From an uncultured Bacilli bacterium (GTDB lineage: Bacteria > Bacillota_I > Bacilli_A > RF39 > UBA660), in contig CATNCE010000002.1 of assembly GCA_950097225.1 (NCBI GenBank), positions 76,105 to 140,104 of the forward strand: a stretch of 64,000 nucleotides of DNA, in the 5' to 3' direction. A program made the translations under genes and the position numbers. Each line of letters starts with the position of its first letter. Positions within the stretch are counted from its first letter, which is position 1. The notes under the pieces are model-generated. The model was given only the letters and a program-made list of their open reading frames with translations. It had not been told where the DNA came from and did not search any database. Positions 1-64,000 of the stretch are shown here, in pieces.

Positions 1-353
1 TATGTTATGTCTATATTTGAGTTGCTATTTACTTCATCACCTTCGTTAATGTGACAGTCAACTTCTATATTAGCATCATAATTTCGACTTGTATTAGATA
101 CCGTGTACTCTAATGTACTTTTATCCTCTAGACTACTTAACTCTTTTGTTTCAAAACTTATTGCTTTCTTATCTTCACTTATTAAACTATTTTTTCTTAT
201 GTTATCTAGTTTAACTTCTGTAAAAATTATTTCAAAATCATCATTTTCTCCAAATGCAATTGTCCCGTTTAATACCAGTGTCGTTGTTACTGAGGCAAAA
301 CCAATCACTAAAGCTAGCACCGATAAAATGACTGCTATTTTTCTATTTCTCAT
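1..353 (-). CDS. Partial CDS (N-terminal part; gene continues beyond the left window edge). Secreted protein paralogous to the N-terminus of the 61190..62881 FGE-domain protein.
   Basis: Reverse-strand translation from the ATG at complement 351-353 gives MRNRKIAVILSVLALVIGFASVTTTLVLNG...YDANIEVDCHINEG. This aligns with the N-terminus of 61190..62881 (MRKKSIMILSILLLVIGFASVATNLIINS...YDADVTINCSLN). An AAGAGG RBS lies 10 nt upstream. The ORF-track plus-strand ORF 103..447 overlaps it and is judged spurious. Confidence 0.6.
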   Translation of the reverse strand, partial: MRNRKIAVILSVLALVIGFASVTTTLVLNGTIAFGENDDFEIIFTEVKLDNIRKNSLISEDKKAISFETKELSSLEDKSTLEYTVSNTSRNYDANIEVDCHINEGDEVNSNSNIDIT

Positions 354-415
354 AATACATAAACCTCTTATTTTGTTTAAAACTAAACATACTTTCCTAT
401 TTTTATTTAATCATA

Positions 416-424
416 CCCCCCCCC
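416..424 (-). repeat. C9 (G9 on the coding strand) homopolymer in the promoter spacer upstream of the left-edge secreted-protein gene
   Basis: Nine consecutive C at 416-424 in a genome of about 28% GC. On the minus strand the tract sits between a -35-like TTGATT and a -10-like TATGAT, about 62 nt upstream of the ATG. Confidence 0.6.
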
Positions 425-632
425 GAAAAAATCAAGAGGCTTGTTGAAAAATGAGACAATTTGACACGCTTTGTAATGATAAACGTGATGTGCCTTTATG
501 GCTATTCTACAAAAAAAAGAAGCAGGTGAATCAATTTTCGATATATTATACTAACGACTAAAAAGTTTGAAAACATACAAAAAAGTTTTATGAATACCAT
601 AAAACTTTAGAAATATTTACTTGAATAATCTT

Positions 633-2084
633 TTATAGCTGATTAAGTTTTTTATATTTCATTCCTTGAATTTTATATTTAGCGTTATTTACAGAAGACA
701 TATTTGGATACATTACATAGTCTTTAGTGGAACCAAAGAAGATGTAGTCTTGTCCGCCTGAGCCAGTTACTGATTGAGTCTTAATCACCCAGTTTGGATT
801 TTCTAATAATTCTTGAACACTTGATGTAACTAATTCACGAGGAATGGTTGTTGAATAGAATCCACTTACAGCATTTAAGATATTTGGAAATTTAATTATC
901 ATAGCTGGAGTTTTCATCTTATTAAGGATGGCTTTCATGATTTGGGCACAATTCTTTTGACGTTGGTTATCTCCAGATTTAAAAGCTAGGCGTTCACGAG
1001 CAACTGTAAGAGTTTGAATGCCATTTAAATACTGACATCCTTTTTTAACATGAAGTTTTTCTCCAATGTTATCATTGTAGGAATTTAATACCATCGAGTG
1101 TGTTGTCGTGTATTCTTGATCAGAGCAATAAGTAATTCCTCCTACAGCATTAACTAATTCAACTAAACTGCGTGTATTTATTTGAATATAATAATCTATT
1201 TTTATTCCAAATAATTTAGCAACAGAGGCAATATTAGTTTCAATGCCACGAGCTCCCATATCGCTTAATTTGTCGCGCTTACCAACACGAGCATCAGTAA
1301 TATAATAATCACGAGGAATAGTCGTTAAAAGAATTTCTTGATTAGTCTTATTTATGGAAACTAGCATATTAAAATCCATAAATGTGTTAGTAAAATCATA
1401 CCCACCGATAAAGATATTATAATATTCGCCTGGAGTTAATTTTTGATATTCTTGTTGTTGATACTCATCAAGATCTTCTTCCCCAATTGCCGAATTATCT
1501 AAAACAATATCAACATCTACTTTGACAATTACATTGTAGCTATTTATGTCTCGTCCATTGTTTTCCTTAAGGAAAGTATAGGTAGCATTATCAAGAAGAA
1601 TAACATCATGTGTGAATACAGTATCAAGATCTAATTCCTCTTTAAAAAGCATTATATTCATTAAATTTAGTTTCTTTAGAATATCATCCTTTTTATAAAG
1701 GTCTTGATAGTAAGCAATGGTCTTAGTAGTTAGTTCGCTTTCTAAAATATTATTTTTACTGATGATATAAAATGAGGTTTGATAAGTCTCATCGGCATTG
1801 CCAAATCCCTCATTAAAGAACTTATTTGTAACTGGTCCATATAGGGTCGTTCCAACAGCTAGTAAATTGATGATGAAGAACATCAAGAAACTTATGAATT
1901 TCATGAATCCCCTTCTAAATGCTAAAAGACCTAGGGCACCAATAAAATTGATGCTAGCCAAAGTAATAATAAAATAATTAAAATATTTAGTTGGTAAAAT
2001 ATGAAGATTGCCAATAATTCTGGTTACAGCAACTGATAATAAAATCATTAAGATTATTACGATAAATTTTCTTGATTTTTTCAT
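633..2084 (-). CDS. LytR-CpsA-Psr (LCP) family cell-wall polymer ligase
   Basis: N-terminal TM helices. C-terminal LCP signature IPRDYYITDARVGKRDKLSDMGARGIETNIASVAKLFGIKIDYYIQINTRSLVELVNAVGGI. Confidence 0.7.
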   Translation of the reverse strand: MKKSRKFIVIILMILLSVAVTRIIGNLHILPTKYFNYFIITLASINFIGALGLLAFRRGFMKFISFLMFFIINLLAVGTTLYGPVTNKFFNEGFGNADETYQTSFYIISKNNILESELTTKTIAYYQDLYKKDDILKKLNLMNIMLFKEELDLDTVFTHDVILLDNATYTFLKENNGRDINSYNVIVKVDVDIVLDNSAIGEEDLDEYQQQEYQKLTPGEYYNIFIGGYDFTNTFMDFNMLVSINKTNQEILLTTIPRDYYITDARVGKRDKLSDMGARGIETNIASVAKLFGIKIDYYIQINTRSLVELVNAVGGITYCSDQEYTTTHSMVLNSYNDNIGEKLHVKKGCQYLNGIQTLTVARERLAFKSGDNQRQKNCAQIMKAILNKMKTPAMIIKFPNILNAVSGFYSTTIPRELVTSSVQELLENPNWVIKTQSVTGSGGQDYIFFGSTKDYVMYPNMSSVNNAKYKIQGMKYKKLNQL

Positions 2085-2184
2085 AAACGCACCTCTAGGA
2101 TAATTATAGCATGATTGATTGCATTGAGTAAATCACAGATTATAAAAACATATAAAAAAAGCCATGTCTTAAACATGCCTTTAA

Positions 2185-3276
2185 TTATTTTTTTATTAAT
2201 ACTTTTGTGCCTAATCCTACGTATTCTGATAATTGTAGTGCATTTCTGTTGCGCATATTAATACAACCATGAGAACCATTAGTAAGATAAGTATTCCCAC
2301 CAATATCGGCCTCATCCTTCCAGCCGTGTTTAAATCCATCTTCGTGTTCATGATGTGTAGCATCGTGAAATCCTTCTCCGCCATTATATTTCATCATAAC
2401 ATCAACATAAGGGTTACCAGAAGTAATTAGCCTACGATTGTATGTGATATCATATATTTCGAAGACACCTTCATCACTTGCTCTTGAAGGCGTAGGTAAT
2501 CCTGTTGTAACTGGTACTTCCATGGCAACTTCATTATTTTGATATAGTCTTAGGAACTGATCACTAATATCAACGACTACACATGTTTCAGGCAATTCTT
2601 CAACACTATCTTTAGCAACGTACCCAATATATTCGTTAGTTTGAACTAAGTAATAATCATCCATTTCTGCATATACTTCAAAACATTCTAACTTATTTAT
2701 ATCAACTTCTTCATCATTTCCAGATATATTCAAGTAATATGGGATTGTAAGTTTAGTATCTTCTTTGGCATATAACACTTTAGTTATTGAGCTATCAATA
2801 TCATATACAGATTTTTCAGTAGCGTATTCATCGCTTATGTATCCAATTTGATCGTAGTATTGAACTTTATACCAACCATCAATATGCTCTAAAAGCTTAA
2901 GTTCACTATCTTCTGGTAATGCCCCAATGCGATTTCCGTTTTCATAATTATCACGAATATTAACATCGTCAGTGGCAACTACTACTGGTACAGATACAAT
3001 ATGATTCTTTTGTTTCTCAAGTTCAATTTCTATATCACCCAAGTTCTCTTCTTCTATTTGTTCATTAGGCTCGGGAAAGGTTTCTTCTAATACTATTTCA
3101 CTAGACTCTGAGCATTCACTTTCTACCCAATCATCACTTAACTGAATAGTATCGTCAAACACTTCTATTTCCTGTGTATTATCACTCATTGAATCAATAG
3201 ATGAACATCCTATTGTTCCCACATTTAATACAGCAATTAAAGCACTAATAAGAAATTTTTTCTTTGAATACTTCAT
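2185..3276 (-). CDS. Lipoprotein with C-terminal L,D-transpeptidase (YkuD) domain
   Basis: Lipobox-like signal (LNVGTIGCSS). C-terminal catalytic motif SHGCINMRN...LGTKVLI, typical of L,D-transpeptidases. Confidence 0.65.
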   Translation of the reverse strand: MKYSKKKFLISALIAVLNVGTIGCSSIDSMSDNTQEIEVFDDTIQLSDDWVESECSESSEIVLEETFPEPNEQIEEENLGDIEIELEKQKNHIVSVPVVVATDDVNIRDNYENGNRIGALPEDSELKLLEHIDGWYKVQYYDQIGYISDEYATEKSVYDIDSSITKVLYAKEDTKLTIPYYLNISGNDEEVDINKLECFEVYAEMDDYYLVQTNEYIGYVAKDSVEELPETCVVVDISDQFLRLYQNNEVAMEVPVTTGLPTPSRASDEGVFEIYDITYNRRLITSGNPYVDVMMKYNGGEGFHDATHHEHEDGFKHGWKDEADIGGNTYLTNGSHGCINMRNRNALQLSEYVGLGTKVLIKK

Positions 3277-3340
3277 CTTTAATCCCCTCTTTTTGCACGT
3301 TGTATTTTAATATAAAAAGAGGGGTTTGTCAAATTAGCAA

Positions 3341-4789
3341 TTAGTGCTTATTGGATAGTTTTAGAATTGAAATATTTATAATTGATTTTTTATCAATGAA
3401 AGTATTAATAAGCATAGTTAATATAACATATACTAAACTTCCTGTTATTATTTTTAAAATTAACATATATATGTAGTTTAGTGCCAATGCTTCAAGAAGG
3501 GAAACATTAATCACATACATGATAGTACCCACGAGTAAGTATTTAGTTAGACACATAAAATAGCGTTTAAAAGCAAGTTCATGATAAATACTGATTGTTT
3601 GGAATAATGCCACAGATAATTCTGCTATAAGGGTTCCAATAACTGCACCAATAACACCTATTGATTTTATTAAAAAATAATTGACGATAAAGTTGACTAG
3701 AGCTCCAATAATGGATGATGTAACATATATTTTATTTTTAGATTTTGGTATTAAATATTGGGTACGAATGACATTGGCATAACCAATAAAGATGATTGCA
3801 AATGATAAAAGAGATGTTAGTTTAATACATTCTTGGTAGTCATTGCCAAGAAATAAGGGAATAAACTCTTTAGATACAGATGATATGCCAAAGGCTAAGG
3901 CAACAGACAACCATAAAATAAACTCCATAGAATAATTAATGCTCTGAATAGCTTTCTCTTGCTCCTCTTTTTTCGCAAAAAGATTAGACATTCTCGGCAA
4001 CATAACTGTTCCTAAGGCATTTATTAGCCCTAGTGGGATATTTTTAATACGTTCTGAATATTCATAGTATCCAACATCTTGCATCGTTGACATAAAGCCA
4101 ATCATTATCTTATCCATGACAGTATATATACTAGTAGCAATTACTGGTATAAATAAAATAATGTTTTCCTTAAAATGTTTTTTTACATCAGATAATTTAG
4201 CTAATCTAACTTTTATTTTTCTTACTAAAAATGGCCATAAGCAAAGATTACTTATGAGCATACCTGATGATAATAATAAGACGTATTTAGATATATCGCT
4301 TGATTCTTTAATGAATGCAAATGTTGCAATAATAGTTAATATTTTAATAACACTGTTGCGGGTAACAGTTAGTTTAAATTCTTCTGTTCCAAAGAAAAAC
4401 CAGTTAACATCAAATATAGCCGATAAAATAAAAGGAAATTGTAGCCATAGATAAAACGTATCATTAAAACAATTAAGTAGCTGTAATACGATAAATGCTC
4501 CTATGAATATTATCCCTGTTATGAATTGCATCGTATATATTTCATTAAATGCTTTGTTTAGCTCTTCATGATTATCGCGAATTGCTGCAATATATTTATT
4601 TCCATAATTATTAAGTCCTAGCATAATCAGGATAACAAAATATTGAGCAATAGAATGTGTATATGAATAAATTCCAGTATTTTCTGCACCTAAAACACGC
4701 GCAACATATGGCGCGGTTATCAATGGTAATATTATTGTTAGAATTTGATATAAAACATTATATATGTAATTTTTTTTTACTGATTTCAT
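3341..4789 (-). CDS. wzx: Wzx-type polysaccharide flippase (MOP superfamily)
   Basis: 482 aa polytopic membrane protein. N-terminus YNVLYQILTIILPLITAPYVARVLGAENTGIYSY is typical of Polysacc_synt flippases. Confidence 0.7.
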   Translation of the reverse strand: MKSVKKNYIYNVLYQILTIILPLITAPYVARVLGAENTGIYSYTHSIAQYFVILIMLGLNNYGNKYIAAIRDNHEELNKAFNEIYTMQFITGIIFIGAFIVLQLLNCFNDTFYLWLQFPFILSAIFDVNWFFFGTEEFKLTVTRNSVIKILTIIATFAFIKESSDISKYVLLLSSGMLISNLCLWPFLVRKIKVRLAKLSDVKKHFKENIILFIPVIATSIYTVMDKIMIGFMSTMQDVGYYEYSERIKNIPLGLINALGTVMLPRMSNLFAKKEEQEKAIQSINYSMEFILWLSVALAFGISSVSKEFIPLFLGNDYQECIKLTSLLSFAIIFIGYANVIRTQYLIPKSKNKIYVTSSIIGALVNFIVNYFLIKSIGVIGAVIGTLIAELSVALFQTISIYHELAFKRYFMCLTKYLLVGTIMYVINVSLLEALALNYIYMLILKIITGSLVYVILTMLINTFIDKKSIINISILKLSNKH

Positions 4790-4790
4790 A

Positions 4791-5654
4791 CTATCTTTCC
4801 TTTAACTTAGCCATTATAATTTCTCTTGTTTGATCATCCAAATTGATTTTTCTAGCAAAGCAAAAATTAGAAGCTATTAATTCATCAACATCACTTTCGC
4901 TAAAAACATATGGGTTGCCCCTTTGCCAATCAATATATCTCTCACAGGCAATATAGTTATCGTCCATTTTATCATAAGATAAGATATTTATATTATTAGT
5001 CTTTAAAATAAGACTTTGAAGATAAAATTCATCAGAACTTCGCGTATATCGATAGCGTTTATAAATATGTTCTTTATTGGCGATAATAAGTTTAGAAAGA
5101 AAATTAGTAATGCTAAACCAATTAGCTCCACAAGCATATGTCTCATCTTTTATGCGATTAACATGAAATATTTTTTGGATATTAATATTGATTTTTTCAA
5201 GAATATCAAAAAAACGCGAGTGACGATTATATCTCTGGAATAAATAATAATACTTAATAAACTTTTCTTTATTAGCGGGAACACTTTTACTTTCAAAATG
5301 TACAAAGTTTTTATGGCTATTTTCAAAAAAAGTATGCAGTTCTTCGTTTGTTTTTAAGGGAAAATCACTTTCTGATAATAGATGATAATAACTATACTCG
5401 TTTTTTATTGCCTGTTCTAATAAAAAGATTTGACACATAGTTTGAGAAATATGAGCCCAAGAGATATCAAATTTTGAGAGAATGTAAATTGAGCTTTTGC
5501 TAACACATGATTCTATTTTACTTTTATCATATTTACATTTTTTATCAATATGGATATATATATCATGATTTTCATAATCGAGTTGTCTTAATAACTGATA
5601 TATTTTATCTGGTTTATATGTCATGATTAGATAAGCATGTTTATTGTTTTTCAT
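4791..5654 (-). CDS. Glycosyltransferase, GT14-like (core-2/I-branching enzyme family)
   Basis: N-terminus AYLIMTYKPDKIYQLLRQLDYENHDIYIHIDKK resembles the PF02485 branching-enzyme motif. Confidence 0.45.
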   Translation of the reverse strand: MKNNKHAYLIMTYKPDKIYQLLRQLDYENHDIYIHIDKKCKYDKSKIESCVSKSSIYILSKFDISWAHISQTMCQIFLLEQAIKNEYSYYHLLSESDFPLKTNEELHTFFENSHKNFVHFESKSVPANKEKFIKYYYLFQRYNRHSRFFDILEKININIQKIFHVNRIKDETYACGANWFSITNFLSKLIIANKEHIYKRYRYTRSSDEFYLQSLILKTNNINILSYDKMDDNYIACERYIDWQRGNPYVFSESDVDELIASNFCFARKINLDDQTREIIMAKLKER

Positions 5655-6777
5655 AGTTAATAGCTCTTTCTAAATATGAATATGCGTTTTCACGTAATTT
5701 AGAAATATTCGCATCGACAATAGTATAATCTATTGGTTTGGATAGCATTTCTTTATCAAGAGGAGCAGTCTCCTCGATAAAACGATCACTTAAGCCAAGC
5801 TGTGATAATATTGAGGAAGCACGATCATCTCCTTTAGTCATTCCATCATTTTTTATTACCCAAAACTTTTTATGATAAATGGTTGAGAAAACAGTTCCGT
5901 GGAACGATGAAGTGATTATCATCTCAGCATGTTTAACAATGTATAAAAAGCTTGCTGGCCCTTCACAATCTGGTAAAATGAAGCGACTATAACGACGATG
6001 AATAGTTGCCCAGCGTTTTCCATTGAATGTTATAACATCTAAATCAAATAGATCAGCAACTTTTTGAACAAAAGCATTTTCATTTTCAACATAGCCATAT
6101 GAATAGTAAAATATATATTTTCTTTTAATGTTAACGGGTTTGCTAAATTTATCATAATCTTCACTAGTTAATAATACGGTTGGATCGCATATTACTTCAA
6201 TTTCTTTATCTGTTAACTCTTGTAACCATTTTTGGCCATTGAATTCACGAACAGATAGCATATCGTAGTCTTCTAAATATTTTTTATATTGATCAACATC
6301 TTTGGCGTACTTAGTAATGCTTTTAGCTCCTAAACTTGGAGCATAGGCAATTTTTCTTTTGTTTGTAATGAATGGCAAAAAGTAAGCATCATCAGCATCA
6401 TTACAAGTGATATTCCATATTTGGTCACTTCCAGAAATAAAAATATCGAATTCTGGTTCAAGAGCCTCCATTCCTTCGATGCTTTTATAGCTCTTATCGG
6501 TCAATGGCAGATGTTTATTTTTAAATTCCTCATAGTCAAAATAGTTAGAATTAACAATTTTGAAATAGTAAAAATAAAGCATATTTTTAGCGATATTTTT
6601 TAAGCTGTTTTTAGGTAGGTAAAAAGCATATTTTTGATCTGAACCTTTATTGGCAAAATCGATAAATTGTACATTGGCATTAAAACGCGTTTCAATAATA
6701 GTTTTTAATGCTAATGATTGCAGCATAGAACCACAATTATGAGATGAATGAAAGGTAATTATTGCTACTTTTTTCAT
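5641..6777 (-). CDS. Polysaccharide pyruvyl transferase family protein
   Basis: N-terminus KVAIITFHSSHNCGSMLQSLAL resembles PF04230 pyruvyl transferases (CsaB/WcaK-like). Confidence 0.45.
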   Translation of the reverse strand: MKKVAIITFHSSHNCGSMLQSLALKTIIETRFNANVQFIDFANKGSDQKYAFYLPKNSLKNIAKNMLYFYYFKIVNSNYFDYEEFKNKHLPLTDKSYKSIEGMEALEPEFDIFISGSDQIWNITCNDADDAYFLPFITNKRKIAYAPSLGAKSITKYAKDVDQYKKYLEDYDMLSVREFNGQKWLQELTDKEIEVICDPTVLLTSEDYDKFSKPVNIKRKYIFYYSYGYVENENAFVQKVADLFDLDVITFNGKRWATIHRRYSRFILPDCEGPASFLYIVKHAEMIITSSFHGTVFSTIYHKKFWVIKNDGMTKGDDRASSILSQLGLSDRFIEETAPLDKEMLSKPIDYTIVDANISKLRENAYSYLERAINYEKQ

Positions 6778-7865
6778 ATTTTTTCTTCCTCCTCTTGGTT
6801 TTTAGGATATAGTAAATAACCAAAGCTTATTATGAAAGCATTATAGGTGACACGAAGTAAATAACTCTCAACTAATCCGTAGACTAAATAGACTCCTAAA
6901 ATTATTATCATAATTTTATTTTTCTCTTTGTAATTTTTATTAATAGCTACCATGTACATACCTAAAAATATGGATATAAATAGTATACCATCTTTTGAGA
7001 GCATCTGAATATAAACATTATCTACGGCATCGACACTGCGGCCAAAAAGAGTTAGTCCCCCACTTTGATAAGCATTAGCCATTAATTTGATTCTTCCTGT
7101 TGATTTACGATTAACCTCGGCAAGAAATTCATTGCCTGATAAAAACATATTTGAAACGAGAATAGAACCAAGAGTTAGCACAATTGGTAAGGCTATTAAA
7201 CTTTTTTTTACGACCTGTAAATTAATAACTTTTTCTTGAATAAACTTGTTAAAGAAAATGGTTATACCAAGTAAGATTAAGATGGCAAAAGCACTTCTAC
7301 TATCGGTTATAGTTAGTATTGCTCCCGCAGCAATAAACGTTATTAAACTATAAAAACGATTTATTTTAGTTCGCTTCAAATATAATAATTCCAAGACTAA
7401 TTGAACAACGCAAGCTGCTAAACGATTAGGATGCGCAAATCCAAGAGAATATCTTATGAATCCGCCCTTACGATACATGTTGTAATCTTGAGTAAGTCCA
7501 AGCAGCGAGGATGCAATAATAACTCCAAAGAAAAGTAAACGAGCTAAAAAAGTTTTTTTCATGAAACTATCATAGTCAACATGTTTAAAGGACATTACAA
7601 GTAAAAGAATATAAATAAGATTCTTTTGAGATTCCCGTAGATTAATAAGACATACAATGGTTGCAAATACAGCTATAAAAATAATGGTACTCTTGCGATA
7701 CTTAGGGGTTTGAAGTAAAAAGACAATCATTAAAGTGCAGATAGCTAGGTAGGAAGCTAATGCTAAAAATGGTTTGCAATAGCGGACATTAGAAAACATA
7801 TCTGAAAACATTAGCAACAGATAGGAAATTGAAAATAACCAAGTACTTAATTTGCTTTTAGTCAT
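6774..7865 (-). CDS. Wzy-like O-antigen/oligosaccharide polymerase or ligase (polytopic membrane protein)
   Basis: 363 aa with about 10 TM segments and a central loop (GFAHPNRLAA), as in O-antigen ligase/polymerase proteins. Located next to the flippase. Confidence 0.45.
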   Translation of the reverse strand: MTKSKLSTWLFSISYLLLMFSDMFSNVRYCKPFLALASYLAICTLMIVFLLQTPKYRKSTIIFIAVFATIVCLINLRESQKNLIYILLLVMSFKHVDYDSFMKKTFLARLLFFGVIIASSLLGLTQDYNMYRKGGFIRYSLGFAHPNRLAACVVQLVLELLYLKRTKINRFYSLITFIAAGAILTITDSRSAFAILILLGITIFFNKFIQEKVINLQVVKKSLIALPIVLTLGSILVSNMFLSGNEFLAEVNRKSTGRIKLMANAYQSGGLTLFGRSVDAVDNVYIQMLSKDGILFISIFLGMYMVAINKNYKEKNKIMIIILGVYLVYGLVESYLLRVTYNAFIISFGYLLYPKNQEEEEKI

Positions 7866-8814
7866 GTTTTATCATCCTTTTCATTTTTATTATCATATAA
7901 TAAAGTCTATAAATTCGCTTTCTAAGTAGTTTTATTAATAAGATATTTTTTGAACCTATTAGAGAATCATCAATCGGTGACTTTAATACCTCTTTTATCT
8001 TAGGCTCATTAAATGCTGTTTTGAATTCCCTGTAGTTAGAATTACTACTTTGAACATAATTTTTTAAATTAATATTGATTTTTTTGGTAATCATCGTATT
8101 TTTTTCTATACTACTAAATAAGTCAGTTGGAAAAAAATTAAAGACATAAAACGTATCATCTATGCGTCTTTTTACTTTATCAAAATGCATAACACGAGTT
8201 ATGCTATTAGTATTATCGGTCGTCATCACGTATCCATATTTAGGGATTGCTCCAATACTACTCGCATTATTATAGCATTCATAGTTAAATAATAGGTCTT
8301 CGCCATAAGATATATCTTCTTTAAAACGTATATTGGTAAGGATACTCTTTTTTATAAGTTGAGCAAAAACAACATTGAAACGGTTGTCCTTTTTTATATA
8401 GTAAAAAAAGTCTTGCATCGTTATCTCTCGTTCTTTAGAAAACCAGGTAATTGGGATAGTATCGTTTTTATAACCAGTTTTAATGATATCGTATTTATCT
8501 GTGTATTCCATTAATTCGCTAACATAGTTATTTTCGATGATATCGTCACTATCGACGAACATGATGTACTCGCCTTTGGCTTGATCTAACCCGTAATTTC
8601 TAGCACTGCTTACTCCCCCATTTTGCTTAGAAAATATTTTTATCCTTTTATCTAGTTTTTGATAATTATTCAAAACATCTAAACTATTATCGGTTGAGCC
8701 GTCATTGATGCAAAGGATTTCACACTCCTCACATTTAATGACAAGAAGCGATTCTAGGCATCGAGCTAAATATTGAGCTGAATTATATATTGGAATTATT
8801 ATACTCAATTTCAT
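7858..8814 (-). CDS. Glycosyltransferase family 2
   Basis: LSIIIPIYNSAQYLARCLESLL...NDGSTDNS...ARNYGL...FVDSDD (GT2 DxD architecture). Confidence 0.8.
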   Translation of the reverse strand: MKLSIIIPIYNSAQYLARCLESLLVIKCEECEILCINDGSTDNSLDVLNNYQKLDKRIKIFSKQNGGVSSARNYGLDQAKGEYIMFVDSDDIIENNYVSELMEYTDKYDIIKTGYKNDTIPITWFSKEREITMQDFFYYIKKDNRFNVVFAQLIKKSILTNIRFKEDISYGEDLLFNYECYNNASSIGAIPKYGYVMTTDNTNSITRVMHFDKVKRRIDDTFYVFNFFPTDLFSSIEKNTMITKKININLKNYVQSSNSNYREFKTAFNEPKIKEVLKSPIDDSLIGSKNILLIKLLRKRIYRLYYMIIKMKRMIKHD

Positions 8815-8822
8815 ATAATCAC

Positions 8823-9815
8823 CTATAGTTCAAAGGAACTTTTGTCTCCTAAAATAGTCTCAAAACTATCATTAATTTCTTTTTTAGTTTTTTCAAAATC
8901 GTGAATTTCCGCATTGTCATTAAGACATATCATCTTATACTTCTGTTTTTTAATAGTACTAATTATTTTGCGATTGTCGTCGGTTATTAAGAAAAATTTT
9001 CCTATCTTAGTAGAACGAGGCGTGAAATTTCCGCTTACCATTTGCCAGTTAGTAAATACATATTGATTTAGATCTTCTTTGTTGCGGAATTTATTAAGAC
9101 CTGTTCTGTTTAACGCATCATACTCTTTTTGCCATACTTCTTCCATTGTACTCTTTAGCAAGCTAGATGGCAAATGACTATAACGCATTCCAACAAAATT
9201 AGGCCATTGCAGCAATGAAATAGTCTTAGCTAAGTAAGCACCATATTTAAGGTTATACCATTTACTAAAATTATTTTTTACACACTTACGTTTATTAAAA
9301 TATTTATTTATAATCTCCATATCATTTAGTAGAATATAGTCAATTATATCTTTACCTGAAGGAACAATAGGATTTTCAATAGCTGCATCACATGGCTTGC
9401 CATTTTTGAAAAAATCCGTTGGCTTCATATCTCTTAAGATAAATGTGTCATCGTTAAAAAAAACGAATTGTTCAGCTAATCCTTCTATACGATGAAGATT
9501 AGTTTCAATTGGATTGGCACTAAATGTTGGAAGATATTCTTGAGGAATATAGTCACGATGACTAACGAGATTTAATTTTGAACATTCTTTATTAATCCAA
9601 CTAGGATAGTGTCCACAAGTTACTAAATGGACACGGTTTACAAAAGGACAAAATTTCTCAATGCCTCTAAATATATATTTTAGATTATCCCAATCGCGGT
9701 ATCTGATCTCGCGAAAGTCATCACTTGAATTTGGCGAATATTGATTTTTTTCCTTTTGCCAATTGATATCATTGTTATCAACCCATATGATTACAAAATC
9801 TATTGCGTTTTTCAT
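8823..9815 (-). CDS. Stealth-family hexose-1-phosphoryl (phosphodiester-forming) transferase
   Basis: CR1-like IDFVIIWVDNNDINW, CR2-like FREIRYRDWDNLKYIFRGIEKFCPFVNRVHLVT and CR3-like VFFNDDTF. Confidence 0.6.
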   Translation of the reverse strand: MKNAIDFVIIWVDNNDINWQKEKNQYSPNSSDDFREIRYRDWDNLKYIFRGIEKFCPFVNRVHLVTCGHYPSWINKECSKLNLVSHRDYIPQEYLPTFSANPIETNLHRIEGLAEQFVFFNDDTFILRDMKPTDFFKNGKPCDAAIENPIVPSGKDIIDYILLNDMEIINKYFNKRKCVKNNFSKWYNLKYGAYLAKTISLLQWPNFVGMRYSHLPSSLLKSTMEEVWQKEYDALNRTGLNKFRNKEDLNQYVFTNWQMVSGNFTPRSTKIGKFFLITDDNRKIISTIKKQKYKMICLNDNAEIHDFEKTKKEINDSFETILGDKSSFEL

Positions 9816-10531
9816 TTTGTCCTCCTTTGATTTTTCTTATGTTGATGTAATAGTTTTAAAATTAAAAGGCGATTAGTAATCATCTTTAATACACTATTTC
9901 GATTAAAATCTGACGAATTAGAGCCGTGACGGCGATACAAGAGTAATTGTTCAGGAATAAAGGTTACTTTTCCTTTTCTTAAAGCGATTAAGCCTATCCA
10001 CTGATCATGCATCATCATTTCTTTAGGGATAGGAACAATCAAACTCTTTAATTCGCTTCGAAAAGTCATACAGCATCCCATAAACGAGTTTTTAATGATA
10101 TTATTAAGAAAACCATTTTTAGAATTGCGAAAACGAAAAAATGATTCATTAGTTATATTCAAAGATTCATCAGTGATATTGCAATCATGAACAGTTAACA
10201 ATAACTTTGGGTCCTCATTAAAATACGAAACAACAGTTGCAACCTTATTTTCTTTCCATACATCGTCTTGATCAGCTAAAAATATTAAATCCCCAGTGGT
10301 ATGGTTAATAGCATTTTCAAAATTTTTTATTATGCCTTGTTTTGGCCCTGGTATTATTTTTATTCGCGGATCTTGAAGGGAGGCGATAATAGATAAAGTA
10401 TTATCGGTACTTCCATCATCACTTATTATAATTTCGTCATCATTTTTTATATTCTTGAGGACGCTTTCTAGTTGCTCAAAGATATATTTCTCGCCATTAT
10501 ATGTTGCAATCGCGACTGATATTTTATTCAT
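9812..10531 (-). CDS. Glycosyltransferase family 2
   Basis: ISVAIATYNGEKYIFEQLESVL...DDGSTDNT. The start is taken at the internal ATG (MNKISV...) so the gene does not overlap the upstream gene. The ORF-track start is 10558. Confidence 0.75.
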   Translation of the reverse strand: MNKISVAIATYNGEKYIFEQLESVLKNIKNDDEIIISDDGSTDNTLSIIASLQDPRIKIIPGPKQGIIKNFENAINHTTGDLIFLADQDDVWKENKVATVVSYFNEDPKLLLTVHDCNITDESLNITNESFFRFRNSKNGFLNNIIKNSFMGCCMTFRSELKSLIVPIPKEMMMHDQWIGLIALRKGKVTFIPEQLLLYRRHGSNSSDFNRNSVLKMITNRLLILKLLHQHKKNQRRTK

Positions 10532-11681
10532 TATTAAACACTTCCTCGTATTTAGCAACTATTATTTCCCATGTGTAGGCATTAGTTACTCTCTTAGTTG
10601 ACTTTTTATCATATGAAGCTATTTCGGTTGCTTTGAGATTATCGCATTCATCAATTAATTTGGCTAAATTATAATTTGACTTATTCCAGTAAAGAGCGCT
10701 TTCTTCACCTACTTCTTTATTAAAGCCAACATTTAATAGAAGATTTAATTTTGTACTAGCAAGCGCCTCTATTAAGGAAGGGTTGGTCCCCCCCACTTCA
10801 TGGCCATGTAAGTATCCGTAGGCATTTTCTCTTATTTTCTTTATTAATTCTTTATCGTAAACTGTTCCAACAAATTTGATACGCTTATCAGTTATAAAAT
10901 TAGTTTTATTTAATAGATATTTATAGAATGGATTTTGTTCGTGATTAGTTATGATGACTAAATCATGTTTTGACTTAGAGCGCATAAATTCTTTAATCAT
11001 CGTTTCATAATTGTTTTCTGGGACAAATCTTCCAACAATCAAATAATATTGATGCGGGGTTACTTGTTTTTCTTTATACCATTTTTGGACGATTGTACTA
11101 TTATCAGTTAACTTGCTTTTCGTTAAATCAGCTCCATAAGCTATAAATGTGGTTTGAGGTTTATATTTACTGTAGCTTTTTTTGATGTAATTCTCGATAT
11201 TAATAGAATCACAAATCAATAAATCAGCGTGTTTTACCATTAGTCTTTCGGATACTTTCCAATACTTGCGAACAGGTTTACTCCACTTAGAACGAAGCCA
11301 TTCATGCCCATCGGGATTAACATATAATTTAGCACCTAATCTTTTTAGTTGTTTTTTATAGTGGCCAATGAACGGCCCAATTCGGCAAGCTAATATATAT
11401 ACTATGGCATCTTTAATGTTATTGGCTTTGATATATTTAATGCATTGTTTCAATGCAAAAACATCATAGTATATAGCACGCGCTGGCCCTATGTTAGGAG
11501 TTTTTATACTAAAACATCTTGCATCATTATAAGTAAGTTCACACTCTTTTTGATTCATACAAGCAACATGGTATTTTATATTTGCACTCTTTTTATTTTT
11601 GGTAAGTTGATCGACAAAAGTTTCATAGCCGCCATAATTAGAAGGAATCCCTTTTGAGCCAATAATAAAAACGTTTTTCAT
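10524..11681 (-). CDS. GT1 glycosyltransferase with DUF1972-type N-terminus (RgpA/WchF-like rhamnosyltransferase)
   Basis: N-terminus MKNVFIIGSKGIPSNYGGYETFVDQL is characteristic of DUF1972/GT4 rhamnosyltransferases that extend a lipid-linked primer. Confidence 0.65.
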   Translation of the reverse strand: MKNVFIIGSKGIPSNYGGYETFVDQLTKNKKSANIKYHVACMNQKECELTYNDARCFSIKTPNIGPARAIYYDVFALKQCIKYIKANNIKDAIVYILACRIGPFIGHYKKQLKRLGAKLYVNPDGHEWLRSKWSKPVRKYWKVSERLMVKHADLLICDSINIENYIKKSYSKYKPQTTFIAYGADLTKSKLTDNSTIVQKWYKEKQVTPHQYYLIVGRFVPENNYETMIKEFMRSKSKHDLVIITNHEQNPFYKYLLNKTNFITDKRIKFVGTVYDKELIKKIRENAYGYLHGHEVGGTNPSLIEALASTKLNLLLNVGFNKEVGEESALYWNKSNYNLAKLIDECDNLKATEIASYDKKSTKRVTNAYTWEIIVAKYEEVFNNE

Positions 11682-11757
11682 AAAGAAACACTCCCTATAA
11701 AAAAGCTATATGCAGTGAATGCATATAGCTTATCTTTCATCTGCTACTTTAATTATA

Positions 11758-12411
11758 TCATAATCCTTTAAAGACAACAATAAATGTTTTAAAGAATATT
11801 TTGATATCAGTAGCTAAACTTACTTCTTTGGAATACTCAGCTTCCATCTTACATCTTGTTTTAAAAGTTGAACTGCTACGTCCATTGGTTTGCCAATACC
11901 CAGTTATACCAGGTTTAGTTTTTACTATTTGAGCATAATAAGGACGCATATCATCTATTTCTCTTGGTAAATACGGACGATTCCCTATTAAAGACATATC
12001 TCCTTTTAAGACATTGATAAGTTGTGGTAACTCATCAATTGATGTTTTACGTATTATTCTTCCCACTTTAGTAATACGTGGATCATGCTTGAATTTTTTA
12101 TTGATACGATACTCTAAAGCTAGGACATCATCTTTTTTAAGAATTTCTTTTAGGATTTCATCGGCATTAGTTACCATACTTCTAAATTTATATAATTTAA
12201 ATAATTTCCCGTTTAAGCCAATTCTCTCTTGAGTAAATATAGCTTTCCCTTTTGACTCAAGACGAATCGCGATAATCGTGATTAAAAACACTGGTGATAA
12301 AAGGATAATAGCTATTAAACTGGCAATAACATCAAAACATCTTTTAACTGCAAAATAAGTTTGCTCTTTTAAACAAGTTGTTGAACTTACTACTAAATCA
12401 GCACTATTCAT
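11758..12411 (-). CDS. Undecaprenyl-phosphate sugar-1-phosphate transferase (bacterial sugar transferase, WbaP/CpsE short form)
   Basis: KRCFDVIASLIAIILLSPVFLITIIAIRLESKGKAIFTQERIGLNGKLFKLYKFRSM...PGITGYWQ (PF02397 signature). Confidence 0.85.
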   Translation of the reverse strand: MNSADLVVSSTTCLKEQTYFAVKRCFDVIASLIAIILLSPVFLITIIAIRLESKGKAIFTQERIGLNGKLFKLYKFRSMVTNADEILKEILKKDDVLALEYRINKKFKHDPRITKVGRIIRKTSIDELPQLINVLKGDMSLIGNRPYLPREIDDMRPYYAQIVKTKPGITGYWQTNGRSSSTFKTRCKMEAEYSKEVSLATDIKIFFKTFIVVFKGL

Positions 12412-12632
12412 ATATTTCCCTCCACACTAGATTTCCCTTTTGATTGGTGCATATTATAATACAGTTGTAAACTTTTGTCAAATGATGTTGCACTAGCTAT
12501 AGCTCTATACAAACCGATTATATCATATTTACATCCATTATTTAAGATAATTTACATCATATGACACTTTAGTGTAAAAATAGATATATTTTTTAAAATA
12601 TGATATGATAGAAATCGATAAGGGAGGATTCT

Positions 12633-14327
12633 ATGAGTGCATTATTTAGTATTTTATCGGCTTTAGCATGTGCTAAATTGTTTGCTGCTAATATCATTGT
12701 TTTTTTTGTAGTTTTGTTAGCTGATATTTATCTTAAACGTTTTGTCTATTCTAAACGCGAATATAAAGTATGCTCTATATTTGCTACTATTCTAGCTATT
12801 ATCATTAGTAGTTATGCCAATATTCACTTTTATCAGTCTTCCTATTTATTTAATATGAGCAATTTTATAATAATTGTGGGTATAATTCCTTTTATTACGC
12901 ATATTCTTTTATTTTTAGAAAGCAAGTTTAATGCTATAAAAACTAAAGAATATGCACTAGAAACTAAAGTATTTAAAGATAGTAAACATAGCTTACTTAG
13001 ATATTTTTTATTGATACTAATAGCTTGGCTCCCAGTTATACTTTCATTTTTGCCAGGGATTTTTTCTTATGATGCTGCTGGGCAGTTAAATCAAATGGTG
13101 CGCGCAAACTTCTCGACTCATCATCCAATGGTCCATACATTATTTTTAGGTTATTCGGTTGGATTTGGCAAAATATTTTTTAACTCAGGCCGAGTGGGAT
13201 TATCTATTCATGTATTAATACAAGTAATTATATTTGCTTTATCACTAGCTTATATAATCGACTTTTTAAATAAGGAAAAAGCCCCTTTTATGTTAAAGTT
13301 TATCAGTTTACTTGCATTTATGTTTTTGCCAATCATGCCAATTATGGCAGTAACTATTACTAAGGATATTCTATTTGCATCTTTTTATATTATCAGCTTT
13401 ATAATTATTTGGTTATTTATTAAAAGTCCTAAATCATTTATGAAGCGAAAAATAAACACCCTTACTCTAGTGGCTTTTTTATCCTTATCTTTATTATTTA
13501 GAAATAACTCACTTTATGCTTTTATGTTATTCTTACCAATTGTATTAATTTATCTGCACAAATATTGGAAGTATATTTTAAAGACTGTATTTTACGTTAG
13601 TTTAGTTATTACAAGTGTCAATGTCTTATTCATGTTTAGATTTGATCCAGAAAGTGGTTCGATCAGGGAAGCTCTTAGTTTACCTATTCAGTTTTTTGGA
13701 CGAGCGACTTATCACAATGTATTAACAGAAAAAGAAAAGAATGAAACTCAATATTTCTTTTGGGGAGATTTAGATAATTATAAGGAACATATAAGCGACC
13801 CGATAAAAAATACGGCTTATAGTAAGCGCTTATCCCGTCGTAAAATTGGCTTTTTAAAACTTTTTTTAAGATTATCTTTTAAGTATCCTAATACTTTGGT
13901 TGATTCCTTTTTACTAACCAATGAAACGTATTTTAATCCTTTCGATAAAATACCTGATGATGATATTTATCGTGTCTTATGGGAAATTAGAGCTGTAGAT
14001 GACTTTAATAATTTTGATTTTAGTTTTAAGAATATTGATAATCCAATTGGTGACTTATACTATATGCTATTAGAAACGGGAGAATATAATCGCTTTCCGG
14101 TATTAAAGATTTTATTTAATATTTCACTCTATGTCTATATTTTACTATTTAGCATTATGATATTTATTATTAGAAAAGATTATAAAAAAGTAATTGGTGT
14201 TTTACCTTTATTAGCATTATTTATTACGGCTTTATTAGGTCCAGTGGCTATACTGCGCTATATCTTACCTATTGTTTTGGCGACACCTATTACAATTAAT
14301 ATGATGATACAAAAAAAGAAACTTTAA
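12633..14327 (+). CDS. Large polytopic membrane protein, possibly a GT-C-like glycosyltransferase or polymerase
   Basis: 564 aa with more than 12 predicted TM helices. It is the only plus-strand gene inside the polysaccharide locus. Preceded by a GGGAGG RBS. Confidence 0.35.
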   Translation: MSALFSILSALACAKLFAANIIVFFVVLLADIYLKRFVYSKREYKVCSIFATILAIIISSYANIHFYQSSYLFNMSNFIIIVGIIPFITHILLFLESKFNAIKTKEYALETKVFKDSKHSLLRYFLLILIAWLPVILSFLPGIFSYDAAGQLNQMVRANFSTHHPMVHTLFLGYSVGFGKIFFNSGRVGLSIHVLIQVIIFALSLAYIIDFLNKEKAPFMLKFISLLAFMFLPIMPIMAVTITKDILFASFYIISFIIIWLFIKSPKSFMKRKINTLTLVAFLSLSLLFRNNSLYAFMLFLPIVLIYLHKYWKYILKTVFYVSLVITSVNVLFMFRFDPESGSIREALSLPIQFFGRATYHNVLTEKEKNETQYFFWGDLDNYKEHISDPIKNTAYSKRLSRRKIGFLKLFLRLSFKYPNTLVDSFLLTNETYFNPFDKIPDDDIYRVLWEIRAVDDFNNFDFSFKNIDNPIGDLYYMLLETGEYNRFPVLKILFNISLYVYILLFSIMIFIIRKDYKKVIGVLPLLALFITALLGPVAILRYILPIVLATPITINMMIQKKKL

Positions 14328-14330
14328 AAA

Positions 14331-15380
14331 TTAAGTTTCTTTTTTCATGACAAAAAGATTTTCCAAGGAGGTAAATAAAGGACGATCTATCAAGTATTTT
14401 TTTATTTGATCAATTATTATGCAAACGGCAATTGTTGTGATGGTTGAAATTAACATATGTAATATTAGGTATACTGATTCTTGATATGCAGAGTTATTAA
14501 ATATATCATGCCATAAGATGCTGCGAATATAATTATTATCCGATATTAAGTAAACACCAAAAGTACTTGATGATATAATATTTATGAGATTACTTTCTAT
14601 TTTTATCTTAGTAAATGCAATAAAGATAAATGTAGAATGCATTAGCGCAACAATTGATGTGCGATCTAAAAGATAAATAGCATTATGATTAAGAAAATTA
14701 TTGTTAGCACCTAGGAGTTCAGATATTAAAACAGATAATACGATAATTGTACTCGTAAGTGTGAAAAATAACAGATTATATTTGCTAGTACATAAGTAGT
14801 TATCGGGGTATTTGCGTATATAAGCCCCAATTGCGTAGGCAGTTAGAAATTGGATTAATTCACTTGCATAATAACTATTAGTAGTTATGGTTGGCAGGAA
14901 GAAGAAAATGAGTGCTAATAGAAGTATAAATTTAAGATGTTCCCTCCTAGTTAAATTATTGATTAATTTATTGATGAAAGGATAGAATAAATATAAAATT
15001 ATATATGCGGTTGCAAACCAATATTCTTTAGATATTATGGGAAATATACTCTTTAATAAAGAATTATTCGAAAACGGAATAATATTTAAGGCAACGAGTA
15101 TTATGTAAATAGTACTTGAATAAAAAAATATTTGAAAAATAGTCTTGATGAGGCGATCTATTTTTAAATGATTAGAATAAATTAGGAAGTAGCCACTGAT
15201 CATGATAAACATTAGGGTTCCTAAGTTACCAAGAGTAGATACTTCCAAAATAAAACGATTAAAGCCAAATGGCATGGATGATTTGTCTATGCCACTATGG
15301 ACTGTATAGTGACTTAAGACGATAAAGATTATGGCAATAATTCGCAATAATTCAATGTTAGAGTTTCTCTTTTGCTCCAC
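14331..15380 (-). CDS. Acyltransferase family 3 (polysaccharide O-acetyltransferase)
   Basis: NIELLRIIAIIFIVLSHY N-terminus and 10 TM helices (PF01757-like). Confidence 0.7.
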   Translation of the reverse strand: MEQKRNSNIELLRIIAIIFIVLSHYTVHSGIDKSSMPFGFNRFILEVSTLGNLGTLMFIMISGYFLIYSNHLKIDRLIKTIFQIFFYSSTIYIILVALNIIPFSNNSLLKSIFPIISKEYWFATAYIILYLFYPFINKLINNLTRREHLKFILLLALIFFFLPTITTNSYYASELIQFLTAYAIGAYIRKYPDNYLCTSKYNLLFFTLTSTIIVLSVLISELLGANNNFLNHNAIYLLDRTSIVALMHSTFIFIAFTKIKIESNLINIISSSTFGVYLISDNNYIRSILWHDIFNNSAYQESVYLILHMLISTITTIAVCIIIDQIKKYLIDRPLFTSLENLFVMKKET

Positions 15381-15417
15381 TAAAGACCCCTCCTTATTGA
15401 ATTATCCAATTATGAGA

Positions 15418-16383
15418 TTAATTATCTTTTTGTTCTAATAGATTTTCAGATATCGCATATCTTGGACGTTGTTTGGTCTCACTATAAATTTTGCCAATAT
15501 ATTCGCCAATTATACCAATAGATATCATTTGTAGGCCTCCGATGAACCAAATTGAGATAATTATGAAGGTCCAACCATCAACTGTGTTGCCAATAATTTT
15601 TTGAATTAAGGAATATAACATGATGATTAAACTAATAAATAAGATAACGAAGCCAAGAGAACAAATCATTCGTAAAGGCTTAACAGAAAATGAAGATATT
15701 CCATCCCAAGCAAAGCTAAGCATCTTCTTCAAAGGATACTTAGATTCACCAGCAAATCTTGATGCACGTTCATAGTACACAATATCAGATTTATAACCTA
15801 TCAATGGAAATATTCCACGTAAGAATAAATTTACTTCATGATAGTTAGAAAATTCTTCTAAAACACGGCGACTAGTTAGACGATAATCAGCATGGTTAAA
15901 TACAATATCAACGCCCATAAGACTCATGAATTTATAAAAACCTTCAGCACTAGCCTTTTTAAAGAAAGTGTCATTTTCACGAGATGAACGCACACCATAG
16001 ACGATATCACATCCTTGTAGGTATTTTTCTAACATGGCATCGATAGCATTAATATCATCTTGTAAATCAGCATCCATACTAATTACGACATCAGCATAAT
16101 TTTTAGCAGTTAATAGTCCAGCTACCAAAGCATTTTGATGTCCCCTATTGCGTGATAAAGTAATGCCTGTGAATAATTCTTCTTTGGCATTTATGTCCTT
16201 AATAATATCCCAAGTTTTATCTTTAGATCCATCGTTAACATACATGACGCGACTACTTTTAGATATTATATTATCATTGATTAATTTATTTAGTTTTTCT
16301 TTTAATCTCTTTGTAGTTTCAGGTAATACTTCTTCTTCATTATAACATGGTATTACGATATATAACTTTATATTTTTTTTCAT
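15418..16383 (-). CDS. GtrB/CsbB-like GT2 (polyprenyl-phosphate sugar synthase)
   Basis: YIVIPCYNEEEVLPETTKRL...NDGSKDKT...SMDADLQDD, followed by two C-terminal TM helices as in GtrB/GacI. Confidence 0.75.
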   Translation of the reverse strand: MKKNIKLYIVIPCYNEEEVLPETTKRLKEKLNKLINDNIISKSSRVMYVNDGSKDKTWDIIKDINAKEELFTGITLSRNRGHQNALVAGLLTAKNYADVVISMDADLQDDINAIDAMLEKYLQGCDIVYGVRSSRENDTFFKKASAEGFYKFMSLMGVDIVFNHADYRLTSRRVLEEFSNYHEVNLFLRGIFPLIGYKSDIVYYERASRFAGESKYPLKKMLSFAWDGISSFSVKPLRMICSLGFVILFISLIIMLYSLIQKIIGNTVDGWTFIIISIWFIGGLQMISIGIIGEYIGKIYSETKQRPRYAISENLLEQKDN

Positions 16384-16402
16384 ATTTTATTACTCCTTTT
16401 AT

Positions 16403-18004
16403 TTAAACCCTATAAAATTTGATAATACTATTGTTGCGATACTTATAATTATAAATTATATTGTATTTTAACGTATCATTCTTTGAATAAAGTGTATTGC
16501 AAACTAAATATACAGGTTCTTGCCTACTAATGCGGTTTTTATATGTTTCCTCATCAATTAGTATTAAATGTTGTTGACTTTTAAAGTTAGCACTGCGCAG
16601 ATAATCAGAAATCACTCGAATATTAAAGCCTTCTCCATACAAATATATTTTGTGGCCTTTATCATATTCAAGATCACTTTCTAAGAATCCTTCTATTGCT
16701 TTTTTAGTTGTTACACCATAATAATCTAATTCATAGTTGCTACTTATATTATTGTTAAATAATGCATTAAAATAACAGGTATTTCCAACTCCATATTTTA
16801 TTAAAGATAAAACACTAGCACTGATTGATAAACCGGCAAGAACATAAATAGTTATCACTATTTTTTTGTTTTTACTTGAGCAAAAATAATAGATAATATA
16901 AGAGACTAAAATCATTACTCCGCCATATAGAAAGTAAAAATGACGCCAACCATTATACAAATTAGGACGAGAAATAATACAAATTAATAATGGTATTAAA
17001 TAAATTAAGGATATTGTATTGATATAATATAAATTGGTAGTATTTCTTCGTCTTATATTGTTTGCTATTACTCTAAATACGGAAAAGACAAACAAGACTA
17101 TTACTATTATTGGCAAAGTCATTAACATATATTTTGGTATATAATACCATGGTAAGGGATTATATAATTTGTTATATAAATTTCCTTCAAACAAAACATT
17201 AGTAGTTGCCCGAAAGTTTACCGAATTATCTAAACAATACTCAATATAATTAGGAATATTACCCCAAATAGCTGGAGTAGTAATAGCAAACATTACTAGT
17301 GATAAAACTGCCGTTAGAAGACCAATTAAGAAATTAGAACGCGTAAATTTTTTATCAATGAACATACGAATTATATACGACATGCCAATTATAAAAAGAA
17401 AATAAAAGCCAAGGATCTTTATATTACATTCGATCCCACTTACTAGAGCAAATGCTATACTGTTTTTTAAATCCCGCTCCTTTATAAATTTTACTCCCAA
17501 GTAAATCATAATGATTAAAATAGACATAAAAACAATATCTTTATTGTTGTGTAAAGAATCGATTAAAATTCTTGGAGATATAAAATATAGTAATGTGGAT
17601 ATAATAGCAACGTTCTCTTTTTTAAATAAGTACTTAATCAATTTATAGAAATATATTACACCTATAAAGTATATTATATAAGTGTAAAGATGCCACAGAA
17701 TAGATACATAATGTGGTGATATATATTTTATTAGTAATAATGGTGCAAATAAATAATATGGAGCTATTCCATGATCAATTTCAACACTTTCTTGAATTGG
17801 TGTTACTCCTTGTTTTTCAAAGTAAGCTGTCAATTCGTCGATGCCTAAGTATTGAGAATACTGCATTATATTGCCTTTTAAAATATCTTGTTCAGTAAAT
17901 TCATCAAAGTTAGCATTAATATCCATAAGAAAAAACAAACCAAAGATAAACATAGCTATAAAAGTTAATATAATAAATATCTTGTTATTTTTTAATCGCT
18001 TCAT
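16403..18004 (-). CDS. Polytopic membrane protein, putative GT-C-type extracytoplasmic glycosyltransferase (GtrC/YfhO-like partner of the GtrB-like enzyme)
   Basis: 533 aa with many TM helices, directly downstream of the GtrB-like gene. Confidence 0.35.
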   Translation of the reverse strand: MKRLKNNKIFIILTFIAMFIFGLFFLMDINANFDEFTEQDILKGNIMQYSQYLGIDELTAYFEKQGVTPIQESVEIDHGIAPYYLFAPLLLIKYISPHYVSILWHLYTYIIYFIGVIYFYKLIKYLFKKENVAIISTLLYFISPRILIDSLHNNKDIVFMSILIIMIYLGVKFIKERDLKNSIAFALVSGIECNIKILGFYFLFIIGMSYIIRMFIDKKFTRSNFLIGLLTAVLSLVMFAITTPAIWGNIPNYIEYCLDNSVNFRATTNVLFEGNLYNKLYNPLPWYYIPKYMLMTLPIIVIVLFVFSVFRVIANNIRRRNTTNLYYINTISLIYLIPLLICIISRPNLYNGWRHFYFLYGGVMILVSYIIYYFCSSKNKKIVITIYVLAGLSISASVLSLIKYGVGNTCYFNALFNNNISSNYELDYYGVTTKKAIEGFLESDLEYDKGHKIYLYGEGFNIRVISDYLRSANFKSQQHLILIDEETYKNRISRQEPVYLVCNTLYSKNDTLKYNIIYNYKYRNNSIIKFYRV

Positions 18005-18068
18005 TGATATCAGTCCTTATATACATGATATCAAAAAATGCACTATTTTACTAGTGCATTTCTTTTGG

Positions 18069-19934
18069 TTAGTCCTCTACTATTTCTAATTTTATAGAGT
18101 CACCTTTATTAATTATTTTATATAAATGTTTCTCTTGGATATTCTTTTTAGAGAACAAGAAAGAATAATTATCTATAAATGCCTCGTCGATAATTGCTAA
18201 ATAAACATAATCAAAGTCTTTCATATATTCATATATATTATCTTGAAAATATTTTTGAGAATTTTCTGTTTCTAGTGAATAATTAAAAGTATTTATAATA
18301 ATACCATCTGCGTAATATTTTATAAAATATTGATAATCACCAATAGAATTTTGAGCTATTACATATACTTTATCATTATCAGTAGTATCCTCTTTTATAA
18401 TATCGGCATGTTCTTGGTATGCTGTCATATTTTTAGTTTTATTGATTGGTGATAAGCGATCAAGAATGGCAGGACTTTGAATGACTAAAAGAACGACAAA
18501 AAGAATATAAAGATAGTTGTATTTCTTTTTAGAACGTATTATCCAAACAAAGAGCATTAATAAAAGCGAGTAAACAATAAGTATATATGTCGGCATATAA
18601 CGATTAAACGATGCTAATATTGGCCCTTCTCCCGGTCCAAATGAATAGATATATAATATTAGCATAGTAAATGCATAACCAATAAATCCTATTGTTATTG
18701 TTAATACGATAAGTTTAAAAGTCTTATTATTAATTGTATTTTTGGAAAATAGATATAATAAGTATAATAATAATACTCCAAGAGCAAATAGCTGATAATA
18801 GTTAAGACTTATATAGGAAGTAGTATTTGGTATTGTACTTATCCCTGAAATATAATTCTTAAGAGTTGTACGTTGCCAATCTTCTCCTGAAGATCCATTA
18901 ACGATGCCAATGAAGTCACTTAAATTTATATCACTTAATTTAAATTGACGAGTAACGCCGATATCAGTTACGTAAATATCCCAGCTCTTCCATAGAGAAA
19001 GCGGAACTACAACTATTAAAATAGCTATTAATATACATTTTTGATAATCGATGTTCTTCTTTTTTATTGGCCACTTTATAATACTTAATAAATATAGGAA
19101 TATACACATTAAATATAAAGGCAAGCCCATTTGTTTAGTAAGTAATAAAAACGAAAGAGATGAACATAAGAAAATAATGTAATCAGTCTTGGTTTTATCT
19201 TTTTCATTTATGATGGTGTATAATATATAGCCAACTAAGATTGCCATTGCATAATCAGTGTAAATTGTATTTATAATAGTATGACAATCAAATAGTAATA
19301 TTAATAAAATAGCTGAGATACCAAGAACAAAAGATTCTATGTATGTTTGTACTATTTTTCTTTTTTTATTTATGCTTTCACATATAGCAGGAATAAATAA
19401 AGATATTTCAAACAAATGAACTGATTTAATTAATAATTCTTCGGAATATCCATTACATAATTTTAGAAAGAAGAATTCGTAAAGCTGAAAAGCTGGAGGA
19501 TAATCTTTATGTACTAACAAAGTTGATGAAGATGTCGAATATAGAGAATCAAGACGAAACATCTCTTTAATCATGACTCCCCAATGGGAAAATTCATCCC
19601 AACCAGAAAATGTTCTTCCATAATCATAAGCAAACACAATTAAGGAAATAACTACAAACGCAATAAGACCTTTAGTAAAATAATTCTCTTTAAACTCTTT
19701 AATGCGTTTTTTATCCTTGCGGGAAATTACTGCTAAAATGAATATAAAAAGAGCAAAGGCAATATTAATAATAAAGCCAATTGCAAATGTTTTAAAAATA
19801 AGTGTGCTAAATAGTAACGGAAATATACAAGTAATAAGAGTCATTGATAATGAGAAACCAAATTTCTTTTTAGTAAGAAATGTCATGGTTGCACTAGCTA
19901 ATAAAAAGTAAGCTATAGCTATAAAATAATTCAT
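18069..19934 (-). CDS. Polytopic membrane protein (putative GT-C-like or polysaccharide-modifying)
   Basis: 621 aa. N-terminal half is polytopic and C-terminal half is a soluble domain. Confidence 0.3.
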   Translation of the reverse strand: MNYFIAIAYFLLASATMTFLTKKKFGFSLSMTLITCIFPLLFSTLIFKTFAIGFIINIAFALFIFILAVISRKDKKRIKEFKENYFTKGLIAFVVISLIVFAYDYGRTFSGWDEFSHWGVMIKEMFRLDSLYSTSSSTLLVHKDYPPAFQLYEFFFLKLCNGYSEELLIKSVHLFEISLFIPAICESINKKRKIVQTYIESFVLGISAILLILLFDCHTIINTIYTDYAMAILVGYILYTIINEKDKTKTDYIIFLCSSLSFLLLTKQMGLPLYLMCIFLYLLSIIKWPIKKKNIDYQKCILIAILIVVVPLSLWKSWDIYVTDIGVTRQFKLSDINLSDFIGIVNGSSGEDWQRTTLKNYISGISTIPNTTSYISLNYYQLFALGVLLLYLLYLFSKNTINNKTFKLIVLTITIGFIGYAFTMLILYIYSFGPGEGPILASFNRYMPTYILIVYSLLLMLFVWIIRSKKKYNYLYILFVVLLVIQSPAILDRLSPINKTKNMTAYQEHADIIKEDTTDNDKVYVIAQNSIGDYQYFIKYYADGIIINTFNYSLETENSQKYFQDNIYEYMKDFDYVYLAIIDEAFIDNYSFLFSKKNIQEKHLYKIINKGDSIKLEIVED

Positions 19935-19948
19935 TATTTTCCTCTTTT

Positions 19949-21634
19949 CTATTCGTTGTAGTAATCATTAACAGTAATGATTGGTTCATACGTTTTAAAT
20001 TTTTCTTGTAAGTATTCAATAGTGCTCGCTAAAAATTCTTCACGATCCTTTTGTTTTGATGCGTCATATGGAGTTCTAAATATGCTCGTTGTTGCTTCAA
20101 CTTGATGAAAGTTATGTTTAAGGGATAGCCTTATCCAAAAATCCCAATCTTCTAAAGCATCAATATTTTCATCAATTCCCCCACACTCTTCAAATAAAGC
20201 CTTTTTAAACATCACTGTTTGAATGGGAAATAAATTCAATTTATATAATCGTTTTTTATTAAAATGTCTCCCTTCATACAAACCTTTTGCTTTAACTTCA
20301 TATTTATATGGTTCCTTGCTAATAATATCAATCTGAGTTTCAAATGCTCCATCATAAACTATGTCATAACTATTATTTTCTAAAACTTTGACTAAGGTTT
20401 CAACATGATCTGGAAAAAACAAATCATCATCATCTAAAAAATTCAGATATTTACCTTTGGCTTTGGCCATAGCTATATTAGCTACTTTCGAACGGCCAAC
20501 ATTTCTATTAGTTGCTTCGTAGACAATATTCAAATCTTTAAACTCGCTTTTTATCATTTCTTCTGCTGTGTTTTTACCATCTTCAACAATGACAATTTCA
20601 ATATTTTTGTAAGTTTGATTTCTTAAAGAAATGAGATTTTCTCTCAAAGCTTCTTTGCGGTTACATGTTCTTACAATAATGCTTACCAAAGGACTGGCTT
20701 TCATCTCTGGCTGAATATAAAAGGCATTCTCTTTTGTTATCTCATAATCTAATTTATTGACAAATTTAGGGTGAAAGTTCTTATACTTTTTAGTTAAATT
20801 TATCCATAGATATTTTGGAGTTTTAAAAACAAGTGTCTTTTTAAGTAAATGTTTGATTTTTTTTATAGTTGCTTTGTCTAAATTTTCAGGAATATTTTTG
20901 GATTTAAGACCTGTTTCAAACAAGTATTGAGCTCCTCTTAAGAAATTTTTTATACTACCATATTTGGCTCTTAAATAATAGTTACTAATAAATGCATATA
21001 CAAATTGAGTATACTTAAATTCATTAGGTTTAGTATATGAATAGTGAGTAATTGGCGTATCAGCTAAGTACTTTATTTTGTAACCTAATGCACGTAGGTG
21101 CCAGCTTATTTCAACGTCCTCACAGTACATAAATATCTCTTTGTCGAATCCATTAAGTGATTCGAAAATTTCTCTTCTGATAATCATGCAAGCTCCACTT
21201 GCCCAAGAAGTTTCCCAAGTTAATGGATCATAATATTTAGGATGCTCGTATGGTCTTTGAGCAAGTTCCCACATTCCCTCGCATTCACTGCTTTTTTCTA
21301 TATGACTTTCTATCTTTTTTAAAGTGTCATCTTCTATTTCAGTATCCACATTTAAGAAGAATATGTATGGTGAATTACCTAACTTAGCTGCTAAGTTATT
21401 GCCATGACCGAACCCTCTATTCTTGGGAGATTGAATATAATCTATTTTAGCAAACTTACTAGAATGGTTTTCTTTGATATGTTTAATATTATTTAAAGTA
21501 TCATCACTTGAATTATTGTCGCAAAAAAGCAAACTGACATTCTTTAAATCATACTTACTCTTTAAAATGCTTTTTATACATTTGTCGAGCCATTTACTGG
21601 AATTATAGGTGACAAATACTATATCTATTTTCAT
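19949..21634 (-). CDS. Dual-domain GT2 glycosyltransferase
   Basis: Two GT2 modules: IDIVFVTYNSSKWLDKCIKSI...CDNNSSD and VSIIVRTCNRKEALRENLISLRNQTYKNIEIVIVEDG. Confidence 0.75.
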   Translation of the reverse strand: MKIDIVFVTYNSSKWLDKCIKSILKSKYDLKNVSLLFCDNNSSDDTLNNIKHIKENHSSKFAKIDYIQSPKNRGFGHGNNLAAKLGNSPYIFFLNVDTEIEDDTLKKIESHIEKSSECEGMWELAQRPYEHPKYYDPLTWETSWASGACMIIRREIFESLNGFDKEIFMYCEDVEISWHLRALGYKIKYLADTPITHYSYTKPNEFKYTQFVYAFISNYYLRAKYGSIKNFLRGAQYLFETGLKSKNIPENLDKATIKKIKHLLKKTLVFKTPKYLWINLTKKYKNFHPKFVNKLDYEITKENAFYIQPEMKASPLVSIIVRTCNRKEALRENLISLRNQTYKNIEIVIVEDGKNTAEEMIKSEFKDLNIVYEATNRNVGRSKVANIAMAKAKGKYLNFLDDDDLFFPDHVETLVKVLENNSYDIVYDGAFETQIDIISKEPYKYEVKAKGLYEGRHFNKKRLYKLNLFPIQTVMFKKALFEECGGIDENIDALEDWDFWIRLSLKHNFHQVEATTSIFRTPYDASKQKDREEFLASTIEYLQEKFKTYEPIITVNDYYNE

Positions 21635-22744
21635 CTAAGTCTCTCCTCTCTTTTTATAAATTTTTAGTAACTGTTTGGGAAAATACGATATGAGAATATA
21701 CATAATGTAGCCAATTAATAACGATATTATTAAACTAAGGGCAATGTATATGTAAAAATTAATATTCTTTAGATAATGAATAATAACTTGCTGTACAGGA
21801 AAGCCAATTAAATATATATAATAAGATATATCAATATATTGACGTGATGACTTTTTACAGCCTATATAAATAATTAAATATGGAATTAAAACTAATGCTA
21901 CATAATTAAATATACTAGTACGAGCAGTTAATATAAGGGTGATTATACTTAATAAAATATTACGGGAGTTGTAAGATATTTTATCAGCATATATATTTAA
22001 AAATACTCCTGCAGAAAAATAATATATTAATCTAACTAATTGATTAATCTCGTTTAATATTCCAATACTACCAAAATTCTTTCGAATACTATTGAATAAT
22101 TCATCATAATGTCCTGTGTAGGAAACAGCTGTAAAGATTAATAATATAAAGAAGAAATATTTATAATATTCTTTATTGCTATCTTTTTTGATAAAAGCCA
22201 AGAAAACAGGAATCATATAGAGATAAGTAAACATTTGATGCTTTATTGTCCAGATAGAGCCGTTGATAGCATTCGGGTATGGATTGTTAGCAAAAACATC
22301 TAGTATGCCATAAACTGTATTTTTTGTTAACAGAAGATTATTGAGAAGATAATCTTTATAATATATTGAATGTGTTAACACTTCCTCTTTTGGTAGGGAT
22401 GCCATAACAGGAGCAATTATAAAGACTGTCATAAATAAAGTTAATATTAAAGCTGGATAAATACGAACTACTCGTTTTTTTAAATATTTAAATATACTAT
22501 CACTTCTCTTAATGCTAAATGTTATCATAAAACCAGATATTACAAAAAATGATGCTACGACAATGCTCCCTGTGTTTTCAGCAATAAATAATTTTGAAAA
22601 AATATCAATTGGCTTATTAATAGCTCCAAAGTATAAATCATAGCAATGATAATATATAATAATTAACGATAAAAGAATGCTTAAAATAGTAAAACTATTA
22701 TTTTTAGGATTATAAATGTCTTTTAACATGTTGTTTTTTTTCAT
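21635..22744 (-). CDS. Acyltransferase family 3-like membrane protein
   Basis: 369 aa polytopic with an acyltransferase-3-like N-terminus. Confidence 0.45.
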   Translation of the reverse strand: MKKNNMLKDIYNPKNNSFTILSILLSLIIIYYHCYDLYFGAINKPIDIFSKLFIAENTGSIVVASFFVISGFMITFSIKRSDSIFKYLKKRVVRIYPALILTLFMTVFIIAPVMASLPKEEVLTHSIYYKDYLLNNLLLTKNTVYGILDVFANNPYPNAINGSIWTIKHQMFTYLYMIPVFLAFIKKDSNKEYYKYFFFILLIFTAVSYTGHYDELFNSIRKNFGSIGILNEINQLVRLIYYFSAGVFLNIYADKISYNSRNILLSIITLILTARTSIFNYVALVLIPYLIIYIGCKKSSRQYIDISYYIYLIGFPVQQVIIHYLKNINFYIYIALSLIISLLIGYIMYILISYFPKQLLKIYKKRGET

Positions 22745-22750
22745 AATAAC

Positions 22751-24697
22751 TTACCTATCTAGGTCCCAAACATGCTCTAAAAATTTAATTCGCTTCTTCA
22801 TATTATCTTGATGAGTATGTTTTAAGTCGAACTCTTTTGTAACATATTTGTGAATTTTTTTTATTTCTTCTAAATGTCTTTCTTTTTTTGTTGTACTCGT
22901 GACATTATTGCCATGTACGCGATAGTAATTTAATGGTTTATTGATAAAAGCAATTTCCCCATTTTGCATAATATTAATATAAAATAACCAATCTCCAGCT
23001 TGTTTAAATTCACTAGATGCTTTGAAATATTCATCGTACTCACCTTTTTTTATAATACAACTAGATACATTCGCGATTGTACAATTCAAATAGCAGTAAT
23101 TTTTTATTTCATCTTGACCGGAATTAATAAAACTTTGATCCCAATGATGAGTATTTAAAATATCAATTTCAGGTTTAATAGACTTTAATATTTTTATTCC
23201 TTTTTTATTTATAAAAGCTGTATCAGCATAACTAATCATGATATCATTTTCAGAATTGATGGGTTTCATCAAAGATTTAATCAGAGTCTTTTCACAGTAG
23301 TCATCAGCTTCGGCTATCCAAACATAATCAGATGTTGCTAAGCTGAATCCCTTTTCCCATTGTTTGAAAGCAGTTCCACTATTATTATCGTTATATATGC
23401 TTTTAATATTTATAAATTCTTTTAATGATTCAACAATTTCGTCAATAGTTGTTCTGGAATCATCAGTCGAGCAGTCATCAAGAATTATAAATTCAGAAAT
23501 CTTATATTTTTGATATAAGATACTATAAAGACGTTGGTATAAAAATTCATCATAATTGTAATTAGGGACAACAACTGTTAGTGTTTTATTTCCTACTCTC
23601 ATTTTTTGTTGTTTTTTGGCTAAGACAATTAAATCATCTAAGGTAATATCATCTTTTATAACAGATATTTTTTTACTTATAAAGCTGTGGTGTTTTATCT
23701 CATGATATACTTGGAATACTGCAAGAATTAAACTGGTAATAAAACTGAATCCTTTATCATTTAATTTAAATAATAAATTATACAAAAAATAGGCTTTTTT
23801 CCCACGACGTTCTAGATTTTCTTTACATAGTTCATTGTTACTCAAATCATATTTTTGGGCTTTTTTGCGAAATAGTTTTAAATAATGACTACGCTTAAAG
23901 AGATTTTTTTCGCGGGGAATTATAAAGATGAAAAAGAGAAATAACTGCTGATACGCTACTGCCTTAATAAATTCATCATATTGGGAATTATTTTTGATTC
24001 TTTTTTCTAACTCAGCAACAGAGATAAAAATATCAAAACGTTTATCTGATAAAGATGAATTTTGAACTGATGAGGCATGTTGGACATAATTATACTTTGT
24101 TTTATTAGTATAAATTATTTTAGTGCAGGAAGCGATAATGGCTAGTATTGATGCTATATCCTCATTCATAATCCCTTCACAAAAAGGATATTGTATTAAT
24201 AGTTCTTTTTTTATTATTTTATTACAAGGAGATGCGGCAAATCCAGTATTAATTATGTTTAGTTTTGACACCTTTCCTTCGCATCCAAGCGCTACAATAT
24301 CAGGGCTTCCATCTTCATAGACACAATTTATATCACAAACAATAACATCAGCTTGATTATTAGTAATTTTTGTTATCATTTCTTCATAGAAGTTATCATC
24401 TAAATAATCATCAGAATCGATAAAAGATATATAGCTATAGCAGGACTCTTTAATGGCTTTATTGCGCGAATATCCTGCACCTTTATTTTCTTTATTTTTT
24501 AGTAATTTAATATTGTCATTTTTTTTTATGTAGTTGTTAATTACTTCTGTAGTCTTATCTTTCGAACAATCATCGACTAATATAATTTCATAAGGAACAT
24601 TTATATTCTGCTTTTTTATCGATTCTAAACAAGTAGCAATATATTTTTCAACATTATAACAAGGAATAATGATACTTAATCCGTCTATTTTTTTCAT
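22751..24697 (-). CDS. Dual-domain GT2 glycosyltransferase (RgpF/GacG-like polymerising rhamnosyltransferase candidate)
   Basis: LSIIIPCYNVEKYIATCLESI...DDCSKDKT and LTVVVPNYNYDEFLYQRL...DDCSTDDS. Confidence 0.75.
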   Translation of the reverse strand: MKKIDGLSIIIPCYNVEKYIATCLESIKKQNINVPYEIILVDDCSKDKTTEVINNYIKKNDNIKLLKNKENKGAGYSRNKAIKESCYSYISFIDSDDYLDDNFYEEMITKITNNQADVIVCDINCVYEDGSPDIVALGCEGKVSKLNIINTGFAASPCNKIIKKELLIQYPFCEGIMNEDIASILAIIASCTKIIYTNKTKYNYVQHASSVQNSSLSDKRFDIFISVAELEKRIKNNSQYDEFIKAVAYQQLFLFFIFIIPREKNLFKRSHYLKLFRKKAQKYDLSNNELCKENLERRGKKAYFLYNLLFKLNDKGFSFITSLILAVFQVYHEIKHHSFISKKISVIKDDITLDDLIVLAKKQQKMRVGNKTLTVVVPNYNYDEFLYQRLYSILYQKYKISEFIILDDCSTDDSRTTIDEIVESLKEFINIKSIYNDNNSGTAFKQWEKGFSLATSDYVWIAEADDYCEKTLIKSLMKPINSENDIMISYADTAFINKKGIKILKSIKPEIDILNTHHWDQSFINSGQDEIKNYCYLNCTIANVSSCIIKKGEYDEYFKASSEFKQAGDWLFYINIMQNGEIAFINKPLNYYRVHGNNVTSTTKKERHLEEIKKIHKYVTKEFDLKHTHQDNMKKRIKFLEHVWDLDR

Positions 24698-24710
24698 AGT
24701 TTAATACCTC

Positions 24711-25559
24711 CTATAGTTGTTGTAATAATTTCTCTAATGACTTTATTTTTTCTTGTTGCTTGAATAGTTTACTTTTCCTTTGGGAACTACTACTCTTTTT
24801 AACAGAAGTTCCCTCTTGATGAAACACACGCAAATTTGGATCATAAATACTTGTTAGATGATCTTTTATTAACCTATCATATAAGAATTCTTCTTCATGG
24901 AATAGGAATGTATCATCGTAAAATACATCTGAATATTTGTCATAATATTTTTTAGAAAAAATGATGGCACATCCATGCAATGGAACATTGTGTTTAATAT
25001 CAGGAGCATTGGATAGACGTGTTGGCTTTTTAATAAGATGCTTTATTTTAATGTACATTTCTAATAAAAAATAAAGCATTATATTATTATAAATTTTAAC
25101 TAGCTTCTTACTTTTTCTTATTGCCGATATTATATTATCTTTTCCATATATGACAGGAAAAGGATTGCAGGAATCCCCAGGGGATTCAATCCATGGACCT
25201 AGCATATCAAATTGATATTTTTGATAATCATTATAGATAATTTCAATAAAATTCGACTGGGTTATGTAAACATCATTATTAATAACAGCAAGAAAATCGG
25301 GATTGTACTTTGATATAGCATAATGCGCTCCAATATTATTGGATTTTGCAAATCCCAAATTATCATCAAGCACAATGATATCCTTTGTATATTGTTCTAT
25401 CATTTCTTTTTGTTCATCATCTAGGGTGTGATTATCGACGACAATAGTATTGTACTCTCCATCAAGAGTATCTTTGATTGTAGATAAACACTTAAGAGTT
25501 TCATCAATTGTTTTATAGTGCAAAATTACAAAAGTAACCATTCTATACCTCTTCAGCAA
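24711..25559 (-). CDS. GT2 glycosyltransferase (RgpB-like)
   Basis: MVTFVILHYKTIDETLKCLSTIKD...VVDNHTLDDE. Translationally coupled with the upstream ABC permease. Confidence 0.6.
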   Translation of the reverse strand: MLKRYRMVTFVILHYKTIDETLKCLSTIKDTLDGEYNTIVVDNHTLDDEQKEMIEQYTKDIIVLDDNLGFAKSNNIGAHYAISKYNPDFLAVINNDVYITQSNFIEIIYNDYQKYQFDMLGPWIESPGDSCNPFPVIYGKDNIISAIRKSKKLVKIYNNIMLYFLLEMYIKIKHLIKKPTRLSNAPDIKHNVPLHGCAIIFSKKYYDKYSDVFYDDTFLFHEEEFLYDRLIKDHLTSIYDPNLRVFHQEGTSVKKSSSSQRKSKLFKQQEKIKSLEKLLQQL

Positions 25560-26328
25560 AGCCTTTCGACAATTTTCTAAATATCAACAAGCCTACTATT
25601 GATAATAACAACCCTCCACCAATAACAATTAAAAGAGAAATAAAATTAGGGAGTGATTTCCAATATAAAATATCCCTGTAACTAGTTATAATGGTCGTCA
25701 TTGGATTTAAGTTAATAAGCGCGGTAATCCATGTTGGGGCCGAAGAAAAAATATCCATAGAATATAAAATTGGCGTCCCGTAAAAAAGCATTTGAATAAA
25801 AAAATTAATAATATATTCTAAGTCACGAATATAGACATTTATAGCACTAGTAATGAAGATGATTCCTAAAGTTATTAAATATTGAGCAATTATTACTAAG
25901 GGTAAAAAAAGAATGTTCAGGCTAATGCCTATACCACTAAAAATAATGAACAGGAACATAACTATACAAGAAATTAAGAAATTAACAGCTCCACTTGTTA
26001 CAACAGAAATTGGCAATATTTCTCTTGGAAAGAAAACTTTTTTTATAATAGGTCCATTGCCAATTATAGTAAATGTTCCTTGAGCAATATTAGTTGTAAA
26101 CCAAGTCCATGGTAAAATTCCAATGATCAAGAATGTCGTGTAGTGTTCAATATTAGCTCCACGCATGAGGAAAGGAAATACAATTGCATAAACTAGTGTC
26201 ATAAGTAAAGGACTTACAAACGACCAAAGAATTCCTAAAAAGGACCCTTTGTATTTTCCTCTTATTTCTTTTTTTACATTTGATTTTAATAACTCACGAT
26301 AATTGTATAAATCTTTAAAAAGTTGCAT
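25543..26328 (-). CDS. ABC-2 type polysaccharide/teichoic-acid export permease (TagG/Wzm-like)
   Basis: 261 aa with 6 TM helices and an ABC-2 signature. Confidence 0.85.
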   Translation of the reverse strand: MQLFKDLYNYRELLKSNVKKEIRGKYKGSFLGILWSFVSPLLMTLVYAIVFPFLMRGANIEHYTTFLIIGILPWTWFTTNIAQGTFTIIGNGPIIKKVFFPREILPISVVTSGAVNFLISCIVMFLFIIFSGIGISLNILFLPLVIIAQYLITLGIIFITSAINVYIRDLEYIINFFIQMLFYGTPILYSMDIFSSAPTWITALINLNPMTTIITSYRDILYWKSLPNFISLLIVIGGGLLLSIVGLLIFRKLSKGFAEEV

Positions 26329-26346
26329 CTGCTAACCTCCTTATAG

Positions 26347-27078
26347 TTAAAATTGGGAAAGATATTTATCTACTACCTCATCTATTTTTCCGTCCATTTC
26401 AACAATACCTTCTTTAATCCAAATGCCTCTTGTACATATTTGTCTTATAGTCTCTAGAGAATGAGAAACTATAACGATAGTCTTATCACTATCTCGCAAT
26501 TCTTTTAGTTTATTAAAGCATTTGTCTTGGAAGTGTTGATCTCCAACGGCAAGAATTTCATCAATTAGCAAAATCTCGGCGTCGACGTTAATCGCGATGG
26601 AGAATGCAAGACGCATGTATTGTCCAGAAGAATAAGTGCGAACAGGATTATCAATAAATTCTTCTAATTCAGAAAAAGAAATTATATCGTCTAATCGTCT
26701 ATCTATTTCTTTTCTAGTAAGCCCAAAAATAGATGAATTAAAATAAATATTTTCGCGCCCAGTAAAATCTTGATGGAAGCCGGCTCCAAGTTCTAGAAGT
26801 GAGGTTAATTTTCCTTTAGTTTCAACACTTCCTTTAGTTGGATAAATTATTTTAGTCATTAATTTTAGTAATGTAGATTTACCAGAACCATTAACACCAA
26901 TTAGAGCAACTGTCTCCCCTTTTTTTATGTCTAGATTTATGTTGTCTAAAACCGTCCTAGTTTCTGATTTTTTGTGATTCCAAAATACCAATCTTTCTTT
27001 TAAAGTACTAGGCTTATCATAAAATAGTTTAAATGATTTAGTCATATTTTTTACTTCAATAGAATTTCCTTTTTTCAT
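26347..27078 (-). CDS. ABC transporter ATP-binding protein (TagH/Wzt-like, no C-terminal carbohydrate-binding domain)
   Basis: Walker A GVNGSGKSTLLKLM, signature YSSGQYMRLAFS and Walker B ILLIDEILAVGD. Confidence 0.9.
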   Translation of the reverse strand: MKKGNSIEVKNMTKSFKLFYDKPSTLKERLVFWNHKKSETRTVLDNINLDIKKGETVALIGVNGSGKSTLLKLMTKIIYPTKGSVETKGKLTSLLELGAGFHQDFTGRENIYFNSSIFGLTRKEIDRRLDDIISFSELEEFIDNPVRTYSSGQYMRLAFSIAINVDAEILLIDEILAVGDQHFQDKCFNKLKELRDSDKTIVIVSHSLETIRQICTRGIWIKEGIVEMDGKIDEVVDKYLSQF

Positions 27079-27092
27079 TACATCATATCCTT

Positions 27093-28088
27093 TTATTTGT
27101 GTAGCGTGTCTCCTATTTTATTGATAAATTTATAGCGCTTACTATTCTTTATTTGAGCAAGTTCTTGATTTTTTGCGGCTAATTCTTCCTTTAATTCGCC
27201 GTTAGCTTTTTCTAATTCAGCATTACGCGCTATTAATTCACAAAACGTCTGATTCATAACATCAAAGTAATCTGTATGATCAGTTATTTTTTCTGTTGTT
27301 TTCGGTTTATTACCTGATGATAAAGTTATTTTAAAAATAGTCTGGAGAGTTAAGTAGTCTTCTAACTTTCCTGTTATATTAAATAATTTGTAGTCTTGAT
27401 CATCGATAAAATATGGTGGTTTTATCAATATTCTTTCACATAACTTTGCAGCTAAATTCATTTTATATTGCGAGTTAATATTGGCAATCATGTCTAAAAA
27501 TGAATTTGCAGTGAAGAAACGAAGATGTGTACTATCAAGTATTCCCCAACGTGAATAATTAAATTCGCCATTGATGAGAGATTTTATGATATCTATATGG
27601 GCAATATTGGGAACAGATACAATTATGCTTCCGCCCTTTTTTAACATCTTTGCTGCATTAATTAATGCCATCCATGGTTCTACTAGGTGTTCTAAAACGT
27701 CTGCAAAAATAATAAAATCATATCTCTCTTTTTGATTAAATAATTTTTTAAAATCCGCGTTATTTTCATCAGTTATGGAGAAGTTATATATTTCGCGATA
27801 TATATTCTTTTTCTTAGCTACTTCGTATGCTTTTTTGTCGTATTCAATTCCGTCAACGATGCAGTTTTTATACCTTTTTAAAACACTACCTAAAATGCCA
27901 CTTGCACAGCCCACATCAAGAACTAAGCTATTATCTTTAATTTGACGAATAACGGCTGTATGAGCATCATTTCGCCTTTCTTCATCAAATTCATATTCTT
28001 GTTCATTGTAGTCATAGTTGTTCTCCTGAACGACTTTGGCTAAAGCATTTACTTCAGAACTTCCTAATTCAAAAAAAGCCTTTTTCAT
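27093..28088 (-). CDS. Class I SAM-dependent methyltransferase with C-terminal coiled coil
   Basis: VLDVGCASGILGSV SAM-binding motif. C-terminal heptad-rich ELEKANGELKEELAAKNQELAQIKN. Confidence 0.7.
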   Translation of the reverse strand: MKKAFFELGSSEVNALAKVVQENNYDYNEQEYEFDEERRNDAHTAVIRQIKDNSLVLDVGCASGILGSVLKRYKNCIVDGIEYDKKAYEVAKKKNIYREIYNFSITDENNADFKKLFNQKERYDFIIFADVLEHLVEPWMALINAAKMLKKGGSIIVSVPNIAHIDIIKSLINGEFNYSRWGILDSTHLRFFTANSFLDMIANINSQYKMNLAAKLCERILIKPPYFIDDQDYKLFNITGKLEDYLTLQTIFKITLSSGNKPKTTEKITDHTDYFDVMNQTFCELIARNAELEKANGELKEELAAKNQELAQIKNSKRYKFINKIGDTLHK

Positions 28089-28188
28089 ATCTCATCCTCT
28101 AATTTGTATAACTTTCTTATATAATTATATCACGAAGTGTTATTCTAACCAACAAAAAATGTAAGTACTCGCCTTACATTTGGTTTTA

Positions 28189-28782
28189 TTAATGAAAATA
28201 AATTGGACTATTTTTTAGAGTTTTGTATTTTTCAATATAAGGTGGCATATTTACATCACTTTCGGATATGTCGTATTGACTTAAAACTTGTAAAAAGACA
28301 TCAAAACATTCTGCACTTTTCCAAGATACTCCACATTGATAGTCACTGGCACTTTCTATATCGATATAGTATTGAGCCAAAGTATTGTCTTCAAGACAAA
28401 CTAGACCATAGGCAAGTCCTGAGGGAATATAGATTTGCAAGCCTAAATTTAATACTTGACAATCAGGAGAAGTTAAGACTATTTTAAGGGTTCGTCCATA
28501 GGTCAAGGATGATGCTCGCATATCTAAGGCAACTATAACCATACTGCCTTTAATTACGCCAATTAAACTATTTTGTGCTAATGGCGGCAGTTGAAAGTTC
28601 ATCCCGGTTAGATAGCCACGATTGTAGGTATTTATTCGGTGTTCACGAACATTTTTAAATCCTAAATCACGAATATCATTAACTAGTAGCGTATAGTTGT
28701 TTTTATTATAATCGGGAGCTATTATGTAACACCCTTCAATGAATGTTTCTAAAGCTGTTGCAGAAGAAAGGATGATTTCCAT
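28189..28782 (-). CDS. rmlC: dTDP-4-dehydrorhamnose 3,5-epimerase-like (RmlC cupin)
   Basis: 197 aa; NRGYLTGMNFQ resembles the RmlC RG(L/V)H(F/Y)Q motif. Adjacent to rmlD. Confidence 0.6.
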   Translation of the reverse strand: MEIILSSATALETFIEGCYIIAPDYNKNNYTLLVNDIRDLGFKNVREHRINTYNRGYLTGMNFQLPPLAQNSLIGVIKGSMVIVALDMRASSLTYGRTLKIVLTSPDCQVLNLGLQIYIPSGLAYGLVCLEDNTLAQYYIDIESASDYQCGVSWKSAECFDVFLQVLSQYDISESDVNMPPYIEKYKTLKNSPIYFH

Positions 28783-29676
28783 TTATTTACGATCCTCTAA
28801 TGTACGCTTTTTTGTTTCGCTTTTATTTAAGTAGTTACCAACATACTCTTTTGTTGCAGCTTGCCAATCTGGTAAGGGCTCAAACCCAGCTGTAGTTATG
28901 CTTGATTTATCTAAACAATTATTTAAAGGACGGGAAGCACGAGTTTGATACTCACTGCTAGGAACTGGCAAAACATTAGTAGATAACCCAGCAACATGAA
29001 CAATATAACGCGCAAAGTTATACCATGAAGTAAAACCTTCGTTACTCGTATGATATAAGCCATATTTTTCCGTTTCTGCCATATCAACTAAAAGTCTAGC
29101 TAAATGGCGCGAATATGTTGGACTGCCAAATTGATCGTCTACTACTTTAATAATTTTTTTAGAATTAGCTAAATGCAGTATCGTTTTCACAAAATTTTTA
29201 GTGCCATGTTCTCCAAATACCCAAGACGTACGAGCAATAAAAGATTTAGGATACTGACGGACAATGTCTTCGGCTAAAGCCTTAGTCTCTCCATAAAAAT
29301 TAATGGGATTAACTTTATCGGAAATAGTATATAAATCTTCATTAGTACCATCAAACACATAATCTGTTGAAACATGAACAAGTTTAGCGCCAACTGCAGC
29401 AGCCCCATCTGTAATGCTGCTAGCCCCTAAAACGTTAACTTTATAACACTCATCCTTGTTGTCTTCGGCAGCATCTACGTTAGTATAAGCAGCACAATGG
29501 AAAATAACATCAGGTTTTATCGTCTTAATAACTGCTACTACATCTTCATAATTAGTGATATTAAGCATATCATGCGTTGGCATATAAATCTCGGTATCAC
29601 TGCCATAACGCGAATCAAGTTCTAAAAATATATCGTGCCCTACTTGCCCACTTCCTCCAGTTATTAAATACTTCAT
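28783..29676 (-). CDS. rmlD: dTDP-4-dehydrorhamnose reductase
   Basis: MKYLITGGSGQVGHDI Rossmann N-terminus, 297 aa, RmlD-like throughout. Confidence 0.8.
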   Translation of the reverse strand: MKYLITGGSGQVGHDIFLELDSRYGSDTEIYMPTHDMLNITNYEDVVAVIKTIKPDVIFHCAAYTNVDAAEDNKDECYKVNVLGASSITDGAAAVGAKLVHVSTDYVFDGTNEDLYTISDKVNPINFYGETKALAEDIVRQYPKSFIARTSWVFGEHGTKNFVKTILHLANSKKIIKVVDDQFGSPTYSRHLARLLVDMAETEKYGLYHTSNEGFTSWYNFARYIVHVAGLSTNVLPVPSSEYQTRASRPLNNCLDKSSITTAGFEPLPDWQAATKEYVGNYLNKSETKKRTLEDRK

Positions 29677-29759
29677 AATAAAAACCTCCTGAATTTGCTT
29701 AATATATTATAAACTATATTGGTCCTTTTGTGTATAAAAAGTTGCCGTTTTTCAAATCG

Positions 29760-30599
29760 TTACTTTTTAAAAACATAGGGAATTAGATTAATATAATAAA
29801 ATATTTTAAATAATATAATATCGAATATATTAGCTTTATTATAATGACGTTCATAGTAAAGTTGACTTTTCTTATATATCTTATATTTCTTTTTTAAAGA
29901 CATATTAGTTCCAATCGAAGCATCATGAATATGTTCGGCATAAACAGTTGTATTAACCATACTATATTTATTAATCTCATCTAACTTACGAGCCAAGATA
30001 TTTTCTTCATAGTATAAGAATGTATTTTCATCGAAGTAATCGATACTAGCTAAAGTACTCCCTTCTATCATAAAAAAGCAACCATATATTACATCGACAT
30101 ACGCTTTTTCTTGCTGAAAATAATTGGCACTGTAGCTTAGGAATTTATCGCGATAGAAGCGATTAAAAAACGGAATATTAGCAAGTAGATCATCGTATTT
30201 TGTTGTGAGTTTCCACCCATATTTAAAAGTATCCCCTTCTTTAATTTTAGGCATAACGCATTTGATGTTTTTATCTATGGTCTTAGCCATAGTTATGATT
30301 ACTTCTTCGTTTGGAATACAAATATCAGAGTTACTAATGCAGATATAGGCATTATCCAGTTCCGAATTTATTAATTTAGCTCCTTGATTTAGGGCATAGG
30401 CATAGCCTTTATTGTCTTTATTGGCGATGATGGTAAGTTTTTCGCTCCTTATTTTTTTTAGCTCCCGACAGGAGGTGTCAGTCGAATTATTATCGACAAC
30501 AACTATTTTTTTGATAGTTTGATACTCTTCAATACTATGAATGAGTTTTTTGGTATTAGTAAGATCATTGTAGTTTACTATTACAAAACCAATGTTCAT
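29760..30599 (-). CDS. Glycosyltransferase family 2
   Basis: IGFVIVNYNDLTNTKKLIHSIEEY...VVVDNNSTD. Confidence 0.75.
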   Translation of the reverse strand: MNIGFVIVNYNDLTNTKKLIHSIEEYQTIKKIVVVDNNSTDTSCRELKKIRSEKLTIIANKDNKGYAYALNQGAKLINSELDNAYICISNSDICIPNEEVIITMAKTIDKNIKCVMPKIKEGDTFKYGWKLTTKYDDLLANIPFFNRFYRDKFLSYSANYFQQEKAYVDVIYGCFFMIEGSTLASIDYFDENTFLYYEENILARKLDEINKYSMVNTTVYAEHIHDASIGTNMSLKKKYKIYKKSQLYYERHYNKANIFDIILFKIFYYINLIPYVFKK

Positions 30600-31900
30600 G
30601 TTATTTCTTGTCCTTTCTTTAATAAATTATTTATAATATAGGCTATATAGAAGGCAACAGCCGGATGAAATAAGGAATGACCAGCCATATAACTTATTGC
30701 TAATAATAATAGTAAAGAAAGACCTAGAAGAATGATTTCATCATTTAAAATCATTCGTGGTTTTCTTAGGAATAAACGGACGAATTTATATAATAAATAT
30801 ATTGGTAGAGAAAACTCGATAATTAAGCCAATAATACCATAAAACATGTATAAATCATGAATATCACGTTCGTTGATATGACTTATTAAAATGCCATTTA
30901 AGTAATTACCTTGATCGGTTAAACCAAATAGTTTATGAAACGATCCAGCATTCTTGTATAGCTCTTTATTGATAGCTACAAAATCACTGCGTCCATTGAA
31001 TACTAAAGCATTATTTACTTCTTTTTGCATTTCCGATTCACTTATAGATGGATTTTTATTTAAAGACGTATTAATAGATTGCTCATATATTTCTAACATA
31101 TTATTATATATTGGTAAACGTTTTATGTTGAAGGTAATAAGCCCTAGAATAATTAATAATGGCAAAATATACTTAGTTTTATAACTACGTTTACGATCGA
31201 ATATGGAAGCAATAAAATGATATATTGGGTATCCTGCTAGTAAAGCGATGACACCAATAATACTTGTCTTAGTTCCCAGTAAACTTAAAAATAAGGCTAG
31301 AAGTGCCAAGACTAAAAAATCAATTAGTTTTTTATTTTTTATAAAATTAATAATTTGATAAGTTAGCAAAGCAATTAAAACAGAGCCATATTCATTAGCG
31401 GAAAAGAAGTATCCCAAGTAGCCTTTATGGATACAAGGATAAAAATCATCATATGAACAATAAGAAGTATGAGTAAATACGGATATTAAGAAAGATATAC
31501 TTACGATTAGTCCCATATTTCTAAATACTTTAGTATTAATTGCCTTATTTTCTTGCATATAAAGATAGAAAAACAATAAGACAATAGGAAAATACAACAT
31601 ACGGAAGAGATTGTAGCCTTGTTTAAAGATGCTAAATGAATCTTTAAGGAAATAATTACCAGTTAATGTAATAAGACAATAAAGGGCCCATATAGCTAAA
31701 TATCCATATACTCGTTTATCTTTCTTGGATATGACATAAATACCTGCATAAACTAAAAATAGAAAGCGGATAATCATGGCACAAGAAATTGGCAAGGCAA
31801 AATGGGCTTTCATTACACCTGTAATAATATCGATAACTGGTTGAAAAATAAAATAAGCAGCTATTACATGGTTGTTATATAATCTTTTCATTTTCATCAT
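30596..31900 (-). CDS. Polytopic membrane protein (first gene of the locus; polymerase/ligase-like)
   Basis: 434 aa with 10 or more TM helices. 4-bp overlap with the downstream GT2. Confidence 0.3.
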   Translation of the reverse strand: MMKMKRLYNNHVIAAYFIFQPVIDIITGVMKAHFALPISCAMIIRFLFLVYAGIYVISKKDKRVYGYLAIWALYCLITLTGNYFLKDSFSIFKQGYNLFRMLYFPIVLLFFYLYMQENKAINTKVFRNMGLIVSISFLISVFTHTSYCSYDDFYPCIHKGYLGYFFSANEYGSVLIALLTYQIINFIKNKKLIDFLVLALLALFLSLLGTKTSIIGVIALLAGYPIYHFIASIFDRKRSYKTKYILPLLIILGLITFNIKRLPIYNNMLEIYEQSINTSLNKNPSISESEMQKEVNNALVFNGRSDFVAINKELYKNAGSFHKLFGLTDQGNYLNGILISHINERDIHDLYMFYGIIGLIIEFSLPIYLLYKFVRLFLRKPRMILNDEIILLGLSLLLLLAISYMAGHSLFHPAVAFYIAYIINNLLKKGQEIT

Positions 31901-31943
31901 CCTTAAATTTTTCTATAAAAATAATATCACGATTTAGACGTAT

Positions 31944-31980
31944 AGACAACAAAAAAAGGCAATTATTTTGATTGCCCTTT
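31944..31980 (-). terminator. Rho-independent terminator at the end of the two-paralogue operon
   Basis: Minus strand GGCAAT-caaaataa-ATTGCC followed by T7. The stop codon of 31963..33555 lies inside the hairpin. Confidence 0.55.
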
Positions 31981-33555
31981 TAAGACTTTAGAAGCAGCCA
32001 CTTTATATTCATAGTCAACATTTCTATCATATTTGGATGCTTCTTTTAAGTATTCAACTAAAATACATTTTCCAAGCTTATAATCTTCATCACTACAGAT
32101 GAACATTTCTTTTAGAGTTTTATCAATAGAGGCAGCTAGATCAGGGTCATAATGGTTAATCCTATCTAAGTTGTCATAGCTATTAAGAACTGGGTTTTCA
32201 CATTCACGTTTAAAGTCGGCCAGATAAATTCTTAAGACTTCATAAATATTTGCCTTCTCAACATTATAGGTAATTAAAAGAGAGACTAAATCGATTAAAT
32301 CGTCATAAGATTGAACATATTTAACTAATTGATTATTCTTATCTAATACAGGTGTAAATACACAACGATCAATTACAGATGATAGCATTCTTTTTATCTC
32401 GTATTTATCATGCCCATAGAGTTTCATGTCCGAAACAACCTTAAATATTTCAGTAATACTTGGAGCTTTGATGAGACTCGCATTGTATGAATCCCAATAC
32501 TTTCTAATATTGTGTTTTAAAGCCCTCGCCTCTTTTTCCGTTAAGTAAGTTTGAGCTGGTTTTGGATTACTTGGTTTATTTTTTCTAGCGTTATTTAGAT
32601 TATTGATGCGTTCATTATGATCAACCAATAATTTATAGTATTGTTGATACGTTCCAGTGTATAGATTTTCTGCTTCTTCTACTAAGTTGGCACCCTCTTC
32701 TAGATTCTCAGATGGGGAACGGAACATATGAGTAACTGGTATACCAATGTCTTTGATGGTATCATAGCTAGTTAGCATTTCCAAATATGTTTCACATAGA
32801 TCAAGATCAACTGTTGATGTGCTTTGTTGTAGATTTTTGATATATTTCTTTAAAAGGAATCTTATTATTCTTATATAGCAAAATGGCTCAATGTTAAAGG
32901 CACTTAAGACAGCAGCAACATCAACTATATTTTCCATAGTGATATTACTATAACACTCAATTGCATTAGTTTTATATTTTTCGTGATTACTAATAAATTC
33001 GCGCAAGTCCTCCATAAAGTATTCTGAACATGCCGATAATTCTAGATGACGCTTTAAATCTATTCCCGTTAATGTAGTAGGATCAGCATTTAAAAGTTCT
33101 GGTAGTTTATATTCCTTTATTAGCTCATCTAGTTCTTTATGAGTCATGGTCCTAAAATCTAATTTGCGAAGTTTTTCAATATTTATCGCATAAGGTTCAG
33201 TTTGGGCTGACTTAAGATTGCGTTCAATAAAGAAATTAAATATTTTATAAATTTCTCGATCATCTAGTTTAGCAAAACGCATATAACTACTTAAAAAATC
33301 AAAATATTGAAATAGTTCACGATTTTTAATAAATTCTTCATCGGGAACCTCTAAAAGACGGATAAAGTTCTTTATTTCTGTTATTATATCGTCGACATTC
33401 ATATATTCATCTTCAACAAAATATTTAGTAACTAAAGGCGGGTTCCCATTATTGTAATTAGTAGCAATAATAAATTTTTGACTATCAGCATAGTTTTCAC
33501 AATACTCTAACATAGAGTATAGTTCGCGGCTAAATTTTTCGATTGGTTTATTCAT
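31963..33555 (-). CDS. Hypothetical cytoplasmic alpha-helical protein, paralogue B
   Basis: 530 aa with no recognisable motif. Shares a central motif with the upstream gene (LTEKEARALKHNIRKYWDSY versus LSSKEVRAMKGQISRFYDTI). Confidence 0.5.
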   Translation of the reverse strand: MNKPIEKFSRELYSMLEYCENYADSQKFIIATNYNNGNPPLVTKYFVEDEYMNVDDIITEIKNFIRLLEVPDEEFIKNRELFQYFDFLSSYMRFAKLDDREIYKIFNFFIERNLKSAQTEPYAINIEKLRKLDFRTMTHKELDELIKEYKLPELLNADPTTLTGIDLKRHLELSACSEYFMEDLREFISNHEKYKTNAIECYSNITMENIVDVAAVLSAFNIEPFCYIRIIRFLLKKYIKNLQQSTSTVDLDLCETYLEMLTSYDTIKDIGIPVTHMFRSPSENLEEGANLVEEAENLYTGTYQQYYKLLVDHNERINNLNNARKNKPSNPKPAQTYLTEKEARALKHNIRKYWDSYNASLIKAPSITEIFKVVSDMKLYGHDKYEIKRMLSSVIDRCVFTPVLDKNNQLVKYVQSYDDLIDLVSLLITYNVEKANIYEVLRIYLADFKRECENPVLNSYDNLDRINHYDPDLAASIDKTLKEMFICSDEDYKLGKCILVEYLKEASKYDRNVDYEYKVAASKVLKGQSK

Positions 33556-34844
33556 TTTTTAATTCCTCTTTCTTTGATTTTATTTAACTCGTATTCTTCT
33601 ACTTCAGAATCGGCAAAAGTATCTTCTATACCTAGTTCTATTAGTTCTTTGGTTGTTGTATATAATTCATCATCTGCTATAAATAAACTGGCAAAGTATT
33701 GGTCTAATTCACAAGCTTTATCATGATCTATTTTATGATATCTTTCACAATTAGTTAAGTATTTAGTGATAATATTTTGATCATCAAGTACTCTTGTGAA
33801 AAATGGTTCCATAAAGTCACGTATTTGATCTTTTGGGCATTTGTATTTAAACATTAAGGAAGCAATATTAGTCATTTCTTCTTCATCAGAAGTTAAAATT
33901 TCATCATTTTTTTGATAATGAACGATAACCATTTCAATGAATTCGCCTATTTTATTTAATGGTACTTCTCTTAGTGCTTCAAGGTTGTTAATAGTCTTGA
34001 TTAGCTCAACATAGTTTGGAATATCTCTCAATTTTTCGTGGATAGTATCATAGAAGCGGCTTATCTGGCCTTTCATGGCACGAACTTCCTTCGAACTCAG
34101 ATAAGTATCTTCTTGGTTCTTTACTCGATAACTTGCTTTACTAGATGTATAAACATTCGAAGTTTTTATAACTGATGCATGTTTTTGAACAATTTTAGTT
34201 AAATATACTCTAATTTTGTTTAATACGGATTCAATAACTCCTAATTTAGCAAATTCTTCTATAATAGCATCAACGACATCACAACCATCAAAAAGTTCTT
34301 GGTAATAATTAAAAATATTAGTACAACTATCTAGCAATGGTTTAAGATCTTGTACATACTTATCAATGTTGCTATATACTTCCCCAATTACTTCAGCTTC
34401 CTTAGCGTTTACCTTATCAAATTGTCCAGTTAGAATTTTTTCAAGACGACCTGATAACTCCATATCTAGTAGATCTTGTTCGGAAACATTTTTAAATTTG
34501 TGTTCTAAAACACAAGTGAGGTTAATGGCTTTTGATCCTCGGTTATTAGTAATATTTCTATTAATATGGTAGTACAAGACATCAAAGACTTCGCTTATTT
34601 TTAAATTTGATATATCTAAGATTTCTGAAATTATAGAAAACTGATTAAAAAGCTCATGATCGGATGGATTAATAAGAATATCTTTGGTTTCAGCCAATAG
34701 TATTGCTTTCTTTAAATACTCTTCTAATTTAACTTGTGTATCTTTTTCTTTAATTTCATTCTTCTTTATTAATTTTATTTCAGCTTCGTAATCCAAAGCT
34801 TTATTGTATATATAATCTAGTAATTTTAAACACGATTCTGGCAT
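33552..34844 (-). CDS. Hypothetical cytoplasmic alpha-helical protein, paralogue A
   Basis: 430 aa. 4-bp overlap with the paralogue downstream. Confidence 0.5.
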   Translation of the reverse strand: MPESCLKLLDYIYNKALDYEAEIKLIKKNEIKEKDTQVKLEEYLKKAILLAETKDILINPSDHELFNQFSIISEILDISNLKISEVFDVLYYHINRNITNNRGSKAINLTCVLEHKFKNVSEQDLLDMELSGRLEKILTGQFDKVNAKEAEVIGEVYSNIDKYVQDLKPLLDSCTNIFNYYQELFDGCDVVDAIIEEFAKLGVIESVLNKIRVYLTKIVQKHASVIKTSNVYTSSKASYRVKNQEDTYLSSKEVRAMKGQISRFYDTIHEKLRDIPNYVELIKTINNLEALREVPLNKIGEFIEMVIVHYQKNDEILTSDEEEMTNIASLMFKYKCPKDQIRDFMEPFFTRVLDDQNIITKYLTNCERYHKIDHDKACELDQYFASLFIADDELYTTTKELIELGIEDTFADSEVEEYELNKIKERGIKK

Positions 34845-34904
34845 ATAAAATCCCCTTTTCTTTCGGGGAATTATTATATATTAAAAAGGTTTCTTTGTCA
34901 AAAT

Positions 34905-35270
34905 TTATGATATATGGACTTTCCCATCTATTTTGTAAGTCTTATCATCCATTTTTATATACAAGTCATATATACCTGCTTCAATAGAGAAGTACGTTTT
35001 AGTGTTAAGATATGGGAATGTATAGGTGTGTTTTTTACTTTTGAAGGTTATTGTGAGTGAATCAAAGTGATCATTACTAATAGTCGTCTCTAAAGAATTA
35101 TTAGTTATTCTAAATATATTATTTAATGGTTTAGTTTGATTAAGAGAGAATGACTCTAATTGGTCATAATTGTTTAAATAGATGTAATTGGATATTTGAT
35201 AATTAGCAACTGAGAGTTTGGAATAAAAAGCAGCCTTGTAAATTGGGCTAGCGATATTTATAGTTGCCAT
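34905..35270 (-). CDS. Hypothetical small protein
   Basis: 121 aa. Overlaps the upstream gene by 13 bp, so operon partner. Confidence 0.3.
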   Translation of the reverse strand: MATINIASPIYKAAFYSKLSVANYQISNYIYLNNYDQLESFSLNQTKPLNNIFRITNNSLETTISNDHFDSLTITFKSKKHTYTFPYLNTKTYFSIEAGIYDLYIKMDDKTYKIDGKVHIS

Positions 35271-36613
35271 TTTTTTTGATTTTTATAGATAATAAGATTA
35301 GTGTAAACTTCGTTATTTTTTATATCACTTTCATTAGCATACATGTAAGAATAATTTACTAAAGTTTGTGTTTTTTCATCGATACTTCCATAAGCATATG
35401 AGTATTTTTTAGCGTTTTGATATTTTTTTATGACTTTAGCACGATTATCTTTTAGTTCAAGTACTAAACCAGATGCTGTCTTGTGCTTTTTAGTATTGTG
35501 GCTGTAGGCGTTATTGTATAGGCTAATGGTCGTATCACTCAAGAACTTAACATCATGAGCACCAAGAATTTCTTCGCTTGTCTTAATAATATATTTAGAG
35601 AAATTTTTTTGTATTTTCTTATCGCTAGATATTATGAATTCAAGCTCTTTAGTTTGATAATTAAGAGATAAAATGGTATCAATATCTCGCATACTGATGA
35701 TAATACGATCATTTAAATAAGAAAAAGAGTTAATCCCTAATCCATGAGGTAGACTCTGCAAGTATTCAGATATTAAAGGATTATAATTAGTTAAGTACTC
35801 ATAGAAATCAATTGAGTCAAGGATACTCCCGGTATCTAAATCAAGAACATATAATACATTTAAGGGAACATCTCCCTTGCTTCCTAAGACAAAGGCTAAG
35901 TTATCTTGATACATTGATATAGCATGATGATATTTTAATTTAGAATCAATTCTTTTGATAATGCGTCCTAGATAATCAAGTTCGTAAATGCCAGAGAAAG
36001 TTTGGATGTTATTTTCAATAATGTGTTCTTCCGTCCCGATTAGGAAAGTATTATTATTGGTTGGTTCAATGAATCCTTGGGTGTCGAGGTTTAGATACCA
36101 TATTAATGCTCCTTCAGGATCTATTATACTATGCTTTAGATCAGGAGATGATATTAATATATTATTAGTATTATCCCCTTTTACTTTTGTTGCAACATCA
36201 GATATTTTGTCAGTCTTTATAATGTAGTTATATTTATTAGTGCCGTTTTTAATAGTAATTTTATTTTCATAATCCTCTTTTAAGTAAATGATAGGTATCG
36301 TAAATTTGCTATCTTCAATACTGCCGATTAAATAATCGTTAACGAACACCTCAACGCGAGTTTTATTTGGGGTATTAAAGATGATTAGAGCACTTAGAGG
36401 ACTGATAAGGTATGGATTTAAAATAATTTTAGGATCATCAACCGTGTAATTCGCCTGTTGATATTTTTTTATGTCAGCACTAATTTTGGCTTGTTTAGTC
36501 AGTAAATCATCAGTTATATTAAGGTAGGTTTTATTTTCAAGACGACTTAGGGTATAAATAATAAAAAGACATGTTATAAGTCCAAAGACGATTAGAATTT
36601 TTTTCATATTCAC
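35258..36613 (-). CDS. Secreted or membrane-anchored hypothetical protein (possibly beta-propeller/ASST-like)
   Basis: N-terminal signal anchor MNMKKILIVFGLITCLFIIYTLS. Beta-rich repeats. Confidence 0.4.
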   Translation of the reverse strand: MNMKKILIVFGLITCLFIIYTLSRLENKTYLNITDDLLTKQAKISADIKKYQQANYTVDDPKIILNPYLISPLSALIIFNTPNKTRVEVFVNDYLIGSIEDSKFTIPIIYLKEDYENKITIKNGTNKYNYIIKTDKISDVATKVKGDNTNNILISSPDLKHSIIDPEGALIWYLNLDTQGFIEPTNNNTFLIGTEEHIIENNIQTFSGIYELDYLGRIIKRIDSKLKYHHAISMYQDNLAFVLGSKGDVPLNVLYVLDLDTGSILDSIDFYEYLTNYNPLISEYLQSLPHGLGINSFSYLNDRIIISMRDIDTILSLNYQTKELEFIISSDKKIQKNFSKYIIKTSEEILGAHDVKFLSDTTISLYNNAYSHNTKKHKTASGLVLELKDNRAKVIKKYQNAKKYSYAYGSIDEKTQTLVNYSYMYANESDIKNNEVYTNLIIYKNQKKWQL

Positions 36614-36658
36614 CCTCCTTTTTAATTATATCATTAAAAAAAGATATATAATATATCT

Positions 36659-37198
36659 TTAATGGGATTTCATCTGTGATAAATCAGGCAATTTAAATTC
36701 CATGGCTTTTTTATATCCAGTTAATTTTTTTAAATTATTTACTTCTTGAACTAAGATGTAATAGCTTAAAGTAATTACGGAAGTGCAGAGAGTCGAGAAG
36801 GAAAATAAGCAAATCGATAAGGCAAAAAGAATGTAATTGCCAATAAAAAATGTAAGCGGTACAAGACAACCTGATATTCCAAGAAAAAAGGCATTTACTA
36901 ATAAGACAAGAAGACGTTCTGTAGATGTTTTTTCATAATTGTCTATTTTATTAGCAATATCAATCTTACTGCGGATAATGGTTTGGTTAATCCTCACTTG
37001 GTTAGGACGAGTATTTTTTACAACACGAGATTTGCCCACATTGGAAAATATTCGAATATTATCCCCTTCTATTTTATAGTCGACAACATATTTAGTAAAA
37101 TGATTATAAAGGAACTTTTTCTTCTGTTTGTTTGAATTAAAAAAAGCTTTATTTAAGTTTGGTATTTCTAGTTTTTTCATGCATCCACTTCCCCGCAA
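36659..37198 (-). CDS. Hypothetical membrane protein
   Basis: C-terminal TM helices. Confidence 0.35.
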   Translation of the reverse strand: MRGSGCMKKLEIPNLNKAFFNSNKQKKKFLYNHFTKYVVDYKIEGDNIRIFSNVGKSRVVKNTRPNQVRINQTIIRSKIDIANKIDNYEKTSTERLLVLLVNAFFLGISGCLVPLTFFIGNYILFALSICLFSFSTLCTSVITLSYYILVQEVNNLKKLTGYKKAMEFKLPDLSQMKSH

Positions 37199-37305
37199 AT
37201 TTTAGTTGCTATACTATCACATATTAGTCTCTTTTGCAACCTTAATTAATAGTATTCATATGCACAAAATATATGTTATAATAGGTACTTAATTGAGGAG
37301 AATTT

Positions 37306-37683
37306 ATGAAATATTTAGTAACACGTGATAGAATTTTGATCTGCACGATAAAGATATTTGCAGACTATGATCAAGAAACAGGAGCACTTAGAGAGGAAGA
37401 TTTGACTGATCAAGACCGAGTTCGTATGGTCATATTCATGGATGGTGAAATAATCGATTTTAGAACTGGTGATGTACTATCACATATATATGAAGAGGAT
37501 GGCTTTGTTACTGGTGAAATATATGCAAATACTATGTATGTTGATGAGCTATTTTCGGCTGATAAAGTACTAACTGATGGGGAGTTTTTATATGCACAGG
37601 AATTGTATCAATTCTATTTGATACGCAAAAAATTAATCGAAGAAGATAAGCTACGATTATTTAGACAACAACGTTTATATTAA
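37306..37683 (+). CDS. Hypothetical protein
   Basis: 125 aa. GAGGAG RBS upstream. Confidence 0.4.
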   Translation: MKYLVTRDRILICTIKIFADYDQETGALREEDLTDQDRVRMVIFMDGEIIDFRTGDVLSHIYEEDGFVTGEIYANTMYVDELFSADKVLTDGEFLYAQELYQFYLIRKKLIEEDKLRLFRQQRLY

Positions 37684-37762
37684 ATTTTGAGGTATTAATA
37701 AATTAATATCTTTTTTATTGTCTATAAAAAAACAAACCAATATTTTGGTCTGTCTAATTTGA

Positions 37763-38875
37763 TTATTCTTCATTTGGAACTTTTAAATTCATAGTTTTTT
37801 GTTGTTGTTTTTGTTTAAGGCGCTTGATAACGTCTTTTAAATTATCAAAGATTAAATCACTTGAAAATATAGAGTCTCCTAGTTCTTCTCTTAGTTTTAT
37901 ATCAATAAAACATGGGAATCCTTGATTTTTTTTGAATAGATCCTTGATTTTTTTAGTTTTTGGTTTAGATGGTTTAATTATATCCAAACAAAAATATTCT
38001 GTATTTCTGCTGGTGCGAGCATGAACCGGATTCAACTGAACAACATAGTCTAGTTCGTATTCATTTAATTGTTCCCCAACTACGCCATCACACATTGTAT
38101 ATATCTCACTTTGACGATCTACCTTATAAACTCTTTGATTCAAGATTCCATTAACATCAATGTTTAAGGTATTATTTATAGATTGCCCATTTTTCTCAAT
38201 AACAAAGGCATCGTGAGCATCAACGCTTCCCTTGATAGTTACATTGTCAGCTTGACGAATTGGTGTTATTAAGACTTTTTTATCAAATATTGAATTAATT
38301 TCATATACCCCATTAACAGTTAAAATATCTATTTCATCATTGTCAAACTCGTATTTTCCCAATATGGCTTCAATATTCTCTTTTAGCAAGTAATACATGA
38401 TACTCTCTTCACTATCATTTAAGACATAGCCAGCTCGCATAAGTTTGCGAAGTAAAACATCTGGTAAGTTGATTTTAATCGAATTAGTAAATCCATCCTT
38501 ATTACCATCTATTTTAAAAAGTTGTTTATCAGCGTTGGCAGCCGTTATAGATAGTTTGTCGCCATCTTTTTGGATGTAAAAAGATGCTAAACTATTCGTT
38601 TTATCTATGTTATGTCCATATTTTGGAAAACCATTTTTAGGATACAACGTTATCGTATATTCATTTGGACCTGGTTGTGCACTTTTTACGACAACTTTTT
38701 GAAGATCGATAGTTCTTTTCCCTAATTTAGCAATAATATCTTTAATTATTAATGCATATAAAATACCCTTTTTTTCTTTTGAATAATTATCACTAAGCAG
38801 TGGCTTAACGAATTCGTATATATAATCGCCGATATCAATTTCAGTTGGTGTAATTTTTTCTCTTATTTGTTCCAT
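37763..38875 (-). CDS. Hypothetical protein
   Basis: 370 aa with no confident motif. Confidence 0.4.
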   Translation of the reverse strand: MEQIREKITPTEIDIGDYIYEFVKPLLSDNYSKEKKGILYALIIKDIIAKLGKRTIDLQKVVVKSAQPGPNEYTITLYPKNGFPKYGHNIDKTNSLASFYIQKDGDKLSITAANADKQLFKIDGNKDGFTNSIKINLPDVLLRKLMRAGYVLNDSEESIMYYLLKENIEAILGKYEFDNDEIDILTVNGVYEINSIFDKKVLITPIRQADNVTIKGSVDAHDAFVIEKNGQSINNTLNIDVNGILNQRVYKVDRQSEIYTMCDGVVGEQLNEYELDYVVQLNPVHARTSRNTEYFCLDIIKPSKPKTKKIKDLFKKNQGFPCFIDIKLREELGDSIFSSDLIFDNLKDVIKRLKQKQQQKTMNLKVPNEE

Positions 38876-39060
38876 TTTCTCGCTCCTTTTGTTTTTGGTT
38901 TTTTATTATAACACATCGTCGTCAGGTAGTTAAGCAAAACGAGTGCTATTTACACATTTTTTACTTGCTTTAAAATTATAACAAATAACTTCCAATATAA
39001 AGATATTAAAACAATTATAAAAAATACCAAAAAAAATTAAAATAAGTTTCCCTATTTTAA

Positions 39061-39459
39061 TTATTCTTCATTTATGAGTTTGTCTAATACCGCATTAATC
39101 ATTTTGCGAACAGCATCATCACTATATTTTTTGGCTAATTCAATGGCTTCATTAATGACAACCAAGTCAGGAGTTTCTGTATACTTCATCTCGTAAATTC
39201 CCATTCTCAGTATTTCTCTTCCCATAGAGTCAAGGCGACTTATCGTCCAATTGGCTAAATTCTTATTGGCGATTTCGTCTAAATCGTCTTTATGGGTAAT
39301 TATTCCATAAACCATTTCTTTAACAAATTCATTATCAATTTCTAAATTCTCGGCAATTACATCGTCAATATTATATTCAATTTTGTTGTTTTGATATAGT
39401 GATATTTGATAAAGAATTGTCATTATCTTCTCTCTTAATTCACTTCTAGTAGAAGTCAT
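39061..39459 (-). CDS. nusB: Transcription antitermination factor NusB
   Basis: 132 aa; SELREKIMTILYQISLYQ...LDSMGREILRMGIYEM matches NusB. Confidence 0.85.
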   Translation of the reverse strand: MTSTRSELREKIMTILYQISLYQNNKIEYNIDDVIAENLEIDNEFVKEMVYGIITHKDDLDEIANKNLANWTISRLDSMGREILRMGIYEMKYTETPDLVVINEAIELAKKYSDDAVRKMINAVLDKLINEE

Positions 39460-39514
39460 ATAACTCCCTCTTTCACTTCAATAATTATAGCATAAATAAT
39501 GAAAATGTCTATGT

Positions 39515-40159
39515 TTATTTAGTAGAAATAACTTTTGTCCCTGCAACCATATCGTTTAATAGTATTTCGCCTTTTTTGACATAAAGGCAAATAACCATCG
39601 CGATTTCGAAAACATAGTTTATAAGTCCTAAAATAATGGTACTAAAAAAGAAAACTTGAGAACTATTAGCTAAAGATAAAAGGATGCGAATAATGACAAT
39701 GAAGTTAACTCCACAGTAAAGATTTGATCCATTTATTAAACTTCGCACGCATAGCTTAGAAAAACTAGCTGGGTCACCGGTTTTATCTACTACTTGTAAC
39801 TTGAATAATTTTTTCCCAACGGTCTGCCCATTGTTGAAATAGACAAAAACGACAAAGTAGAGAAAATATAAACCAATATACCATAGATTAGTAAATAGAC
39901 TATATTTTTCTAACTTAGATAGAGATGGCACTAGAAAGGAATTGATGTATTCGACCATATCATCAGGTCCTTCAAAACCACTTGAGCTAGTAATAATACT
40001 TTGATATTCATTATATACTTCTTGATAAGATGTAGATGCTTTTTCATATTGATCTTTATAGGGATTTAAGTAACTTAGACCACTTAAACTGATGGATAAG
40101 AAACTGACAATGAGCATATCAAGGATAAAAGCAACTACTCTTCTGCGTCTTTGATTCAT
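39515..40159 (-). CDS. RDD-family-like membrane protein
   Basis: N-terminus RRRRVVAFILDMLIVSFLS and 3-4 TM helices. Confidence 0.4.
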   Translation of the reverse strand: MNQRRRRVVAFILDMLIVSFLSISLSGLSYLNPYKDQYEKASTSYQEVYNEYQSIITSSSGFEGPDDMVEYINSFLVPSLSKLEKYSLFTNLWYIGLYFLYFVVFVYFNNGQTVGKKLFKLQVVDKTGDPASFSKLCVRSLINGSNLYCGVNFIVIIRILLSLANSSQVFFFSTIILGLINYVFEIAMVICLYVKKGEILLNDMVAGTKVISTK

Positions 40160-40200
40160 AAAATCACCAATATTATATTAACACATATAAAGTTTTTTTA

Positions 40201-41952
40201 CTATACACCCTCATTATTAATTAGTTGTTTAATCTTTCCACAAGAGCGTTTGCCCTCATTACAGATATGCTTTGTCTCACAAGTCGGACCTAAGATGCTC
40301 GCATAAGCTTCCGTTCCTGGGATATTTTTTACAAGGTTGTGGATGTTATGGGCCATGGCTCTGGTCTCCCATTGTGAACAAGCACACTCACGAGCTTCAA
40401 GAATATGACGGAGAGTTTTTCCATCAAGAGTGGTAACAATATTACACATATTTCCAGATAGAGTAAAATAAACTAAATCACTATCGCATACTCCGTACTC
40501 ATTTTTGAAAGTATCATACATTTTTTTATTATCAGCATAGATGCTATCGTATATTTCGGATAATTTAGCACTTTTTTCGATAGCAGGAGGTGTTTTATAT
40601 TTAAGTAAGTCACCAACTGGATAAAACATTGGAACGGCAATCGGATGTGTACGATGACGAGTAAGATGCGTTAATACGGCGTAAGAAAGCGCTATTTGGA
40701 ATGTAAAGCTAACTTGAGCAAGCTCGGTCCCATCGTCTAAAAAGGCAAGTGTCTTCATCAATTTATATTTGAAGTCTGGATCTTCTTGTTTTATTTTTTC
40801 ATATAAAGCTATAGCATCTTCTTTAGGAAACTCATAGGTGCGCATAATAGCTGTAATTATAATAGTATCGTCAATGTTTTTAGAATGATCTATTAATTTG
40901 GGCTCATCAATAATTTCATACTCTTTATTTTGGACAAATGGATCTAACATTTCACGAACCGAATTCTTTTCATTTGCTTTTACAGCATCAATTTCGTCGA
41001 TGATATATGGCGTATGAACCTTAGCTATCTCGTATAATTTTTCTCCTAAAGCTTTTAATTCAGCAATTTTGGCATATTTAGTCTTAGTTAATTTAATGAT
41101 AAGATCTTTTAAAGTATGAGCATCAATTCCCATAAAAAAGTTAGAATAAAAACAATATGGAGCAACAAATCTGGCATCCTCAGGAAGAATATTACTCTCT
41201 TGCAAGTATAAACATTTTGAGAATAATTCTTGCATGTGTTTTATATATTCACTCTGTAGTTTAGCATTTTCTGGATGGGTGTTGCCCGCTTTGTCGCGGA
41301 AAGTTGGAACATAAAAGCCGGAGTTTGATACATCAACTTCACGACGTGATTTTACAGTGAATGAGGCAAAACGCTCTTCTATTAAGGTTTGTTCAACTAT
41401 AGCAGATACCTCATTCATCGCAAAAACTAAGTAGTCATGATCAGAAACAGAGTCATGCTTGAAACTAAGAATATTTTTAGCCGTCTTGAGATTTTTAGCA
41501 AAGCTTCTCGCATTAAATTTTTCAATAATATCAAATACTGTTCCTGGATGTCTTGATAGGCAACCAGCAGATGCTACTAAATTAGTGCGTTTTTCTCTTT
41601 CTAGCCTCTTAATGGTTTCAATAACATCACCTTCTAGGTCTTTAAGGTAGGCATTTTGATCATGCAAACCATTTATTAAGATATCAATTTGACTCGCTAT
41701 ATCGGCATCGTGATTTTCTAAAAGGATCTTTATTTGGGCAAGACAGCTAAGTGCATATTCCCCATACTCCGATTCGTCTTCTTTTAGGGACTCCTCTAAC
41801 TCGTTAATTTTGTTTATAATAACAGCATTATCAATCGTTTTTGATAGTAACGCGATTATGTTGTTATTGTTATTTATTATAGTTTCAACCCTTTTATTCA
41901 TGTAAGATGCTAATTCATTATAATTAATAGCACCAACTAATTCTATTCTCAT
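40201..41952 (-). CDS. Long ThyX-like (flavin-dependent thymidylate synthase fold) protein
   Basis: C-terminal region TRHRTHP... and LRHILEARECACSQWETRAMAHNI align with the ThyX motifs RHR... and LRxDSHAQWEIRxYA. It is 583 aa, more than twice the length of a canonical ThyX. The RHRxxSxxxxSxR serine motif is not evident. Confidence 0.5.
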   Translation of the reverse strand: MRIELVGAINYNELASYMNKRVETIINNNNNIIALLSKTIDNAVIINKINELEESLKEDESEYGEYALSCLAQIKILLENHDADIASQIDILINGLHDQNAYLKDLEGDVIETIKRLEREKRTNLVASAGCLSRHPGTVFDIIEKFNARSFAKNLKTAKNILSFKHDSVSDHDYLVFAMNEVSAIVEQTLIEERFASFTVKSRREVDVSNSGFYVPTFRDKAGNTHPENAKLQSEYIKHMQELFSKCLYLQESNILPEDARFVAPYCFYSNFFMGIDAHTLKDLIIKLTKTKYAKIAELKALGEKLYEIAKVHTPYIIDEIDAVKANEKNSVREMLDPFVQNKEYEIIDEPKLIDHSKNIDDTIIITAIMRTYEFPKEDAIALYEKIKQEDPDFKYKLMKTLAFLDDGTELAQVSFTFQIALSYAVLTHLTRHRTHPIAVPMFYPVGDLLKYKTPPAIEKSAKLSEIYDSIYADNKKMYDTFKNEYGVCDSDLVYFTLSGNMCNIVTTLDGKTLRHILEARECACSQWETRAMAHNIHNLVKNIPGTEAYASILGPTCETKHICNEGKRSCGKIKQLINNEGV

Positions 41953-42111
41953 ATTTATTACCTCTTAAATTGCATTATACATTGTTAATCTATATTAAGC
42001 AAGATATTTGTGTATAATTGACGCATATATTATTTTTTCTTCACTTCCTACTATTTATATACACCCTATTTAGGCAATTTACTCTAAAATAAAAAAGCCA
42101 CCTTAGTGACT

Positions 42112-42915
42112 TTATAAGCATCCCTTTAGCAAGTTATTTAAATTACGGCGATAAAACTCTAATATATTAGCCTTTTTTACATCTTTTTCTACAGTTAAAT
42201 TGTATTCGCTTATCTTAGTGTCGTTAGCATATATTTGAACTTTTCCAACAATGTCCCCTACTTTTACAGGAGCAGTTACTTCTTCTTTAATAATTTCATA
42301 AGAGTAATTGTATTCATCGAGGACATTAACTAAATCAACGGCATCCTCTTGCAATTTTAATTTGACTTGAGGAATGCTACCAAAAGAAACGTTTGTATAA
42401 CCAAGATCGGCATTTTTGTCTAAAATAGTTTCTAATTTAAAATTAGCAAATCCATAGTTAAGCATAGTAATGATATCTTGATTACGTATTTTGTTATCTG
42501 CTTCTCCCATTACAACTGCTATTAGGCGCATATTGCCACGTTTAGCAGTTACAGTTATACAATATCCTGAATTACTAGTATATCCCGTTTTTAAGCCATC
42601 TACTCCATCATAATAATTGATTAACTTATTAGTATTGACGATCCAAGTCTTATTGCCATTAGGATGCTCAACATAATCTTCATATATTGATGAATACTTT
42701 AATATCTGCTCATGTTTAATTAATTCAAGTCCAATCATTGCCATATCATAGGCTGAAGAATAATGGCCTTCTTCATCGAGTCCATGAACATTTTTAAATG
42801 CCGTATGCTTTAACCCTAACTCAGAAACTTTTTCATTCATGAGACGCACAAATTCAGTTGTTGAACCAGCTATGTGTTCAGCTAGGGCAACAGCAGCATC
42901 CCTCGCTGTTACCAA
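42112..42915 (-). CDS. C-terminal fragment of an interrupted D-alanyl-D-alanine carboxypeptidase (PBP5-type, S11) gene
   Basis: (TTG)VTARDAAVALAEHIAGS...KTGYTSNSGYCIT... contains the KTG motif and the PBP5 C-terminal domain. It lacks the N-terminal SxxK part, which is found at 52329..52724. Confidence 0.8.
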   Translation of the reverse strand: MVTARDAAVALAEHIAGSTTEFVRLMNEKVSELGLKHTAFKNVHGLDEEGHYSSAYDMAMIGLELIKHEQILKYSSIYEDYVEHPNGNKTWIVNTNKLINYYDGVDGLKTGYTSNSGYCITVTAKRGNMRLIAVVMGEADNKIRNQDIITMLNYGFANFKLETILDKNADLGYTNVSFGSIPQVKLKLQEDAVDLVNVLDEYNYSYEIIKEEVTAPVKVGDIVGKVQIYANDTKISEYNLTVEKDVKKANILEFYRRNLNNLLKGCL

Positions 42916-44566
42916 AAAGCAGTAAAAAATCGTTTAAATTTAAGCTACTATTTTCGTAGCTTTTTTTTGAATCTATAATATTTAATTTAAAATGTAACAT
43001 AACTTTTTGAGTTTCACTATCCTCATCTTCTATTCTTTCTACAAATATATTATCTATTATTGAAGATACAATGCTAAATATTGATTCATCATCAGACATA
43101 ATTATATTCTTAATTTTATTTTCAAAATCATTTATGTTGGAGTCACAATCTATTTCTTCATTTTTTTCAAGATAGTATTCTTTCTTTTTATTTAAGTTTT
43201 CTATTTCAATATTGTACTTCTCTTTTGCATTGGTATATTCTTCCCCATCAAGTTCTTTTCTAGCTCTCATATTTATTAGTTCAGCTCTTGCTTCCTTTAT
43301 TTCTGCAATTTTCAAATCGAGTTCTTGAAGTTGCTTAGAATAATCAGTTTTTGTGTTATATTCATTAATTAGACTATAAATTTCACTTATTAATTCTTGT
43401 TGATTTTTCATAATGAAACTTAACATTTTTTTAAATATATCTAATAATTCTTCGTAATGAATTATTGGAGTACTACAACCATTTTTTTTATGTCGACCAT
43501 ACTTCCTATAATTTGAACATCCCCAAAAATTACTTTTTATTCCTGTTTTCTTATTTTTGTAGCATCCTTTAACAAATGTAGCCCCATCATGAAAACATTT
43601 AATTTTTCCTGATAAGGCATATTTGCTATTTGTTGGTGTCTTAGTTTCGTAATTTTTTGAATTTTTACGTAATATTTTGTTACATTTTTCCCATAATTCC
43701 TCTGAGACAATCGGTGGGCATTTCTCATGGTCTTTAAATGTTACCCATTCTTTTTCATTGAATCTAACCCTTTTTTTGCTATGGTAATCAATTACACTTT
43801 CTTTATGTCCGCAATAAAAACCTTTGTATTTTGGGTTTCTAATGATCCTAGCTATAGCAGTACTCGATAATGGTTTATTAGTTTTACTAACTATGTTGTA
43901 CTCATCATATAGATGATGTCCAAGTTTGCCTGTTCCCATTTGCCCCTTAGAGTATTCATTGAAAATAAGTCTTACCATTTCAGCTTCGTCTTCTACAATA
44001 ACTAATTTTCCTTTATCTTTTTTGTATCCATAGATATTGTTATTTCCAATTACAACACCTTTTTCAACACTTCTTTTTAATCCAAATCTTACTCTTTCTG
44101 ATAATTTCCTGATTTCATCTTGAGCAACACTAGCCATAATTGTTAATCTTAATTCTGAATCTGGATCAAAGGTGTTAATATTGTCATTTAGAAAATAAAT
44201 TCCAACATTATATGACAGTAGTTCCTGACTATATTGTATACTATCAACAGTATTTCTTGAAAAACGAGATATCTCTTTAGTTAGAATAAGATCAAACTTT
44301 CCTTTTTTTGCATCTTCAATCATTCTCAAAAAATTATCTCTCTTATTAACACTAGTACCACTAATACCTTCATCAACATAGCCAGGGACATAAATCCAGT
44401 TCTCTTCCGATTTAATATAATTTTCAAAAAACATTTTTTGATTTTCTAAAGAATTTAATTGAGCATCTTGATCTGTCGAAACTCTTCCATAGTATGTTAC
44501 TCGTAATGGTAAACTATTTAGTCTTTTTCCTTGTGATAATGCATTTCTGATAGCATACAAATTCAT
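42878..44566 (-). CDS. Large serine recombinase (resolvase-domain integrase)
   Basis: Catalytic YYGRVSTDQD, recombinase domain, a Cys-rich zinc ribbon (CFHDGATFVKGC...WGCSNYRKYGRHKKNGC) and a C-terminal coiled coil. The last roughly 12 codons read across the att junction into dac-derived DNA. Confidence 0.9.
   Translation of the reverse strand: MNLYAIRNALSQGKRLNSLPLRVTYYGRVSTDQDAQLNSLENQKMFFENYIKSEENWIYVPGYVDEGISGTSVNKRDNFLRMIEDAKKGKFDLILTKEISRFSRNTVDSIQYSQELLSYNVGIYFLNDNINTFDPDSELRLTIMASVAQDEIRKLSERVRFGLKRSVEKGVVIGNNNIYGYKKDKGKLVIVEDEAEMVRLIFNEYSKGQMGTGKLGHHLYDEYNIVSKTNKPLSSTAIARIIRNPKYKGFYCGHKESVIDYHSKKRVRFNEKEWVTFKDHEKCPPIVSEELWEKCNKILRKNSKNYETKTPTNSKYALSGKIKCFHDGATFVKGCYKNKKTGIKSNFWGCSNYRKYGRHKKNGCSTPIIHYEELLDIFKKMLSFIMKNQQELISEIYSLINEYNTKTDYSKQLQELDLKIAEIKEARAELINMRARKELDGEEYTNAKEKYNIEIENLNKKKEYYLEKNEEIDCDSNINDFENKIKNIIMSDDESIFSIVSSIIDNIFVERIEDEDSETQKVMLHFKLNIIDSKKSYENSSLNLNDFLLLFGNSEGCCCCPS
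42897..42932. other. Recombinase-proximal att junction (attL-like)
   Basis: Minus strand cgaTTTTTTACTGCTTTTTG-GTAACAG-CGAGGGATGC. The same GTAACAG core occurs at the other junction. Confidence 0.6.
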
Positions 44567-44579
44567 ATTCTGATACCTC

Positions 44580-44789
44580 CTATCCTCCTATTGGTATTTC
44601 AATTATTAACTGTTCTAAATCCTCTATTGATTCTTCGTTTTTACTTATTTTTTTTATTTCTTCGTCTAATTTTTTTATAATATTGTTATATACGGCAAAT
44701 TCGATTACTTCTTTTTTATAAAGTTCATTAACTATAGCTTTTTGCAAAACCTTTTTTGCAATGTCAATAGTATAACCATCCTTTACCAT
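44580..44789 (-). CDS. Small protein co-transcribed with the recombinase (candidate recombination directionality factor)
   Basis: 69 aa starting at MVKDGYT with a CAGGAGGAG RBS. The stop lies 11 nt upstream of the recombinase ATG. Confidence 0.35.
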   Translation of the reverse strand: MVKDGYTIDIAKKVLQKAIVNELYKKEVIEFAVYNNIIKKLDEEIKKISKNEESIEDLEQLIIEIPIGG

Positions 44790-44898
44790 TAAGCTCCTCC
44801 TGTTTAAATTTATTAACAAATTTAAAAAAAAGAACTCTAATATTGAGTTACAAATTATTCAAAAACTCAATATTATTGATAAAAGACAGTTATTCTAT

Positions 44899-44936
44899 GC
44901 ATTGCTATATAATATTAAGTTTTCAAATAGCAATGC
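44899..44936. promoter_or_regulatory. Perfect 10-bp inverted repeat GCATTGCTAT-N18-ATAGCAATGC upstream of the small-ORF/recombinase operon (candidate operator)
   Basis: Read directly from the sequence. The spacer contains TATATAAT. Confidence 0.4.
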
Positions 44937-44947
44937 TTTTTAATTGA

Positions 44948-45520
44948 TTAAAAAAGACTTTTCTTAAATTGCTTTATTCTATAAGCTAAATCAAATCCCG
45001 TATAATTAAAATTCAACTTTTGGTTAGAAATATTTTCTTTAAAGTATGTATTATTATCATACCTAATAAATATTTCTCCAAGAATATCTAACTTTTCATT
45101 AAAAGATAAATTTTCAAATTCTGATATTATTTTTTTTATAGTTTCTTTATACTCAATTCCATAGATATTCCCATTTTCCTCATAAATCTTTTCTTCTTTA
45201 TTTATAGAATTATAAATTGTCATATTAGATTGTAAAAAAATAAGTTCAAATCCATCTGTTATATTTATTGATTGCATATTAAATATATTAACTTCATCAT
45301 CTTCTACTAACATTGGATTAGTTAAGTTTTTGCTATTAATCTGATTGTTAATCAAGCACTCAGATATATACAATAAAAATTGCATTTTTTCTTTATCACT
45401 TTTTTCTTCTAAATTCTCTATTAATTGTTTTTCTTTTTCCGTTGTTTCTGTAATATACATATATTTTCCTCCATTCATATTAATTGTATAGTCCAATATG
45501 TTTTTAGCCGTTTTAAGCAC
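44948..45520 (-). CDS. Hypothetical protein (element cargo)
   Basis: 190 aa with no motif. Confidence 0.4.
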   Translation of the reverse strand: MLKTAKNILDYTINMNGGKYMYITETTEKEKQLIENLEEKSDKEKMQFLLYISECLINNQINSKNLTNPMLVEDDEVNIFNMQSINITDGFELIFLQSNMTIYNSINKEEKIYEENGNIYGIEYKETIKKIISEFENLSFNEKLDILGEIFIRYDNNTYFKENISNQKLNFNYTGFDLAYRIKQFKKSLF

Positions 45521-45812
45521 TTTTTCTTGTTTTGACTTACATCTATCTTTGCTCGATCATTACTCCGTACAAAACAAGTGAAAAATATTAATTAATCCAA
45601 ATTCCACCCAAATCATTTATCACTTAAAAAAAAATATTTTTGCAACAGTTTTTTTTCAAAAAAATATTTTTCATCTTTCCATAGCATTTTCATCTGTTTT
45701 ATTTTTATAATTTATTTCAAAATCAAAGTCATCTTCTATGTCATTGTTTTCCATTTCTAGATTTTTTTGTTTAATATCTTTATTATAATCAATTATATTT
45801 TCAGACTTTGAA

Positions 45813-47222
45813 CTATTCTACCCCGTGTGTTCCTAATCTCAAACTAATCGCTTCAGCAGTTTCTTGAGTGTTTGTTTTTAAGTAAGCAAGACCACAGTTA
45901 TCTTGTATGATTTGACTTACTTCTTTTCCATAAAGATTATCTAATTGAGCAAATGATTGTAAAAAGAATTGAAATTGCATACCACGACTTCGTGCTACTG
46001 ACACAATAGTTTCAATATCGGAAAGTGGTGGTGTATTCGCGAATTCATCTAATAAAAAAACAAGATCATATGGTAGTCTCTTGTTTGGTTGTTCGTTACA
46101 TAGTAAAACTAAGGTTTTATATATTAAAGAAACAATTATTGATACTAAAGCATAATAAATTTTTGATTCATCAGGAATACAACAATATAGCACAGTTGTT
46201 TGTTTTCCTAATATATTAAAATCAAAATCAGAATTTGATGTGATATTTTCAACATTAATGTCATCAAACAAAGTCATTCGTTCATTAAATATTGATGTTA
46301 TACTTTTATATGTATTTTCACTTGTAGATATAATAGGAATCAATTTATCTTTACTTTTTAAACCATAAGGTTTAGATTCAACATATTTTCTTAGTTTTTT
46401 TAAATTTGTCTCAGTCATAGAACTATTTTGAAATTTTTTTTATTGATGATAAAGTAATTTGTTCTCTTTTTATTTTACCATCAGCATAATCTTCTAAGAA
46501 TAATGCAATAATCCCATATAATAAATCACTTGCACTATTATTCCAAAACGCTTCTTTAGCAGTTTTATCTTCCATAATCATAGTAGATAATGAACTTATT
46601 AATTGATTACATTCGGCCAAATGTTCAATAGACTTATTTAGATAATTCATTTTTTTAATCCCATCAGTTTCTTCTATACTTAATTTATCGTTTTCAGTAA
46701 ATAACTCATATTCTCTTATTATTGGTTCTAAAATATTTAAATGATTTGATAAACTAGGATTTCTAAAATCTAGCGTTAAAATAGTATAGCCATTATCTTT
46801 AAACATTTGACTTGTTGTAGAAAATATTTCTCCTTTTGGATCAGTTATAAAGACACTTTTTTTAATTTGAGCATTAGCTATAAAACTGCATTGAGGAATA
46901 ACTGCTGTTACTGATTTACCAGAGCCAGTTGAACCTAAGTAAATCCAATGAGGTGTTTCAATATCAAACCATACTTTTTTCTTATCTCTAGAAAAATAAA
47001 CTGGAAATCCACTTTTTTTTAATTATCTATTTTCTCTTTATGAAAAGTATCATTTATTTCATTTTTAGTAGCCCATCGTGCAGAACCATGCTCATTATTA
47101 TTTTTAATCTTTTGTCTTGATATAATAGGTTCAAGTAAGTATAAAAATGCAATAATTATAATTATGACAATTATAATTACTATATAAGCAGCATCCATCA
47201 CACTATCTTTCCATATCGTCAC
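45813..47222 (-). pseudogene. Fragmented type IV coupling protein (VirD4/TraG/TcpA-like) in at least 3 frames
   Basis: 47019..47222 carries the TM segment and GSARWA motif. 46423..47001 carries the Walker A LGSTGSGKS. 45813..46418 carries the C-terminal LLDEFAN...SRGMQFQFFLQSFAQL. Stops and frameshifts separate the pieces. Confidence 0.6.
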
Positions 47223-47386
47223 ATTTTTTGTAGTATTCTAAAAACTCTTCTACACCTTTAGGATCATACTCTTTTAAAACTTCTAAATTAATTTCTGCTC
47301 TATTATAATGTCCCATATTATATTGAACTGGAGTTCCGATTTCTTCAACAATCTTTTTTCTTTTAACAAAGAAATAAAATCGTTAG

Positions 47387-47813
47387 CTAAATCATCAGAT
47401 AAAAACACTTCATTTTTGTCGTCAATACTAACTTCTGGTAGATTATTGTAATGTCTCCATATAATTCTTCATACTCATTACCAATTCCTACGTAAAGTCT
47501 ATCATTATTGTTGTATCTAGCAACTACTAAATACAACTCTTCATCATCTTTAACGAATAACTTTTTCATTATTTTTAACCTCACTATCTATTATGCTTTC
47601 AAAAAACGTATTTTCATTTTTTAAAACATCTAATAACAATCTATTGCAATCTTTTTCAATAGTATTCTTTGTGTTTTTTATTTTTGTTTCTAATTTACTA
47701 ATTTCTTTTTCATTATTTTTAACTTTATTTTTTATATTTAAAATTATTTCGTTATACTTGCTTATAGTATTTTGCATATTTGCAAATTCTAAATTTAATT
47801 TTGAAAAGTCCAT
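47387..47813 (-). CDS. Two small overlapping hypothetical ORFs (coiled-coil protein 47550..47813 and 47387..47584)
   Basis: ORF track only. Lys/Glu-rich coiled coil. Confidence 0.3.
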
Positions 47814-47967
47814 ATTTTCTCACCCTTTTATTTACCTTTCTATATCATTTTCAATATTTTTGTTTAGATTTTTAATAAATTTATCATATATGCTACCTGG
47901 ATAATTACCAACTTCCATCTCATAAATACAATTGACTAAAGATTCTAAATCTTTATTTGGAAATACT

Positions 47968-48195
47968 TCATCTAATATTTTTTTTATTATTAACAAAACT
48001 ACTAACATCAATTACTACTCTATCTTTTAGATCATCAATTACTTCAACGTTTTCAACAAAGTATTTATGAAAAAAATCATAATTATTTGTAATGTCTACT
48101 TTAGTTAAATCCATTCCAACTCCAAAATCATAAACATTATCAATTAAATCTACACATCGAAAATTATTATCATCAATTAGTTCTACTAATTTCAT
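47968..48195 (-). CDS. Small hypothetical protein, preceded by a translationally coupled ~53-aa unannotated ORF (48196..~48360)
   Basis: A TAATG stop/start overlap is present at the junction. Confidence 0.3.
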   Translation of the reverse strand: MKLVELIDDNNFRCVDLIDNVYDFGVGMDLTKVDITNNYDFFHKYFVENVEVIDDLKDRVVIDVSSFVNNKKNIR

Positions 48196-48643
48196 TAACG
48201 ATCAATCTCCATTTCTTTTTGTTTTTTTGAAAATACTATATAATCATTCATGTAATTTTTAAAATTATATATATAATCTTCATAACTTTTGCACTCGTCG
48301 TATTCTTTAACAAAGTTATTATCACCAGTTATTTCTAATTTTTCTTCTTTATTAATAATACCTCTCCTCTCTATTATTTATAATCTTATTAACTCTTATA
48401 AAAATTGAAGTTTGTTTTTATAATACATTTTGCTTTATCTAATACTTTTTTTATTTTGTTTATTTAACAGACATATAAAAAGACCAGATTAAATAATCTG
48501 ATCTAATTGATAAATTGTATTTTATTTAACATCGTTATAAATTTAAAAACTAAATATTTCTATAATAATTCCAAAACATGGTTCGTTGCCTAAAATATCA
48601 TCTAACTTTAAAGTCATTCTAAATAATCCTTATAAAAATATTT

Positions 48644-49465
48644 TTAATATGATAAGGTTTCTAATATTTCTTCAACTCTAAAGTGAGTACTATCAGAATC
48701 CCAATTACCAAAGAACGATAAGTCAAAGAAGTACGAAATATTATCATAATCAAATTTTACTATACAATGTTTACTATGATTAGTAAAAATAAGTAAAGCA
48801 GATGTTTTCAAATTTTTAATATAATATTCTTCAGTTTGACTATCTCCTCCTGTAAAAAATGAATACGAATAATTCTCCTTGATATCTTCTGTAGCAAATT
48901 TAGTTTTAAAACTAAATGACATATTGAAAAATTCTATTTTCCAATCATCAGGCAGATTGGTTTGAGAATTTAAGTTACTGTTGGTAAAGTTCTCTATACC
49001 AAATGAAGCAGCAGCAATTTTATTATTAACTTTTTTAGTTGTTCTTTGATGAAGCAAATTATTACCAAAATAGCTACTTTTTAACAACTTAATTTTTAGC
49101 AAACCTTCCAAATCTTCATAGCTATAATAATTGTTATATTTACCATTCTTATCTAATGATTCTCGTTCAGCTTCAGGAATATTTGCATCATAATCTATTT
49201 CAGCAATAGCATCAGAGTACATATCTAATGCTCCCTTTTTATCATTCATCTTGAATCTAAAAGTATTGAATGTACTTACTATTTCCTCAGCATAAACTAT
49301 GCCAATCATACAAATCATAATTGCAAAACAACTTATTATTATTGGTTTTAAAATAAATGACTTCTTTTTAGAATCTAATATTTCTGTCATAATCTCGTTG
49401 CTTCTTGAATCGGATATTTTTATCTTATTAAAAACTTCTTTTGTTTTTTTGTTTAATTTATTCAT
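48644..49465 (-). CDS. Putative anti-sigma factor (single-pass membrane protein)
   Basis: 4-bp overlap with the ECF sigma gene. Short cytoplasmic N-terminus, one TM helix (ILKPIIISCFAIMICMIGIVYA), then an extracytoplasmic domain. Confidence 0.45.
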   Translation of the reverse strand: MNKLNKKTKEVFNKIKISDSRSNEIMTEILDSKKKSFILKPIIISCFAIMICMIGIVYAEEIVSTFNTFRFKMNDKKGALDMYSDAIAEIDYDANIPEAERESLDKNGKYNNYYSYEDLEGLLKIKLLKSSYFGNNLLHQRTTKKVNNKIAAASFGIENFTNSNLNSQTNLPDDWKIEFFNMSFSFKTKFATEDIKENYSYSFFTGGDSQTEEYYIKNLKTSALLIFTNHSKHCIVKFDYDNISYFFDLSFFGNWDSDSTHFRVEEILETLSY

Positions 49466-49467
49466 AT

Positions 49468-49941
49468 TTATATTATCTCCATTTCTTTTTTTATTTTATC
49501 TTTTACTCTAGTAAGCCGCGATTTGACAGCACTTTCTGATAATTTCATAATTTTAGCAATTTCTTTTGCATTGTATCCTTCATAATAATGTAAATAAAAA
49601 GGTATTCGATATTTTTTATCTATTTTAGATAATGCTTGTATCAAATCTTCTTTTTCTAAATTTTGCTTATTTGAAATAATAACATCAAAATTTTCACAAT
49701 TTGTCTTTTTCTTCTTCCAAAAAGATTTTAATAAATCTTTTGACTGATTACTTGCAACTTTAAATAGCCACTTTTTTGTGTATTCCTCATCTTGTTTTAG
49801 TTTATTTATGTTTTTGTATAATTTTATAAATGTTTGTTGCATAATATCCTCTGCATCTTGAAAATTAAGTGTATAACCATAAGCAAGTCTATAAACATCA
49901 TTGTGATATTTTTTAAATAATTCTATAAATAAATCATCCAT
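49468..49941 (-). CDS. ECF-type sigma-70 family RNA polymerase sigma factor
   Basis: Region 2 (VYRLAYGYTLNFQDAEDIMQQTFIKL) and region 4 (YEGYNAKEIAKIMKLSESAVKSRLTRVKDKI). Confidence 0.8.
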   Translation of the reverse strand: MDDLFIELFKKYHNDVYRLAYGYTLNFQDAEDIMQQTFIKLYKNINKLKQDEEYTKKWLFKVASNQSKDLLKSFWKKKKTNCENFDVIISNKQNLEKEDLIQALSKIDKKYRIPFYLHYYEGYNAKEIAKIMKLSESAVKSRLTRVKDKIKKEMEII

Positions 49942-50250
49942 AATTCATCCCCTCTAAAAGAATGTAAAAAATAGATTGTGTTGGTATATTTTTTACTTCA
50001 TTTTTTTAACTTCTATCTGTTTCTACTATAATAACGATTCAAATAAATAAAAAGATGCAAAAAAGGATGTAAATTCATCCTTTTTTATTTATCCTTGAAA
50101 ATGTACACCTTGCATATTATCGTAGTATGAAGCATAAGTACTATTATCAAATTTAACAACTCCGCAATTGATAATTTACTCTTCCACAATTAAATCATTA
50201 TGATTATAAAAGAGTTCATTTCCTTCGTAATAACTAAGTAATTAAATTTT

Positions 50251-64000: not shown

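Follow-up and report, generated by a model that had tools for sequence, protein, structure and literature searches.

A tract of nine G residues on the coding strand (C9 on the + strand, positions 416..424) lies upstream of a surface-protein gene in the 64,000-nt stretch of DNA from an uncultured Bacilli bacterium analyzed here (referred to throughout as the window). The tract is a genuine simple-sequence run, improbable by chance. Together with its flanking promoter-like hexamers, the surface-protein gene and a locus that varies between strains, it appears, from sequence and by analogy, to form the setting of a classical simple-sequence contingency switch. The reading that we tentatively favor, and regard as a serious possibility still short of probable, is that a contingency-type tract sets the spacer of a gene-proximal promoter (P2), with read-through from an upstream promoter (P1) making the effect graded. 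For this reading we infer that P2 is used, that the tract changes in length and that expression follows the length; an on/off switch driven by slippage, as proposed in a previous sequence-only reading of this DNA, is plausible.

The G9 tract and the putative gene-proximal promoter

In a survey of homopolymeric runs, the C9 at 416-424 was the longest G/C run of the window, which has a GC content of 28.9%, and the only one longer than seven; the next longest was a single C7. Each added base cut the counts of C and G runs about six-fold across the window, and C9 or G9 appeared in 0 of 100 dinucleotide-preserving shuffles of the window. At nine residues, and atypical for its genome, the run has the length of about 8 or more that is looked for in contingency loci, making it a candidate hypermutable tract. 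The C7 run (G7 on the coding strand, window 10788-10794) is located inside a DUF1972/GT4 glycosyltransferase gene, where it encodes part of a VGGT motif. This G7 was considered as a second switch and rejected, being invariant and encoding a conserved glycine-rich motif.

On the coding (-) strand, the G9 tract is flanked by a -35-like hexamer, TTGATT (430..435), which matches TTGACA at 4/6 positions and is a consensus match only, and by a -10-like hexamer, TATGAT (410..415; 5/6 consensus match), which abuts the tract. The putative P2 spacer, TTTTC followed by G9 (429-416), is 14 bp long. A ribosome-binding site, AAGAGG (364..369, - strand), which is conserved in a sister strain described below, is found 10 nt before the ATG at 353; approximately 40 nt separate it from TATGAT, and the leader from P2 to the ATG would be about 50 nt. 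When the window was scanned for a 9-nt segment that has a -10-like hexamer directly at one end and, beyond its other end, a -35 of the TTG type at a distance of at most 8 nt, 0.54% of positions qualified. The 9-bp G:C run in low-GC DNA and the two hexamers with their 14-bp spacing thus read as had been claimed, and the associated arithmetic, by which G12 would give a 17-bp spacer, is correct.

Two short putative ORFs were noted in the region. A 36-aa ORF (MRQFDTLCNDKRDVPLWLFYKKKKQVNQFSIYYTND; 451-561, + strand), with an AAGAGG ribosome-binding site of its own, is divergent from the surface-protein gene and starts 27 nt from the tract. The sister strain has a 36-aa ORF at the equivalent place that is unrelated and on the other strand.

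We propose that the PARCEL/DUF285 gene, which varies between strains, was gained by horizontal insertion and carries G9:C9 as a simple-sequence tract in its regulatory DNA, where the length of the tract would set the distance between TTGATT and TATGAT. At G9, the 14-bp spacer would leave P2 off or weak, while slipped-strand gain to G11-G13 would bring the spacer to 16-18 bp and turn P2 on. Read-through from P1 across the tract would make the outcome a graded change in expression rather than strictly on or off. The good arrangement of the -10, leader, ribosome-binding site and ATG, the surface product and the strain-variable locus speak for such a switch. Speaking against it are the 14-bp spacer at G9, the conserved P1 upstream, the single tract length observed, the absence of the tract from the sister strain and from two other genes that share the N-terminal module of the product, and the pattern of contig ends. 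In its sequenced state, the spacer is two to four slippage steps short of the functional 16-18 bp; the sequenced state of a working porA or opc switch would reportedly be expected nearer to the functional spacer range than is the case here.

The PARCEL/DUF285 product and its N-terminal module

The gene downstream of the tract enters the window with its 5´ part only (codons 1-117; 1..353, - strand) and runs off the window start. A word-index protein search with the 117-aa N-terminus gave no matches, which reflects a limit of sensitivity, because the full protein and 676 relatives were recovered when HMMER was run exhaustively. The full-length product (P0248/P0398, 585 aa) is 100% identical over all 117 window residues, and the P0398 allele is located on a 170,686-nt NCBI contig. 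P0248 matches DUF285 (160 bits) and the PARCEL repeat-containing surface protein family (TIGR02167; 207 bits), while a match to the FGE-sulfatase family (PF03781), sought in the full product, was not found. The sequence-only reading had assigned the gene to an FGE-domain protein, and this assignment has to be given up: the family matches make the product a repeat-bearing surface protein that is either secreted or anchored in the membrane. The two scores, together with an N-terminal membrane helix, indicate a surface or host-interaction product of the kind that contingency loci encode. The N-terminus (MRNRKIAVILSVLALVIGFASVTTTL) contains no cysteine, the first cysteine of the product being residue 100, and the PARCEL product thus lacks the lipobox cysteine of a lipoprotein.

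The same reading had described the product as a paralog of the protein encoded at 61190-62881. The two are related over ~105 residues at the N-terminus (39% identity, E 5e-22), and the relationship fails for the remainder of the product. The 61190-62881 protein itself scores 21 bits for FGE-sulfatase, under the Pfam threshold of 23.3 bits. This N-terminal module (N-module) heads at least 676 protein clusters with differing, unrelated C-terminal domains (proteins P0248-P0397 among them); among the N-module proteins scanned, the C-termini are mostly DUF285/PARCEL, with one DUF6273 and one sub-threshold FGE-like domain. An AlphaFold model of the N-module begins with a helix (residues 2-20), after which come beta strands. 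Neither a search of this fold against the PDB (no significant match) nor comparison with the Pfam and NCBIfam families (no match) related it to anything described, and the module may act as an uncharacterised leader for sorting or display. TATGAT is also present upstream of the 61190-62881 gene, and an upstream G/C tract is absent from both of the other N-module genes with DNA examined (window 62882-63010; L005).

Several further features of these proteins were observed. The layout of the ~105-aa N-module comprises a basic stretch, the membrane helix, an invariant GFA motif and NG...DDFxVIFT...NTSRNYDA beta strands. The FGE-like paralog at 61190-62881 is one of a very large family (proteins P0001-P0120), for which at least 7,964 matches were counted; in related genomes, several FGE-like paralogs seem to share one contig, as their longest contigs have lengths in common, and some of them have a shorter, different N-terminus (proteins of 463-487 aa). 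A third PARCEL allele, P0399 (ENA, 591 aa), carries six extra N-terminal residues (MRGLCI), an extension that would require ATA to have become ATG within the region of the ribosome-binding site; the P0399 contigs are up to 8 kb long, are not k=31 assemblies and may extend across the tract.

A strain-variable locus, contig ends at the tract and other explanations

The upstream neighbour of the PARCEL gene is a LytR-CpsA-Psr (LCP) gene (633..2084, - strand; Pfam), which served as the anchor for locating the same locus in other samples. Given this gene and the L,D-transpeptidase genes next door, the organism, a gut bacterium that probably belongs to the Erysipelotrichales, is probably cell-walled. 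The LCP gene is followed by a terminator-like hairpin (582..608, - strand) with an 11-bp perfect stem and a T-rich tail (z = -2.1), and P1, TTTTCA-17-TATAAT (545..573, - strand; 10/12 matches), is placed immediately after it. P1 is the best match to the promoter consensus in the area and is located ~120 nt further upstream than the tract promoter. No terminator or significant fold was detected between P1 and the ATG (leader folding, z = -0.14), so the gene may be transcribed whatever the length of the tract. A search of window positions 1-800 for Rfam families returned nothing meaningful.

Comparison with related genomes pointed to an insertion. In a sister species (LCP 64% identical; mouse-gut MAG contigs), a glycosyltransferase/Alg14/Alg13 operon begins 83 nt after LCP, whereas in the window species that operon comes after the PARCEL gene (L018), with its terminator-promoter unit, TTAGTTTATAAT, retained. 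The adjacency of LCP and the operon in the sister species therefore suggests that the PARCEL gene and its 280-nt upstream region were inserted, and the locus context, strain-variable and with the PARCEL gene between LCP and the operon, is insertion-like as far as these sequences indicate. P1 resembles the operon promoter of both this species and the sister species, which looks like the outcome of a duplication of the terminator-promoter unit (window 354-633 versus L014 7465-7546 and L018 1819-1885).

The sister strain, represented by eight Logan and ENA contigs and with an LCP of 99% identity, keeps LCP, the terminator and P1 (98% identity). The segment of ~150 nt that holds the -35, the tract and the -10 (393..544, - strand) is strain-specific: the sister strain has a different ~190 nt, including its 36-aa ORF, at this place, and lacks the tract in the homologous region. 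Homology restarts at window position ~393 and covers the ribosome-binding site, the ATG and ~10 codons, after which an IS30-like element (396-aa HTH_38 transposase) cuts and destroys the PARCEL gene of the sister strain (L019 1900-4126, equivalent to the window from about 320 leftwards). Approximately 375 nt of one end of this element is present twice in tandem (L019). A search for related loci by protein yielded one distant locus, without a tract (L005), and none in metagenomes or viral contigs.

Other observations concern the samples and the wider window. One ENA contig (L020, 2x coverage), in which the LCP 3´ end is joined to high-GC foreign DNA at 1634-2076, was discarded as a chimera; P0247, a spurious LCP variant among the collected proteins, stems from it. 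Elsewhere in the window, the coding sequence of a TraG/VirD4-type coupling protein is broken into two short ORFs, near genes for a sigma factor of the ECF type and for an HTH regulator (45813-46806, 49468-50685), and this region looks like a decayed conjugative-element remnant.

The P1 data raise the possibility that the tract is passive. In this case P1 would drive the gene, G9 would belong to a mosaic 5´ untranslated region of ~185 nt acquired through recombination, and the length of the tract, even if unstable, would have little or no effect on expression. This explanation accounts well for the quality of P1 (10/12 matches with a 17-bp spacer, the best in the region), for its likeness to the glycosyltransferase-operon promoter of this species and the sister species, for the conservation of P1 (98%) but not of the tract segment in the sister strain, for the terminator-free leader without a significant fold (z = -0.14) and for a P2 spacer that, at 14 bp, is non-functional as sequenced. 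It does not account for the tract itself, since a G9 arising or persisting by chance is very unlikely at 29% GC, nor for hexamers placed as in known spacer switches (p ~0.005), nor for the recurrence of 5´ polyG tracts at surface-protein genes of related low-GC lineages. We consider a passive tract rather unlikely, though it is the alternative that fares best.

The behavior of assemblies at the tract bears on a further alternative. Among the sequences compared, the window itself is the sole one to bridge the tract, and no length variant was seen. A tract-spanning pattern with a variable gap had no matches in genome or metagenome contig collections, a negative that may be owed to assemblies breaking at the tract. 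Among Logan contigs (k=31; only contigs >150 bp reported), four LCP-side contigs in which LCP is identical or differs by one residue, from four runs and two accession series, all stop at 422, after CGGG, with the sequence ...TTGATTTTTTCGGG (in shorter form, ...TTTTTTCGGG); other LCP-side Logan contigs reach no further than 422. On the other side, the contig with the full PARCEL gene begins at 413, with TGATTAAAT..., in three samples. G7 runs in the coding sequence of the same contigs are identical in three strain variants and were assembled through.

Identical ends across samples indicate a branch in the assembly graph rather than random loss of coverage. Slippage by +/-1 would carry both contigs through the shortest common G run, so ends after G3 and before TA are not predicted from it. 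The breaks at 422 and 413 appear to fit a dispersed repeat of ~68 nt better than +/-1 slippage. The corresponding 68-nt stretch centred on the tract (384..451, - strand), delimited from the contig ends, is bridged by no reported k=31 contig, and we infer that those samples contain it in at least two contexts. The middle contig itself, at 68 nt, would be absent from Logan because it falls below the 150-bp reporting limit. The sister-strain contigs behave alike where they run into the IS-like repeat, stopping k-1 bases inside it (k=31, +481; SPAdes, +506 to +508). Simple bubbles, which arise from allelic differences, are normally popped by the assembler, and this speaks against allelic variation as the source of the breaks; a complex allelic difference confined to 421-414 is possible, though its bubble, too, would normally have been removed.

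On this evidence, the tract could be the centre of a repeat of at least 68 nt (451-384) that is found elsewhere in the genome, either as a portable promoter module of several surface-protein genes or as a recombination site. Variation would then come mainly from exchange, insertion or deletion of the cassette, and less from slippage. The strain specificity of the segment agrees with such a cassette. Against it, no second copy of the 68-nt stretch was found in the window, 10 kb of L018, viral contigs, or phage and plasmid collections, and the argument is drawn entirely from contig ends. Moreover, two ends no more than 3 nt from the tract would need repeat boundaries ~30 nt away on each side, a coincidence. 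We judge a dispersed cassette or recombination junction to be quite unlikely.

We also weighed whether the run, or its exact length, is an artefact of sequencing or assembly, for example of poly-G read tails. A single assembly bridges the tract, and the k=31 contigs confirm CGGG on one side and none of the run on the other. Yet the unique flanks are identical to independent contigs over 219 and 413 nt, and LCP, the complete PARCEL gene and the distant paralog are all on the same 170,686-nt NCBI contig. Poly-G read tails would presumably show up where contigs end, or would be far longer, rather than give an internal run of 9 nt within unique sequence. An artefact is therefore very improbable.

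Finally, an invertible promoter, in which an inverted repeat, AATTGTCTCATTT (461-449) / AAACGGGACAATT (270-258), would be flipped by a recombinase, was rejected as exceedingly improbable: the 13-nt repeat exists, is 85% complementary, encloses the promoter and tract along with the first 28 codons, and has a related motif (ATTGTCTA) that recurs beside the IS in the sister strain, but inversion would end the LCP-side contigs at ~449 and not at 422, no recombinase was found among the ORFs scanned with Pfam (locus neighbours and 45-57 kb), and 700 nt of AT-rich DNA should by chance contain an imperfect inverted repeat of this grade. The 258-270 / 449-461 repeat has an AATTGTC core, similar to the ATTGTCTA that occurs four times beside the sister-strain IS, and is probably due to chance or IS-related.

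Relation to known contingency loci and significance

The switch that we tentatively favor, with tract length setting the P2 spacer and P1 adding a graded background, would follow a principle known for decades in Neisseria, Haemophilus and Mycoplasma; the mechanism is not new. Reportedly, the polyA tracts of Mycoplasma hyorhinis vlp genes and the (TA)n repeats of H. influenzae hif are spacer repeats that lead to on/off or graded expression of surface structures. The locus described here shares with them a repeat within the -35/-10 spacer; the repeat unit and the organisms differ, and vlp and hif are experimentally proven.

In Neisseria, homopolymers between the -10 and -35 of porA, fetA and opc control the level of transcription (PMC2791445). 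Like these N. meningitidis genes, the surface-protein gene here is preceded by a run of G or C that separates a -35 from a -10 hexamer. For porA, opc and fetA, changes in spacer length by slippage and their consequence for transcription have been demonstrated; for the tract here they are proposed. The loci also differ in that the host here is of a Gram-positive, low-GC type, in that a second, tract-independent promoter is present upstream, and in that the on, intermediate and off states usual for the Neisseria genes have spacers closer to the optimum than the 14 bp sequenced here.

With respect to the gene family, there is a close likeness to the Mycoplasma capricolum/M. mycoides cluster. In M. 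capricolum, homopolymeric or dinucleotide tracts are found 5´ of PARCEL/DUF285 lipoprotein genes, which form modular contingency loci (PMC2996958). The two systems have in common the same repeat family (PARCEL = DUF285 = TIGR02167) with a 5´ simple-sequence tract, and a strain-variable, horizontally moving gene family in a low-GC host lineage that has the Erysipelotrichales among its relatives (PMC2996958). In contrast to the mycoplasma lipoproteins, the product here has no lipobox and carries instead a widely shared N-terminal helix-plus-beta module, and its host is probably cell-walled. The tract here is polyG, whereas the mycoplasma tracts are given as homopolymeric or dinucleotide without their composition (PMC2996958), and a shared 5´ cassette is, for the present locus, a possibility raised by the contig ends.

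In M. agalactiae, each of the spma genes has a polyG of up to 13 in its 5´ region, and the DUF285 (drp) loci are strain-variable and IS-rich (PMC2824730). The spma genes resemble the present locus in having G runs, in a very AT-rich genome, 5´ of surface-protein genes, with function not demonstrated. They belong to a different protein family, and every spma member has a tract, compared to a single gene among the three N-module genes examined at the DNA level here.

The locus flags a break point of metagenomic assemblies. We regard it as improbable that a portable promoter module of ~68 bp, with the tract at its core, is present at several places in the genome and drives different surface-protein genes, giving a mycoplasma-style system in a walled, uncultured gut commensal of the Erysipelotrichales. 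If this were true, the combination of contingency locus and PARCEL gene would have been inherited from a common ancestor with Mollicutes or exchanged with them.

Slippage switches in Gram-positive-type gut commensals are scarcely documented, and a literature search for such switches found nothing relevant for Erysipelotrichaceae. If the tract does switch the gene, it would represent slippage-driven surface variation in an uncultured commensal of this type and would link the PARCEL/DUF285 contingency genes of mycoplasmas to walled relatives. Expression of a surface antigen may then differ at the level of strains without a change in gene content.

Follow-up and report, generated by a model that had tools for sequence, protein, structure and literature searches.

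A probable EPA-like two-pathway cell-wall glycopolymer locus in an uncultured low-GC Bacilli bacterium

Two sugar-polymer assembly routes, one using an ABC pump for export and the other of the Wzx/Wzy type, adjoin in the window (the whole 64,000-nucleotide stretch analysed here), which comes from an uncultured low-GC, gut-type Gram-positive host, probably a member of the Erysipelotrichales. We propose, with a probability slightly above one half (about 0.55), that they constitute an EPA-like locus for a cell-wall glycopolymer; the two-route design itself is already known, the locus resembling that of the enterococcal wall antigen. Gene identities, transcription signals and cross-species synteny are observed here, while the sugar composition, the capping and the linkage between the polymers are inferred. 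Family assignments correspond to Pfam or NCBIfam profile matches, complemented for some proteins by PDB relatives and AF2 models.

Organisation and transcription of the locus

The ABC-transporter-dependent genes (unit A) extend from 31900 to 14331 and the Wzx/Wzy-dependent genes (unit C) from 12411 to 3341, both on the minus strand. The locus is real, because near-identical contigs (99.1-99.6%) with the same gene order were present in the assemblies of 12 sequencing runs. The first-pass annotation had described one co-oriented 31-kb block. This description has to be abandoned, as an opposite-strand DUF6020 gene (12633-14327, plus strand) splits the halves, and separate promoters and a bidirectional hairpin were found:

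12453..12481, minus strand: sigma-70 promoter of unit C (TTGACA-17-TATAAT, 12/12 match to consensus)
3332..3304, minus strand: promoter of the YkuD gene (11/12 match to consensus)
14309..14348, both strands: bidirectional terminator-like hairpin (dG -14.5 kcal/mol, z -5.2)
11703..11731, minus strand: hairpin with U-run, separating the genes of the initiating transferase and Cps2T (dG -17.8 kcal/mol, z -3.3)

The bidirectional hairpin sits where unit A and the DUF6020 gene converge, and an equivalent hairpin lies 3' of the DUF6020 gene of the relative L113. The hexamers of the unit C promoter recur, with an identical 24-nt 5' leader, in the relatives L113 and L115. The hairpin at 11703..11731, looked for and not found in L113, is a possible attenuator.

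Separate transcription of units A and C counts against their coupling. The annotation had named two unrelated operons with a strong terminator as the contrary case; the units are indeed separately promoted and terminated, but they are not unrelated. It is conceivable, although we consider it rather unlikely, that two independent polymers, of the wall or the surface, only have a glycan island in common and are each attached to peptidoglycan on their own, one being an ABC-exported teichoic-acid-like or O-antigen-like glycan and the other a Wzx/Wzy capsule or a secondary cell-wall polymer that is pyruvylated. Their adjacency would then stem from the common use of dTDP-Rha and undecaprenyl phosphate as precursors, and from behaviour as a recombination hot spot. 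The individual promoters, the terminator and the intervening opposite-strand gene agree with such independence, and pyruvylated polymers are known as stand-alone ligands of SLH-domain proteins (PMC6030368).

Conserved and variable parts in relatives

The locus of a second species (species 2) was rebuilt from L031 and L113/L115, whose overlap shows 99.9% nucleotide identity. It occupies the same chromosomal site, with upstream neighbours identical in kind (PBP5, ThyX, RDD, NusB, ASST). The head of unit A is kept, with the WaaL-like PF13425 protein (59% identity), a GT2 enzyme (59%), RmlD (55%), RmlC, the methyltransferase (43%) and the ABC pump (72-85%). The junction between the units is also kept, with the GtrB-like enzyme (86%), DUF6020 on the opposite strand (55%) and the initiating transferase (78%) behind the same promoter. 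The glycosyltransferases of both bodies are unrelated to those of the window: the backbone body of species 2 encodes GT4 enzymes, including a two-domain GT4, with DUF2142 and Glf (UDP-galactopyranose mutase), and its repeat-unit body encodes WecG, GT4 and EpsG together with a pyruvyl transferase (27%) located near the 3' end, immediately before Wzx (25%). A third head, in L032, is associated with yet another body.

The layout is consequently a conserved head, a variable backbone body, a conserved junction and a variable repeat-unit body, the conservation of head-junction adjacency resting on two species only. It resembles that of E. faecalis EPA and speaks for functional coupling of the units, and the adjacency kept in species 2 with unrelated glycosyltransferases points to a two-part wall polysaccharide pattern. 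Two independent polymers would not be expected to keep head, junction, initiating transferase and promoter together while both bodies are replaced, nor to have an initiating transferase whose conservation (78%) greatly exceeds that of the remaining unit C genes (25-39%), as holds for EpaR in EPA. Other genomes give independence some support. In L026/L027 ("Bacilli bacterium" GCA_017484065.1) the backbone-body cassette, 48-79% identical, stands alone, with no head, initiating transferase or Wzx within 10 kb, and in Clostridia the PGT-Cps2T modules belong to ordinary Wzx loci with no ABC unit nearby, as do the PGT-Cps2T-Wzx loci of Lachnospiraceae.

The ABC-dependent unit and the junction

The head of unit A contains seven genes:

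30596..31900, minus strand: WaaL/O-antigen-ligase-like membrane protein, first gene of the head (PF13425, 156 bits)
29760..30599, minus strand: GT2, 279 aa (PF00535; TIGR01556 rhamnosyltransferase 35.7 bits, cut-off 200)
28783..29676, minus strand: RmlD, dTDP-4-dehydrorhamnose reductase (TIGR01214, 290 bits, cut-off 224)
28189..28782, minus strand: RmlC-type dTDP-sugar 3,5-epimerase (PF00908, 67 bits; below the TIGR01221 cut-off)
27093..28088, minus strand: SAM-dependent methyltransferase beside the exporter (Methyltransf_23/31/11 matches)
26347..27078, minus strand: ABC exporter ATPase of TagH/Wzt type, 243 aa, nucleotide-binding domain only (PF00005)
25543..26328, minus strand: ABC-2 permease of TagG/Wzm type (PF01061)

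Apart from the family labels RgpA and RgpF, the genes named in the first-pass annotation exist, and the two routes do adjoin, together with rmlC/rmlD, Stealth, pyruvyl transferase and LCP genes. Its rmlC and rmlD and its TagG/TagH-type exporter are recovered here; the ATPase scores 210-218 bits with NCBIfam TagH and 187 bits with galactan Wzt, all below cut-offs, and is 79-86% identical in relatives (62-87% for the permease). Solved RmlC structures in the PDB match the epimerase at E~1e-11. As it had stated, neither rmlA nor rmlB occurs among the window ORFs scanned with profiles. The WaaL-like, methyltransferase, GtrB-like, two GT-C, DUF6020 and YkuD genes were omitted from that annotation.

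The PF13425 protein (AF2 model, pLDDT 88.5) has WaaL 7TPG as its sole significant PDB fold match (E 6.8e-4), and is found at the same position in L031 and L032 (54-59% identity), where the head GT2 is also 59% identical. A weak profile match makes this GT2 a possible WbbL-like adaptor rhamnosyltransferase. The methyltransferase occupies the same place in L024 and L031 and, by analogy with EpaN and WsaE, is a candidate enzyme for O-methyl capping of the chain end.

Unit A could also be read as serving the O-glycosylation of a protein, in the manner of S-layer glycan (slg) systems, which seems improbable to us. A glycan on a lipid carrier, possibly primed by the nearby WbaP-like transferase, methyl-capped and exported by Wzm/Wzt, would reach a surface protein through the Wzy_C/WaaL-like enzyme in the role of O-oligosaccharyltransferase. 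The gene set does fit the cluster of Geobacillus stearothermophilus (PMC2943079), where rml genes, methyl cap, Wzm/Wzt, the Wzy_C-domain protein WsaB and the WbaP-like WsaP occur together, as in Paenibacillus alvei slg clusters, and in three lineages the WaaL-like gene accompanies the ABC head regardless of what comes next. However, no S-layer or other obvious target gene adjoins the locus, signal peptides are missing from the 430-aa and 530-aa proteins upstream, no TPR partner was seen, an LCP gene closes the locus, and GT-C side-chain enzymes, also present, are typical of wall polysaccharides.

The backbone body follows the pump and leads to the junction, which continues into the first gene of unit C:

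24711..25559, minus strand: GT2 of the backbone body (PF00535; 50-61% identity in L024 and L026)
22751..24697, minus strand: two-domain GT2, 648 aa (two PF00535 stretches)
21635..22744, minus strand: Acyl_transf_3 O-acyltransferase (PF01757, 61 bits)
19949..21634, minus strand: two-domain GT2, 561 aa (two PF00535 stretches; 68-76% identity in L024 and L026)
18069..19934, minus strand: GT-C-fold membrane glycosyltransferase of an undescribed family, 621 aa, ~13 TM (AF2 fold)
16403..18004, minus strand: GT-C glycosyltransferase, PMT_2 (PF13231; 48-70% identity in L024 and L026)
15418..16383, minus strand: GtrB/PgfS-like polyprenyl-phosphate hexose synthase, GT2, junction (NCBIfam PgfS 248 bits, ArnC-like 142 bits, both below cut-offs)
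14331..15380, minus strand: Acyl_transf_3 O-acyltransferase, last gene of unit A (PF01757, 88 bits)
12633..14327, plus strand: DUF6020 polytopic membrane protein, junction (PF19484, 108 bits; ~11 TM)
11758..12411, minus strand: small phosphoglycosyl transferase, Bac_transf, 217 aa (PF02397, 224 bits)

Both two-domain GT2 enzymes are candidate backbone polymerases; the 648-aa protein, 65-66% identical in L024 and L026, has generic GT2 enzymes as PDB relatives (GalT1, chondroitin synthase, TarS), and donor sugars of GT2 enzymes are not readable from sequence. The two Acyl_transf_3 proteins correspond to the O-acetyltransferases first annotated. The only family match of the 621-aa protein is a sub-threshold Acyl_transf_3, and its AF2 model (pLDDT 90.7) has DPY19, AftA, Pmt4 and AftD as top PDB folds. 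D113-E114, within a WDEFSHWG motif, is invariant, and the family adjoins a GtrB-like GT2 in the contexts P0010, P0049 and P0048, or lies one gene from it in P0004, as in the window. The GtrB-like enzyme itself is 84-86% identical in L024 and L113.

DUF6020, at the same position and 55% identical in L113-L115, has D147 and K244-D245 as invariant residues; its links to GT-C or Wzy_C families are faint (one of 21 members also matches DUF2142, and one of 21 PMT_2), and it is a candidate extracytoplasmic transferase or ligase. The Bac_transf protein matches the C-terminal domain of WbaP/EPS sugar transferases, in agreement with the WbaP-type label, and its sequence suggests that it starts unit C on undecaprenyl phosphate, giving an Und-PP-linked product, like EpaR.

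The annotation had taken the locus as an RgpA/RgpB/RgpF polyrhamnose core with a lactococcal-type phospho-pellicle. Taken literally, this has very little likelihood, its RgpA and RgpF features being already contradicted. It can call on rmlC and rmlD inside unit A, on an ABC exporter and LCP, and on faint rhamnosyltransferase matches of two GT2 enzymes, but these reach only 28-36 bits with TIGR01556 (cut-off 200), so that the RgpB-like label is not sustained. None of the scanned proteins matched RgpF (PF05045) at E<=0.001, and a rhamnan backbone for polymer A is unproven for lack of an RgpF homologue. Moreover, the species 2 body under the same head encodes Glf and GT4 enzymes.

The Wzx/Wzy-dependent unit

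After the initiating transferase, unit C and its 3' flank encode:

10524..11681, minus strand: Cps2T/WchF-type beta-1,4-rhamnosyltransferase, DUF1972 GT4 (NF046071 equivalog, 652 bits, cut-off 500)
9812..10558, minus strand: GT2 of the repeat unit (PF00535), probably 239 aa from an internal ATG, as called in identical contigs
8823..9815, minus strand: Stealth hexose-1-phosphate transferase (CR1 to CR4 all above gathering scores)
7858..8814, minus strand: GT2 of the repeat unit (PF00535, 117 bits)
6774..7865, minus strand: Wzy-like polymerase candidate, 363 aa (weak Wzy_C match, E 7e-4, below cut-off; position in the Wzx unit)
5641..6777, minus strand: polysaccharide pyruvyl transferase (PF04230, 116 bits)
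4791..5654, minus strand: GT14 (Core-2/I-branching family) glycosyltransferase (PF02485, Branch, 57 bits)
3341..4789, minus strand: Wzx flippase (PF01943, 125 bits)
2185..3276, minus strand: L,D-transpeptidase (YkuD) with SH3 domains (PF03734, PF08239)
633..2084, minus strand: LCP glycopolymer-to-peptidoglycan transferase of Cps2A-like architecture (PF03816, 103 bits)

The sole DUF1972 protein had been labelled RgpA-like. This assignment was ruled out: the protein is a Cps2T equivalog whose GGTNPSLIE motif has the WchF-type Ser, and it belongs not to the ABC unit but to the Wzx/Wzy unit, beside the initiating transferase. In seven of 11 relatives a Bac_transf homologue is directly upstream, and in an eighth within ~1.5 kb. 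The Stealth, pyruvyl transferase, GT14-like, Wzx and LCP assignments are all upheld by the profiles listed, and the Wzy-like one as a weak Wzy_C-like protein with ~7 TM by a crude hydropathy scan. GNPTAB and CpsY are PDB relatives of the Stealth protein, and the LCP protein aligns full-length to Cps2A (128 bits, below cut-off).

Proposed assembly

In the EPA-like reading that we favour, polymer A would be primed by an enzyme encoded outside the block, which holds no initiating enzyme for it. A rhamnose adaptor may be placed by the small GT2 of the head, from dTDP-Rha completed by RmlC and RmlD. One single-domain and two two-domain GT2 enzymes would lengthen the chain in the cytoplasm, with possible capping by the methyltransferase, and the Wzm/Wzt-type pump would export the chain. 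Outside the membrane, the GT-C enzymes would add hexose taken from Und-P-hexose, the product of the GtrB-like enzyme, and acylation of the polymer would fall to the AT3 proteins. For polymer C, the small phosphoglycosyl transferase would form Und-PP-hexose, to which the Cps2T-type enzyme would add beta-1,4-rhamnose, two GT2 enzymes and GT14 further sugars, Stealth a hexose-1-phosphate and the pyruvyl transferase a ketal pyruvate, before the unit is flipped by Wzx and polymerised by the Wzy-like protein. Most likely, polymers A and C would then be combined at the external face of the membrane, and the LCP enzyme would fix the product to peptidoglycan. The joining may be covalent; the candidate ligase is the WaaL-like head protein, suited to an Und-PP-linked donor, or DUF6020.

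Comparison with known systems

The published EPA model comprises an ABC-exported, methyl-capped backbone, with WbbL-like EpaB, two-domain EpaO/EpaN and GT-C EpaP/EpaQ, then EpaR, a highly conserved priming enzyme, with variable Wzx/Wzy-type genes behind it, and LCP. Like E. faecalis EPA (epaA-epaQ and the epaR-led variable decoration locus), the window places two units next to each other, with two transport systems. In both, the backbone exported by an ABC pump comes with a methyltransferase, two-domain glycosyltransferases and a GtrB-like enzyme, GT-C membrane proteins stand at the end of that unit, a highly conserved priming phosphoglycosyl transferase leads a variable Wzx and Wzy-like unit with phosphate-containing repeats, and attachment is by LCP; this likeness is one of gene families and layout. 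In contrast to EPA, the block has no EpaA-type initiator, its methyltransferase stands as a protein of its own, and the backbone body changes from one species to another. The ABC unit begins with a WaaL-like gene, besides the Wzy-like gene of the decoration unit, DUF6020 occupies the opposite strand at the junction, a Stealth enzyme, not LicD or GroP transferases, supplies the phosphate, and pyruvylation is added.

The annotation had invoked both lactococcal and enterococcal wall polysaccharides, of which the two-part EPA-like pattern stands, but not the lactococcal initiation or the Rgp labels. Lactococcus lactis cwps (rhamnan and PSP, dual-chain) has a conserved 5' and a variable 3' part, an ABC-exported chain with a Wzx-flipped oligosaccharide, GT-C enzymes and a phosphate-containing outer polymer. 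The likeness nevertheless fails at the defining initiation step, because PSP starts on Und-P by WpsA/WpsB and unit C with a phosphoglycosyl transferase; the lactococcal GT-C enzymes, moreover, polymerise and ligate.

Capsule loci of the S. pneumoniae type (WchA-WchF = Cps2E-Cps2T) also have an initiating transferase directly followed by the Cps2T-equivalog rhamnosyltransferase, with Wzx, Wzy and a Cps2A-like LCP, and Stealth genes (wcwK/wefC) are known there. The window differs from them in having no CpsB, CpsC and CpsD regulators, LCP at the 3' end, a short single-TM initiating transferase, and rmlC and rmlD in the neighbouring ABC unit. Compared with the pyruvylated secondary cell-wall polymer pathway (TagA/CsaB/Wzx/Wzy), the pyruvyl transferase of the window matches the general PF04230 family, the initiator is Bac_transf and not TagO, and the window showed no SLH-domain protein. 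As in that pathway, the pyruvyl transferase precedes Wzx, with no gene between them in species 2 and with one (GT14) between them in the window, and in species 2 the initiator is followed by a WecG/TagA-family enzyme.

Gene content and transcription units

The window has a G+C content of about 29%, and its block at 633-31900 contains 28 ORFs of at least 100 aa, 27 on the minus strand and one, encoding a DUF6020 protein, on the plus strand. The locus is real, since contigs 99.1-99.6% identical to this one and carrying the same gene order recur in the assemblies of 12 sequencing runs. Pfam and NCBIfam scans, run on each ORF, confirmed most of the enzyme classes named in the first-pass annotation. 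Indeed, RmlD scores above its curated NCBIfam cut-off, an RmlC-type epimerase is recognised by Pfam and by solved-structure relatives, and the TagG/TagH-type exporter consists of an ABC-2 permease and a 243-aa TagH/Wzt-type ATPase. The WbaP-type initiating enzyme is a 217-aa Bac_transf phosphoglycosyl transferase (PGT). The Wzx flippase was recovered by family scan, and the pyruvyl transferase, GT14 and LCP enzymes by Pfam/NCBIfam. The Stealth phosphotransferase matches the CR1 to CR4 Pfam models, all above gathering cut-offs, and its PDB relatives are GNPTAB and CpsY. The two proteins called O-acetyltransferases belong to the Acyl_transf_3 family, and the label holds at that level. The proposed Wzy-like polymerase exists as a membrane protein, but its likeness to Wzy_C is weak. 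Scanning of the window ORFs revealed neither rmlA nor rmlB, in line with the first-pass annotation.

The block had been described as co-oriented. It does not form a single co-oriented operon, as the plus-strand DUF6020 gene, separate promoters and a terminator divide it into the following units.

31900-14331, minus strand: unit A, the ABC-exporter unit, whose head encodes a WaaL-like protein, a GT2 enzyme, RmlD, RmlC, a methyltransferase and the ABC pump
18069-19934, minus strand: gene of unit A for a 621-aa membrane protein
12633-14327, plus strand: DUF6020 gene, convergent with unit A
12411-3341, minus strand: unit C, the Wzx/Wzy unit, opening with the initiating transferase
10524-11681, minus strand: gene of unit C for a DUF1972 protein

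A 16-bp A/U-rich hairpin (dG -14.5 kcal/mol, z -5.2) closes unit A and extends over the stop codons of both its last gene and the DUF6020 gene. At the other end of the unit, a terminator-like hairpin (31981..31953) sets it off from two upstream genes served by a 12/12 promoter of their own. A perfect TTGACA-17-TATAAT promoter (12481..12453) lies 42 nt ahead of the start of unit C, and the L,D-transpeptidase gene is preceded by an 11/12 promoter. A second species (species 2, represented by the homologous loci L031 and L113-L115) has exactly the same promoter hexamers 5' of the initiating transferase and also a hairpin after DUF6020.

Two further signals were observed in unit C. A stretch of 24 nt, CAAAAGGGAAATCTAGTGTGGAGG, within the 5' leader of the initiating transferase gene (window 12412-12452; L113 9389-9432) does not differ between the two species, although their proteins are only 55-86% identical; this may point to a regulatory or ribosome-binding element. 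The gap that separates the initiating transferase gene from the DUF1972 gene contains a perfect 12-bp hairpin (11703-11731, dG -17.8 kcal/mol) followed by a U-run. This hairpin, absent at that place in species 2, may be an internal attenuator that lets expression of the initiator exceed that of the rest of the unit.

Rhamnosyltransferases

The locus had been read as a rhamnan locus with RgpA-, RgpB- and RgpF-like enzymes. The only DUF1972 protein, formerly labelled RgpA-like, satisfies the NCBIfam equivalog model (652 bits, cut-off 500) of Cps2T, which is the beta-1,4-rhamnosyltransferase of pneumococci. It carries the motif GGTNPSLIE, of the WchF type (GGTNPS). According to a published comparison, WchF-like enzymes have Ser at this position and GacB/RgpA-like enzymes have Gly. 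Its gene lies directly behind the Bac_transf initiating transferase, in the Wzx unit and outside the ABC unit. The same pairing is found elsewhere: among 11 related Cps2T loci, which include Clostridia, Lachnospiraceae, Lactococcus and an Anaeroplasmataceae MAG, a Bac_transf homologue stands immediately 5' of the Cps2T homologue in seven and within ~1.5 kb in an eighth (L015), the distance being ~7 kb in a Bacillus locus (L016). The relatives recovered by this genome scan are at most 69% identical and belong to ordinary Wzx loci, and the scan bears on the PGT-Cps2T module only. The DUF1972 enzyme is therefore a rhamnosyltransferase of the Wzx/Wzy branch, and unit C certainly requires rhamnose for an enzyme of this type.

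The RgpF assignment was not recovered either, the 28 ORFs giving no PF05045 match at E<=0.001. As for an RgpB-type enzyme, the GT2 proteins of 279 and 282 aa reach 35.7 and 27.7 bits on the rhamnosyltransferase subfamily model TIGR01556 (cut-off 200.55). PDB searches gave no informative relative for the small GT2 enzymes, returned generic GT2 relatives only as a guide to the donor sugar of the GT2 enzymes, and linked the two-domain GT2 enzymes to generic GT2 structures only. The dTDP-rhamnose genes (RmlD, RmlC) and an RgpC/RgpD-type exporter (ABC-2 permease, TagH/Wzt-like ATPase) are indeed present. The literal Rgp-rhamnan reading nevertheless fails on RgpA and RgpF. A polyrhamnose backbone is thus hypothetical, because RgpF is missing, Cps2T sits in the Wzx branch and the GT2 scores are only 28-36 bits. 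We infer instead from the conservation of GT2-RmlD-RmlC beside variable bodies (the glycosyltransferase genes that complete each unit) that rhamnose may serve in unit A as an adaptor only, added by the conserved GT2 of the head.

Conservation across relatives

Two other lineages have the backbone body of unit A, compared through the ABC proteins, GT2, both two-domain GT2, the 621-aa protein, PMT_2 and GtrB-like proteins, at 48-87% identity. In one of them, GCA_017484065.1 (L026/L027), this body stands alone: the 10 kb around it contain neither the WaaL-like, RmlCD and methyltransferase genes nor a unit C. Another two MAGs (L031 and L032, labelled Bacilli or Erysipelotrichales) share the head at 54-86% identity, except for the methyltransferase (43%, missing in L032) and RmlC (32-37%). 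In both it lies downstream of NusB and RDD, the head of L031 being preceded by PBP5-ThyX-RDD-NusB-ASST, and is followed by different glycosyltransferases.

A DUF6020 homologue (55%) was found in GCA_910587065.1 and in a JGI metagenome, where it again runs against its neighbours, two minus-strand units. Of these, one ends with a GtrB-like gene (86% identical) and the other begins with a 217-aa initiating transferase (78% identical), followed by WecG, GT4, EpsG, GT2, pyruvyl transferase and Wzx; apart from the initiator, the genes of unit C are replaced or just 25-39% identical. The overlap of this locus with the head locus L031, at 99.9% nucleotide identity, places the two in a single species. 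The complete arrangement is thus present in species 2, at an unchanged position in the chromosome and with both bodies exchanged. In the backbone body, species 2 has a UDP-galactopyranose mutase and a two-domain GT4, unlike the enzymes of the window. The recurrence of the arrangement in this second species speaks against the view that the two halves are unrelated neighbours.

Even so, two independent polymers rather than one composite are plausible, as the units are transcribed separately, the backbone cassette stands alone in L026/L027, and PGT-Cps2T-Wzx loci exist without ABC units.

At the junction (GtrB-like gene, DUF6020, initiating transferase), a PDDEXK_2 transposase-like gene (11734-12789) lies between the GtrB-like gene and DUF6020 in L113/L114, and it is absent in L115; the junction therefore tolerates insertions. 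In L024 and L025, which have a 72% identical GT-C protein and the most flanking DNA among the places listed, the contigs end within ~65 bp past the GtrB-like gene, which suggests that the junction of this species contains repeated or strain-variable sequence.

Candidate transferases and a GT-C family

The first gene of unit A encodes a PF13425 protein whose model (pLDDT 88.5) has the O-antigen ligase WaaL as its sole solved-structure match; neither this protein nor the Cps2T-type enzyme has relatives at the sequence level in the PDB. The gene accompanies the ABC head in each of the three lineages, and unit C carries a Wzy candidate of its own, the Wzy_C-like protein in the window and EpsG in species 2. 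For these two reasons the WaaL-like protein is a sensible candidate for the transfer of an Und-PP-linked glycan onto an acceptor, within a group whose ligases, polymerases and O-OTases are inseparable by sequence or fold. The DUF6020 protein is the other candidate for glycan transfer, or may be a side-chain transferase; its family links are faint. It is paired with the highly conserved GtrB-like enzyme, and single-protein scans of genome and metagenome collections gave no matches to it.

The 3' part of unit A encodes a GtrB/PgfS-like polyprenyl-phosphate sugar synthase, a PMT_2 GT-C enzyme and the 621-aa protein, which has 13 TM segments and no Pfam family. The AF2 model of the latter (pLDDT 90.7) matches best DPY19, AftA, Pmt4 and AftD, all of them GT-C enzymes. 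It combines a GT-C fold with an acidic motif of the first outer loop (the invariant Asp-Glu pair D113-E114) and a polyprenyl-P-sugar synthase partner. The GtrB-like gene adjoins the 621-aa homologue in three of four other lineages, and in the fourth one gene lies between them, as in the window. At least 395 relatives occur in JGI metagenomes, and bins of Bacilli, Clostridia and Candidatus Saccharibacteria contain annotated members. Profile comparison of DUF6020 and PMT_2 with this family gave no similarity, and a metagenome scan with the family profile returned 80 distant loci (<=40% identity) of mixed context, too diverged for a test of coupling. The modelled fold suggests that the protein belongs to an undescribed GT-C family common in metagenome bins of Firmicutes and Saccharibacteria. 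An invariant WDE[FY]SHW motif was noted in the family alignment (A1).

Comparison with known systems

The closest published parallel to this layout of head, variable body, junction and variable body is the E. faecalis EPA locus. There, epaA-epaQ make an O-methyl-capped rhamnose backbone that is exported by an ABC transporter, with a WbbL-like EpaB, the multi-domain EpaN and EpaO, and the GT-C proteins EpaP and EpaQ, proposed to ligate decorations; EpaR, a priming enzyme conserved to a high degree, opens a variable unit that includes a flippase and a homologue of the O-antigen ligase. Set against this published description, the ABC unit of the window has the methyltransferase (adjoining the exporter genes), multi-domain GT, GtrB-like and GT-C classes, and directly downstream a priming transferase conserved in species 2 (78% identical, promoter kept) heads a variable Wzx/Wzy-like unit. 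The lactococcal PSP outer chain starts on Und-P through the GacI/GacJ-like pair WpsA/WpsB. Unit C opens instead with a Bac_transf phosphoglycosyl transferase, and such a pair was not found in the locus, where the GtrB-like gene sits in unit A with no space for a small partner ORF. The proposed lactococcal/enterococcal likeness therefore stands for its enterococcal part and breaks down for the lactococcal one at outer-chain initiation. Because of the parallel with EPA and this difference at the defining initiation step, we prefer to regard the locus as a putative EPA-like two-pathway wall glycopolymer locus whose two polymers would be covalently linked.

Two other systems were considered. As in pneumococcal-type capsule loci, a WchA-type initiator is followed by Cps2T/WchF, with Wzx and Wzy; for the phosphatase and tyrosine-kinase regulators CpsB/CpsC/CpsD, no Wzz, kinase or PHP family match was found among the block ORFs. 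An S-layer-glycan-type protein O-glycosylation system matches unit A in its gene classes, as the Wzy_C-family enzyme, rml genes, methyltransferase, Wzm/Wzt and WbaP-like initiator of slg clusters are all present in the window. However, no S-layer or target glycoprotein gene is adjacent to the locus, where the flanking genes encode proteins of 430 and 530 aa that look cytoplasmic and one like arylsulfotransferases, and the GT-C side-chain enzymes and LCP argue for a wall polymer.

Taking the EPA-like reading further, a clade of uncultured Erysipelotrichales-like bacteria would hold a fixed scaffold with interchangeable bodies. The scaffold would comprise the WaaL-like ligase, the rhamnose adaptor module and the ABC pump at one end, with the GtrB-like enzyme, DUF6020 and the priming transferase at the junction, and the WaaL-family protein or DUF6020 would ligate the Wzy-made pyruvylated phospho-polysaccharide onto the ABC-exported backbone. 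We consider this full proposal unlikely, at a probability of roughly 15%. If true, it would place an O-antigen-ligase-type joining step within Gram-positive wall polysaccharide assembly.

Wall polysaccharides made of two parts, a conserved backbone plus a variable decoration, are mainly known from ovoid Lactobacillales, where they are phage receptors and a shield against immune attack. To our knowledge, no enzyme has been assigned to the step joining backbone and decoration in enterococci. The locus suggests the same two-part design, with other building blocks, in a different and largely uncultured gut lineage. All the enzyme classes and the two-pathway logic are already known, and the polymers are ordinary in kind; what is new is the Erysipelotrichales-like lineage, the scaffold of WaaL-like head and DUF6020 junction, Stealth and pyruvate chemistry in such a context, and the undescribed GT-C family. 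The main value lies in the conserved WaaL-like and DUF6020 membrane proteins, as testable comparative candidates for backbone-decoration ligation.

Neighbouring genes

Upstream of unit A, a separate operon (31963-34844) between a perfect sigma-70 promoter (34901..34873) and the terminator at 31981..31953 encodes two paralogues, of 430 and 530 aa, that are acidic and helical and have neither a family match nor a signal peptide. These proteins were ruled out as members of the locus by this promoter and terminator, by the lack of a signal peptide and by their non-conservation in relatives. The arylsulfotransferase-like gene that follows (34905-36613) is frameshifted by a 1-nt deletion at ~35269 relative to the 99.1% identical contig L018 (567 aa), reflecting either a pseudogene or a sequencing error.

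Further along (42115-52658), a gene for a PBP5-type D-Ala-D-Ala carboxypeptidase, intact at the same position in relatives, is split (residues 13-117 at 52658..52344, 109-375 at 42915..42115) because of a ~9.4-kb insert of low G+C (22-25%), which carries a large serine recombinase (42878-44566) and a type IV secretion coupling protein fragment (45813-46418). Finally, a 583-aa ThyX-family protein (40201-41952) contains two Thy1 stretches and is about twice the usual length; this long form is conserved in L031 as a 611-aa version.

Follow-up and report, generated by a model that had tools for sequence, protein, structure and literature searches.

A 9455-bp insert with a large serine recombinase gene, and its attachment sites, in a D-Ala-D-Ala carboxypeptidase gene of an uncultured Bacilli bacterium

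The interrupted carboxypeptidase gene and its insert

The DNA analysed here (the window) is a stretch of 64,000 nucleotides from contig CATNCE010000002.1 of an uncultured Bacilli bacterium. Within it, a gene (dac) encoding a D-Ala-D-Ala carboxypeptidase of the Peptidase_S11 family, with a LysR regulator gene and thyX as neighbours, is split by an insertion that has a large serine recombinase (LSR) gene at one end, just as a sequence-only reading of the same DNA had described. No Rfam families were found in the window. The genes and conserved segments, all on the minus strand, are as follows.

42112..42900 (-): 3' part of dac, starting at the Asp codon, with the C-terminal half of Peptidase_S11 (profile positions 103-237) and PBP5_C
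42878..44566 (-): LSR, 562 aa (Pfam, AF2 model, Foldseek)
42899..45431 (-): recombination module, 98.7% identical in nucleotides to that of the element at locus L011 (blastn of the two elements)
44580..44789 (-): small ORF, 69 aa from its ATG, 13 nt upstream of the recombinase gene (conservation)
45813..47222 (-): type IV coupling protein (VirD4-like, CD1115 family), in at least three ORF pieces (Pfam T4SS-DNA_transf / TraG-D_C on the fragments)
52218..52355 (-): distal 138 bp, 97% identical to L011, with the P' arm and a conserved A+T-rich motif, then a hairpin and a T-run
52354..52691 (-): 5' part of dac, with signal peptide and SxxK motif, through the Asn of Ser-x-Asn (Peptidase_S11 profile positions 12-109; tblastn of Dac residues 1-116)

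The boundaries of the insert can be read from genomes without it. Eight contigs of the same species (L001-L008), 99.7% identical over 13.1 kb, carry an empty site, and in 8 of 8 its sequence is ...GCATCTGCTAAT-GATG-CTGCTGTTGCC.... By comparison with these sites, the junction core is GATG on the minus strand (CATC on the plus strand), present at 42897-42900 and at 52352-52355, and since all eight carry the GATG joint, it is the true core. The integrated element is therefore 42901..52355 (-), 9455 bp, with a placement that is ambiguous within the 4-bp core. The window minus these 9455 bp aligns with L001 as a single collinear block of 13.1 kb (99.71%), and this collinearity with the empty site, without target duplication, points to a conservative exchange. 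Without 42901..52355, the two parts of dac also join into a Dac protein of 374 aa, identical to the orthologue P0001. The length of 374 aa is shared by nearly all of the full-length orthologues listed and by those of the same species.

The recombinase has the full architecture of a large serine recombinase. Pfam recognises Resolvase (PF00239, 8.8e-32, residues 25-171), Recombinase (PF07508, 1.1e-18), and Zn_ribbon_recom (PF13408, 7e-08), and the same search did not find DUF4368. Residues R28, S30, R101, and R104 of the catalytic region are invariant in 32 homologues. In the AF2 model, residues 410-470 form a coiled coil of two long helices (410-435 and 441-470), a block in which pLDDT is mostly 85-90. 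The best Foldseek matches to the model are the integrases of SPbeta, PhiC31, Bxb1, and LI (E 1e-21 to 1e-11), and alignments with full-length chains of the SPbeta integrase extend over 554-572 columns (E 1e-19 to 1e-21); sequence identities to solved integrases are 12-22%. By sequence, the catalytic domain of 3g13 is matched at 2e-39, that of TnpX weakly (1.2e-08), and the PHROG integrase family phrog_95 at 2.7e-109; the best match to a solved structure is the recombinase of a C. difficile conjugative transposon.

Attachment sites and the point of crossover

Given these boundaries, the attP of the element is a site of 50 bp, TACTGCTTTTTGGTAACAGCGAGG-GA-TGTCGCTGTAACAGAAAAGCAGTA, with half-sites of 24 bp each, and the attB of the host is ...TCAGTAGCTATAGCATCTGCTAAT-GA-TGCTGCTGTTGCCCTAGCTGAACA..., in the Ser-x-Asn-Asp codons of dac. 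That the att sites lie inside coding sequence, as proposed earlier, is borne out. Their parts are distributed as follows.

42875..42898 (-): B' half-site of attB, TGCTGCTGTTGCCCTAGCTGAACA, dac codons (D)-A-A-V-A-L-A-E-H (identical in L001-L008)
42897..42900 (-): GATG core of the recombinase-proximal junction, P arm / B' arm (empty sites L001-L008)
42900-42899 (-): crossover dinucleotide GA inferred at the proximal junction (sole dinucleotide shared in L011, L049, and L070)
42901..42924 (-): P half-site of attP, TACTGCTTTTTGGTAACAGCGAGG in minus-strand reading (19/24 symmetric with the P' arm about GA)
52330..52353 (-): P' half-site of attP, TGTCGCTGTAACAGAAAAGCAGTA in minus-strand reading (identical in L011)
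52352..52355 (-): GATG core of the recombinase-distal junction, B arm / P' arm (empty sites, restored Dac)
52355-52354 (-): crossover dinucleotide GA inferred at the distal junction (comparison with other loci)
52356..52379 (-): B half-site of attB, TCAGTAGCTATAGCATCTGCTAAT, dac codons ..S-V-A-I-A-S-A-N (identical in L001-L008)

From the window alone, the crossover could lie at any dinucleotide within GATG. It is assigned to GA by comparison among loci and by the centre of the attP dyad. The attL/attR pairs of L011, L049, and L070 have GA alone in common, and this fixes the crossover; GA is found at 60/60 proximal and 15/15 distal junctions of other loci as well as at both junctions of the window. 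A relative carries the L011-type attB in intact form, GCGAATGA|CTCAGCTG. About GA, 19 of the 24 positions of attP are symmetric, while other centres within 4 bp give at most 10/24, and 20,000 random 50-mers of the element give 7.4 +/- 2.3, with a maximum of 16. The symmetry is 14-19/24 in the 16 independent pairs. The dyad symmetry of attB is weak (12/24). When the outer 10 bp of the P arms are compared with the B arms, peaks appear at shifts of 2, 8, and 11 and none at 5, in a signal dominated by codons, the period-3 peaks being an artefact of repeated Ala codons.

The P half-site also serves as coding sequence at the 3' end of the recombinase gene, where it encodes the final conserved residues F-L-L-L-F-G-N-S-E; its consensus over 60 loci is ACTGCTTTTTAGTAAC.., with outer bases that are nearly invariant. 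The recombinase ORF continues across the junction, so that host DNA, read antisense to dac, supplies its last six codons and its stop. In 6 of 61 elements the ORF ends in a TGA to which the GA of the crossover contributes, and several ORFs end earlier. The excised form appears to have a conserved tail of 35 aa, because the underlying DNA motif is conserved, also where the frame is closed. A regulatory swap of the C-terminal tail upon integration was considered and judged unlikely, as the tails vary freely. Excision would be expected to leave the restored attB string CTAATGATGCTGCTG and an attP junction with the k-mer GCGAGGGATGTCGCTG.

Relatives, cargo, and alternative readings

The position of insertion is strongly conserved. 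In a genome collection, every LSR relative that is at least 50% identical and has downstream DNA available is directly followed by dac from about residue 108-113, and 61 of 61 junctions lie at the same dac position. These dac-targeting LSRs span 52-99% identity to that of the window, and their elements measure 2-11 kb, carry interchangeable cargo, and are sometimes stacked in tandem. Their hosts are MAGs of the Bacilli/Mollicutes type from uncultured gut bacteria, and the chromosomes measure about 1.3-1.5 Mb. Occupancy of dac is polymorphic within the species of the window, and many species show empty sites only. The L011 element lies in a different host species, whose Dac is about 72% identical; its LSR is 99% identical and its P and P' arms are the same, while its cargo is unrelated. 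It is an independent insertion, and supports recent spread of the recombination module between species. Relatives of the LSR above 45% identity were found neither in a plasmid collection nor in 50,697 phage records. MT837325.1 (40% identity) was tried as an annotated relative and set aside, as it is apparently an unrelated high-GC genomic fragment without the C-terminal FLLLF motif.

Directly upstream of the recombinase gene and on the same strand, a homologue of the small ORF, about 60-70 aa in length, is present in 83 of 86 recombinase loci, with a gap of 11-23 nt across the family. The minimal element L053 (2055 bp) has no genes besides these two. The small ORF matched no family in Pfam, PHROGs, NCBIfam, or PADLOC, and a single-sequence AF2 model gives three helices at low confidence (pLDDT 64.8). 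It is a candidate accessory or directionality factor, and the best candidate for the latter. Perhaps the small helical ORF and the LSR form a self-sufficient 'serine insertion module', the small protein belonging to a previously undescribed family of directionality factors, or being some other obligatory partner of the LSR, that co-evolves with it across dac-targeting and non-dac clades; this broader idea is offered tentatively.

Given the boundaries, the arms, the GA centre, the conserved target, and the architecture of the protein, the best explanation (with a probability of roughly 0.85) is that 42901..52355 is an integrative element placed by its own LSR in the D-Ala-D-Ala carboxypeptidase gene, at the GA that opens the Asp codon after Ser-x-Asn, with the 50-bp pseudo-palindrome as its attP. 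By analogy with characterised serine integrases, catalysis, a staggered cut, directionality, and a part for the small ORF are proposed. According to this model, LSR dimers would bind attP and attB and then synapse, both duplexes would be cut at GA with a 2-nt stagger, one pair of half-sites would rotate through 180 degrees, and the strands would be religated. Such an exchange would yield two hybrid junctions like those of the window, with no duplication of the target. The reverse reaction would restore dac exactly, and it probably requires a directionality factor.

Is the element still able to leave? The same architecture might be that of a fixed remnant that has lost excision and transfer, with dac permanently inactivated in this strain. 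The state of the cargo is in keeping with such a loss: the coupling-protein gene is in pieces (NCBIfam conju_CD1115, 1.4e-43, covering profile positions 204-377 of 442), profile searches recognised no relaxase or other transfer genes in the element, and intact transfer functions are absent. The fragments are decayed conjugation cargo, and with the coupling protein reduced to a pseudogene, mobility may be lower in this copy than in related elements. Also, neither JGI metagenome contigs nor viral contigs yielded an excised circle or an attP junction. The search pattern for the excised form, TACTGCTTTT-N14-GA-N15-AAAGCAGT, had four matches in the metagenome contigs, none of them beside an LSR and thus attributable to chance, and none in the viral contigs. 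The LSR predicted for the excised form (590 aa), whether of the window or of L011, was absent by exact look-up from a collection of 15 billion proteins. Permanent loss nonetheless seems unlikely. The LSR and the small ORF are intact, and both attP arms match those of L011 exactly. The flanks are 99.7% identical to genomes with the empty site, which makes the insertion, or its loss in the other genomes, very recent. Minimal relatives of 2 kb, moreover, show that the integration module needs no cargo, and relatives of 2-6 kb lack conjugative transfer functions altogether.

As to the remainder of the element, its XRE regulators match phage repressor families (PHROG), and the conserved motif at its distal end was not called in a promoter scan. 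The cargo was considered as a defence system, but there were only generic HTH matches.

Intervening elements such as skin (in sigK) and SPbeta (in spsM) are excised by an LSR together with a small directionality factor. In such cases, the interrupted gene is needed in a terminally differentiating cell, and excision is tied to that programme. One might imagine a regulated switch of this type here, the element being excised under a developmental or stress programme to reconstitute the carboxypeptidase: precise excision would restore an intact Dac, the LSR with its small ORF resembles an integrase with a small directionality factor, and the same gene is the target in dozens of species. This is improbable, considerably more so than loss of excision. 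The dac gene sits between a LysR regulator gene and thyX rather than in a sporulation operon, in gut Bacilli/Mollicutes-type MAGs of about 1.3-1.5 Mb. Occupancy that is polymorphic within a species, and confined in many species to empty sites, also speaks against it, and the interchangeable cargo and tandem stacking are what one sees in selfish elements rather than in a domesticated switch.

A prophage remnant or phage satellite with a phage-type serine integrase is, if anything, a little less probable again. The match to phrog_95 and the repressor-like XRE regulators suggest it, but structural, packaging, and lysis genes were not found, and the sole mobility gene recognised in the cargo codes for a conjugative coupling protein from the CD1115 family (C. 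difficile). The closest solved structure by sequence likewise comes from a conjugative transposon, the 50,697 phage records hold no relative above 45% identity, and the relatives measure only 2-11 kb.

The preferred reading, a recombinase-placed element with crossover at GA, also differs from the sequence-only reading in the location of the crossover. The latter had placed it in a short repeat, two copies of which are found:

42906..42912 (-): GTAACAG, copy 1, inside the P arm, -12 to -6 from the crossover
52340..52346 (-): GTAACAG, copy 2, inside the P' arm, +8 to +14

The repeat, CTGTTAC(+)/GTAACAG(-), is exact as had been stated. According to that reading, attP would be a 29-bp site, TACTGCTTTT-TG-GTAACAG-AAAAGCAGTA, and attB a perfect palindrome of 15 bp in dac. 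Its inverted repeat of the serine-integrase kind at the element ends is real: AAAAGCAGTA(+), at 42915-42924, and TACTGCTTTT(+), at 52330-52339, are exact reverse complements of each other and form the outer parts of the true attP arms. The probability of a 10-bp inverted repeat by chance is about 0.01, and this together with conservation throughout the family leaves little doubt about it. In contrast, a direct repeat of at least 7 bp between two random 60-bp windows here has P = 0.36, so the GTAACAG 'core' carries no weight.

The remainder of that reconstruction is accounted for by displaced boundaries. The empty sites put them 10-11 bp away from the repeat at either junction, a sum of 21 bp. 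The 29-bp attP is the true 50-bp attP minus its central 21 bp, its 10-bp arms being exact nonetheless. Conversely, the palindromic attB arises when these 21 bp of element DNA, TCGCTGTAACAGCGAGGGATG, are inserted into the true attB; all eight empty sites lack them. Arms joined at GTAACAG do give TCGCTGT-A-ACAGCGA, but the palindrome is an artefact made of element DNA, not host DNA, the inner P' arm having been fused to the inner P arm. Its centre is the first A of AA and not, as had been thought, the middle base of the 7-mer; both dyads do share this base, as a by-product of fusing mutually inverted arms. The Dac so reconstructed would be 381 aa, with seven extra residues (DVAVTAR) after Ser-x-Asn that occur in no orthologue. 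A search of other genomes for the proposed attB within dac had been suggested; neither att string occurs among loci L001-L099. Different boundaries in an alignment with an uninterrupted orthologue had been named in advance as refuting the reconstruction, and the alignments do show such boundaries. An uninterrupted dac of the same species would, on that model, contain TCGCTGTAACAGCGA. The P' arm of relatives, moreover, often has GTTAC rather than GTAAC (e.g., L026), and therefore it is the inverted symmetry about GA that is conserved, not the direct repeat. Exact though both repeats are, a crossover in GTAACAG, with a 381-aa Dac against 374 aa in orthologues, is the least probable of the readings and can be set aside. 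The near-palindromic motif within each attP arm leads to a short direct repeat at both ends that mimics a 'core', and so a plausible-looking att reconstruction is corrected and the cause of its error made plain.

Comparison with known systems

The element is a further example of a known serine-integrase type, and its att pair is an ordinary, textbook-style attP/attB. The pair is well defined and orthogonal: attP measures 50 bp, attB lies where a DD-carboxypeptidase gene encodes Ser-x-Asn-Asp, and the crossover is at GA. Accompanied by over 100 LSR variants and dozens of attB variants from nature, it could be used in the study or engineering of serine-integrase specificity. The family is also an abundant one of very small elements (2-11 kb) with swappable cargo, in poorly known gut Bacilli with small genomes, and the landing pad of the whole family is one invariant sequence that codes for part of an active site.

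Like skin and SPbeta, an LSR element here splits a coding gene that precise excision would restore, and a small protein is encoded alongside the LSR. It differs from them in its polymorphic occupancy, interchangeable cargo, and tandem stacking, and these hosts show no sign of developmental control or of sporulation.

The recombinase resembles those of Listeria A118/LI, SPbeta, PhiC31, and Bxb1 in the order of its domains: catalytic domain, recombinase domain, and zinc ribbon with a coiled-coil insert. In the published model of LSRs, attP is pseudo-palindromic, with half-sites of 25 bp and a central dinucleotide (Rutherford et al. 2013, PMC3783163). As in the A118/LI type, attP here is about 50 bp, with half-sites of about 25 bp and a non-palindromic central dinucleotide, attB is the less symmetric of the two, and insertion is conservative and without duplication. 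Unlike that type, the element is not a phage, and its P arm is at the same time coding sequence, at the 3' end of the integrase ORF. The LI model also has the zinc-ribbon motif about 5 bp nearer the centre in attB; here there is no peak at a shift of 5, in a comparison where codon periodicity is dominant.

Tn5397 (TndX) and Tn4451/Tn4453 (TnpX) are likewise small elements of Firmicutes that depend on an LSR for movement and are not phages. TndX crosses over at a central GA dinucleotide (PMC4430133), as is proposed here, and the relic of a CD1115 coupling protein and the match to a C. difficile recombinase are a further link to conjugative transposons. TndX-like enzymes are multi-targeting, mostly with DUF4368 (bioRxiv 10.1101/2021.11.05.467528), whereas the LSR of the window has no DUF4368 and its relatives occupy a single dac position in 61/61 junctions. 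The targets highlighted in the same survey, by Durrant et al., are an ATP-dependent protease and a prolyl isomerase, and the word 'carboxypeptidase' is absent from its text. Among the papers covered by full-text searches, none connects a serine recombinase with dac or with an attB in a D-Ala-D-Ala carboxypeptidase gene. In the sharing of one position in one conserved gene by diverged LSRs, the family is like the site-specific LSR clusters of Durrant et al.

Junctions of the element in dac

Both dac, the split D-Ala-D-Ala carboxypeptidase gene, and the element's genes lie on the minus strand, with one exception (ORF 51424..52173, function not assigned). Sequences are given in that orientation (dac-sense) unless marked (+). 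The recombinase-proximal junction (about 42.9 kb; labelled attL) joins the P arm, a half-site of attP, to the B' arm of attB, and the recombinase-distal junction (about 52.35 kb; attR) joins the B arm to the P' arm.

The sequence-only reading had placed the crossover within GTAACAG; CTGTTAC(+) is present at both 42906-42912 and 52340-52346. A direct repeat of at least 7 bp arises between two random 60-bp windows of this sequence with P = 0.36. The two dac pieces overlap in Peptidase_S11 profile coordinates (12-109 and 103-237), and Dac rebuilt at the 7-mer has 381 aa, reading ...SANDVAVTARDAAVALAEH..., whereas intact orthologues, in a search of 5.8 billion protein clusters, are nearly all 374 aa (a few 363-377). 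In P0001 and P0002, both from this set, DVAVTAR is missing, and the rest of the protein matches that of the window completely or almost completely. Their contigs provide eight empty sites with the same neighbours (a radical-SAM gene, a LysR regulator, dac, thyX, an RDD-family gene and nusB), all eight reading ...GCATCTGCTAAT-GATG-CTGCTGTTGCC... The distal junction matches this sequence as far as GATG, then departs, and the proximal junction matches it starting at GATG, so the shared core is GATG, or CATC(+), at 42897-42900 and 52352-52355. Deleting 42901..52355 (9455 bp) in silico yields a 374-aa protein identical to P0001, and the edited window aligns with one empty site, L001, as a single 13.1-kb block at 99.71% identity.

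With these boundaries, attP is TACTGCTTTTTGGTAACAGCGAGG-GA-TGTCGCTGTAACAGAAAAGCAGTA, whose 24-bp halves, compared as inverted repeats around GA, match in 19 of 24 positions. Any other centre up to 4 bp away, even or odd, gives at most 10/24, and 20,000 random 50-mers from the element gave 7.4 +/- 2.3 (maximum 16). attB is TCAGTAGCTATAGCATCTGCTAAT-GA-TGCTGCTGTTGCCCTAGCTGAACA, symmetric at 12/24. The window's junctions share 4 bp. At L011, an element in a different host species with a 99% identical large serine recombinase (LSR) and both P arms identical, the junctions are GCGAAT-GA-TGTCGC and GCGAGG-GA-CTCAGC, so GA alone is shared, as it is at loci L049 and L070; the intact L011-type attB, GCGAATGA|CTCAGCTG, is present in relatives (L097-L099). 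A non-palindromic crossover dinucleotide is needed for polarity, and GA, the centre of the attP dyad, is non-palindromic. It makes up bases 1 and 2 of the Asp codon that follows Ser-x-Asn, and so is invariant in any functional dac.

A crossover in GTAACAG is excluded by the 374-aa orthologues, the eight empty sites, the symmetry of attP about GA and the junction comparison: aligned uninterrupted orthologues place the true boundaries elsewhere. The 10-bp inverted repeat on which that reading drew is real. Reverse-complementing AAAAGCAGTA(+) (42915-42924) gives exactly TACTGCTTTT(+) (52330-52339; chance P ~0.01, random 60-bp windows of the window sequence), and the two make up the outer third of both P arms. 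The 29-bp attP proposed with it is the true attP without its central 21 bp, and the palindromic attB is the real one with those 21 bp of element DNA added. At the 7-mer joint the palindrome TCGCTGT-A-ACAGCGA does form, but it is centred on the first A of AA, not on the 7-mer's middle base. In it the inner parts of the P' arm (TCGCTGTAAC) and of the P arm (GTAACAGCGA) are joined, and it is palindromic because the P and P' arms are inverted repeats of each other. Each P arm contains GTWAC; in the window element both copies happen to be GTAACAG, hence the 7-bp direct repeat.

A family of recombinases directed at dac

More than 100 relatives of the LSR, counted as clusters, are 63-72% identical to it; their C-termini share ...LNLNDFLLLFSN.. 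followed by variable Cys/Ser-rich tails. A scan of one genome per species gave 80 loci. All relatives at least 50% identical, where downstream sequence is available, lie directly 5' of dac from residue ~108-113; those at 42-46% have no dac directly after the LSR. (A sister clade at that distance, L075-L092, keeps a homologous small upstream ORF, with dac not adjacent.) With the Asp codon as anchor, 60 proximal and 15 distal junctions were found besides the window's own pair, and GA stands at the centre of all of them. The P arm consensus is ACTGCTTTTTAGTAAC..C.A. and that of P', reverse-complemented, ACTGCTTTTT.G..AC.AC.ACA. In the 16 complete pairs, symmetry is 14-19/24 for attP and 6-12/24 for attB, and the elements measure 2055 to 10,774 bp. 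The hosts are MAGs of uncultured gut Bacilli, 'Mollicutes' or 'Tenericutes'; two complete host chromosomes are 1.34 and 1.52 Mb.

The window LSR lineage is widespread in public metagenomes. Its 90%-identity cluster (P0241-P0251) has 12 members, the commonest of which, P0242 (555 aa, C-terminus FLLLFSNSK), is on 101 contigs. Six relatives from the genome scan stop at TGA; should P0242 do likewise, its stop would be formed with the crossover GA.

The recombinase and its upstream ORF

The LSR (562 aa) has Resolvase, Recombinase and zinc-ribbon domains, with catalytic-region residues invariant in 32 homologues. An AF2 model built from those homologues (mean pLDDT 66) contains two long antiparallel helices at 410-470 (pLDDT mostly 85-90). 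In Foldseek the model matches full-length complexes of SPbeta integrase best (E 1e-19 to 1e-21, ~555-570 aligned columns), then PhiC31, Bxb1 and Listeria LI integrase; among solved structures, the one closest in sequence (2e-39) shows the catalytic domain of a recombinase from a C. difficile conjugative transposon.

The LSR ORF crosses the junction: the P arm codes for F-L-L-L-F-G-N-S-E, after which host DNA supplies the final 6 codons and the stop. Among relatives at least 59% identical, the codons for Leu and Phe (TTA CTG CTT TTT) hardly vary, with few changes, none synonymous; the 52-54% clade has synonymous TTG and TTC. The adjoining GAT/GAC position is free to vary, and codon constancy beside it points to a DNA-level constraint from attP. 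The C-terminal tail is dispensable: in 6 of 61 elements the stop is a TGA formed with the crossover GA, and in some others it comes earlier. Tails such as GCCCCPS are the dac D-A-A-V-A-L-A-E codons in the LSR frame, one base out of register, so that the tail reports the attB variant occupied. The Cys/Ser-rich tails of these LSRs (in the window, 42878-42900) come from dac Ala/Val codons (GCN GCN GTN GCN) and are no protein motif. Within the 3' end of the LSR coding region, a terminator-like hairpin and T-run on the plus strand (42942-42962) is oriented so that it would stop host-side transcription from entering the element.

In 83 of 86 loci, the non-dac clade included, the LSR is preceded at 11-23 nt by an ORF of 60-70 aa, and the three exceptional loci have the same motif in one frame. 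This ORF is the sole gene besides the LSR in the minimal 2055-bp element, L053. It matched no described family in Pfam, NCBIfam, PHROG or PADLOC, and may represent a novel type of directionality factor or other partner for the LSR.

Mobility, cargo and known systems

The boundaries, arms, dyad centre, shared dinucleotide, conserved target and LSR architecture observed here can be read through the model of serine-integrase biochemistry (PMC3783163). According to that model, LSR dimers would bind attP and attB, both would be cleaved with a 2-nt stagger at GA, and the subunits would rotate before the strands religate. Integration parts SxxK from the Asp and all residues past Ser-x-Asn, so no active Dac is expected in the integrated state; precise excision would restore the enzyme.

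The window copy is possibly a dead remnant. Its gene for a VirD4-like coupling protein of the C. difficile CD1115 family has decayed into at least three ORF fragments, and neither an excised circle (metagenome and viral contigs) nor a predicted excised-form LSR (protein collection) was found. Against this, the recombination module remains intact, with an identical copy in another species, and the element's flanks match empty genomes at 99.7% identity. With the L011 element the window's shares the distal 138 bp (97%) and the proximal 2533 bp (98.7%, 42899..45431), the remainder being unrelated; the module thus moves between species and swaps cargo. The window's cargo includes two XRE regulators, several ORFs of no assigned function and the following pair:

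Cargo genes for a sigma factor and its neighbour
49468..49941, minus strand: ECF-type sigma factor
48644-49465, minus strand: probable anti-sigma partner, adjoining the sigma factor gene

A like pair, with a putative anti-sigma, is also found in L011 (7645-9052), amid otherwise unrelated cargo. No recognised defence system was found in the element. In one dac gene (L009, 10001-16482) two LSR elements stand in tandem, and the junction between them (~11690-11740) is a P/P' hybrid, TACTGCTTTTTAGTAACAACGACA-GA-TGTGGTAGTGATAAAAAAGCAGCT, symmetric about GA and in effect a naturally occurring attP-like site on a chromosome.

The hosts, the context of the gene, its polymorphic occupancy, the exchange of cargo and the stacking all make a developmental switch like skin or SPbeta unlikely. 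Prophage origin is unlikely too: there are no phage structural genes in the element and no close relatives of the LSR in phage records.

The same dac genes have a second insertion hotspot after W-x-V-N-T-N-K (residue ~205). In L042 (11930-13771) it holds a different, shorter serine recombinase (415 aa) with a 102-aa ORF, 1.8 kb in all, with a 12-bp repeat, AATACTAATAAA, and inverted arms of its own on either side; L038 (4326-13026) is also at this hotspot, and the dac match ends at residue 206 in L014, L016, L023 and L026 as well. An A+T-rich motif, TATTAYTRTAARTTNTATATATAA, is conserved at 75-135 bp from the distal end, within elements whose LSRs differ widely (window 52218-52285, minus strand; same position in L011, L056, L070, L028, L033 and L027), followed by a hairpin and T-run in the window, L011, L056, L028 and L027. 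A consensus scan called no sigma-70 promoter there; the region may be a terminator against read-through from dac or a regulatory site. Beside dac, thyX (40201-41952, minus strand) codes for a protein of 583 aa, roughly double the normal size, that has two separate stretches of Thy1; empty-site loci of this and related species have a Thy1 gene of like length (576-611 aa) in the same position.

In the literature searched, no paper reports dac as the target of an LSR. The corrected architecture agrees feature by feature with the canonical LSR model, except for the zinc-ribbon register in attB, which is hidden by codon periodicity. The GA crossover and clostridial-transposon affinities recall TndX and TnpX. 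Unlike them, the window LSR has a single conserved target and no DUF4368, which places it with the site-specific LSRs of Durrant et al. (bioRxiv 10.1101/2021.11.05.467528). The dac-targeting LSRs are a large new family within a known mechanism rather than a new mechanism.
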